The position numbers and the translations under genes are program-made. 64,000 nucleotides of DNA from Eledone cirrhosa (Eukaryota), in assembly GCA_964016885.1 (NCBI GenBank), contig OZ024742.1:62744001-62808000 (forward strand). Direction: 5' to 3'. Below the pieces are notes generated by a model. That model was not told the DNA's origin and did no database searches. It saw nothing but the letters and a program-made list of their open reading frames with translations. Positions 1 to 64,000 of this stretch are shown one piece after another. Positions within the stretch are counted from its first letter, which is position 1. Each line of letters begins with the position of its first letter.

Positions 1-1497
1 GAGCAATGATCAACCAGGAAAAGTCAGTGGGCCTGAAGCTCGGCACCTGGAGAGGTAGGTCCATGCCGTCCAACAGCGTCGTCGGGCGCTGGACGGACGG
101 ACCGGTTAAATTGCTAGGGGTCTGGTTCGGTCCGGACCTCCAGACGGACAAAAACTGGGACGAGGCGACGAACAGGGTGGCTTCTCTCACCCAGAAATGG
201 GCGGAGAGGAAGCTATCCCGGAAAGGTCGAGCGGAGGTGGCTAACGCGTACATCGCGTCCGTCATCTGCTACCGCCTGACCGTCGTACCTTGTCCTAAGC
301 CCCGCCTGACTGCGCTGGAGCGTTTGCTCTTTCGCTTTTTGTGAAAGGGACGCGCTCCGATGGTCAGGCGGTCCATCTGTTGTCAACACCCGCTACGTGG
401 AGGGCTGGGCATGCCGTGGCTGATGATGCGCAGACACGCGCTCAGGCTACGATATCTCCACCTCTTCCTCGACGGTGATCAGGTGTGGTCGCCGTTTGCT
501 AGACGCGTCTTTCCCCAGCTCGTTTCCTTGACGGAGCTGCAGTCCTGGGTCAAGCGAAGACCGAGAGGGAGCGCTTGGAGACTGGGATATCTTCAGGTGC
601 TCACAGCCCTCGACCAATCGGGCAATGTGGTCGGTGGAAACTCCACCTTGGCGTTCTATAGAGGATTAGTGGACTAGAAGAGCGACGACGTACTTGGAGA
701 AACTCTAAGCCTCGACGAAAATCAACTAGCCAATCTCTTCGGAAGAACTTTCGGGCCGGGGCCTATGGCTACCGAGGAGCCTTGCCAGTTCGGGATAAAC
801 TCTACAGGCATGGAGGTGCCGTCAGCCGGGCATGTCCGTGATGCGCGCAGGGCGACGAAACCGTCCTGCACGCACTCGTCCAGTGTCCGAGAATTGCTGA
901 CTTGTGGGTTTATGTCGAACACCTGCTGTCGAGTGTAGGACGGATCCGGCTATCAGCTGAGTCCATCGTGAAGATTTCCCCGCCCTCTTCCTTTAGCCGG
1001 GAAGGGCAGGCAGTTTTTATCTGTCTGGTGGCCATGGCGAAAGAGATAGTATGGTGGACACGTTTGAAAGGGCTGAAGACGAGCACTTACCTCTTCGGTG
1101 ATGCCTTGATTAACTTTTTCAAATTTCATTTGAAAAGGAAAATCAGGGTAGAGAGGGAAGTGCTCTCTTCCCAGCATTTTGTTGAAAGATGGGTGAGAGA
1201 AGCAAGAATGGCCCGAGTGAATGGGCCTACTCTGAGTATGTGTCTGTAAATTAAAGGTGGAAAACTGGGAGAGGGCACTTGCCCTGGTGGTCAGGGTCAC
1301 TGTGGCCTTTTAATGGGCTTTCTCCACAAATGTCCCTCCGAATTCTCCCCCCTATTGGGGAATTTTTCATTGTTATTTTTATTACATCCTCTGTTTTTGT
1401 TTTTTACACGCAGAAATGCCCATTTGTACCGTCCTGTATTGTCCTGTACTATCCTTAATGTCTACTTTATGTAAACCCTTGTGGTTAATAAAGAAAG
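1..1497 (+). mobile_element. Tx1/L1-type LINE copy 1: 3' part of ORF2 (post-RT region and zf-RVT) plus 3' UTR, degenerate
   Basis: Translations INQEKSVGLKLG..KLLGVWFG..GRAEVANAYIAS, HPLRGGLGMP and ETVLHALVQCP. Colinear with 5990-7920. Contains stops and a ~30 bp deletion near 770. Ends AATAAAGAAA followed by (TAT)n. Confidence 0.9.
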
Positions 1498-1509
1498 TAT
1501 TATTATTAA

Positions 1510-1700
1510 AATGGCAAGGGCATAGAGTTACGGCCCTTGCCATTCTGAGTTCAAATCCCGCCGAAGTTAACTTTGCCTTTCATCCTTACGGGGTCGATAA
1601 AATAAAGTACTAGTAATGCACTGGGATAATTGCTGGCCTTGTGCCAAAAGTAGAAACAATTATTATTATTATTATTTTTATTATTATTATTATTATTATT
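1510..1700 (+). mobile_element. Meta-type tRNA-derived SINE, 5'-truncated, with (ATT)n tail
   Basis: B-box GAGTTCAAATCCC; central GCCTTTCATCCTTACGGGGTCGATAAAATAAAGTAC; tail GGCCTTGTGCCAAAAGTAGAAACAATT. Many near-identical copies in this window. Confidence 0.85.
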
Positions 1701-1966
1701 ATCGGCCTGATCGGATGTCTTTTTGCTCGTTCCCGTAAGTCTCTTTATTTACCTGTCATAAATCATTTATTGTAATTTGTTGTTGTCGTATAAGGGACAT
1801 AAGCCCTTGGACTTTGCCCTGTGAAGGGGAAAGTATAATATTTGGGCCTTTTGGCCCAAATATTTGAAGTTTTTACTTTTAAAAATTATCAAATAAAGCA
1901 TGGTTGAGCCACCCCGTGATATGTCTGCTGTCGTGTGACAACGGCGTAAAAGTTGAGAGGAGGGTT

Positions 1967-3903
1967 ATGGCGAACACAGAAATTGATACAACAAACTCCA
2001 CCACAAACAACGTGACAGCAATTACACAACACTGAGAACACTATTGTTGAAAAAATGACCACACCAACCGCAACAGTAACAGCGACAACCAAAATACAGA
2101 CAACAGAAAAAATTACAACAAATGCAACCACGATATTAACACCAGTAACAAGAAAATAAATAGCGACAACAGTAACAGCAACAATACAAATTGCACCGAG
2201 AACAACAACTACAGTGGCACCAAAAACACAACGAACTGCAACAGTGATAACAGCAACAACACCAACAACACCATTTGTAGCAGTAGGAACAGCAGCAGCA
2301 CCAACAAGACCAGTAGCAGCAGTAGCGGTGGCAACAATGATGCCACTGAAAAAGGGACCATCTCTTTTGCAAAAGTGACTCGCAACATAGAAACGTCCTG
2401 GTTACACAGGAGGAGATGGCGGTCGCAAGACACGTGGTAACCAGAACTGAATTGTCAGTGTCCTTGAAACCACCAACCGACTTCCTGGAGGAACAAGAGC
2501 GACACAGTGTCATACCGCACAATTTCCACGAAATCGCGTCGTGTGGAGGGAGCCTCGGAGGCCCAAATCCAAAAGGCCTTTGGAACTATGTGGGCACGGA
2601 AAACCCGCATCACCCGAGGCAAGAAATATGCTACCGTGGACGTCCTTTTTTCTACCACCCAGGAAGCAAAATCGCACTCACTGACGACTCTACGAAGTGA
2701 TGACATAACATTAGTCCCATTTTACTGCAGGGAAAAAGATTGCAACGGTCAGGGTAACCCAGGTCCCTCCCTACGAACCCGTGCCTTAGCTGGTTGTGTC
2801 TGTTCTTGCGGGCATCAGGGATAGAACAACCATTCTGCAGGTACAGAAGTTGTGGGGAGAGGACTGGTCCGGTATTGGAATGGAGATGCTCATCCAAACT
2901 GACCAGGACTGCGTCAGCGCTATTCCTGACGTAATAGACCTCGGGAATGGCTCCCAACTTCCCATATCTGTGGAAGGAAGGCGCTCAAAGTGCTTCAACT
3001 GTGGATCGAAGTCTCACCTCAGGGTCTTCTGCCCACAGAAAATAGCAAAGGCGGAGGTCCCCTTCCTTCCAACTCCGGAACTGCTTCCATCAGAAATAGA
3101 GAAGTCAGCGAAAAAGTCGGGAGCTTCTACAAAGAGTAGGAAGACAACGTCTTTGGCACCCACGGACAACAAAAGCAGCGGTGGCAACTGCAGCAACAGA
3201 AACAGTTGCACTAGCTGCACTCGTGCCAAGAACGGCAGACCAGGCTCCACCTCCACCATCAACAACAACAGAGACAAATAAGAGGATAGAACTCATACCC
3301 CTCCCCGACCTCTCACAGTCGGACATGGAGTATGAGGCGGCAGAGGAGTGGAAAACGGTTGTCAACAACAAAAAAAGAACAAACGCAAAAACACCACAGT
3401 TTCGCTCTCCAAAAGCGAAGGCAAAGAAAAAGGGGTAAAGGCTGCAAGGAGACTTGCAGCAACACCACCACCATCACCACCACAAGCAACAACAACCACA
3501 CCACCACCAGCATCACCAAAACCACCAACATCGCAAACACAACAAAGCACACACACACACACAACAGCAACAATAAAACAGCACCCCCCCCCCCCCAAAA
3601 AAAAGGTACACAGCCATAAACATCGCACACAAAGGATCAATGGAACATATAAAACAGCACACAGATATTTCAGACATACATTACCACACCCCACCAACAC
3701 CAAGAACATTACCAAATAATATTAACATCGTCGAAATTAAACTCGAAGACTATAAACAATTAAAACAAAAATTCCCCAATTGCGTTGGGGATTTCAGGGG
3801 CTCACTCTCCAAAAGAATCTATACGGATAACATCTTGGAGACACCCATGAGCAGCCGAAGGGACAGTTCTACTGTCCCTTCCACACACGATCAAGGTAAG
3901 TGA
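1967..3903 (+). pseudogene. LINE ORF1 (gag-like, zinc knuckle), frameshifted
   Basis: ATG at 1967; Thr/Ala-rich low-complexity arms; CFNCGSKSHLRVFC (CX2CX4HX4C) at 2991-3032; basic C-terminal stretch. Confidence 0.75.
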
Positions 3904-3935
3904 TCCTTTCTCACTTACCCCATTCCTCACCCAGC

Positions 3936-6900
3936 ATGGCCGTACTCAGAATAGGCAGTGTAAATGTATGTGACCTGGGATCATCTTGCAAGCAGGCTCA
4001 CCTGCTCAACGACCTCAGGTCACTAAACATGGATGTGGTGACCATCAGCGAGACCAGAATCTCCGAATCACGAGCCTTCGCACCGATCTTCGGCGGCTAC
4101 GATGTCTACGCATCTCCCAGCCGTCCTGGGTCGGGGGGAGGAGTTATTGTGCTTTTTCGGAGAGGCTTGGATCTCACCATAGGGGTCATCTTCCTGGACC
4201 CAGAAGGTAAGTCGGTGGTGCTGGACGTGACCGGCAGCGAAGGCAATGCTTTCAGGCTTGTAGCCGTCTACGCCCCAACAGGGGCAGGACGGCCAGATTT
4301 CTTCAGACGTCTCGAGACCTTTCTTGGAACGTCCCGCTCTTTAGTGTTAGTGGGCGACTGCAACGGTATCGTAGATACACATTGGGATTATGTAGGGCTA
4401 GTAGACAGGGCAGGAGGGTGTGAAAGCCTCAATAACCTACTCAGATGTTTTGAACTGTCTGACAGGTATAGACTGGATTATCCGAATGTGCCAATGTGGA
4501 CATGGGAAAACGGCATTGGGTCATCCAGATCGTGTTTAGAAAGAGTATATTGTAGGGAAATAGATAAGGCTAGTGTAGGTTGTCCACAATTTAAAGTAGT
4601 CGACTACACGGACCACAAATTTGTGATCTGTGAAGTTGACTTAGATAGACTCCATAGGCAAGGGCCCGGTTACTGGAAGCTGAACGCGTCTTTCCCGGCG
4701 CGCAAAGTTTACAGAGACCGGATTAGCGAATTAGTTAAGCGTGCTTTGACGGGTGCGATCGTCAGGTGGTGGTTTACCCTGAAAAGGCTATTAGAGTAGA
4801 ATCGATAGGGTTTAGCAAAGGAGTAGTGATAGAGGAAAATAGAGTAGTGGGAGAGCTAGTTAGAAAGCTAGAAGAGGCGTTTAAGTCAGGCATCGCAACC
4901 GACGTGCTTGCGGCGAGATTGGCACTCGACCAATTCTTCAACGCAAAGCATGAAGGATGCGTTGTCAGAGCTAGAGGGCGTGCTCTGAGACACGAGGGGA
5001 TGAAAGCCGTTCAATGGGCCCGGGTGGTGGAGGTGCGACGTGACAACAAAGCCACAATTCGGTCTTTGCCTGATCAAAACGGGCGCATGTTGCTTGAACC
5101 CGAGCAGATGTGTGCGGCTTTTCAACAGCGATTTGCTCAATTGTTCGGGAGCGGCGGCAGGCCGGTTCGGAGTATGGACTTCGGTGCATACCTCGACGGA
5201 CTGCCGCGACTCTCGATGACCGCAGAGCAGTGCTGCGAAAAGCCGATGACAGCAGGTGAAATACGGGAAGCGATGTCTGACTGCACGAGGGGTAAATCGC
5301 CAGGTGTGGATGGTCTGCCCTACGAGCTTTATGCGTACATGCCAGACTTGTTCCGCGACCTCTTGGCAGAGGTCTACTGCAACTGGCAGCAGGACGGGAG
5401 CATTCCCAGTTTTGTGAACCGGGGAGCGGTGGCGCTGCTGAGAAAAGACCCGAACACGGGGGACGTTATTGACAACGTCAGGCCCATAACTGCTAAACAC
5501 AGAGTTCAAGATTTTGGCCAAGCTGTTAGCAAAGAGATTGGCGCTTGTCGGTGATCTGGTGGAAGCGGCGCAGACATGCACCATTCCGGGCAGATCCATC
5601 CACGACAACTTCCATCTCATGCGATACATCATAGAGAAGGTGGTTAAGGAACCTGGCACGAGTGGCGCCCTGATTATCTTGGATCAACCTAAAGCATTTG
5701 ATAGGGTCGACCATCTGCTCGATTGTGAGGGTGAATAGTCACCTGTCGCAGCCGTTTAGCATCATGCGCTCAGTCCGCCAGGATTGTTCCCCCTCGTCCC
5801 TTTTGTACGTGCTGGCCCTCGAGCCATTACTGCACAAATTGGAGACTATGAGGGGGGTCCTACGCCAGCTGGGATGCGGGAGATCCGTGTCAGCTTACGC
5901 CGACGACGTTACCGTGGTGGTGTCGAGCACCAAACACGTCCAGATTCTCGGCACCACTCTCAAGGAATACGAAGCGTTTACATGAGCAAAGATAAACCGG
6001 GAAAAGTCGGTGGGCTTGCAGCTCGGCACCTGGAGAGGCAAGTCCATGCCGTCCAACAGCGTCGTGGGGCGCTGGACGGAAGGACCGATTAAATTGCTCG
6101 GGGTCTGGCTCAGTCCGGACCTCCAGATGGAGAAAAGCTGGAGCGGGGTGACGAGCAGGGTGGCTTCTCTCACCCAGAAATGGGCCGAGAGGAGGCTGTC
6201 TCTGCAAGGTCGGGCGGAGGTGGCGAATGCGTACATCGCGTCCGTCATCTGCTACCGCTTGGCCGTCTTGCTTTGCTCCCGCCCAACTCTGACCAAAATG
6301 GAACGCCTTCTCTTCCGCTTTTTGTGAAAAGGACGTGCTCCCATGGTCAGACGATCCATCTGCTGTCAGCACCCGTTGCGTTGGAAGACTGGGCATGCCG
6401 TGGCTGATGATGCGCAAACATGCGCTGAGGCTACGACATCTCTGGTGCTTCCTTGACGGTGAACAGGTATGGTCGCCGTTTGCCAGACACGTTTTTCGCC
6501 AGCTCGTCTCCTTGACTGAACTGCAGTCCTAGATCAGGAAAAGACCGATGGATAGCGCTTGGTAGCTAGAATGTCTCCAAGCGCTCACCGCCCTATACCA
6601 GCTGGGCACTGATATCGATGGAACATCCACCTTTGCGTTCTATAGAGGGCTAGTGGAAGGGAAGAGTGACGACGTTCTCGAGGAGACCCTAGGCGTTGAA
6701 GACGATCAGCTGTTCGCTCTCTTCAAGAGAACTTTCAGCCCGGAGCCTATGGACAACTTCCAGAAATCCCTGGTCTGGCAGTGCTACCGGGGAGCGTTGG
6801 CGGTTCGGGATAAGCTCTACAGGCACGGAGGTGCTGTCAGCCGAGCCTGTCCGAGATGCACACAGGGCGACGAAACCGTCGTGAACGCACTCGTTCAGTG

Positions 6901-7652
6901 CCCGAGGATTGCTGACTTGTGGAGCTATGTCGAACAGTTGTTGTCGCGTGTAGCACGGATCCGGTTATCGACTGAGTCCATTGTGCAGATAGCACCACTA
7001 TCAGTGGAACAGCCACCTGGGCGTTCTATAGAGGACTAGTGGGTGGGGGGAAGAGCGACGACGTTCTCGGAGAGATCCTGGGCGTCGAAGAAAATCAGCT
7101 GTTTGCTCTCTTCCGGAGAATTTTCAGCCCAGGGTCTATGAATAATTTCCAGAAATCCCTGGCCTGGCAGTGCTACCAGGGAGCGTTGCTGGTTCGAGAT
7201 AAGCTCTACAGGCACGGAAGTGCCGTCAGCGGAGCCTGTCCGAGATGCGCGCAGAGCGACGAAATCGTCGTGCACGCACTCGTTCAGTGCCCGGGCATTG
7301 CTGACTTGTGGAGCTATGTCGAACAGTTGCTGTCGCGTGTATGACCGATCCGGTTATCGACTGAGTCCATTGTGCAGATAGCCCCGCCATCCCCCCTTTA
7401 AAGAGGAGGAAGGACAGGCAGTTTTCATCTGCCTGGTGGCCATGGCGAAAGAGATTGTGTGGTGGACAAGGTTGAAAGGGTTTTGACACTTTCCTCTCTG
7501 GCCAATCCCTGATTAACTTTTTCAAGTTTCACTTGAAGAGGAAAATTAGAGTGGAGAGACAAGTGCTGTCTTCTAGTAAGTTTGTTGAAAGGTGGGTGAA
7601 AGTGGCGAGTCTGGTCCGAGTGAACGGGCCCGCTCTGAGTATGTGCCTGTAG
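3936..7652 (+). pseudogene. LINE ORF2 (AP endonuclease, reverse transcriptase, zinc finger), with multiple frameshifts, stops and an RT deletion near 5715
   Basis: SVNV, ISETR, AVYAP, VGDCN, TDH, GPGYWKLN (APE); KSPGVDGLPYE, KAFDRVDH, VRQDCSPSSLLY, AYADD (RT); CPRC..ETVVNALVQCP (zf-RVT). Confidence 0.92.
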
Positions 7653-7924
7653 ACTGAAGAGTGGGAAAACTGAGAGAGGGCTCTTGCCCTGGTGGTCAGG
7701 GTGACCGTGGTCTTTTGTGTGGTTTTCGCCACGAGTGACCCTCGGAGGCTTCTACCTTTTTGGGAAATTTTTGTTGTTTGAATTTTTTTAATTTGATTTT
7801 ACACATTTCTGTCTTGTTATAACCTTTTTACACGGCCCAAACCCACTTTGTCTCGTCCTGTACAGTTCTGTGCCGTCTGAAATGTTTTTCTTCATGTTAG
7901 CCCGTGTGACCAATAAAGAAACCA

Positions 7925-8125
7925 GTGGATTGGCAGTATCGGTAGAGGGTCGGACGCCATGCTTTACAGCATAGTTACGTCCCTTTACGATCTGAGTTCA
8001 AATCCCGCCGAGGTTGACTTTGCCTTTCATCCTTACGGGGTCGATAAAATAAAGTACCAGTAATGCACTGGGTAATTGCTGGCCTTGTGCCTAAAGTAGA
8101 AACAATTATTATTATTATTATTATT
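7925..8125 (+). mobile_element. Full-length Meta-type SINE abutting the LINE 3' end
   Basis: A-box-like TGGCAGTATCGG, B-box GTTCAAATC, Meta-like core, (ATT)n tail. Confidence 0.88.
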
Positions 8126-8283
8126 TTTATTTTCTTTCATTATTGTTTCTGAGATATATGCCGAGTGTCCTCCTGACACCTAGGGCAAATAAATTCAAGT
8201 GTGCATTGGTAAGCCAGTTAATACAGCACATTGATCATAATTTAAACAAAAAAAAAATTATTATTATTATTATTATTATTATT

Positions 8284-8496
8284 GTTCTTTGAGTCTGTCA
8301 TTGGTGTTATTTAACTGGAAGGTTTGTTGAAATGAATATCAAGCCACTATCTGCAGCCTCAGACATTCAGGACGTATCGGAGGGTTCTTGCTGTTCCCAG
8401 CAAGCATGCCTTTTGAAGTGTTCCAAAAAGCGGGGCTGGACTAATCTTCTTTAACCATCCTTGGAAACTCTTTGAGATAGTACCTAGTGCGCCTAT
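8284..8496 (-). mobile_element. 5'-truncated Dong/R4-type (restriction-like endonuclease) non-LTR retrotransposon 3' end inside (TAA)n
   Basis: Minus-strand translation IGALGTISKSFQGWLKKISPAPLFGTLQKACLLGTARTLRYVLNV* (stop at 8359-8361) matches the typical R4/Dong C-terminus. (ATT)n flanks both sides. Confidence 0.75.
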
Positions 8497-8502
8497 TATT
8501 AC

Positions 8503-8538
<36 letters not shown>

Positions 8539-9059
8539 ACTATGCTTAGTACAACCCCAAAATACATACTAGAGACTACGTACCGAGTGCTCACTTTGGT
8601 GAACCTACAGTAGCTTGATCTTACAATCCCTAGATATGTGTATATATACAAAACCAAATTGTAAAATTATATTATAAAATTAAATTAAATTGTTTAGAAC
8701 TACAAATGAAATTATTCTTTTCCTTTTTTTAAATATACCTAACTGTACCAAGGATTTCACACATTTTCCAATATATGTATATATACACACATATATATGT
8801 TCGTGTGAATTTCAGGTTTTAAAAATTCATAATTTCCCACAAAAAAGATGTAATGGCCGTGTTGGTTGGATGATGGTGTTTGATTCTGGGAGTATTCAAT
8901 TGAAAGACCCTCTTAAATTGCCAGAAATCGCATACTCAAACAAAATGACAAGAACAGATTTCACACAAGGTATGTATTTATCCGTGTAACTTATTTTAAG
9001 CCAGTACAAAACTATTCTGTAATATATAACATGTCTTTGGAGGTTTCGTCACCCAATAA

Positions 9060-10230
9060 CTTAGGCTGCAGTAGCATTGTAACCTGCTACAAGGATAAAG
9101 TAGATGTACTGGTCAGAGGATTTAAGCTGATTAGGGACAGAATCAAGTTAGATAAGATGTAGCTTTGTTTTATACCAGAAAGGCGTATTACAGGTATACT
9201 CTTCCTTGTATGATCACTGCAGAAGTATGTACCCAGCATTCATTGAATTAGAAAAAGCATTTGATAGTTTTCTCCACAAGTCATGTTTTAAAGTGCAATC
9301 AACAAGGTGAAAGTCGGCAATTAGTATCGTGGTGAATTTGAAGTGTAGCTGGGTATCCATCAGAGTTTCGTCCTCAGTTTACTTCTGTTTATTGTTCTTC
9401 AAGCCATAATAGAGGAGTTAAAAACTGAATGTCCATGAAAGCTGCTGTAGTCAGATGATCTAGTGCATATGGCTGAGTAAGAAGTGAGACTCCAGACATG
9501 GAAGAAAAAGTTAGAATCAAATGGACTAAAAATAAACTTAGCAAAGCCTAAAGTCTTAGTAGGTAGGAAAAGAAACAAACCTCTAATAATGCCATGGAAA
9601 TAGCATTGTTTGATATATCTTGTAATGGTAAGGGCGCAAGAAACTGACTCCATCAATTGCTCTGAGTTCTCCCTAGAAATTACTGAAAAATGTTATTACG
9701 TAGGTGACCTAATCAGCAGTGTAGTAGCCAGAGTAAGAACGGGCTGGAAGAAGTGTAAGGAACTAGTACATCTATTGAAAACAAAGGGCTTCTCTCTCAG
9801 GTTGAAAGGTAAACTACATAATATCCGCATATGAACTGCAATGCCTTGACTATACAAGATCTGTGATGGCTGGAAAGAAATGAAGCGAGTATGCTCTGGT
9901 TGATGTTTGATGTTAGTGTGCATGAACAATGCAGCATGCGTGAACTGTGAGAAAAACTAGGCATAAGAGGAAACCGATGTAGTGTGAAAGAGAGAAGCCT
10001 GCAATGGTATGAGTATGTGATGCATATGGAGGATGGCAACTGTATAAAGAAATACGGAGGAAGAATTTTCTCTTAAAAAATCTTTAAGAGAAGGGATGAA
10101 GTAGTGAAGTCAGACTTTATGAAGCTGAATGGGTCTCATGGAAAAGGTAGACCATTTAAGAGAGAGAAGGAATGAAATAGTGAAGCTGAATCTCATGATA
10201 AAGTACCTCAAGGATTGGCAGCATGCCGTA
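9060..10230 (+). mobile_element. Old RTE-clade LINE remnant (RT and C-terminus)
   Basis: Degenerate EKAFD, GIHQSFVLSLLLFIVLQAI, DDLV, YYVGDLIS, ARVRTGWKK. Confidence 0.75.
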
Positions 10231-10916
10231 CTGGAGAAAATCAGGGCTATGAAGACTGAGACACTTATCCTCTCAAGGAAGCCAGCACAGTGCACTCTAC
10301 ATGTGAGTGGAGTTCCATTGAAGCAAATGGAGTAATTCAGGTATCTTGGAGTCGTGTTCATGAGGCAGGAGGCTGAATTAAGTACAAGAATTGCAGAAGC
10401 TGGAGCAGTAATGCTCCAGTTTCAGCATTTGGTCATCAGAAAAGAGAGGTAGATGTAATAACCAAACTTGCTATTTTCAATTCGGTATTCGTGCCAACCC
10501 TTATCTATGGACATAAATATTGGTAATGACCGAAAGAATACAATCACGATTGCAAATTGCCTAAATAGGTTTTTTTCTGAAGGGTATTTGTAGTAACGTT
10601 ATTCGATTGAGTACGTAGCTCAGAGATTAAAAAGTCGCTCCTGGTAGAGCCGCTACTTCTCGTAATTGAGTGATGACAACTCCTATATTACTGACATGTG
10701 GTTAGAATGTCCCAAGAAATCAACCATCAAGAGGTCCCGAGCAAGATATTGGGATGACATTCATGAGCTCGCTGGAGGATTCAGTCTGATCAACTGGAGA
10801 GGGCTGCTTCTGATAGGATCCTCTGGAAGGAGTACTTCAGGACTTTACCCTAACAATTTTCCTAGAACTAAGTGGAAAGAAGAAGAAGAAGAAGAAGAAG
10901 AATAAGAAGAAGAAGA
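10230..10916 (+). mobile_element. RTE-clade LINE 3' fragment with (GAA)n tail
   Basis: KTETLILSRKPAQCTLHVSGVPLKQ..FRYLG, FNSVFVPTLIYG. Same family as 29530-30260. Confidence 0.78.
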
Positions 10917-11787
10917 TCACCAGGTAGATGAAGGCAGTTTCGAACCTGACATGTCTTTAAATACCGTTAATCATCACCTGATATTTAGCTTACCTTTCTA
11001 AACATTCTTCCAATCAATTGATTTATAATAAAACTATTTTTCTTTAATTTTACAGAATCTTATTCAAGAGCTGATTCTTTGTCAATTTATGTAAAGTTGA
11101 CATAAAAACTTGACAAGATTATACCACAGTATTTAAAGTAGAAGACTAATGAGAACGAGAAAAATGACCTCATAGATCTACATGACTTTCATTTACATTA
11201 TATTATATTAGAGGAAACTTGTACAACTCCAACACCACATATTTATTTATTTTCTGTGTGTAACTATTAATAAAATAATTAAATAATTCTGTGTGTAACT
11301 ATTAATTAAAATACTTTAGAGAATATTGTTATTATGTAACACCACTCAGTGGTACCTATTATATCTTGGCTACAGTTTCAATAAATATCATTAAATACAT
11401 TTCTCTATTATAGTTTTAAATTATTTGGTGTTGATAAAACAATTTCGTATTTAAAGCATTCTATAAAATATCAGCCATAATAATATTATTTTATTCCTTT
11501 GATAGTTTCAGTCTTTGTCTAAATAGAAACTGTGTTGAACATAATTTCGTAAACCATTAATATTTTTGTGTTGAGTTTAGCAAGAGTAATCTCCATATTT
11601 AGGAATGTTTCGACTGAGATGAAATATACACTGACACACACACACACACACACACACACGCGCGCGCACACACACACTTACACGCTCAAACAAGCAGTAT
11701 TTATTTGGAATCAATTACCATATTTCGCCGAAGACGCTTCGTCCTCGAGGACGTACCCTAATTTTGACAACCAAAAATTTGAAAAAA

Positions 11788-11978
11788 ATAATTGTTTCTA
11801 CATTTGGCACAAGGCCAGTAAATACTCAGTGCATTACTGGTACTTTGTTTTATCGACCTCGTAAGGATGAAAGGCAAAGTTAACCTCGGCGGGATTTGAA
11901 CTCAGAATGGAAAGGGCCGTAACTCTATGCGTCAAAGCATGGCGTCTGACCTTCTACCGATGCTGCCAATCCGCCGCC
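11788..11978 (-). mobile_element. Meta-type SINE with target-site duplication
   Basis: Reverse complement of the 7925 copy, flanked by ATTT(G/C)AAAAAAATAAT. Confidence 0.88.
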
Positions 11979-12125
11979 ATTTCAAAAAAATAATTGTTTC
12001 TACCTTTGGCACAAGGCCATTTGAAAAAAATAATAAACAACCTTCGGCCTCCAGAACGTATGGTAGATTTTTTAGACTTATTTTAGGAAAAAAGTAATTA
12101 ATAATTTATCTAATATCAACCTGAG

Positions 12126-12250
12126 CGGTACCAATACCAAATAATCTAACACGGTACCAATACCAAATAATCTAACACGGTACCAATACCAAATAATCTA
12201 ACACGGTACCAATACCAAATAATCTAACACGGTACCAATACCAAATAATC
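12126..12250. repeat. 26-bp minisatellite, 4.8 perfect copies
   Basis: CGGTACCAATACCAAATAATCTAACA at 12126, 12152, 12178, 12204 and a partial copy at 12230. Confidence 0.97.
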
Positions 12251-12685
12251 CAGAAACTTAGATATTTTGAGAATGTGTTCAGCAAACAGTTCATTAAATT
12301 CTCACAGGAACCACTATACACCATTATTAATACCAGTGGTACCACACCATTTCACTGCCCCCAAAAGAAGGGACCTGATCGTCAGATCGGACCAATTAAA
12401 CACTGCTTCCATTAATTTTTCTATTGCTGATATTATTTGCTTGTCGCAGCTTCTGGCAGAAGGAATAATGTGTAATATAATATTTCGCCCCAAAACACAA
12501 TTCGTCGCCCGGTCCAGGAATCGAAACGACGGTCTTATGACGGTGAGTCCCACACCCTAACCATTTGGCCATGTAGCCTCTGCGACCGCTATTTATATTA
12601 TTGATTCCCAATCTCTTCTATCCCAAGCACCCCCTTTACTTAAATAACTTTAATTACTTCCGTCATTGATTGTTATACACAGATA

Positions 12686-12860
12686 ATAATGATTTCTACT
12701 ATAGACAGAAGGCCAGCAATTTTGAGGGAGGGGAAAGTTGATTAAATCGACCCCAGTGCATTACTGGGCTTTATTTTATCGACCTCCGTAATGATGAAAG
12801 GTAAAGCTAACCTCGGTGGGATTTGAACTCTATGCTGCAAAGCATGGTGTCTGACGCTAA
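12686..12860 (-). mobile_element. Meta-type SINE, longer and older variant
   Basis: Contains TTTTATCGACC..GATGAAAGG..GATTTGAACTC. Confidence 0.7.
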
Positions 12861-13214
12861 CCAAAAGAGAGAAATGTTTACATTTAGAGAAGAATTGATA
12901 CCGAATAGTGTGACTATGTTATGCTTTTAATAAATTACTTAAAACCTTTAACTTAGCGTCCTGAGCTCCAGATTGAGAACCGTTAATCAAGAGCAAGATA
13001 CCCCATTTTAGACAGTATCGATAGGACTACATAAGAGGTCAATAGAACTTCTTAAAAAAGTAATGAGCAGGAACACTTACAGTTAGCATTTGTTCGACGC
13101 TTTAACGACCCCGTATATCCGAACGTTTGTCGGTAAAATTGTAGATTGTGGATAAATAGGGCATTGAGTGTAAAATATAGTGGGATGGACATCCTTCGGT
13201 TTCGACATTGAGTG

Positions 13215-13450
13215 TTTCAGTTGTTTGATCAATGGAACTGTCTACACATGAAATTAACCGGCAAGGGGTTGATTATTCCTCAAACATATGTATATTTAGC
13301 AAAGTTCTCGAGGAGATTCAGTGTAACACTGTGTGGCAAGATTCGAACTTTGAATAACCGATACAACTAAAATGCACAGAGCGTCGCCTGCAGTCGAACT
13401 CCCGATCTCATGATCGTAAGCCGAACACCCTAACTATAAACTTACACGCT
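13215..13450 (-). mobile_element. tRNA/CORE-type SINE (OR-like), degenerate
   Basis: Head CGAACTC..GATCGTAAGCCGAACACCCTAAC. Tail shared with copies near 26030 and 45890. Confidence 0.6.
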
Positions 13451-13499
13451 TTCATACATACATGATGGCCGCAACTCGATTTCGTCTACTCCCTCCGAC

Positions 13500-13820
13500 A
13501 TGCGAGCAACTCTTTTGATATTTTCCCAGCTTGTTGACAGCGCATGGAAGCATGGAATGAGCGACATCCTTCGCATATTTATTTTCTCTACTTGTTTCTG
13601 CCTCCAGCCAGCATTTCCCAGTTGTGAAGGTCGAGATTGGATTGTGACAGCCTGTTCGTTAAATGTTTCTTAGGATTTTGTTGAGGCTTTTTTTCCTTCA
13701 GCCAGCTCTCTGAAAAGTATCTGCTTGGGGATACGGCTATCGTCAAGCTGTTTCAGATGTCCTGCCTAGCGAAGGCAGTGTTTGTGCATATGAGCTTCTA
13801 TGCTGAGTAAATTGTAAAAA
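13500..13820 (-). mobile_element. RTE/BovB-like LINE 3' fragment
   Basis: Minus-strand translation LR*AGHLKQLDDSRIPKQILFRELAEGK. Confidence 0.7.
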
Positions 13821-14321
13821 AAAACTTCAGCTTATACCCATAGACATAGACAGAAGGTTCCAAATAGGCTGTACCTGGTGCTGGCATGGCAATTGCTTTT
13901 ATCCAGACAGATTATCAGACGAAAGACAACCTGACCATGAGACATTGCATATCAGCGACAGTGCGAGACCAGGTCGCAGTCATCGGCGTAGAGGAGATCG
14001 CGGTAAAGAGTTTTTTAACTCTTTACCGCGATCTCCTCTACGCCGATGACTTAGTGGTTGTTACAGCTTCGATGGATCGAGTGATGTATTGTGTTCTTAA
14101 TGTATTATATATATATTGCTCATAGACAATTACTCGTGGTCTGCTCGAACGTTCATAGTTACGTTATATATATATTTATAAATATGTATGTGTGTGTATC
14201 CCGGGTTCAATCGGGGGTAACCACAGTAAGTAAGGTATTCAATACATAGTAGAGTATATACAATATTTAATATAGAAATGGCTTCTACAGGACTAGAAGC
14301 CATTTCTATATTAAGCATTAC

Positions 14322-14334
<13 letters not shown>

Positions 14335-14395
<61 letters not shown>
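14335..14395. repeat. (TG)n microsatellite
   Basis: About 30 perfect TG units. Confidence 0.97.
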
Positions 14396-14397
<2 letters not shown>

Positions 14398-14399
14398 AC

Positions 14400-17300
14400 T
14401 GGCAAGAAAGTAATTTCGATTTTTTAGTGTGAAAATAAATCTTTTTTTTTTTTCATACAAAGAATGAACTTTAATCAAATTATTATAGTTCATTCTTACA
14501 ACAACAAAAACTTTTTGGTCTGGTGCCTGGAATATTTCAACGAATTCTTAAGTGATTTTGCCTGCTAAATTAAAAAATAACTTCAGCTTTTCTCTATCAA
14601 GTCTAATTTTCTGACTAGACCTGATAGAGTAAGTAGTTTATTCATACAAGAGACATATAATATGAATCAATAAAGAGAGCATAACACAAAACAAAACAAA
14701 GTCTAAATAAAAATTCAAAATTGAAAATGCACATTGGCAAAGATTTTTGGCAGAAAATTCAAGGAATAAATTTATGCTTCTTTGTGCACTGTGAATGTTG
14801 AGCAACAGGAGTATCTCGTTTTAAACACCAGCAATAGTCTGCCATCATCACAGCGTCCCAACGTCCATCAAAAATCCCTGCTTTAAGTTTTTCAATCATA
14901 TAGTCTGGAAATACACTGCAGTTTACTTGAAGCACTCCCCCTTTTTGTCAAGAACTTTGACGAATTGCTTGATCAATCCGAGTTTGATGTGCAAAGCGGA
15001 GAAAATGATCTTATCTCGCTCAACTAAAGGTTCTTCCAATATATTGGCAGCTCTACATGGATCCATATTTGTTCGAGGCGGCCAGTCTTTCTTAACATAG
15101 TGGTTTACTCGGTCTCTATTGTCCCACATGCAAAGAAAGCATGGGTATATGGTATAACCAGATTGCTGTCCTATGAGAAAATTCACCATCTTTAAGTCAA
15201 CGCAGATGACCCATTTATGATCATGATACAGTATCTTCTAAAACCAACTTAATTTCTTCATATTTTTCCTTCAGAGTCCTTGAGTGGCCAAGTGGGACAG
15301 AGCCATACACATTTCCGTTGTGCAACAATGCACATTTTAAACTACGCTTAGAGCTGTCTATGAAAAGACGCTATTCCTCTGGTTTGTATTCCTCAATGCC
15401 AAGTTTATTAAGAAGCCCACTGACATCCCTGCCGTAAACCAGCTCTTCCTCTTTTGTGAAGAAAGAAAAGAACTCTTCACGCTGACTCCGATAAAAGGTT
15501 ATACAGACACCATTCTCTAGAAGATTCTTCTCTTTCAGTCGGGAAGCCAACAGTTCTGCAGAATTGTTTGGGAGGTTCAAGTCACGAACTAGATCATTCA
15601 GTCTTAATCTCTAGTGTCATCTTCAGGTGTTGAATTTTCTTTGTTTGAGGGTAAAGTTATCTGAGGCCAGACATTAAAGACAGGAACGGGAAGCTCTTCA
15701 CTGTGTGGAACCGGTCTAATAGCAGAGGCAAGATTAGGATAGACAAGCGTTTGTCGATTTTTTTCCGGTTAATACCGTTCAAATTTAGGTTACCAAAATA
15801 GCAGTCGTCCACGTGGTTATAGGGCTCCCGCCATACCATTGCTATAGGTAACCTCATACTTTTCCTTGTCCCTTTAGTCCATTGTCGAAAATGTTCTGTA
15901 CATTGTTTGCAGACACTATGCGGTGCCCAATATTTATCTTGGTCTCCCAGCTTGACCCCAAAATATGCCATATACGCTCTTTCAACAAAATCATTTCGAT
16001 TTTCAGGTAATGTGTATTCTCCACAAATATAACAAAACACATTTGGAGAATTAACGCAACACTTTCTTGAAGAGGACATCTTGGTCATTTTCTATTGCTT
16101 AATTCACTACAACAAATAAAAAGTATGGAAAAAGAAAAAAACTTAGAATTAAAATAAGGTAACGAACACTGCGTACTGGACGTACACACATACATAGTAA
16201 CTATAGGGATGTTCAATAACTTAAAAACTAGAGCTGATAGGTCAAAAAGGAGGTTATATCAGGATTCAGGAGACCGATTTTGTATAGGAATGATGTCTAT
16301 TTCCTAAACACCAAAAACTTTGTAGACCAGTGTTTACCATTTTGCTCAATGACCTTTTGCCATCTTTCTGGAAACTTCATGATTCAGCGCTCATAGAACT
16401 TCTGGTCCTTAGCCAAAAACTGAAGCAAGTACCATTTCAAGTCATCATCATTATTGAAAGTTTTTTTACCATTCAAAGAATTTGCAAACTTCTAAATAAA
16501 TGGTAATCTGATGGTCGTAGGTCAGAGCTATATTGTGGATGTGACATCACTTCCCAACCAAGCTCCAATAATTTTTCACGAGTTAGCAAAGACGTGTGTG
16601 GTCTAGTGCTGTCATGGTGGAACACGATTCCTTTACGATTTGCCAATTTTGGCCGTTTTTCTTTGATTGCTTCCTTTAGTTTCATTAGTTGTTGACAGTA
16701 AACATCTGAATTGATCGTCTGGTTCCTTGGAAGCAACTCAAAATACACAACACCTTTATAATCCCACCAAATTGACAGCATGACCTTTTTTTTATGCAAT
16801 TCAGCTTTCGATGTGGTTTGTGCTGGTTCATTACGCTTGGACTATGATCTTTTTCGATTGATGTTATTGTAGACAATCCATTTTTCATCACCAGTGATGA
16901 TTCATTTAAAAAAAAAAGGTTGATTTCATTGCGTTTGAGATGCATATCGCAACTATTGATTCGTTGTGTTAAGTGAATCTCTTTCTTAACGAGTACAAGA
17001 CATTTTAAGTGATTTCATTGTTGTGTGTGATACATTTAACCTCTCTGCAATCTCTCGCACAGTTATATGACAACCAGATTCAATTGTGGCTTTGATTCGG
17101 TCATCAACTTCAGTAGGTCGACCAGAAGGTTGATCATCTTTGAGTGAAAAATCTCCAGAACGAAATTTTTAAACCCATTTCTGACATGTGCATTCTGTTA
17201 AGCAATAAACACCATAAACTTCACATATCTCTTTGTGAACCTCAGCAGCTTTCTTGCCTTTACGGAAATAAAAAAGCAAAATATAGCAAAAATGTTCGTT

Positions 17301-17500
17301 AAAATTGACCCTGAACTAACAGCTGTAAACAAAATTATGCACAATTTGCTTCTAAAGTAAGCTAAAAGTAACGGCTATCAAACGTCAAAAGGAAAATATC
17401 ATAACATTGACAAAAGTCATTAAAAAAGAAAATCGTACCTCAATCTATTTGCGTAAAGCGAAATTATTTTCTTGCCAATTGGGTTGGCAAGAAAGTAATG
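14400..17500 (-). mobile_element. Mariner (DD34D) transposon, degenerate, interrupted by a nested element at ~14498-16332
   Basis: TIR TGGCAAGAAAGTAATTTCG at ~14400 and its inverse CGAAATTATTTTCTTGCCAA at ~17459-17478. Transposase at ~16335-17300 reads ILLFYFRKGKKAAEVHKEICEVYG, KKVMLSIWWD, VFHHD, SDLRPSDYHLFRSLQ. Confidence 0.9.
14498..16332 (-). mobile_element. Chapaev3-like (CMC superfamily) DNA transposon, internally deleted
   Basis: FCYICGE..LGDQDKYWAPHSVCKQC..WREPYNHVDDCYF; AELLASRLKEKNLL; LFIDSS; CVDLKMVNFLIGQQSGYTIYPCFLC; LHIKLGLIKQFVK; MADYCW. Terminus reads CACTG on the minus strand at 16332. The family name rests on recalled protein similarity. Confidence 0.72.
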
Positions 17501-17864
17501 TATATATACATGTATATTTGTATGTATATGTATATATATATATGTGTGTGTGTATATATATATTGTTATACTTTCTGTCCTACACCATCTTGTTTTGGGT
17601 GTAGGACAAAATAAAGAGGAGACACACAAAATAAAAACTTAGTCACTGAGGAGGTCACAGAATGTGTGACGAAATAGCTTTGACAATATATAAACAACCT
17701 TCCGGTTATCGAACCAGCCAACCAGCCGGAAACTTATAATGAATTGAAGTGAAAAACCAACAGGTGCCTGTGTTTTTATTGACAGCATGACCGTCCCAAA
17801 GTATAACAATATCTGTTTCAACACACATTTTCAGATAAGAAGTCTTGCAAAACAAATTCAAAAG

Positions 17865-17915
<51 letters not shown>

Positions 17916-17979
17916 ATATTTTAGGAGGGTCATGCTGCCTCCAATAAAAACACACGCATCCTACAGTATATAACAACGT

Positions 17980-18162
17980 TGGCCCTATGAATTGCGGTTA
18001 CAGCTTATTTTTGTTTAGTTGAGTTGACTGGAGCAACGTGAAATAATGTGTTGCCCAAGGAAATAATGTGTTGCTCAAGGAAATAATGCCTTGCCGAGAA
18101 TCGAACTCACGAGCTTACAATCGTGATTCAAATACCCTAACGAGTAAGCCGCACGTCTTCAC
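17980..18162 (-). mobile_element. CORE-type tRNA SINE with an internal 20-bp tandem duplication
   Basis: TTGCTCAAGG (CORE-like), GAATCGAACTC B-box, AAATAATGTGTTGC(C/T)CAAGG twice. Confidence 0.7.
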
Positions 18163-18349
18163 ACGAAAAAAAAATATTAGTCAATTATTGATATTTTTTT
18201 CTCAACACGTGATTATTTGTCATTAGTCTTTTTATTTTCTCTGCCTTAATTATGTCAACACTATTAGTCTGTCTAGTTATCTGTCTTGTAGCATAATTGT
18301 TTCTGCTTAGCATTTTGACACCCCTTTCACTAAATACATTAACATTAAT

Positions 18350-18530
18350 TTGGCAGTATCGGTAGAGGGTCGGACGCCATGCTTTCCAGCATAGTTACGT
18401 CCCTTTACGATCTGAGTTCAAATCCCGCCGAGGTTAACTTTGCCTTTCATCCTTACGGGGTCGATAAAATAAAATACCAGTAATGAACTGGGTAATTGCT
18501 GGCCTTGTGCCTAAAGTAGAAACAATTAAT
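18350..18530 (+). mobile_element. Meta-type SINE
   Basis: Near-identical to the 7925 copy. Confidence 0.88.
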
Positions 18531-18602
18531 TATTGAGGATGGAGTTTCTGAGTGGTTATCTCTAAGAATAATTGGAAGCATTCGAAGATAAACAATTTCT
18601 TA

Positions 18603-18830
18603 TGAACTCTTTTAATAACAATCCAGTCAAAACCGGTGCCGGTTCTATGAATCACATCACTCATTTTTAAGGGATCCTATCTGAATTAAAATCTTCTAGC
18701 ACAACTTTATAATAAGAACCTTTTGATAAGTTATGTTGCCATTCTTAATAATGAAATATTTTAATAATTTTAGCAAATCCCTCGAAATACTTCATTGTAT
18801 TTCATTAAGAATATAGCCACAAAGGGTTAA
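18603..18830. mobile_element. Short non-autonomous element with an AAAGGGTTAA end (piggyBac-like MITE); relatives at ~35270-35430 and ~52610-52680
   Basis: Shared internal GGTTCTATGAA..CCATT(T/C)TAA(A)GG and TTAA-CC(C)TT-type ends. Confidence 0.45.
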
Positions 18831-19297
18831 TTTTAAGTTACCTCCCTTGGATGATCACTATCATTATCAATATCATATTACATTAGATGGACGGTGAATT
18901 TGCAGGGTCGGTGTTTGTACTGGATGTTTGCATCAAACCTTATCACGGGCAACTTTGTCTTAAATCATTCCAAAATTAAAGTACCAGTTAAGTACAGGGA
19001 TCGATATAATCGACTTTGTCTACCACAAAATTGTTGGCCTTGTACCAAAAATAGAAATTGTATTATCTTACAAGGGAGATAACTTTGCAAGCACTATGTA
19101 ATTTTATGATTTATTTCCCTTTGGTTACGATGATACCAGAGCATAAACTTCAGATATTTTTTTCTTTTTTAGTTTTCGTTAGCCAACAGGATTAAGGCCA
19201 TGCTTTAGCAACATCTTCAGCTATCTATTTTAATTTGTTAAAACTGTCTTAGTTACTGACATGCCTTTATGTGTCTGTACAGGATGGGGTGTGAATG

Positions 19298-19520
19298 CGG
19301 GTAGCTTAGTGTTTACGGTGTTCGGCGCACGTGTGTAAGGTCGTTGTTTTGATTCCCGGCGGAATGTGACATCCTTGAGTTAAGCATTTTATTTCATGTC
19401 GCTCCAGTTCACACAATTGGAAAAATATTAGATATACCTATGATTCAAAAGTCCAGCTTTGTCACACATTGTGTCAAGCTGAATCTCCCTTAGAGTTATA
19501 TTAACTTTACACGTGTCTAA
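19298..19520 (+). mobile_element. CORE-type tRNA SINE
   Basis: AGCTTAGTG..TTGATTCCC..TCCTTGAG..TTTATTTCA..GCTCCAGT. Confidence 0.65.
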
Positions 19521-19655
19521 ATAATTGTTTTTATTTTTGGCACAAGGCCAGCAATTACCCCAGTGCATTACTGGTGCTTTATTTTATTGACCCTGTAAGG
19601 ATGAAAGGTAAAGTTAACCTCGGTGGGATTTGAACTCAGAACGTAAAGGGCCATA
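19520..19655 (-). mobile_element. Meta-type SINE, 5'-truncated
   Basis: Reverse complement of the tail, core and B-box. Confidence 0.8.
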
Positions 19656-20759
19656 ACTTTATTTTATTGTAGCACTTTATGAACAGTGGATTGGTAGAGT
19701 TGTGAGAGTTTCGAACAAATGCTTAACTATTCATTCCTGCTCATTATTTTCTGAGTTCAAATCCCATCGAATGCTTTTCATTCTTCCAGCTAAAGAAACA
19801 ATAATTTTATGTATTTTCATTTCCTATATAAATATCAGGTTTTGGCCAAAATGTTCTATCGGCCTCGTAGGAAGTCCTATCGACGCCTGGAAAGATTGGT
19901 ACTATCCACTTTGAGGGTTTTCGCTCTAGATTAGCAGTTTCCTGGGCAAATTTAACGGTCTGTTTGCTAAATCTATTTTATTTCCTAAAGTGTAAATTAC
20001 TATCTGGTGATGGGGGGGGGGGGGGGGCTACTTGCCAAACTCATCAGGAGCACTTTAAAGCTTTGTTTGTGCTTGATTAGATTGAGGCAACTCCAACTAA
20101 TGCATCTGTGACATTACGAACAGAGGTCACCTATGAACAACGATCATAACAATTGCCCAATAAATGCATCCACAACAGCGCAAACAGAGCCACCCCATGC
20201 ACGATTATTATAGACGTTTGATGCAAATATTGTCAACCAGTCATGATTTCAACGTGGGGCACCATATATGCGAGAACCAGATACTAGATCAAGATCTGAC
20301 TTGATCATGCCAATAAACAGTTTTCAGCTGTCTACCTCACCGTTCTATGCCAGCTGAGGAAGTGGCTGGTGTGATTCTAGCACGGCTGAATTCCCATCAA
20401 AGGCAGCAAAGTGCGTGGCCGAACAACGGAGGTGTCTTTGTGTAGGAATTGCTAGAGGGAAAACAGAACAGAAACAAGCAACTACGTGATAGGAATAAAT
20501 TTCCCTGCGGCTGAGAACTTTTATGTAATCAAATATATAATACATCAAAACTGTACATACTGACGTATGTCCTCTTTCCTTTAAATTGCTTCTATACATC
20601 ATTTGAATTACTGTGAGAGGTTGAAATAATTTACCCTACCCTCTGAAACGAAGAAAATAGACATATACTCTATTTACATCTGGAATGCTCTAAAAGGACT
20701 AAATGTTATGCCTCGTACATACTGAGGATCTCTCTTAGAAAACATTCATTCTCAGTACT

Positions 20760-21370
20760 TCCACCTTCAAAAATTAATGACCTCCAATAAGACTTAAGTG
20801 AGGTACACAATGGAGTACTGCTCGGACATCTGGAACGGTGCTGCTGTTGCTCATGCTGACATCCAAGACAGTATCCAGGAAAAAAAAAATAGCCATTTAG
20901 TTTATCGGTTTAAAGTCTCTCTCTGACACTTTCCAGCCTCTATCTTAAAGACATTCTGTTCCCTTCCTCAGCTTATTCTACCGCCATTGCAATGACTCAC
21001 TCGCCTCACCTCCTCTCATTACCCATGCTGTGTCCAGTACTAATCACTACATCCAGTCCATCCTGCCCAGAAGGGCATCCCTCAGGAACTCCCTCTACTC
21101 GTTTATCTCGGCTTCATCCTCCCATTACCCATGCTTTGTCCAGTATTAACAACTACACCCAGTCATCTCCCCACCAAATAAAAGAAACGTCTTTTCCCCG
21201 AGAACGTTCACTCTACTCTTTAATCTTTCATTCAGACGCCACACTAACTATTACACACAGTCTTTCTCTCACGGAATGTCAACCATCTTGAACCCTTTCC
21301 CTGCCGAACCCTAACCACAAAAGAGAAGACCTGCAACAATTTAAACGGGAAATCAACAACATCGATCTCA
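20760..21370 (+). mobile_element. Degenerate CR1-type LINE 3' end
   Basis: Remnants resembling MEYCSDIW, LSLFY, SFPRT and DLQQFKREINNIDL. Confidence 0.5.
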
Positions 21371-22399
21371 TTGGTTTCGGCCTGCGGCCAACATCTACTA
21401 GTTAATTTCTGTCAAGATAACTCTAAAGTAACAAATCACTGCATCGGCCCTAGAGTAAATGATGTTATGTCTGAGTGTGTGCGTATCTATGTGAGTGTAT
21501 GCGTTTGTGTGAACTGTATACAATCAACAAAAACTGCTTGCTTCACGTACGGGAGGTAACTCAGCTTGCCTTAACGTACAACTTATAGCTTCAGAATTTA
21601 ACGTGTTTATGTAATGAAATGATTGACATGATATTTCGTTGTTTTGAGTTCGACATTTGATAGTAGTAGTAGTAGTAGTAGTAGTGGTAGTAGTAGTTGC
21701 TGTTTTTGTTGCTCTTATTTAGTCCAAAATCAGGATGGCTCAAGCAGTCTTCGTCTCAAAACCGATCCAGCCATGACCATTCTTTCTTTTTTTTTTTCTC
21801 AGACTTTTATATCATTTTTATAAGTGCGGTGTGATGGATATTTACCTGCTATTTCTAGCAGGTCAAGCAACATCACCTATGAACATCACCTTAGATTCAG
21901 TCTGGAGTCTACGGAAAGTACTTCTCACCTTTGGTTGTACCACCCCAAAAATAAAACGGCAGTAAGGTCTAGGTGGTTAAATAATTAAATAAAAACATAT
22001 TCGGTGTCACACTAGGGTGGATTAAGCTTGCATAGGGCACCCTGCATATCATTGGAGCCTTGTATATTATTTATTATAACAAAATAATTAATTTGGGGTT
22101 TTTTAAATATTATGGGGAACTTTAAATATTGTGAGGCGCACCGGCTGAAAATGTCATCAAGGCTTTGCATAATATTTATGGTAGCAAAAACTTAAATTCG
22201 GGAACCTTAAAATATTGTGAGAGACATAAATATTGGGAGAGGGGGATCTTTAAAAATGGTGATCCCTACGTAGAGGTCAGTCAGACACTTACCCACTAAT
22301 CTGCCAATATACTGAATTGAAAAAATTCGTTCAGCAAAGATTTTTCGAGCACTTTGCACCATCATTAGTGTCTGTTGTACTTTGAAGGTGATGGTGGCA

Positions 22400-23860
22400 A
22401 AAATCTTTCCATCTCTGTCAATCTCTTTGCTTCGTGCTATGGAGCCATCATTTCTTTGTTAGCCCTTCTTACAAGTTTTGTGTTTGTGTGGTTGGTTGTT
22501 GTGGTAGTGTGTGTTTGCGTTTGCTTGGATGTGTTGCTGGCGGTAGAGGTGTTAGTGTTGGTGGTGTTTGAGTTGTGAATGCATCTGTGTTAGTTGTATG
22601 TGTTGAGTCTGCGTTTTCTATTGTGTATGATGTCAAATGCTTTTATCTTGTGTTTTCGTTTTTGTTCTTTTGGTTTGGGTTCCTCTCGTCTTCACTTCGA
22701 GATAAGGAGGTCCTGTTGTCTGTAGTAGTGGGAGTGTTTGTGTGGGTGTCTATGTGTGGGGGGGGTGTTTAGAGGAGACGGAGAGAGACAGTGGAAGAGG
22801 GCGAGCTTTTTGGGGGGACTCCTGAGTGATTTTTTTTTTTTAGTTTGTTGCTGCTGTTGGTGATGCTGTTGGTTTTTTTGGCGCTACAGTTGTTGATATT
22901 GTTCGCTGTTGTTGATGTTATTGCTGTGGCTGTCGAGTCCCTAGTGTTGGAAGCAAGGGGGTTATGTGGCTCCCCGTCTTCTGTTCAGAGCAGACAGATC
23001 TTAAGTAACCCGTTTCTCCGCAGAGTTGACAACGGAATTTTTTGCGACTCAATGACATTGCTTAGCATCACGCCATCTGGTAGGTGAATGAGGTGAGGAA
23101 TGTTCTTCATCTTTTTTGGTTCAATATGTAACAGAATTTCAAAATAAATCCCCGACAAGTGTTCCCTCCGGGCGCACATGACTTCCATGGGTGCGTTGCT
23201 ACACCCCCCCCCCCCCCCCAAACACACACATGCCAGGATCCACCAGATGTCCAATCCTAGCGAGATAGCTCTGATTCTGACCCTTAGGGTTCTTCTTCCT
23301 TGCTACGAAGAGTATAATACGTATTGGTCTGTCCAAACGGAGACCACAGAATACTTGACAGGCAGCGCTTCTGGTTTGAAGAACACTGAATGGCTGTGTA
23401 ATGTTTTGCTCGGGCAATATGCTCTATATCGGGCATAATGTCTTCCAGTGCTCTTTCGCACTTACTTTGAGCGATTTTATTGCAACAATTCTGTAAATAA
23501 AGGTTCTTTTTATTTTTGCTGCAGACATTTCGTGTAGGACGGCTATTTCCACTTTTGTATTTTGCCACTTGATTATGTAGGTGCCTTGTGTTGAGAGGTT
23601 GTTGTTTTTAATGTCCAGAACGAATAGTTCAGTGGTTTTCGTGGACGTTGCTGCGATGTGGTTTTGTGTTGTTTTTGCAATTCTAGTTGTCCTTGTTGTT
23701 GCCGTTGTTACTATGCTGTTGTTTTTGTTGCTTTGCTACCCGTCCGATGATTTGAATGGCCAGAGTTTCTTGCAACCCGGAGATTGTGGTTCTGTATATA
23801 GTTGGTGTTATCGTGACTAGTTAGTTCTCTGATCTTTTTGCTGTTGGTGGCCATTATTTT
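22400..23860 (-). mobile_element. ORF1 region of a Tx1-type LINE in inverted orientation, degenerate
   Basis: ATGGCCACCAAC at ~23854; IPHLIHLPDGV resembles IPDVIDLGNGS of copy 2; knuckle remnant CQLCGETGYLRSVC near 22990-23030; Thr/Gln-rich arms. Confidence 0.7.
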
Positions 23861-23899
23861 ATTAAGTCCTCTAGGTTTAGTGTTGTCGAAAATGAGAAC

Positions 23900-24280
23900 T
23901 TAACAGTGGAAAGGAAGATGAGAGTGGAGAGAGAAAGCTGCCCCTCAGTATATTTGTTCAAAGGTGGGTGAATGTTTCGAGAATGGCCCTGTGAATTGGC
24001 CTACGCTGACCTTGCGCGTATCGGCTGGCTCGTTTAGAGAAGAAAGAGACGTTCTTGGAAAGTAGAATGATTTAGGATTGGATGGCTTCCTGAGTCAGCC
24101 CTGGGTGGTACTTCCCCCTACTGGAGAATTTGTTATAATTTTATTGCTAATTATTATCTGTTATCTTCGTTTTACTCGATTTTTTATTTTTTTTGTTTTT
24201 TTGTAAACCTCCAGTCTTAGACTTTTATATTGACCCCTATATATCGGCCCTTGTGGCCTATAAAGAAATTATTATTTTTA
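23900..24280 (+). mobile_element. Tx1-type LINE copy 3: extreme 3' end only
   Basis: RKMRVERE..FVQRWVNVSRMA homologous to 1135-1250 and 7540-7650. Ends GGCCCTTGTGGCCTATAAAGAAATTATTATT. Confidence 0.8.
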
Positions 24281-24287
24281 TTTTCAT

Positions 24288-24450
24288 CGGTGGAGCTGCG
24301 GACACTATGCTTCGTGGCATTAAGTTACGGCCCTTTACATTCAGATTTCAAATCCCGCCGAGGGATCGATAAATAAAGCACCAGTAATGCACTGGGGTAA
24401 TTGCTGGCCTTGTACCAAGACTAGAAACAATCATTTTATTATTATTACAT
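24288..24450 (+). mobile_element. Meta-type SINE, internally deleted
   Basis: GTTACGGCCCTTTAC..TCAAATCCCGCCGAGG..GCTGGCCTTGTACC..TAGAAACAAT. Confidence 0.78.
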
Positions 24451-25344
24451 TATTACCATTATTATTGGATCTAGTGATACTACTAGTACTTATTAGTATT
24501 ATGATTATTGCTGCTACTACTACTACTACTACTACTACGATTCGATATATTTGGTGGTATGCTAGTTGTCGTTTCTGTTGCTGTCGCTGTTGTTGATGTT
24601 ATCGTCATTACAGATGTTCTTGTTACCGCCTGATCTCAATGCCACACAGTACCAAATACCGAAACACCCTGCCGAGGGGGGGGGGGTCATTGTCTCATGC
24701 CCTGGTCCGAAAATTATTTTGTCTGTCTGGCAATACCTGGTTTTAGACGACCGGCTGACCATTAACCCTTCCGGGTTGGACTATAACGCACCAGAGTACT
24801 CAATACTTAGGGTAGTCGAGTGGGTAATAGGAAAAAAGTCAGGACCCCGACGGCTGAGCTCCGGCCGTTTCGACAGCTACATCCGAACTGTTCGGATCTA
24901 GCTGTCGAAACGGCCAGAGCTCTGTGCCTGTAACAGATAATCCTAGGGCTCCTCAACAGGAGTTACAATTATATGCACAGGACACCTAAAGATAATTTAG
25001 GTAACTAAATATCACACGAGGTTTATATATTGAGATACAGTAAAACCTCGTGCGACAAGCAGTACATAGTGGCAAGAGTGGATTGTAAAACGGCTAGAAA
25101 TTACAGCCTAAAGCCACTCAACTTCAAAGCTCGACAAACAAGGAGCCGAATTCAAATAAAAAGTAGAGTTAAATACTCATATTAATACCCTGTAATTAAT
25201 GAGCTCAAAGTATAAAAACCGAGCACTTTATATATATATATATATACATATAAATATATAGAGATAAGAGGAAAGCACAAACAGGGGACATTCCCATCAT
25301 CAAATAACGACACAGCTTCCTGTTTCTTCTATAAATATATATAT

Positions 25345-25680
25345 GGAGGCACATGACTTAGTGGTTAGAGCATTGGCCTTGCAATCGAAAGGTTGTGAGT
25401 TCAATTCTCAGACCGGGTAATGTGTTGTTTCCTTGAGCAAGACACTTTATTTCACATTGCTCCAGTTTACTCAGCTGTAGAAATGAGATGATAGGGACCC
25501 CAGTCCCTATCATTTCTGCAAAGTGGTCGTGGAGGTGCCACGGCAAAAAAGCACCCAGCACTTACTGTAAATGAGGTTGGTGTTAGGAAGGGCATCCAGC
25601 TGTAGAAATCAAGCCAGAATCAGTTCCCGCCCCACCCTTGCAAGCAGGGAAAAGCAGACGTAAAATGATGATGATGATAT
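25345..25680 (+). mobile_element. CORE-type tRNA SINE with (TGA)n tail
   Basis: TGACTTAGTGG A-box, GAGTTCAATTC B-box, TCCTTGAGCAAGACACTTT CORE-like segment, GATGATGATGA tail. Confidence 0.75.
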
Positions 25681-28656
25681 ATATACATATTACACACAGA
25701 CTTGTGTGTGTGTGTGTATAAAGAAAGTAACAAGCGTTTTACGAAGTATTGAGTAAATTTGAATTTTGATAGCATTTTAACTTGTAAGCCGGAAAAAGAT
25801 ATTTTGTTTCTTCGCCGCCGATTGTGGTCACATACACATTATATTTACAAACATAAAAGAGTGAGAGAGCGAGTAAGAGAAACTGTGTATATCTTAACTA
25901 TTTAGAAATATGCCCTCAATGTTACTGTGATGTTTATTCAATGATTTCACAATTTATATCCTGGTATCAGTTGTGTCGTATTATATGTAAACGCCTCGTG
26001 GTGCAATGGAGTTCCGTCGATTTCGACGATTAATATGCCAGTTGTTCGATCAATAGAACAGCCTGTTCGTCAAAGTAACTTGGGCTCTTAACGTGTGTAA
26101 CCAGGCTGACCTTTTGAATTACAAGTTCATCCAATCCGAGGGGCTTCGAAATAGTTTGGGTCAAACTTAACGGCCTTCTCACTTCTGTATGTTTTTGCAG
26201 CAGAACTGGAACACAGGAGAGCCATGTCTGCACTTCCAGTACGATATCGACTACCTCGATTTATGAAGAGTCTGATAACAAGACGGTAACATTGTCTGCT
26301 CTTGTACCAGGACATCATGGCGTCACATATCTACCGGGACAAGTCAGTAGGCTTGTAACTCGCCTCCTGGAATAGCAACTCTGCACCAGCTTCTGTCGCT
26401 GGAGTGAATTTTCGGTTTAAGGTACTCAGGGTTTGGTTCATTCGCATAAGACTTCTAGGAGAAAATCTTGGAAGAAGTCGTGAGTTGTATAGCCAATCTC
26501 ACTACTAAATTGTCTGAGAGAAAATTACCCCCGAACAGTCGAGTAAAAGTGGTTAACGTCTACAGCAGTTCGGTGGCGCTGAGAAACATCTGACCAGATT
26601 GGACTGCTTACTCTTTCGTTCTTGAAAAAGGGACAAATTTTGCTGGTCAGGAGATCCATCTACTGCTAATACCCATTCCAACGGAGCTACAAAGATACCT
26701 GAACTACAGCTACAACGAAAACGGTGAACATGTGTGGCCACCCTTCGTGTAACACGTCTTTCATCAGTTTATTTTTGACTGAGCTGTAATCTTAGACCTA
26801 GGTAAGGCGTTTTAGCATCTACCAGATAGATTTTGCGAGCAACTTTCGCAATCTATGTTTTACGAAGATATGTGAGAGCAGCGAATCTATCGGGGCTAAA
26901 TCAACCTACTTTGATTGTACAACAATAAACAGGAGGCGAGAAACTGAGAACGGGCATACTTGCCTTTGATGTGTCTAAGTAATGCGACACTTGGTAGTAT
27001 TCCTACTTCCCCCTACGAATTGTCCTAGGTAGTCTTCCTACCCTATTAGAGAACTTTCTCGTTGATATTTTATGATTATCTACTGTTTTTTGTTAATTTC
27101 GTCCTTTTATTTGATGTAAACCCCATGCAGCCTTCCAGCTTAAAAATGTTCCCACCACTGGGCACCAATAGTAAGTAATTTTCAAATGGTAACGCCATTT
27201 TTGTCATTAACTGATGTTTCTCTTGCAAATCCGGAGAACATTTTTGAGTTGGTTTGTATATTTACTGCAGTTGTTTCCCTCGAAATTATCGTGTGATCAT
27301 TTATATTTATACTAAGTTTTTACGAATAACAACATTCTTACGTAGGTTTTTAATCGCTTTCACTAAATTCTCCATTTAAGCGATTTGAGACGTTTCTAAG
27401 TTGTCTCATGAGAATTTGTTTGTCCTTGTGAATAGTGTGTTCTAGAGCAATGGCCTTCCTAACTGGGACATATTTCATGAAAATAGATAACATTATTTAA
27501 ATAAAATGACCCAGATTCATATATGAATATTTTATACATATTTATTTGTTTGTTCAGTCACTAGACTATGTCCATGCTGGAGTACCACCTTACCCCGTAC
27601 TTATTTTCTCAAGTCTGCTATATATTTTATTGAGGTCTTTTTGTCGAACAGCTAATTTACGGGTTGAGTTCTGTACACTCAGCCGCTTAACGCCAATGAA
27701 ACCTACGCGTTTGGTACAGATGTTTATTATATATATGTATATACACACACACACATCTGACTGACCGGCTATATATTACATTTTCTCGTATATATAGTAA
27801 AATTTAATTTTTCATACATTCACGGACTAACTGGTTGGAACAAAATCTAGGTAAGTGAGGAGTTTGTTTACTGGCCCCTTTTGGGAAACGGGATCTGGTT
27901 CAGCTGGAGAGAGAGAGAGAGAGAATGTGTGTGTTTTCAGGACTTCGCAGTTGATTTATATCTGGAAGCTTTGCCAGACGGTAGAAGCGCACTTTTTTTT
28001 CTGTGTAATCTACTTTGGTTTTGGCTGGTACTTGTTAGCGTGAAATGACTTATGAAAGCCTCTGTGGGGCCCATGTTTGTCCACCTCCTCGTGGTGTGAC
28101 CTGGAAACAGATCGCTCATCTTGATCAGGTGAAAGACAACATGAAACAAACTCATACATTTACAATATACACAGTATATATACTGTTTGTATTTATGTTT
28201 ATATATATGTGTACACACACACAGATAGCTATATGTACTGTGCACATATATGAGGTAAGTGCATGTCCGTACATGCAGCTAATGCACAATCCTAGAACTA
28301 GTGGTGTCTGTGCATGCCACGAAAAGGGTGTGATATGAACCACTTAACAGTATCAATATCTCAACAGAGTCAGTAAATAGGGGGTTCGTGCTACTATAAA
28401 TAGAATCAGGGAACAATTAGACACTAAATGGGATCCGGCAATCGTCCGCGAAGATAAGGGATTTAAGCTAATCTCCTCCATCTAATTTATTAACACACCA
28501 ATCTGTCGACAATCTTATATCTTCTGCAACCTTTCTCTACCTTATACTCCAACACCCCCCCCCCCCCCCCAACCCTCTTGCTTCTCTGCTGACATCTTTT
28601 CCCATCACTCGTTCTCTATCCGTGTTGATATCACGCTATTCTTCGTGTTGTGTGTG

Positions 28657-28870
28657 CAGCATGGCCAAATGGTTAGATTTGAACTGACGAACATATGGTT
28701 ATGGGTTCGATTCTTGCACTAGGCCACGCGACGTGCGTATGAACAAGACGCTCTATTATTTCACGTTGCTATTCATAGGACTGGGGCCCCTTTCGGTAGA
28801 ACACGCAAATAAAGATGAAACTCGAAGGAGGTTAGCCAAGTTTGCATATGTGCGAGTTGTAAATTTCATT
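28657..28870 (+). mobile_element. CORE-type tRNA SINE, degenerate
   Basis: TGGCCAAATGG and GGTTCGATTC boxes, GAACAAGAC. Confidence 0.6.
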
Positions 28871-29529
28871 ACTAATTGGATTATCTAGGCTAGCAACTAC
28901 TTATAAAATGATTTTTTTCCGTAGATGCTAACTACTCCTGTGCATCCACTACAGAAGTGTTTCTTTGTCAGCCTGTCTGATCCCATTGCTCTTGTAAACA
29001 TACTTTATAGTAGGTGAACTGCAGGAAATTTTTGCCTAATCCTTTTCTACATACTAAGCATGACCACTTCATACATGATTAAGTTCTATCTTGTCAGCTG
29101 AAACATCTTTCTTTGCTGTGAAGTAACCTATTATCATCGAATTGATTTGAAGTACTGAAACAGTTTAGTGTGGAAGGATCTATTATTATTCAATGAAACG
29201 TCGGGCAAATACTAAGCAGTATTTGTTCCGAGTTTAAATCCCGCCGAGGTTAGCATTGTCTTTCATCCATCTACAACTTTTCCCTACCCTAAATTGCTGG
29301 TATTACGCCAATGTTAGAAAGAATTATTACTAATTCATTGACATGCAGTTGTGTTCATCCTCAAAACGTTCAGTGGTAAAACAGTACATGAAAGACAGCG
29401 GTATTGTAACAAGAACTTGAATAGATTAACTTCCAAGCCGAAAAAAATTTAAGTGTACTACTTAACTCGACAGAAGGTAATCTCCAACTTGCACTCGATA
29501 GGTTTGATGCAGAGTGCTGCATGGCTGGA

Positions 29530-30260
29530 ATGTAAATCAGTGCTGCGAAAACTGAGATTTCGTTCTCGAAGGAATCCTGTGCAGTGCACTCTACATGTAA
29601 ATGGAGTTCCACTAAAGCAGGTGGAGAAATTCAAGTATCTTGGGGCTGTGTTTACAAGTGATGAAAGGCAGAAGGCTAAATTAAGAGCAAAAATTGCAGG
29701 AGCTGGCGCAATAATGTACCAGACTAAGCATTCAGCAATCAGAAGGGTGGTAGGCATAAAAGCCAAAGTCACTATCTTCAATTCGGTATTCGTGCCAACC
29801 TTTAACTGTGGCCATGAATCTTGGGTAATGACCGAAACAATACAATCGCAAATACAAGTGGCCGAAGTGAAGTGAGGTTCCTCCGATGGGCTTTTGGAGT
29901 AACGTTACTCGATAGAGTGCGTAGCTCAGGGATCAGAGAGTCACTCCAGGTAGAGCCGCTACTTCTCCGAATTGAGAGATCACAGCTTCGATGTTATGGG
30001 CAGGGGGGAAAGAGAGAAAAAAAAAAAAAAAAAAAAAAAAAAAGATCGCTGGGCTGATTTTACGGCCAAAACCAACTAGCAGGAGACCCAGGGGTAGACC
30101 CCAAGCAAGATGGTTGGATAACATCCATTAACTTGGCTGATCTCGCTCGGGGATCTAGCCGAAACAGTTGGAGATGTTCGCTTTTGACAGGACTTGCTGG
30201 AAAGCTGTTTGAAGACAGCCTGCACGACCCTCTCAGGAATAAGTGGACAAAGAAGATGTG
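29530..30260 (+). mobile_element. RTE-clade LINE 3' fragment
   Basis: QCTLHVNGVPLKQVEKFKYLGAVFTSD..FNSVFVPT..WVMTE..IERSQLRCYG..RPRGRP. Confidence 0.82.
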
Positions 30261-31089
30261 GTGAGATTTTCATCGTCTTCAAAATCTATCTTGATCACTG
30301 TTTAGTGTCCTTTACTGTATCACCGTCTGAGGGACATCTTCAGGAATATTAACTGGCATAAACAAGTACAAGAGTGAGATATGACTAATGGTTAAGATGT
30401 TGAAGTTACCATCATATGGTTGGAGGTTGGACAGGGTGGTGCATTGTCTTATTGAGCAAGAGACTTCATTACATTGTTTGGCTTCCTGTGATATTCCTCT
30501 TCATTACATTGTTTGGAGAGGAACATCACAGGAAACCACCTAAACCTGTGTGAGGTGTAGATTTCATTTTTTTTTCTTTTTATATCACCTATCACATTGT
30601 ATTTGAAGCCAAACTCCAACCCACCTGAGTTACAACAGCAAAAAGAACATGGACACGGGAGGATGGGACGCATACATGCTAAAATAACAGCAACAAAGAA
30701 CAAAAATAAGGAAGAAAAGTTGATGTATATATACACACACACATAAATGAAAAGCAAATTTAAATAAATAGAAAGAAGTCTATTTTATTAATATTAAAAA
30801 TTACTTTTAAAATTAATGTTGGCTGTAATGAAATCCTGGATTTCAAATTCTTTGGACTCTTACAGAAGATGAAATAAGATTTAGGGTATGATTTTATTCA
30901 GGATAAAAAAAAATAAACGGGGAACGGGATGGCAGGAGTGAAGATAATGAAATGAATTTTTAGAGAACTTTTCTTTCTCTTTTTGCTTAATATCACCTGA
31001 AAACAGATGAGATTTTAAATTTCAAGTCTGAGTGAAAGAGAGGCCCATTTTGGCTGATTTCTTAGGTCTTTGCCTTTAAAGGTAAAAAA

Positions 31090-31278
31090 TAATAATTGTT
31101 TCTATTTTAGGCACAAGGCCAGCAATTACCCAGTACATTACTGGTACTTTATTTTATCGACCTCGTAAGGATGAAAGGCAAAGTCAACCTCGGCGGGATT
31201 TGAACTCAGATCGTAAAGGGATGTAACTATGCTGGAAAGCATGGCGTCCGACCCTCTACCGATACTGCCAATCCACCA
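31090..31278 (-). mobile_element. Full-length Meta-type SINE with a ~17-bp TSD
   Basis: AGGTAAAAAATAATAAT on both flanks (~31080 and ~31278). Confidence 0.9.
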
Positions 31279-31339
31279 GGTAAAAAATAATAATAATTAT
31301 AAAAAATATGCTGGCACATAATCCTAATATTATAATAAC

Positions 31340-32610
31340 TATTATTATTTCTAAGACAGATACAAGGCCACATATTTGGCAGTGGGGAGGTATCGTTGAC
31401 TAGATCAACCCCAATATTTGACTGGTACATATTTTATCAATCCCAAACGAATAAAAGGCAATATAGGCCACAGAAGTAAACACAATGCTACAATAATGAT
31501 AATAATAATGGTTTATAATTTAGGCAAAAGGCCAGCAATTTAAATTCAGAATGTAAATGGTAGTAACTAAATACTGTTAGGCATTTATCCAATGCTCAAA
31601 TGATTCTACCAATTCACTGCTAGATCTCCTTTATAAGCACAAGGACAACATTTGGGGGGTTGGGTGAAACTACTCTTGACATAAAAAGCTGGAACTAAAT
31701 ACTGCAAGGCATTTAAATATAACACTAATGATTCTGGCAACCACCTATCCAGTTTCTAACATGGGCATAATGTATCAGAGCATGGATTTGGGGCTACAGT
31801 ACTTCACTGATACTTATTCTACCAATATTGGAAAGATGAAAAGTAAATTGAATGAGAACAGTGAGTTTAAGTCAGAGCATAAAGAAACGTAACTCTATAC
31901 TTAGAAACATTTTCTCTGCAGTTGCAAGGCACTCATAACAATAATAATAATGATGATTTCTAATTTAGGTACAAGGCCAGTAATTTATAGGGAGGGGAAG
32001 TAGATTATATCGACACCAGTACTTGACTGGTACTTCATTTTATCAACACTGGAAGGATGTTGCAGCAATACATGACAGGAAAGCAGGTGGTAAAATAACA
32101 GGACAAATATGATGAGCAGATAAATGGGATATGAGAAAGACAAAAAAATTGAAGTGACTTCCACTTCATTACAAAGCCTATTTTTGACATTATTAAAACA
32201 TTGGCCAATATACATTGCAGTATTTGTTCCAGCTCTTTGCCTTCTGGTTTCAAATCTGGCTAAAGTTGACTGCCTTTCATCTTTCTGGGTTCAATAAAAG
32301 ACAGTACCAGGTTAAAAAAGGCAAGCGGTTTATCAGGTGAGAGCTTATCCAGGTTTCATTAGCTTTAAGCAACTGAGTGTACTAAACTAACCCCTGGACA
32401 AGATGCTAGTCCATCACAGGGTTAATCCACAGCTGATGCTAGTAGTATTCATTTTCAGCTAAATAAACTAGGGCAACATGAAATGAAATGTTTTACTCAA
32501 GACAACACTCTAACCACTAGGCTGCATGCCTTGAAATACTAGGGTCAATTTAATCAACTTTCACCAACAAGTTGTTAGCCATGTGCCTAAATTAGAAACC
32601 ATTATTATTA
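31340..32610. mobile_element. Cluster of older nested SINE fragments (Meta-type and CORE-type)
   Basis: Repeated CAAGGCCA, GACTGGTAC, GCCTTTCATC and CTCAAGAC motifs in both orientations. Confidence 0.6.
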
Positions 32611-33340
32611 TGAATAAAAAAATCATTATTATTCTCACCCAAGTTTGAATTTTTAAATATTTTTTAGTGATTTATATATTTTTTTAAAAATTTACAAAAT
32701 TAAAAAATGGATGGGGAGAGTAGTTGAGAAATGTTTGTGATAAAGTATATAAAGGTATGTTATTGTGGATGGGTGAGTGTTGTAAGAACACCACCACCCC
32801 TGGGTCCTGTCCTTTCTAATCAGTATTGAGAGGGGATGAAGACTGAGGGAGAGTCTTTTTTTATGTAAAGTCTGTTTTGTCTTATCTTTTCATATTTTTT
32901 TTACAAAATATATATATATATAAAAGGAAGATTGGAGGAGTGGGAATGGTGGGGGTAATTCTTTTTGTTTTTTAAATATATTTTCAGTTCACAGTTCTCT
33001 ACAGCTAGACAAAAAAAAATTTAGAAGTCACTCACATTTTCTTGGATGGAGTCGGGAAGAGGGAAGTGCTGAGTATTTATGCATAGGTGAAGGGTTGATT
33101 CCCTCGCTCCTTACCAATAAATCAAGGCACACAGAACTCCCACCCACCCCCTCATCCATCCAATTCCACCATATAAAAGTATCCAATAGATCTGATCCTG
33201 CTCCCTTCCCTGCACCACAACATTTATACCACCCCCATCAGTATTAAGGCCTTTGTCTGTCTGTTAGGTGGTAAATATTGGACACCCCACCCACCCCAAC
33301 GTGTTTCTGTGGGGAAGCGGGGGAGAAAAAAATATTTGCT

Positions 33341-34264
33341 TCAAAGATTCTCAAAGTCAAGAGTCCGTACTTCCGCTTCCAAGTTTCTCTGTTGGAAAGA
33401 TACAAAATCTCTGCCCCCCTCCTCTTCCTCTTCACTTGATGTGTTACCTTCAAATGATGTGAGAGAACATGGTGTTGGTGGCATGGCAGAGAGTCGGCCC
33501 TGTCGAATGTGACGGCTGTTACTGTTGTTGCCTCGTACCACTCGACGCCGTTTCTTGGCCGAGAGAGTAGCACCCGTACCGACCGACCCATCAGATGCTG
33601 ATGATGTTGAGGAGGAAGGAGAGGGATAGCTACTTGTGCTCAAATTTGTCATTGACACCTCAGTCTCTGAACCTGTTGCCCGACCTTCGTCCAGGCTTGC
33701 ATTTTTCTTCTTGCGGGTTATCCGATAGTCCTTGGAATCCTTGCCCTCTTTGTGCAGGATCTGAGTTAGTTTCCGACGCCGTGCATTAATGAACCAGTTA
33801 GACACCTGTTTGTGCTTAATGTTCAGGTTAGTTGCCATCTTCAGTTTATCATCCTCACTAGGGTAGGCATTGTAACGGTTTGACTTGAGCCAGTCGGTCA
33901 TCACACGAACTGCTTCTTTTGGCAGGTTTCCTCGCCGGCGTCGTTTGCTCCTGTCCTCACAGGTAATCACATTTTTCTCCCGTGGTGTCGCTGCTACTGC
34001 TGCAGTAGACTTGGCAGAAGGCACTACTCGAGGAGTAACAACAGCAGATGTAGTAGTTTCAAGGATAGGTTTAAGTGGTGACAGCTTGGCAAAGGGCTTG
34101 ACCTGCCGAGAAAATGGAGGGCTTATCGGAGTGTTGCAGATCTGATTTGGCAGTAACATTGTCTTCTCATCTTTAATAGGAACAGGCTTGAGTGGTAAGT
34201 TGACATGATGGTGGTGGTGATGTTGGTGATGATGGTGGTGGTGGTGATGATGGCTGTTGTACAT
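33341..34264 (-). CDS. TGIF: TGIF-family TALE homeodomain transcription factor, divergent (~307 aa from the ATG at 34264; exon probably begins at 34314)
   Basis: KRRRRGNLPKEAVRVMTDWLKSNRYNAYPSEDDK..QVSNWFINARRR..ILHKEGKD..YRITRK shows the AYP loop, WFIN and the TGIF post-homeodomain extension. Poly-His N-terminus, PPTP, and an NLS-like KKRRRV. Polypyrimidine tract plus CAG acceptor at 34315-34340; the ORF-track residues upstream of it are intronic. Confidence 0.9.
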   Translation of the reverse strand: MYNSHHHHHHHHHQHHHHHHVNLPLKPVPIKDEKTMLLPNQICNTPISPPFSRQVKPFAKLSPLKPILETTTSAVVTPRVVPSAKSTAAVAATPREKNVITCEDRSKRRRRGNLPKEAVRVMTDWLKSNRYNAYPSEDDKLKMATNLNIKHKQVSNWFINARRRKLTQILHKEGKDSKDYRITRKKKNASLDEGRATGSETEVSMTNLSTSSYPSPSSSTSSASDGSVGTGATLSAKKRRRVVRGNNSNSRHIRQGRLSAMPPTPCSLTSFEGNTSSEEEEEGGRDFVSFQQRNLEAEVRTLDFENL

Positions 34265-37153
34265 GGAGAATGTCGTTAATGGATCAACACTGGGCTCTGC
34301 TTGGATTTTGGTTACTGAAAAATATAGAAAAGAAAAAAAAGATGAGTAAATAGAATAAATAGAAAACAAGTCTTTATAGATACAAAGCCAGAAATTTGTA
34401 GGGAATTTATCAAACATGAATGGATAAATGAAAATGTAACTAAATACTGTAAAGTATTTTGTCTGGTACAGTACACCTTTAAAATGGTTAGTGATGGAAT
34501 GATGATGATACAAGGTAGGGAAGATTCTTCAGTCTTGCCAAATACATGACACACATTTTAGTGTTGGTGCCATGATAGAACAACCCCAGCTTACCCAGTA
34601 AGGTGATTGGCTTTGGAAAGAGCACCCAGCTGTAAAAACCATGCCAAATGACAAAACACATGGGCAAGAAGTGTTTTTTCAACCTTTCTAGTCTCGGACT
34701 GTGACAACCTATCCAACCCATGCTTATTATTATAAATTCCTTATGATTCTTTACACTGGTACTCTAAGCTAAAATGTTCTACAGCATGTGTAAATCAATC
34801 CCAATATGTTTGATACTTATTTTATTCTCTGGAAGAATGAAAGGCTAGCCTCTGTGTTTGAACTACTAAACTATGAATAGACTTAACTAAAACGTTTTGA
34901 CTAGTGATCTAACAATTCTACCAACTCTATACCTATAACAATTCTAGCATAAACCACATTATAACATTTTAAATAATTTTTCCTTCAGGCCACATATTTG
35001 GAGAGAGAGGCAGCTGTCAAACTGACACCAAACCACCTGAAACCACCTTGGAATTATGATTCAAAACTGCTCTCGTCGTATTAAATCCTTCCATCATATT
35101 TTATTTTTAAAAAATTTTCTTAAGCATCATCGTTTAACGTCCTTTTTCCATGCTAGCAGGGGTTACTAAAAGTTATTTTATTATTGTGCAAAGCAACAAA
35201 AATAATAGCAATTATGGTTTCTTAAGCACTTAGAAAAAGCTCTTACATAAAATTATAATGGAAGGTTTAATTAATCCTTTTGATACCAACACCTCCAAAA
35301 TTGTCACTGGTTCTATGAAACAAAACCATCCATTCTAAGGAGTCTGAACGTTAATTAAAACCTTTTATTAAGTTTATATTAGAAATGAAATAATAATTCA
35401 TTTGAAATATGGTAACAAAAATGTTAAATGTTAATATGCATACTTTAAAACAAATAATATTTAATCAAAGGTCATGGGTTTGGTTACTAGACTGAGTTGT
35501 GCATTACGTTCTTCAGCAAGGCACTTCATTTCACATTGCCTTTCATGATAGGTTTGGGGCTCCTACCATAACACTTGAGAAATATTCTATGAGTGCACCC
35601 TTATAAAAGCTCAGATAAATCTACATAGATGTGAGTTGCAAATTTTATTTTATTTTATTTTATTTTATTATAAAACAAGAGAAGATTTCAAGTCAGCTGG
35701 TATGAAAAGGATTAAGCTGTTGACAAAAAACAGTTTGACTTTAAGATTCCCTTACTAAATGACATAATTCCAAAACATTGGCACACTGCAGGGTGTGGTA
35801 TAGATTCTCCCATTCCAACACCATAGTAACAATAATAATAATATTTTCTAATTTAAGCATGAGGCCAGCAATTTGGAGGAGGGGAAAGTTGATTAAATCA
35901 ACACCAGTACTTGACTGGTACTTTATCAACCAAAAAGGATAAAAGACAAAGTTGACCTTGGACATAAAGAAAGAAACAAGACATTTTATCTGATATGAGC
36001 CTGCCAATATATTGCCCAATGATAATTTCAAATAGCAACCATAAATATGAGAGAGATTAATTGATTAAATTGACCCCAGTGTTTGATTGGTTATTTTGTT
36101 TCAACCTCGGAAAGATGTGAAAGACAACACTGAATCTGGCAGGATTTGAATTCAGAATGTAAAAGTATAAGAACAAAGACTGTAAGGTACTTTGTCAAAC
36201 ACTTTGAGTATAGAGTAGGAATATTATCAATCTGTAGCACTCTTTGAAATGAGAATTAAATAAGTAGCTCAGACACCTTCTGGAATTGTCACAACGCTTC
36301 CATTACACTAACAACAGAAAATCAAAACACTTAAGATAAATATTCTCTAATATTCCAAGTGCTGTCCAAAGAATCAAACCCATGATGGTTTGATTGTAAG
36401 TCCAACACCTAAACCACAAAAGCAACACAATTTCACTTATAATACATAGTGCCATTGGCATGATAAAATGCAATCCAGTAGACTCTGCAAAATGGCTACC
36501 AATCAGAGACACCGTAAGGTACAAAGGACTCTTTATCGAAGACAATCTTTCTAGTGCTGCTGCCAAAATAAAATGCACCCAGTACATTCTGTAAGGTGGT
36601 TAGTGTTAGGAAGAGTATCTAGCAGTCGAAACCATGACAAATATGTAATGTGAACAAAGTTTAGTCCCATGGTCCAGTCAAACTATACCAACAGAGAAAG
36701 CAGACATAAAATGGTGATTTATAATCATATGTAAATACACATACACAGAGTTTAACAAAAGAGAGTAAGAATATCCAAGATACATTGTATGTGTTTCTCT
36801 CTCTATATGTATGCATATATATATAAATCTTTCTATTTCTATTATGGTTACCTTCCTACATTTGTGTCTTGCATTTTTCCTGTTTGATTGATTGTAGGAA
36901 TTTTCCTGCTCTGTATCATTATGTAGATTTTTCATCGTTTCCCCTATCCAATGGGTGGGCCAAAAAGACCCAATCTGTACCATTATTGTCTTGCCCAGTA
37001 TTTGTTGTTTTCATCCTTGGGGATTATTGATGCTCAGGGAAGAGTAATATTATTGTTAAAGCATCTGAAACTATGGACAGCTAACATGTTTAACAAGTTG
37101 GAATTGTCCATATATCAATCTTCATGTTTTCTTTGTCTTATGTGGTTTTTGAC

Positions 37154-37200
<47 letters not shown>

Positions 37201-37680
37201 CAAGTTAGAGATAAATGTATTTGTTGAAAGAAGCTGGTGACTCAGTTACACCACAGACTTTATCATGTAATTCAATTCATCAAAGCCATCCACTCCAGAA
37301 GAATCACAGCCAATTGGTAGTTATATACGTTACCCTAATTACACCTCAGATAAAACATGGATATTGCAAGCCACAACAGAGGCAGTGCATTTAGCAGTGT
37401 CACAACTTAATAAAAATTATATAAGTGGAGAAACATGAACTAGCAAAGTAGCAACTGAATAACACTGCGACAATATAGAGTGGGCACTTCTACGCTGTCA
37501 GACAACCTCTCTAATGTGAGTGGCATGATAAAATGCATTCAATCGATGCCGTAAAAGGGTTTGTGATAGCAAGAGTATGCAAATGTAAACACATGCCAAA
37601 AACATGATAGTGAAATCAAAGAAAAACCTTATTCTCATCATGTTTGTGTAAAAAGAATTTCTGGTTGCTAGTACAAGAAC

Positions 37681-37889
37681 AATATGTAAATTAAACTGAC
37701 CTACATTTAACCCGTGTGTCAAATTAAAACTAATATGTAAATTAGATAGCCTGACCTATATCTTAACTATGTGTCACTCAGTTCTCAAACTAAAACCAGT
37801 ATGTAAATTAGATGACCTGACCTACAACTAAGCTGTCACTCAGTATATGTAAACGAGTTGACTTGACCTACATCTAAGCTATGGGTCAT
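37681..37889. repeat. Degenerate ~45-65 bp tandem repeat, about 4 units
   Basis: Units of TATGTAAA..TGACCTA..TAA..(T/G)GTCA. Confidence 0.8.
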
Positions 37890-38031
37890 AATACCAATGT
37901 CACATGTGGAGACATCACAACCCACTGCCAGTCATCACCCTAATAAAGAATTTCCAGCATAGCTGCAAAACCAGGTGGGAATAAACATAGTTGATTATAC
38001 TAGATTAAACATTACATAGACTGCTTCTTAC

Positions 38032-38230
38032 TTTATGTTGGTTGACATCAAAACCTCTAGTGTTCTTAGTCCCCAGGCTGCCATTTTCCTCCTCAAAATC
38101 AGGAGGGCATCTCACCAAGCTAAGGAGCCCAGTGAGGTAGAATAGTTCATACAATGGATATTGTTTGTTGGCTGTTTTCTGCAGAAATGCTTTTGTTATT
38201 TCGTTTGCAAACTGCAGCAGAGATATACTT
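38032..38230 (-). other. Candidate upstream (5' UTR) exon of the TGIF-like gene
   Basis: Unique, more GC-rich block ending in AAA|GTAAG at 38032/38031. The 5' boundary is uncertain. Confidence 0.3.
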
Positions 38231-41200
38231 CCCAGCCATGGCTGTAGAGTTTGCCTACCAACTTTTTTTTTTAATATTCTACCCACACTACCCCAACCAT
38301 TTACTCCTTTTCTCTCTTCCTATTTATAAATATATACAATTGAATATGAAATTTTACAGCTGCTCCTAGCACAGAATCATTGCTTTCACCTATTCAAGGA
38401 TATTCAGAAACAGAAAATCCTAGAATATAGTGAAAGCAAAGAGTCCATGTTTATAAAATTTTAATCTGTTGAAATAATATATACAATCACACACATATAC
38501 ATATATAGGCCGGATCTTCTTCCAGATGCTAAACACTTTACAAAATGTAATGGGGTCATTTAGCATGACTCCAGCATAACCAACTTACAGGGTGGACTAG
38601 GTGTTATTTATCATATCACCAGCACTACCTCATTAGATCACTAGTGTGCTTGTGTCCCTTGGTCAAGTTAGGGAAGCATTGATAGGAATGGGAGGATGGG
38701 CAGGCTGCATGCCTCTTGCCAGAAGAAGGGGAGATCATCCCACTGTGGGGAAAAAGGAAACTTTGTATCATGGAAGTGGCCATGAAGAGATTTAGTTGCA
38801 TATTGCAGAGTATGCCTGGTTTTCCATGTAGAGCAGAGGATATCCTTTTCCCATGCTGGCACTGGTGGGACTAGAAAGGGAGTGAAGGGGTGTGTGGAGG
38901 GAGACTAAATGAGTTGGATGAAAAGGGTGTGTTGAATATGAAAGGAAGGACAGCTTAGTGTGAAGAGAGGAGTGGATTAAGTTAGGGGATTATGATGAGG
39001 AAGGTGGACAAAGGAGTCGAGCAGGAGTGGAAAGCATGTCAGACAGGGGCACTAAAATGTTTCATTTCACTTGCATGGATAAGCGAGTCCTTTTGTATCT
39101 GTCAGACAGCATATCACCACTCAACTCAATCTTATGTCATCTTTTTCCTGAGTTCCCCACATGTCTTCATATCAGCATAGTTTCCAAGCACGAGTTGATA
39201 TTTATACCCCACAGGCAGAGCAGTGTAGCTGTTCAACAAAGTTGAACGGTTTCTACCATACTTATAAATAAAGTATAGGTTAGCGACAGGAAGTGTTCCT
39301 GGCTGTAGGAAAGATGCCTCAAAAATGTTTATCCAGCCCTTGCTAACATAAAAAAGTGGACATGATGATAGTGTCAATAGTGAAGACACACTTTAAATAA
39401 TGCACTGCATATCCGAAATGAGAAAAAATTATTATTGTTATATATTGCGTAGTGGGTTTGTTAGTAATGGTAAAATGGCACACAAAACAAATTTAGATAT
39501 AAAAAAATAAATAAATAAATAAAAATACACACAAATACATTTCTACCTAGAAAATATAATTTGCACTTCCCCGCTTCATATATATATAGCTCATGAGAAT
39601 GAATACTCATTACTAAAATAGAGATTAATATTATTTATTAAGCCAAGCTTCAGCCTTGTTGCTCTGTGTACTCGCATGGCTTTCAGAAAAGACAGTTGTC
39701 TGAGGAACCTTTGAGTACACTGGAGAGAAACAAAACTCAAGATTGGCCTTAATAAAGAATATACATATAACTTTATAATAAAACACAAAAGTCACATGAC
39801 AACCACTTTATGTTAGATTTGTTTGGGAAATGGCAATTTGATATTTTCTTACTTAAACCTCTCTCTCGCAACATTGTTGACAAGATGGTCAGTAGTCAAA
39901 TTGGCAGCTATCTATAACTAACTACCACAGTATCTATCTTTGGATAATACATTTATCTACCTACCTATCCACAAATCCCAATAACACTCCAGAGATGGAT
40001 GCATAGCCATTGTAATTTAATTTAAAAAACTATGGAAGAAAATTATTGTAATTGATTTAAATGAATATTAAATGAAATACGAGTTTGGGTGGAGTGACAA
40101 AAGGGAGAAGTCAAGGAAAATTGAGGATTTAAGCATATTTACATAGATTGTTATAATCAAGAAATTAATAAATTTTACTATAATCCCCGTCACTTTTGTT
40201 GGGTACTGTGCTAGCCATGTATATAATGGCTGACTGAACACGCGTGCTTCTCCCAAAAACATTTTTTACCGTTTATATATTTATATATATATCATCATCA
40301 TTGTACGGTGTCGTTTCGCATATATATTTATATGTCTAAATGTAAGTAGATTTATAAAGTGTTGCGAACTTTGAACTAGTGAGAAAGAAAAAGAGAGAAG
40401 TATGTTGTGTTGTGTATGAGAGAGAGAGAGAGAGGGGGGGGGGTTGTAAAATAAAGCCACATTCAGTGAAGGTTATGGTGGTCATTATACTGGCAACACA
40501 TGCTCATACAAATGACAGATGTACACACGTGTGTATCTTTCTGTCTTTCATGAGGAAGACATATTTTCATTAGCGATGAATACGACACACATAGATGTGT
40601 ATCCGATAGCATGCAGTAATACATTTGTCTTTTGTAGATTAGCATATCACACCCAAGCACATTTGTGTGATATGTATATATACAGAATTAAATGATGGCA
40701 ATTATATATTGGATGCAGTCAGTTTTTCGTTCACCACACACACACATTAACGAGGGGGAGAGGGGGCTTTAAGTAAACCCAAACATAGATCTCGTCCGTG
40801 TTTATGTGATATTTATTACAAGACAATGATTCCGGATATAGTAATCGCAACAAAGTTTGTTTAACTATACATATAAACCAGGCCGGTTTTTAATTGACAG
40901 ACGTAGGAGATAGTCGAAAAACAGAAGAAAAACGAAGCACAACAAAACATTCATATACACAGACAAACGACTGGAGTATGCATGTACATACACGACTAAA
41001 ATAGATTTTATCTTAACAAGGAATAAAATTAAGAATTCTAAGATGACAGAAACTTAAGGCTTTCGTATGTGATATGGAGATAGCTGGACTTTGTCACGGT
41101 GAAGATAATGTGGTCTGTACAGAACTGTCACTCGTGCAGCCTTACACAGGCGGACGATATATATACACATACATACAGGATGTCCCAAAAAATGTATACA

Positions 41201-41845
41201 TACTTTGATTAGAATGCTGTTGAAGCGTGTGTGTAAATGTATGACAGGTTACACTGGACTTTGAATGTGGTATACACTAACAAAACTAGACAAACCTGTG
41301 ACAGAGTATACAGTGTGCTCACTAGTCCTCTTCAATCAAGTGGCAGTATACAGTATAGATAAAAACAAAGGCAGGTTTAAATCATGCGGCACACACACTT
41401 TATTTCATATTTCTTTATTCTCGGTGAAGCATATCCATCTCATATGGTAACGATGGAAAAAGCAGCTGTGTGTTTGTGGTGTGTGTAATAAGCCATATAA
41501 GCCCTCGGTTCGCCATCGAAAGGTTTAATTATATGGCTTAAACAAACAATTAGACATTTGAAAAATGGAAATACCCGCAGCAAAAAAGATTGATACGAGA
41601 GAAGGAATAAAGGGAAAACGAGGGGGAGGGGTGGGGGAACAACAAACTCAACCCACGTGCACCAGAACAGCAGGAAAAGACGATGAAAATAGATATCTAC
41701 ACTCCACTCGCCTCTTGTACCACCATTCTATCTCTCATTCTCCTTATATATATATAGCGCAAGTAGAAGAGTCAATTGAAGAGAATTTAGAAACTGTTAA
41801 ATCAATAATATACTTAAACTTAATGTATATGTCGTCATATATATA

Positions 41846-41925
<80 letters not shown>

Positions 41926-42424
41926 TTTCTTCATCGTTCTCTAAAGACGATGGAGATCAGCCGTATCTTAAATTCTAACATAATATGCATGGCTACCCCC
42001 CCCCCCCCCCCCCCCCACACACACACACAACATATACACAAGAATTTCTAAAGCTGGCATCCACACCCCTGTGGTTTTAAAACAAATTAATTTAAACTCT
42101 TGGAAAGTACTTTAATCAGAACGGATATTAACTGAAAAGGAAATATAAAATAAAAAAAGTATTTCATAAAGCAAATATGTTGTGTAATTCTGAACAAAAA
42201 ATGCACAGAAACATGTGAAAAATGCCAACTAAATTGAAAAAGTATTCTAAAAATTGTCAAGAATTTTTCCTCAAAATTCCTTGCTGTGAGAAACCTTTTG
42301 CTGTATGGAATCTTTAGGGACCAAAATAAAACCAAACCAATCCCCCAAACAAATGGTTTGATTAAGAAGGTTTCAAGTAAACATATGGTGTCGGGTGTCA
42401 ACTCACTCTGTAACAAGCGAATTT

Positions 42425-42482
42425 TGGTAGACGGAAGCCGTGAAGAAGTCTGTCGCGCGCGCGCGGGCGGGCAATGCCGAAC
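42425..42482. promoter_or_regulatory. CpG/GC-rich patch, candidate promoter element
   Basis: CGGAAG (ETS-like) and GTCGCGCGCGCGCGGGCGGG (GC-box-like) in otherwise AT-rich unique DNA upstream of the gene. Confidence 0.3.
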
Positions 42483-42999
42483 AATGAAACAAATAAAATA
42501 TGCTTTTGTAGTTATTTAATTCATTGTTTAATGATTGTTTCAAAAGGCTATGTATACTAAACATTTGTCGATATACTGACCAATCGATATGCAACCTCAT
42601 CGTATTAGCAACATTTTATTTTATTTTATTTTTTTGTATATTTTGTCCTTTGAAACAATTAACTACTAAACTTCGTCTTATTTGTTTCTTTGTTCAATAC
42701 ACACACATCTTTATTCTCTCTCGTCTACGATTTCACAGAACTTATGTTCATCGATTTCAGGGACTTGACTCCTTCTTCCTCATTTTTCGTTGCATTACCA
42801 TCTTTGTTTGTTTACTGTCTCGCTCGTTCCCCCTATTTACGTGTCCCAACGACTTTCTTTAGCTGTTGCTCGCACCAACCAGAGGTATACGGTCTTTAAA
42901 GAGATGAAATACCAATGAAGGTTGGAAGATCACTGATGAAGGACTAAATTTATTCATATGTAACCCATTTGCAACCACGCAGCACGCCATATTTTCATG

Positions 43000-43091
<92 letters not shown>

Positions 43092-43228
43092 ACAGTTAAA
43101 CAAGGTTCAATGAATAAATCAAAGAATGAGTTTTACAATAGATTGGAAGCACTCAACAGAAATGGTTTTCCAGAGTTATTAATATTAATTCAAAATATTA
43201 ACAAAATAGATATTCTTGTGATCAAGTA

Positions 43229-43294
43229 TATTTTATTATACATATTTCAGAGGTACTGAGTTAACTTCAACTGACGTCCTCATCAGATAAAATA
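43229..43294 (-). ncRNA. Minimal type I hammerhead ribozyme, Penelope-associated
   Basis: UAUUUUAU-CUGAUGA-GGACGU..ACCUCU-GAAA-UAUGUA-UA-AUAAAAUA: perfect 8-bp stem I, intact core, quasi-palindromic stem III. Confidence 0.75.
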
Positions 43295-43489
43295 AGATGA
43301 TGCATGACATACCCTGACATAGTAGATGGTTAAGATTCAGTCATGGTAGTGAGTAATATATGACAAAACTCAATATTTATATACCTTAATATTGAGAACA
43401 TGAGAAAAATATATAATACATACAATAGAGAGGGTGCGTGTGAGATAGCTTAAAAAATACTTGGCATTAATATAACTGTTAAATAATTT

Positions 43490-43895
43490 AAATTACTGAA
43501 GATCATCGGACTCAGCACAAGTCACGGATCTTCTGGGGATTTTCATCTTAAATATGCTAAATAGAAAACTGCCGGAGATTACCGGTGGTTTATATAGAGA
43601 CGATATTTTATTTACGGTTGTTAAACACAGCAATACAGAACTAAATAGGGTTAAGAAAAATATAATTGAATTCTTTAAAAATTACGACCTTAAATTAGAG
43701 GTTGAAAGTGGTACCAAAATAGTTAATTTCCTTGATGTTACCCTTAACTTAAACTCTGGTTTTTATTACCCTTTCCATAAGCCCAATGAAAACTTAAATT
43801 ACGTTAGTTATTACTCTAATCACCCTAAATCTGTGAAAAATGCTATTGTCAATAGTGTACAGAAACGCATAACTAGAATATCTGCTAATAAATAA
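43490..43895 (+). mobile_element. Penelope-like element reverse transcriptase fragment
   Basis: DSAQVTDLLGIFIL..GGLYRDDIL..VNFLDVTLNL..YYPFHKPN..SNHPKS. Confidence 0.85.
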
Positions 43896-45109
43896 ATATA
43901 TATATATATAAACTCAAGTTTTTGAATACTCAATGACATGTAAATAAGATTTTGCCAAATAAAATTTTTTTTTATTGTTGATGAAATCAACACTACACCG
44001 AAAAGAATGTTAGTAAGACGATTTCATATTGCTTTTCATAATAGGGCCGGGGCCATATCATTAAAGCAAACATGCAATGATTTGTGTTAACATATAATTA
44101 GTTAATATATATTCGTGTTAGGGTAGCAGTGACAACTATCTTAGAAGAGGGGCCCAAGATTACTAATCATGTTAGTGCCATCATATGATTTTTAATTTAG
44201 ACACAAGGCTAGCAGTTTAAGAGGTGAAAGTTGGTTATATCGACCCCAGTACTAGAGTGGTACTTTGATGAAAGGCAAAGTCAACATAGCCGAGATTTGA
44301 ACTCAGAGTAGAGCTGGAACTCATAAGGCATTTTTTGTCCTACACCCAAACAACTTTTCCAATTCACCAACTTTAAGATCAAACCAGTTATTAATAGAAC
44401 ATTTCAATATCATTGTATCTCAATTCAATCCTTCCACATTACCACTGCAGCTCTCTGGTACTGCCATGTAGACATCTAGAATGTCCAATGGAACATCAAC
44501 AACATCAATCTTAATAGTTTGAAGGAGCCATCGTATGTCCTTGGGAGTTGTTCTTCCCTCATTAAACAAATTCATTGGCAGGCCATATCTGGTGGCGCAG
44601 GAAAATAGCTACTTGGTGTGGTGATGGAAGTTATGTTAGAATCCGATAATGGCTTACATCGGCAACATTACATATAGATTTTACTTGCCTATACAGCACA
44701 AAGGGAAACCATACTGCTACTCTGATGCCGGGAAAGGACTCGAAAATTTTGATTCTACGCACCTCATTACTATTAATCTAGGACTTAATGCAGGAGAGAG
44801 AGAGATAGTGGCAGGGGAAGAGAACGAACATACACACACACCAACCATCTAACTCGTGTCTAGAATCTAACGGGAAAGTGGAAGACTGAAGTGAACGCTG
44901 TGATAAGACTTTACATAGAACATAAGAGGTCCAACTCTAATGAGCTACTCATCATCAACTGTAGAGTCGCCGATTCTGTGATATCCTACAGTCAGCGGTT
45001 TATGAACGAGTGAACAACCCGTGAAGTCGTTGACCACAACATTGTCCATACTGCCACATAGCGGCATATTTCAACATTGGTTGATCATAGATGTTTGATG
45101 TCTCACTAT

Positions 45110-45300
45110 GTAAGCACATGGCCTAATGGTTAGGGTGTTGGCCTCGCGATCAGAGGGTCATGGGAGCGATTCCTGGACCGGACGTCACAATGTGTTCTAG
45201 GGCAAAATGTTTCTTTCACGTTGCTTTCATGACAAGACTGGAGCCCTTACCATTAAAACACCCATGACATTTTCAATTAGATGCAACCTCGTAACAAGCC
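45110..45300 (+). mobile_element. CORE-type tRNA SINE
   Basis: TGGCCTAATGGTTAGGGTG..GATTCCTGG..GGGCAAAA..TTTCACGTTGCT. Confidence 0.65.
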
Positions 45301-45889
45301 AGCTAAACCCGATTTTTCTTTTTTTTTTTAACTGCCTAACCAATACACAGGACATTTAAGATTTCCCAGGTGTTATTGTGAGACGAGTGTCAGTGACCCT
45401 GACTATACCAATGACCCCAGGATAGTTGACAGCTATATCAATGTTCAGTCAGCTGTTGACCGTTTCAGTGTTTACACGCTGCATGTTGGCATGAAAATCA
45501 ATGCAGTCAAGATGAAGATACTATCAGCTGGTATCAAGCCTTCTGAAAAGACTTCGGCCATACTTAATGCGACAGATCAACGCATGCTGAAACTTTTTAG
45601 CCAATTCTGTCATCCGTGAACCCTCCATGTTCATGCATTGCCAGATCAACAATATCATCATCGTCTATGGATTGGACGGATCGTCACAGAATAAGCCAGA
45701 ACTCAATCAGAGCTATTGTCTTACATGTATAATAAGGTAATATATTTGAAATAAGAGATTTTTGTACAGGTCATTCGATACATTATCGCTTCAGTTTCTC
45801 TTTTAATGAAAAATGCCACACAAATACATACAGAGAGACCAATACGTGCGTGTGGGATCTCGTCAATTACGAGGGTGAATTTTCCAATT

Positions 45890-46185
45890 GTACGAAGAAC
45901 GAAATGGCCTGCTCGTGAAATTAACATGTAAGGTCGATGCCCCAACATGGCCTCAGCCGGATGGCTGGAGCAGGTAAAAGAGTAAACGACTGGGCATTCC
46001 ACAGAATGCGCACCTTTAACGAAGTTCTCAGGGAGTTTTAGCGTGACAAGGATGGCCCTTTGAATTACTGGTAGAAATTATATTATCAACCAAGTGGAAT
46101 GGAGCAGCATGAAATAAAGTGTCTTGCTCAACGTGCCCACGGGAACTGATCGAGGGTTGAACACCCTAACCATTAAGCAATGCGC
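45890..46185 (-). mobile_element. CORE-type (OR-like) SINE
   Basis: AAAGTGTCTTGCTCAA and CACCCTAACCATTAAGC. Tail shared with the 13215 copy. Confidence 0.7.
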
Positions 46186-46793
46186 GTGCGCCCGCACACA
46201 CACACAGGATTTTTATGATAAACTAAAATGATATATTTACATACAAACTAAATATAACAAAAAAAAAATGATACTGCCTGCGGGAATCGAACCACGCACC
46301 TGCTGTACACCGGACTATATGTATGTATATATATATTATATAAACAATGTGACAGACAGCTGTCGGACGTGTGTATGTAGTGGGGAGGAGTGTTGACAGA
46401 TGACAGGAGAAGGCAAGGGCAGCAACTAGTTTCATTGTTGGCAACAGGTTGTGCCCTTTCTCCTGTTTGTATGTGTGTAGTTGTGTGAACACAAGCTTTC
46501 ATATATACATGTAGACACGAGAACCGGTCCGGCGCACACAAAATTTGACAACTTGTGCGCGTGTGCGTGTATATATATATATATATATTCGATGTCAACT
46601 TTGGCTTCCATACTTCCAGAGCCGTTAAAATATAGCACCAGATACTGGATCCGTGTAACCGACTATACCTTCGCCTCTGAATATCCTACATTTAAAGTAC
46701 CAGTAATGTACTGAGTAATTTGCTGGCCTTGTGCCAAAAGTAGAAACAATTATAAACGATTAGTATTAACTCCACAGCGTATGTTTGTGTGTA

Positions 46794-46845
<52 letters not shown>

Positions 46846-47659
46846 TATATTTCACGGTCACTATGTAGAATATTAGGGGTTTTTTTCTACCGCACCCTGT
46901 GGTATATGCATATTTACAGTATCATGATATGTATATATCGATGATTTTTCAACTTCTTTGTTCATGTGCAACAACAGAGAAAACTTGACAGACGGTAATG
47001 TATAAGTGATTATAAGAGAGTGGGGGAGAGAGAATGTGTGTGGTTTCTATGGTTTATAGATATTTGTCAAACGCTAGTAGACTGTATAGCTGTCAAACAC
47101 TATATATATATATATATATATAGCCAGCCAAACTGTCTGAACCACGTGGGGAGATATTTCCTAGATCAAATTGTCAATAGAATAAAGTAACTGGCATGTA
47201 CTATAGGTGGTTAAACCATAATTATTCATTCCTTTTCCACTCAACCAAAACCTGTCTCAAAATGAGAAATTATACATTCACACACACATATATACGACGC
47301 TCTTCTGCAGTTTCCATCTACCAAATTCCACTCAAAAAGACATTTGTGTATCCGAAAGTAAATGTGCCGCTCAACGGGAATAATATGTGTGTGTGTGTAC
47401 ATACATACATACACACACCCATGTGTGTTAGTTACTGCCGAAAACTAGATATTTGGATTCATTTTATCATATATTAATTCCCATCAATCCGTCACTACTT
47501 CCTCTAGTAGTTGCTTCATTTGAGGGGTACTTACAGGAGTGGTTAAAATGAAAAAATGTTAACAAATAGGCTGCTATCATCACCTGTCTCAACGGAAAAA
47601 TGTTCGAAACGAAAGTCATCAATAGTGACTTCCATTATTACTAATTACTATACATGAAA

Positions 47660-48075
47660 AGGCGGTGGATTGGCAGTATTGGTAGAGGGTCGGACACCAT
47701 GCTTTGTAGCATAGTTACCTCCCTTTATGATCCGAGTTCAAATCCCGCCGAGGTTAACTTTACCTTTCATCCTTACGGCGTCGATAAAATAAAGTACCAG
47801 TAATGCACTGGATAATTTATGGCCTTGTGCCAAAAGTAGAAACAATTATTACTAATTACTATAATGTGTATTACTAATTACTATAGCGGTGGATTGGCAG
47901 TATCAGTAGCGAGTCGGACGCCATGCTTTGCGCAAAGAGTTACGGCCCTTTATGGTCTGAGTTCAAATCCCGCCAAGGTTAACTTTGCCTTTCATCATTA
48001 CGGGGTCGATAAAATAAAGTACCAGTAATGTACTGAGTGATTGCTGGCCTTGTGCCAAAAGTAGAAACAATTATT
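47660..48075 (+). mobile_element. Two tandem full-length Meta-type SINEs (47660-47850 and 47886-48075)
   Basis: Each runs from GCGGTGGATTGGCAGTAT to GTAGAAACAATT. They are flanked and separated by repeated ATTACTAATTACTATA. Confidence 0.92.
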
Positions 48076-49189
48076 ACTAATTACTATAAGCACATCGTCA
48101 TAATCATCGTGTAAGGCACAATTGATTAAATCGATCCTAATACTTATTTTATCGACCCCCACCCTCCTGAATTAAGGAAAGGAAACTCGACGTCAGAAAG
48201 TTTGAACACATCATTTAAAGGGAAATAACTGAATACAACTTTAACAATTATTTCAAATAGCTTTCATTGGTATTTTAATAGGAGGCGGCGGAGAGGGGGG
48301 GGGGCTGAGCTAACGGGATTTGAAACCAGAATTTTGTCTCGTCACTCTACGGACTGCCAAAAATGTCAAACATAGACACAAGATCCCGTTAATCGGAGAG
48401 AGAGGGGGGGGGGTATACAGTCGATTATATGAATGCTAATACAAGGCTGGAACAGCCTGGAGGGAAGCTGGAAATATGAGATTAGGCTGAATTTGAAACC
48501 AGGATGCAAAGGAACGTAACTAAACTTGCAAACCACACACACGCGTGTATATATATGTGTGTGTGTATGTATGTGTGTATATATATATATATATATACGT
48601 ACACAAGCAATATTAACAAGCACACTCATTGAAACTCATCTTACACACGTGTCTGTATGGTAGATGCGTTAATGCGTGTAAAAAAATGGGTAAACGAGCT
48701 TTCTTATTCACACATGTATACACACGCAACACCATCCACTCCCCCTTATAGTTACACACAACACAATCAGGTCTCACAGTCTCATCTCATCACATGCTTT
48801 TTTTTTTATTTAAAAAAAAAAGAAGAAAAAAAACTGGAGATGACAAAGTAGAGTGTCACTATAAGCGGAACAGCGCTTGGTTATAGCAAAGAGTTGACGA
48901 GAATTACGACCGATCAAAATACACGCGATACACACATTTTCAAACATGCGTGTGCGTACTTTCACACGCGTGTATGTAACACACCATTACACACGTGTAC
49001 GCACTTGATAAAGCCATGAGTGACAGACGCGAATCAATACTGACAGCAAGTCATATAACACACACAGCATGCACACATAAACAGACTTGCGTGCATGTCT
49101 GTACGTGTACGATCAATATAGCAACACATTGTAAGTGGAGAAGGAGTGTACAGGCAAGACAAAGGCGAGTGTAGTATGTAGTAGTGTCT

Positions 49190-49490
49190 CTACATTATCT
49201 ATATATATATATATATACACATACACACATTATCTATCTATCTATATATATATATATACACACACACACACATTATCTATATATATATACACATACACAC
49301 ACACTATATCTATATATATATATATATATACATACATACATACACACACACATTATCTATATATATATACACACATACACACACAATATATATACACACA
49401 CACACTATATATACACATCTATATATATACATACACACATACATACATTATATATATATATACACACACAGATACACACATATATATATA
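49190..49490. repeat. Compound (TA)/(CA) low-complexity repeat
   Basis: Degenerate CATTATCTATATATATACACACA units. Confidence 0.9.
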
Positions 49491-49550
49491 TTGGAAAAAC
49501 CAATGGAAACATTGTTTCCTCGGTCCGATTTGACGAAAGTCGATCGATTA

Positions 49551-49581
<31 letters not shown>

Positions 49582-50539
49582 TATAATACAAACGCGCGCG
49601 AAAATACGCTATATTCAATGTATAACAGTTTATACTGTTAAGATATATAGGTAGAGGTATATACATACAAGCACACGGGCCATATATCCTGTGTACGTGT
49701 CTAAGTTATACACATACATATATCTATATATACACACACATGATGTACATTCAAATCTAGGCAGATAAATTGACATATGCATAGTCAGGCATAAATACAC
49801 ACACGCGCGCGTTGACAAATGTTAAGGTGTGTGTGTGTGTGTATACACACACACACAAAGGTTAAGGTGTGTGTGTATATATACACACACACGCAATGAA
49901 TCTATGTACTAACAAACAAAGACAAATGTAGTAATCTCATTAGCAAGATACTAACATATGAAGCCAAACGAGTATACATACTCCTTTATACTCTTACTGG
50001 TTTCTGTGATGGACAGGGGTGATGAAGTGCCGCATTCAAGCTTTTAGTCGATCATATCGACCTCGGTATTTATTCATTTGATCTTTATTCATGGAAATGC
50101 TAATATTTGGCCGTATAATAGGACTCAATCCCAGGTTTTACACACCAAACTTTCTCTCCCTCACACACATTATATGGCAGGCATCTGCTTAGTTTCCTAT
50201 AACAAAATTGCAGGCTGACTGACTATAGAAGATAGTTAGTTGCCCAAAGTGACAATTAGATCGAACCCGGGACCATGTAGTTTTTGAGTCAAGTTTATAA
50301 ATATACATACATAGCTTAGCCACGCGTATATGTTCATATAAAACACATCAATTACATAACAGAATTCAGATATACAAACCGCGCGCACGCAAACACACTG
50401 AAGCACGTTGGCAGGAATGAAGGAAAATCCAGATGTAACTGATAAATGCATATAGACACGTGTATGTATGTATGTATGTATGTATGTATGTATGTATGTA
50501 TGTATGTATGTATGTATATATATATATATATTTAGCGTG

Positions 50540-50700
50540 TGCGGCCCTTTGAATTACGAGCACAGTTCATTTTCGACAGCTGAGTCAACTAGAGTAACGT
50601 GAAATAAAATGTCTTGCTCAAGGACACAACGCGCTGCACGGGAATTGAACTCACGGCCGTAAGCTAAATAACCTTAACCACTAAATCACGTGACTTCACT
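50540..50700 (-). mobile_element. CORE-type tRNA SINE
   Basis: TGTCTTGCTCAAGGACAC and GGAATTGAACTC. Confidence 0.75.
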
Positions 50701-50789
50701 TGTCAAACATGCATATAGTCACACGAATATATAAATATAGTGACCGATTCACATTAATAACACTAACACTAAATGACTTCAAAATCAAA

Positions 50790-50958
50790 CAGGGTCGGAC
50801 GCCATGCTTTGACGCATAGAGTTACGGCCCTTGCCATTCTGAGTTCAAATCCCGCCGAGGTTAACTTTGCCTTTCATCCTTACGGGGTCGATAAAATAAA
50901 GTACCAGTAATGTACTGGGTAATTTCTGGCCTTGTGCCAATAGTAGAAACAATTATTG
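50790..50958 (+). mobile_element. Meta-type SINE
   Basis: Near-identical to the other young copies. Confidence 0.88.
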
Positions 50959-53134
50959 AAATAATAATAAATATATATATATATATATAAATCTCTAGCA
51001 GTGATGTGCTCGTAAAAGACTATGGTTGCGTGATCCTTTCACCCGCGGAATTGGAAAGAGCTCGTGTGGTGGTGTAGCATAGAAATTAATGATGTACAAC
51101 AGCCGAAATCAACATTTAAATAATAGAATTTAAAACAAATCTATGGCAATGAGCTGTAATCGTAAACACATGGGTGTGTGTGTATGTGTGTATGCAAAGC
51201 TATTTACGGTTAGATACATAAATATTATATTGACATAAATATTAAGATATGCGAACACAGGTACGAATTAACAAAGACATCCGCAAGTTGCATACAATCA
51301 CACCAGATACAAAGAAAGCTAGACACACACACAGATTAGAACTAAACTATCTTGTTGTCTATGTGTAACTTGACACAAATCATTCTAGCACAAATCTTAT
51401 CGACTTTTAAAAATCCCAAACGTAAATTGCAACTCTAATTTAGCGGATGGCTCCGGATTTGAACTAGTGTCTGCATATATACGGCCGAGAGTATTCTAGC
51501 TGAAAGGAGACCTTAAATTAATCAGCGAAAATAATATTCATTTAATGATCCGTCAAAAATGTTTCACTGATGAGTCCAGAATAAGCCTAATACATGCTCG
51601 GGAGGGTCCTTCTCCCGCCTCCAACCTCCTTTTTGTTCCACATATTGATTAAATTATTTACATTAAATAATTTGAACACTGGGTTGAGTTTGATAACTGA
51701 ATACGCGTGAGTCGCATTTTTAAGGAATATGTTGAAAAATGTGAATAATGAATAATAAAAGGGTAAACTGTTGTTATTTACTTTGTCGTGTTGTATATAG
51801 CACAGTATGTAGTTTTAAATGTGTATTTACAGTAATGTAAGGTGTAACAATTTCTTTATACAAAACTTTTAAATGTTTACATTCTTTTAAAAGCAATAAA
51901 ATTTCTTTTCTCCACCCTAACGACCAACTTGAAATTGACGATGGCAAAATTGAGACTAATGACGAAACTTTATATTACATGCGATATGACTTACATCACA
52001 TTACACGTTCTTCCTCCAATTAAAAGATAAAAAAAATCATCGAGCCAAACTACTTCCATATCACACCCTACTGTTTTAAAAACATTGGACAATATGGGTC
52101 CTAAAAAGAAAGAATAATCACGTCTGGAATGTCTATAATTATAGGCCTGTTTGACCGCGAAGGGGATAGCACGATCGCAAAATTATAAATGAGTGATACA
52201 TTTGTTCTTGTGTGTTTTCATACCAATGCCTGAACACATTGCAAGGACTGGAACCATATTCGTCGCTGAAAACAATACATATACTAAAACTGGACGGCCT
52301 TGCAGAATGCTAAGTCACACCCTCTATCAAAAAAAATTGACATCGCTTTTACTTGTTTTTCTATGCTAGCATGGGTTGGACGGGTACCCTTCCTGGCGGC
52401 AACCCTTTTAGTTATTTCTTTGACACATGTTGAACGACAATCCTTTTGGTCGCCTCATACGACACACAAGGATACGGTGTATCTTTTCTAAACTACGACA
52501 CTGCAAAAATCTAGTGTTCAATGAAACATGCCAATACCCTAACACTAAATGGCAGGAATCTTTACATGAAATTAACATGTTTAAGCACAGACATTATACT
52601 GTTACATGAAGTTCAATGAAGCAAAACCATCCATTTTAAAGGGTTCCTATTTAAGTTAATATCTTCCAACATAATTTTACAAGGACTATATTAAATATGA
52701 CCCCGTTAAAGTTAAACTACAAGGGATACATACATGAAGGAAACGGCATCAACTCCGAATGTGGTCGTTATATACAGCATGTCTTGAGCATCAAACGGAG
52801 CCCTTCAACTCCTGAAAGCCATAACATACAGAGGGCTTTAAGCATCTTAAACTTAACGGAGACCACCTCACCCGTAAGAAGTGTCAGAAGAATCGATCGG
52901 TATTGGATTGATACTTTATCGATTCCGAAGAAATGAAAAGACAAAGATGTATTTGGCAGGATTTAAACTTAGTAGAGAACCGAGATGAATACCGGATTTG
53001 ATGGCATATGAGACCGCTCATATATAAACACACACACTAAACAAAAAAAAACTACCGCCCGGATCTTATATGGGAAGCTGGCGTTAACTGGTAGGCTTAA
53101 TGTGTTTTGTTTTGTTTTTTCTTATAATTATTTG

Positions 53135-53285
53135 GTGGATTGGCAGTATCAGCAGAGCGTCAGACATGCTTTGTGACAAAGTCTCTTTATGTTCTGAGTT
53201 CAAATCGCGCCAGGGTTAATTTTGCATCAGGGTCTATAATGTACCAATAACGCACTAGGCTCAATGTAATCGACTTACCCCTCCC
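53135..53285 (+). mobile_element. Meta-type SINE, degenerate, running into the satellite
   Basis: GGTGGATTGGCAGTATC..GAGTTCAAATC. Confidence 0.7.
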
Positions 53286-54612
53286 TACATATACACACAC
53301 ATATATACATACACATATATATACATATATATATACATACATATATATATACATATATATATACATACACATATATATACATACACATATATATACATAC
53401 ATATATATATATACATATATATATACATATATATATACATATACATATACATATATACATATACACATATATATATACACATATATATACATATATATAT
53501 ACATATATATATACATATATATATACATATATATATATACATATATATATATACATATACATATATATATACATATACATATACATATACATATATATAT
53601 ACATATACATATATATATACATATACATATATATATACATATACATATACATATATATATATACATATACATATACATATATATATACATATACATATAT
53701 ATATACATATATATATATATACATACACATATACATATATATATACATATATATATATATATACATACACATATATATATACATACACACATATATATAC
53801 ATATATATATACATATATACATACATATATACATACACATATATATATACATATATATATATACATACACATATATATATATACATACACATATATATAC
53901 ATACACATATATATACATATATATACATATATATATACATACATATATATACATATATATATACATATATATATATATACATATATATATACATACATAT
54001 ATATATACATACATATATATATACATATATATATATATACATATATATATACATATATACATATATATATACATATATACATATATATATACATATATAC
54101 ATATATATATATATATACATATATATATACATATATATATACATATATATATATATACATATATATACATACATATATATATACATATATATATATACAT
54201 ATATATATACATATATATATATACATATATATATACATATATATATATACATATATATATACACATATATATATACACATATATATATACACATATATAT
54301 ATATACATATATATATAGACATATATATATACATATAGACATATATATATAGATATATATATATATACATATATATATAGACATATATATATAGACATAT
54401 ATATATACATATATATATATATACATATATATATATACATATATATATACATATATATAGACATATATATATATACATATATATAGACATATATATATAT
54501 ACATATATATATATATACATATATATAGACATATATATATACATATATATAGACATATATATATATACATATATATAGACATATATATATATACATATAT
54601 ATATATATACAT
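53286..54612. repeat. (TA)n/CA compound satellite block 1
   Basis: CA(TA)k units, with TAGAC variants at ~54315-54580. Confidence 0.97.
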
Positions 54613-54614
54613 AG

Positions 54615-55820
54615 GTTGACAGGGTTGATCATAACATTCAACTGAGAAAGCTGTCCAATATTGGTGTCACTGGAAAGCTGCTGCAGTGGATCAAGAGCTT
54701 CCTGTCAAACAGAACCCAACATGTTGTAGTTGAGGGAGTCAAATCAAGCCCAGCCAAAGTCAGTAGTGGGGTCCCACAAGGCACTGTGTTGGGCCCACTT
54801 CTCTTCATCATCTATATTAATGACATCACTGACATCATCAAACACAGCAACAATAAAATTTTCGCTGATGATTCCAAGCTCCAAAAGGTCATCAATGGCG
54901 TGGATGACCGGATAAGCCTTCAGTCAGACCTACTGGCTGTTACCCAATGGGCAGAAAAGAACAACATGTTACTGAACGAAGACAAATTCGAACTGATCCA
55001 CTTTGGAAAAGAGGATGCTCTGAAACTCCTGTACTCCCTCCCCTCCGGGGAAACTCTCGTGGCATCTAACAACATCAGAGACTTGGGAGTAACCGTGGAC
55101 AGCAACATAAGCTGGACCACGCATATAAGCAGCAGAGTTGACATGGCCCGCAGAATGTGTTCCTGGATCCTCAGAACCTTCCAGTCGAGAGATTCCCGCA
55201 CCATTATCCTTCTCTTCTCTACTTTCGCCCGACCACACCTTGAATACTGTTGTCCACTGTGGTCTCCCCACACGAAACAAAGTATCATGAAACTTGAAGC
55301 TCCTCAAAGGGCAATCACGAAAAAGATAGATGGCATGTCAGACCTTGACTACTGGGGTCGATTAGAAAACCTGAAAATTTACTCACTCCAACGTCGCCGT
55401 GAGCGTTATATTATCTGCATGATGTGGAAAATGTTCCATCATCACTGCCCAAATGATGTTGGCATCGCCTTCAAGATACACCCAAGGCTTGGGCCCCGTG
55501 CTATCCGTCCCATTCAAAAATCTAAATCGCAACTCATAACAACAATACGGCACAATTATTTCACCTCAATCGGCCCTGCTCTCTTCAAGATCACACCAGG
55601 ACACGTCAAAACAGAAACTGACCACACAAAATTCAAGAAGTCTTTGGACAAATTCCTCCAAGTAATCCCGGACAAACCACCCACACCCGGATATGTCTCC
55701 GCAAACAGTAATTCTCTTCTCGAATGGGCCATGGTGCCCAAATCCTGAATTGAAAGACTTCGCCAGGTGGTGCTATTAAGTTAGACATGGCCTGGGCCAA
55801 TACTGGCCAAAACATTTCAA
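54615..55820 (+). mobile_element. 5'-truncated CR1-group LINE with an uninterrupted RT/C-terminal frame (54615-55748)
   Basis: DRVDH..SGVPQGTVLGPLLFIIYIND..FADDSK..RDLGV..RPHLEYCCPLWSP..SLQRRRERY. Short 3' UTR ending CAAAGTTATT CAAAGTTAAG. Confidence 0.92.
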
Positions 55821-60710
<4,890 letters not shown>

Positions 60711-60744
60711 GTTAGATGTAAGTGTATTCATGTATTAAAGTGCT

Positions 60745-60793
60745 TATATATATATATATATGTATATGTGTGTATATGTATGTGTATGTATAT

Positions 60794-60825
<32 letters not shown>

Positions 60826-61010
60826 GTATGTATATATGAGTATATGGATGTGTAAGTATGTGTATGTGTGTACACATGGACTAGAGTATGTATGTATATA
60901 TGTGTGTGTCTATACGTGTGTATATAAAGATAAGTTGAGTATGAAAACGTATACACATGAGCGCGTATGTATGTACATGAATACATGCATATGTATATAT
61001 ATGTAAGTAT
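60745..61010. repeat. Degenerate (TA)/(TG) repeat with polarity opposite to block 2
   Basis: TATG/TGTG units on the + strand. Confidence 0.85.
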
Positions 61011-61636
61011 GAATATGTGAATTGTGAGTATATGTATTTTGTAGAGGTGTGCAAATATATTTGTGTGTGAATGCGTGGGTGAAAGGATACGTACACTTGA
61101 AAGAAAAATTTAAGTCTGAATGTTAATTAAGTGCAAACACAAAACCAACCATGCATATCTTTACTATCTCTAATCCTTCTATAGATTTAGAAAAATAACC
61201 AATAATATATTCTATAAAAAATGTCAAAACAACAGATGGGAATCTAATTACTCACTGCCACCAAGAATTCTCACTGCTATCGAAAAACCACTCCTTCAAC
61301 TATTCTTCTAACAACTTCACCCCTCCCTCCTAATATTCTCTATAAAAACTAAACAGGTCCTCAGTAATATTATTCTGATGAAATGACAGTAAATAATAAC
61401 ATTGAAATATTGAATGTCTGCATAACTAAAAGTTTGTAGATAGCTGTTTTAGGTTATGTAACTGTTATGGAAACACGTGTCAATAAATTCCTTTCAACTA
61501 AACTGTATCCATTCAAATCTTTCTATTTTTCTCCGGATTTCTTTTGGAACTACAACTGGAACCGTCGAGCAAACTCTACGTGAGCTGATAATCTACTGTG
61601 TGTAATAGTTTATATTACAACACAACGGAAAATACT

Positions 61637-61666
61637 GTATATATATATATACATATATATATATAC

Positions 61667-61701
<35 letters not shown>

Positions 61702-61706
61702 CATAC

Positions 61707-61749
<43 letters not shown>

Positions 61750-61750
61750 C

Positions 61751-61805
<55 letters not shown>

Positions 61806-61880
61806 CATACATACATATATATACACATACATATATATATATATACATACATATATATATATACACATACATATATATAT

Positions 61881-61911
<31 letters not shown>

Positions 61912-62328
61912 TACATACATATATATATATACACATACATATATATATATACATATATACATATATATATATACATATATATATATACATATATATATAT
62001 ACATATACATACATATATATATATACATATATACATATATATATATACATATATACATATATATATATATACATATATACATATATATATATATATACAT
62101 ATATACATATATATATATACATATATATATATACATATATACATACATATATATACATATATACATATATATATATACATATATACATACATATATATAC
62201 ATATATACATATATATATATACATATATACATACATATATATACATATATACATACATATATATACATATATACATACATATATATACATATATATATAT
62301 ATATACATACATACATATATATATATAC

Positions 62329-62399
<71 letters not shown>

Positions 62400-62462
62400 C
62401 ATATATACATACATATATATACATATATATATATATATACATACATACATATATATATATAC

Positions 62463-62500
<38 letters not shown>

Positions 62501-62504
62501 ATAC

Positions 62505-62541
<37 letters not shown>

Positions 62542-62542
62542 C

Positions 62543-62607
<65 letters not shown>

Positions 62608-62898
62608 CATACATATATATATATATATATACATACATACATATATATATATATACATACATACATATATATATATATATACATACATACATATATATAT
62701 ATATATACATATATACATATATATATATATACATATATACATATATATATATATACATACATACATACATATATACACATATATACACATATATACATAT
62801 ATATATATATACATACATATATATACATATATATATACATATATACATACATATATATATATACATACATATATATATATACATACATATATATACGT

Positions 62899-62942
<44 letters not shown>

Positions 62943-62992
62943 ATATATATATACATACATATATATACATATATATATACATATATACATAC

Positions 62993-63023
<31 letters not shown>

Positions 63024-63040
63024 CATACATATATACATAC

Positions 63041-63071
<31 letters not shown>

Positions 63072-63133
63072 CATACATATATATATATACATACATATAT
63101 ATATATACATACATATATATATATACATACATA

Positions 63134-63174
<41 letters not shown>

Positions 63175-63211
63175 ACATACATATATATATACATATATAT
63201 ATATACATACA

Positions 63212-63252
<41 letters not shown>

Positions 63253-63277
63253 ACATACATATATATATATACATACA

Positions 63278-63318
<41 letters not shown>

Positions 63319-63353
63319 ACATACATATATATATATACATACATATATATACA

Positions 63354-63394
<41 letters not shown>

Positions 63395-63619
63395 ACATAC
63401 ATATATATATATACATACATATATATACATATATATATACATACATATATATATATATACATACATATATATATACATACATATATATATATACATACAT
63501 ATATACATACATATATATATATATACATACATATATATACATATATATATACATACATATATATACATATATATATACATACATATATATATATATACAT
63601 ACATATATATATATATACA

Positions 63620-63653
<34 letters not shown>

Positions 63654-63682
63654 TACACATACATACATACATACATACATAT

Positions 63683-63725
<43 letters not shown>

Positions 63726-63788
63726 CATACATATATACATACATATATATATATATACATACATATATACATACATACATATATATAT

Positions 63789-63821
<33 letters not shown>

Positions 63822-64000
63822 TATACATACATACATATATATATATGCATACATATATATACATACATACATATATATATATACATACATATATACATAT
63901 ATATATATATACATACATATATACATATATATATATATACATACATATATACATATATATATATATACATACATATATACATATATATATATATACATAC
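61637..64000. repeat. (TA)n/CA compound satellite block 3, runs off the window end
   Basis: Same composition as block 2. Confidence 0.98.

Follow-up and report, generated by a model that had tools for sequence, protein, structure and literature searches.

Matching 3′ ends and a common Y|ATTAT insertion site of a Tx1-like LINE and a tRNA-like SINE in Eledone cirrhosa

In Eledone cirrhosa, a Tx1-like LINE and a tRNA-like SINE have matching 24-nt ends with a predicted hairpin and occupy Y|ATTAT sites in one direction, and it is highly probable that the LINE ORF2 protein copies both. As far as comparison of sequences can tell, the SINE is likely trans-mobilised by the LINE. The window (the whole stretch of 64,000 nucleotides analysed here) contains the following features.

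1..1498, + strand: LINE copy 1, 5′-truncated, with ORF2 C-terminus and 3′ UTR; ends AACC-CTTGT-GGTT AATAAAGAAAGT
1474..1486, + strand: 3′ hairpin of copy 1, AACC/CTTGT/GGTT
1499..1516, + strand: downstream repeat from the target duplication flanking copy 1, 18 bp (ATTATTATTAAAATGGCA)
1520..1658, + strand: SINE 1, 5′-truncated, short variant, 92% identity to SINE 2
1659..1701, + strand: (ATT)n array, target, from SINE 1 to LINE copy 2
1704..7923, + strand: LINE copy 2, full length, decayed
1841..1860, + strand: 5′ UTR hairpin of copy 2, TTTGGGCC-TTTT-GGCCCAAA, ~40 nt upstream of the ORF1 ATG
7925..8104, + strand: SINE 2, near full length; ends GGC-CTTGT-GCC TAAAGTAGAAACA
8105..8130, + strand: ATT array behind SINE 2
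8287..8500, − strand: presumed Dong/R4-like element, 3′ fragment, using the same arrays from the opposite strand
11794..11972, − strand: SINE copy with ATTAT behind it on its own strand
18350..18524, + strand: SINE copy without an adjoining LINE
19527..19658, − strand: SINE copy, 5′-truncated, then ATTAT
22560..23880, − strand: 5′ part with ORF1 of the same LINE group, inverted relative to copy 3 (tblastn E 1e-22 against ORF1 of locus L219)
23895..24270, + strand: LINE copy 3, old 3′ fragment of 375 nt; ends GGCC-CTTGT-GGCC TATAAAGAAATT, ATTAT next
24286..24429, + strand: SINE 3, old, with internal deletion, 70-71% identity

The three LINE 3′ ends quoted in an earlier note on this DNA were found again at 1473-1498, 7899-7923 and 24246-24270, and each has a same-strand SINE behind it, as that note had claimed, after gaps of ~21 nt (SINE at 1520), 1 nt (7925) and 15 nt (24286). 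Copy 2 does start behind a SINE and its ATT array, at 1704 after SINE 1. Copy 1 begins ~275 bp upstream of the window edge, and the upstream repeat of its duplication is at 9709-9726 of locus L201. Copy 2 has ORF1 (ATG at 1900, zinc knuckle near 2990) and ORF2 (ATG at 3936) with APE, RT and zf-RVT; it is damaged by a ~76-bp deletion near 5715 and an internal duplication (6613-7002/6999-7391), its 3′ hairpin is mutated, and its 3′ side has no ATT, the SINE directly adjoining. The Dong/R4-like label of the fragment at 8287..8500 is based on its C-terminal and AAT-end features.

The LINE is likely a member of the Tx1 clade, as judged from its proteins. Its ORF2 contains Exo_endo_phos, RVT_1 and zf-RVT domains, and the closest solved relative is L1 ORF2p. 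The RT scores 273-294 bits against three proteins automatically named YTX2/TX1 (118 against a fourth, partial one) and 142-143 bits against human L1 ORF2p. In the RT tree, a 16-row clade (100/100) is placed among L1-group homologues, in a tree that has no L1 reference and whose base is open. An ORF1 with a CCHC zinc knuckle is a feature of the Tx1 clade (L1 group), and a CX2CX4HX4C knuckle is present 5′ of ORF2 in 11 of 17 scanned loci. A target preference is present as well: junctions are ATTAT or ATCT in the four subfamily sets searched and in the second ATCT set. The targets are ATT and ATCT, with a few AAT. A 3′ poly(A) is typical of the L1 group, not strictly defining, and neither the LINE nor the SINE has one; in the LINE ends inspected there was no poly(A) past AATAAA. 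Atlas gave no clade name for the LINE, and an endonuclease search among longer proteins returned no match.

In the SINE, an A-box-like word TGGCAGTATCGG and a B-box-like word GAGTTCAAATCC were recognized by eye at 7931-7942 and 7995-8006 of SINE 2, while ARAGORN called no tRNA in the head and Rfam gave no significant match. The label “Meta-SINE” in the earlier note is not supported: the 66-bp Meta domain was not found after the tRNA-like head. By eye, the body after the B box has no likeness to bivalve BivaMeta-SINE1/BivaMD-SINE1, three short words of which are absent at 2 mismatches, and the body words do not occur in the supplement of PMC4824008, so far as it was available. The MetaSINEs (Nishihara 2016, PMC4824008, in its accessible part) are alike in a tRNA-type head (putative here), mollusc host and a partner LINE not named in print, but unlike in the body past the B box, as compared with bivalve sequences. 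Descent of the SINE body or the LINE 5′ UTR hairpin from U2 or U5 was rejected, with Rfam E values of 3.6 and 0.3 at chance level and the matches absent in two other SINE copies, although the published consensus of U2 has GGCCUUUUGGCU as its stem-loop I.

The fixed end of the SINE is ...GTAGAAACA, and the ATTAT beyond it opens a 9-25 bp target duplication. Exact ATTAT lies behind 58 of 72 randomly sampled copies, and ATTAT with at most one mismatch behind 71 of 72 (background 0.25% per position). Target duplications were found in 45 of the 72, 39 of them non-repeat versus 3.8 by chance (maximum 8 in 200 shuffles). Among these 39, the upstream copy of the duplication opens with ATTAT in 36 and the downstream copy in 34, equally often, which rules out ATT as a copied tail: the “(ATT)n tails” described before are target plus target duplication, outside the SINE. 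The base before the site in the same set is C in 24, T in 12 and A in 3 (genome C = 16%), and the preferred target is Y|ATTAT. Likewise (ATT)n had been named as the SINE target, but fewer than 3 ATT units are present at 130 of 150 SINE ends.

For the LINE, the junction is ATTAT within one mismatch in 131 of 143 candidate ends (exact in 116), and the claim of a common target and polarity stands: both elements are found at ATTAT junctions in one orientation. LINE duplications of 12-19 bp with unique sequence come from L001, L013, L278 and L093. As a set, the LINE duplications are not above shuffle (35/78 vs 32; non-repeat 11 vs 5.9, maximum 11), because arrays are uninformative. ATT precedes 27 of 28 scored LINE 5′ ends, a set that excludes L086. 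Arrays of at least 3 ATT units occur at 94 of 129 LINE sites versus 20 of 150 SINE sites; the placement of the two elements is therefore not identical.

Within 60 nt, a SINE is found behind 26% of ATT-type LINE ends (34 of 129, 2 reversed), 0 of 49 ends of ATCT-type sister LINEs and 6 of 400 random points. SINEs also lie behind plain ATT arrays (26 of 187), and adjacency therefore mostly reflects the common target, not a special link; the 3/3 adjacency in the window overstates the rate. The orientation of the neighbours is non-random (34 vs 2 reversed), in line with the earlier note. The ages of the two elements overlap: SINE copies are 1.7-15% from their own majority sequence (n=119), LINE pieces are 76-99% identical to the nearest fetched copy, and one SINE is nested within LINE L203 with a 16-bp duplication. 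The building of LINE-SINE chains at the duplicated target is likewise supported.

When the last 24 nt of the SINE were compared with the LINE end, the long SINE and LINE B were identical at 21 of 25 positions and the short SINE at 17 of 24. Neither the long-SINE nor the short-SINE tail score was reached by any of 5380 masked ATTAT-preceding control sites, and the tail likeness described in the earlier note is thus above chance; the tail of LINE subfamily A is weakly above control against the short SINE (4/5380). The terminal dinucleotide is CC, TC or GC in 30 of 39 long SINEs and 87 of 131 LINEs. The LINE hairpin has the loop CTTGT, and its third stem pair is A-T in 64 and G-C in 60 ends (paired in 125 of 130), A-T/G-C swaps between LINE subfamilies being compensatory change. 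The SINE has the same loop on a stem one pair shorter, with no covariation found within the SINE stem itself, and the predicted folds have low stability (-4.5 to -7 kcal/mol). However, the ATCT-type LINE tail matches the SINE about equally well (26-28, compared with 21-27.5 for two of the ATT-type tails), and tail likeness by itself therefore cannot identify the partner. Two candidates were discarded: L103 had seemed to represent a LINE subfamily whose end equals that of the SINE, but its pattern has a single genome-wide occurrence, and its junction is likely a one-off formed through the common CCTTGTG; the relatives of the “AACT lineage” (L183) have mostly ATCT ends.

A reading with some standing, though on balance unlikely, is that the LINE mobilises the SINE with relaxed recognition, through AUUAU read-through and target only, the hairpin serving RNA stability, ORF1 binding or 3′ processing. 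A like hairpin in the 5′ UTR, where no priming occurs, would fit this, as would the loop and stem common to ATT-type and ATCT-type lineages and, in the part of PMC4494074 available, the association of SINEU with Tx1-Mar, which rests on the target and not on a similar tail. Against it, the SINE keeps the same hairpin-to-junction distance and terminal GAAA-NN as the LINE, which fits selection for recognition.

It is improbable that another LINE (RTE, CR1, Dong or an unseen family) moves the SINE, with ATTAT landing through pairing of its own read-through RNA and the Tx1-like end as a relic or chance. Lone ATTAT sites are used far more by the SINE than by the LINE, and RTE, Dong-R4 and CR1 are reported as recently active in Octopus vulgaris (PMC13282606, accessible part). 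However, the ends of the sampled RTE elements, of both the GAA and the TGA type, and those of CR1-like and Dong elements are unlike the SINE end, scoring 3-8.5 versus 21-35. No better rival LINE was found among those sampled, though a rare one may lie outside the 1.2 Mb covered. By inspection, 0 of 177 tail-motif matches in 1.2 Mb is an RTE, CR1-like or Dong end; Dong is on the opposite strand, and the C/T preference lies outside the pairable part. The match of the TGA-ended RTE-like LINE is to another SINE, and ATTAT lies behind 1 of 71 TGA-ended copies. That the chains are passive, from accumulation in AT-rich microsatellites or segmental duplication, is scarcely credible: ATT arrays draw Dong too and some 5′ end matches are clustered on C1 (217.3-217.7 Mb), but polarity is strict (34 vs 2; 26 vs 3), with a fixed junction base, unique flanks and ATTAT-opened duplications.

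In copying of both elements by ORF2, the endonuclease would nick ATAAT|R on the bottom strand, ORF2 would bind the hairpin and GAAA-NN end, and the nicked ATAAT end would prime, probably by annealing to the AUUAU of read-through RNA. Each insertion would double ATTAT, and later LINEs and SINEs would therefore line up head to tail. The LINE, most copies of which end in C, would restore the preferred C|ATTAT, and the short SINE, ending in A, would not.

A similar 5′ UTR hairpin upstream of ORF1 is kept in three subfamilies whose 5′ UTRs otherwise diverged, and in one of them it is identical to the SINE hairpin at 11 of 11 nt. We tentatively suggest that the LINE RNA may carry one protein-binding hairpin twice, once ~40 nt ahead of ORF1 and again at the very 3′ end. 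The SINE might then be a tail-less minimal mimic that combines this 5′ UTR form of the hairpin with the GAAA-NN of the 3′ form, and the hairpin would have stayed fixed while the endonuclease switched from ATT to ATCT repeats, in stringent two-ended RNA recognition by an animal L1-group element. If so, these lineages would be a natural series in which the choice of RNA and that of the DNA site can be told apart. Since the hairpin is the same in sister lineages that use another target, domain swaps could address the basis of site choice.

Among known systems, SINEU/Tx1-Mar of crocodilians (Kojima 2015, PMC4494074, as far as accessible) is alike in combining a SINE and Tx1-clade LINEs with common target, orientation and overlapping ages. 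It has a Mariner transposon target, U1/U2-derived heads and, in that part of the paper, no LINE match to the SINEU-1 3′ half, whereas the pair here has a tRNA-like head, a 6-nt motif target and matching 3′ ends. Kibi (TC)n, Koshi (TTC)n and the crocodilian (TTCC)n/(TTTC)n Tx1 families also insert into microsatellites in one direction, but at other targets, and the available portions of PMC4494074 and PMC3812793 name no partner SINE for them. In the accessible part of PMC3747384, stringent L1-clade pairs (maize/sorghum SINEs with a monocot L1 lineage; SINEX-3_CR with L1-1_CR) have a common 3′ end and a stem-loop with variable stem and conserved loop; unlike these plant and algal pairs, the present one is animal, without poly(A) and site-specific. 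Dong elements targeting (TAA)n (PMC3812793, same portion) use the same microsatellite and are found within these arrays, but on the opposite strand, with an unrelated 3′ end and a trailing AAT run.

In the literature searched, no description of the LINE-SINE pair was found, nor any tail-based pairing for this group in animals; parts of it may already be contained in Repbase/Dfam entries, in Kojima and Fujiwara 2004, in Ohshima and Okada 1994 or in figure alignments. The pair would be an animal example, lacking poly(A), of the L1-group tail recognition seen in plants and algae. In squids and cuttlefish, SINEs are scarce. In O. vulgaris, SINEs are largely unclassified (893 of 900 recently active families; PMC13282606, available part), and naming a driver accounts for a large repeat class and its stacking. 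Extrapolated genome-wide from 202 SINE matches and 7 ends of the ATT-type LINE in 1.2 Mb, the SINE copy number is ~500,000 and the number of LINE 3′ ends of this type ~17,000.

The (ATT)n sequence behind the SINE, which the earlier note read as its tail, is the target of insertion. A sample of 800 kb, drawn regardless of repeat content, yielded 72 SINE copies in which the 3' end and the sequence on either side could be read. The final base is A in 71 of them, and ATTAT follows directly in 58 (71 within one mismatch). Duplications opening at ATTAT were found in 45 of the 72 copies, 39 of which include 4 nt or more of non-repeat sequence, compared with 3.8 (maximum 8) for shuffled flank pairs. 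They are 9-25 bp long, and the upstream copy also opens with ATTAT in 36 of the 39, preceded by C in 24, T in 12 and A in 3 (genome C = 16%). From the duplication starts and the preceding base, the bottom strand would be nicked at ATAAT|R, and L1 endonuclease likewise cuts a pyrimidine-purine step. Among 150 SINE ends found by tail motif, 146 have ATTAT behind them with at most one mismatch, and ATCT follows in no case.

The LINE occupies the same site: of 143 candidate ends, 131 carry ATTAT at the junction with at most one mismatch, and 27 of 28 scored 5' ends (30 loci, 2 unscored) lie behind ATT. Four copies have duplications with unique sequence (12-19 bp), among them copy 1 in the window and the copy at locus L278, which lies at a lone C|ATTAT site. 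LINE duplications as a whole set show no excess over the shuffle because most copies sit in arrays. The median number of ATT units is 4 for the LINE (arrays), with ends drawn from best-hit searches, and 2 for the SINE (lone sites); the fixed-step sample agrees, arrays holding 5 of 7 ATT-type LINE ends. One reading is that LINE RNA may carry a longer AUU read-through behind AATAAA, hence needing a longer match.

In the window (G000:C3:62.74 Mb of a 3.0 Gb genome), the LINE and SINE ends quoted in the earlier note are present where it placed them:

LINE and SINE features of the window
Ends at 1498: LINE copy 1, then an 18-bp duplication, SINE 1 and an ATT array
1704-7923: LINE copy 2, full-length and decayed, then SINE 2 and an ATT array
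23895-24270 (+): LINE copy 3, 16 kb further on, beside an old SINE
25347-25680 (+): second SINE, ending in TGA repeats, its 3' end resembling that of an RTE-like LINE (also at loci L184, L252, L149 and L244)

An ORF1 part at 22560-23880 (-) adjoins copy 3, which could be explained by a 5' inversion leaving a large gap or by two copies lying back to back.

The proposed common 3' end holds. In the terminal 24 nt, LINE subfamily B agrees with the long SINE variant at 21/25 positions and with the short one at 17/24, scores reached by none of 5380 masked control sites or 3000 shuffles; the tail of subfamily A is weaker, with 4 of the 5380 controls reaching the short-SINE score. The LINE 3' end is a predicted hairpin with the loop CTTGT in 110 of 130 copies. 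The third base pair of the stem is A-T in 64 copies and G-C in 60, a swap that reflects a single change between subfamilies, not many events. The predicted SINE hairpin (GGC-CTTGT-GCC) has a stem one pair shorter, and the older long SINE terminates in CC, TC or GC, like the LINE. At locus L103 (G000:C4:35192548), a single LINE copy has the SINE end in place of its own from the common CCTTGTG. At loci L040 and L225 a unit made of only the final 35-55 nt of the LINE tail and its repeat is copied in tandem, as might happen if priming restarted repeatedly.

TTGGG...CCCAA hairpins are also kept in the 5' UTRs of three ATT subfamilies despite the divergence of these regions, mostly 36-53 nt upstream of the ORF1 start. 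Their loop reads CTTGT, TTTGT or TTTT, and one copy shows a G-U/A-U swap. Of these hairpins, one form equals the SINE end at 11/11, and along that element it is the best match of the SINE tail (33 vs 20.5 for its own 3' end). Caution is due here, as each element has 3-5 such loops on a 4-pair stem, some of them within ORF2. The hairpin is absent from L169, the sole candidate ATCT-type 5' end seen (true 5' end unconfirmed). Possible roles of this 5' hairpin are binding of the ORF1 or ORF2 protein or control of ORF1 translation.

The earlier note also proposed that each insertion prepares the next, building LINE-SINE chains. SINEs stand behind 34 of 129 ATT-type LINE ends (2 of them reversed), compared with 6 of 400 points chosen at random, so adjacency and polarity stand. 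However, plain ATT arrays have SINEs behind them too (26 of 187, 3 reversed), and the adjacency is thus mostly a consequence of the shared site rather than a special link. Behind ATCT-type LINE ends no SINE was found (0 of 49), although their tail resembles the SINE as closely as some ATT-type tails do. LINE and SINE ages overlap, as the proposal implied, and one SINE is nested in a LINE with a 16-bp duplication opened by ATTAA. Another LINE as driver is disfavoured among the families compared, since RTE (GAA), CR1-like and Dong 3' ends do not match the SINE tail.

An RTE-like family ending in TGA matches a different SINE, the TGA-ended one, which we take to be CORE-type; its final 50 nt align to the LINE end, and the two would form a second, conventional pair. 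Dong-like 3' ends meet the Tx1-like LINE tail to tail in common ATT arrays (8287-8500 (-), L122, L164, L172).

Judged from sequence, the feature is real, and a LINE-SINE partner mechanism is likely. A Tx1-SINE connection through the target is already described for SINEU/Tx1-Mar (PMC4494074), as are Tx1 families seeking microsatellites (PMC4494074, PMC3812793) and, in plants and algae, L1-group hairpin tails common to LINE and SINE (PMC3747384). The papers searched gave no animal case that joins such a target link and microsatellite seeking with a shared hairpin tail lacking poly(A), and this combination is what looks new. The label 'Meta-SINE' is not supported, the body being unlike the MetaSINE sequences of bivalves given in the PMC4824008 supplement. 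Octopus SINEs are described as mainly tRNA-Core and tRNA-Deu (PMC8967140), and for ours we keep to the plain term unclassified tRNA-type SINE.

The LINE, whose group makes up 47 kb of the 1.2 Mb fixed-step sample, encodes APE, RT and zf-RVT domains in ORF2 and a CCHC knuckle in ORF1. It scores 273-294 bits against YTX2/TX1-named proteins and 142-143 bits against human L1 ORF2p, and may be named Tx1-like. The closest named ORF2 relative is an Argonauta hians protein (72%), which makes an octopod host likely. In an RT tree containing no L1 reference, the genome's copies, this protein and the protein match P0001 form one clade of 16 rows (support 100/100). The nearest non-cephalopod relatives (40-51%; P0004-P0110) are unnamed ENA metagenome proteins, closer than vertebrate Tx1-named proteins; some of them belong to clusters with hundreds of members.

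In the sister lineages the terminal repeat is ATCT, and the loop is mostly CCTGT or CTGGT. In the tree they group with one ATT subfamily (support 98/84), so ATCT targeting is likely derived from ATT targeting. Two young ATCT-ended families (L291-L320, L322-L340) are 95-97% identical among top matches, and a few LINE copies (L086, L096, L210) end in AAT.

Head-to-tail LINE-ATT-LINE arrays with units of about 5.9 kb occur at L202, L204, L206, L209, L212 and L220. At such loci near-identical ORF2 carries differing 5' UTR/ORF1 modules (Y, Z), suggesting module swaps between copies. Five similar LINE 5' ends cluster at G000:C1:217.3-217.7 Mb, possibly a segmental duplication. Elsewhere in the window, a 395-aa open frame encoding a TALE-type homeobox domain (Homeobox_KN, E 2e-15) lies at 33341-34528 (-), and very long AT/TATG-type simple repeat fields (53187-64000) surround a CR1-like RT fragment at 54615-55748.
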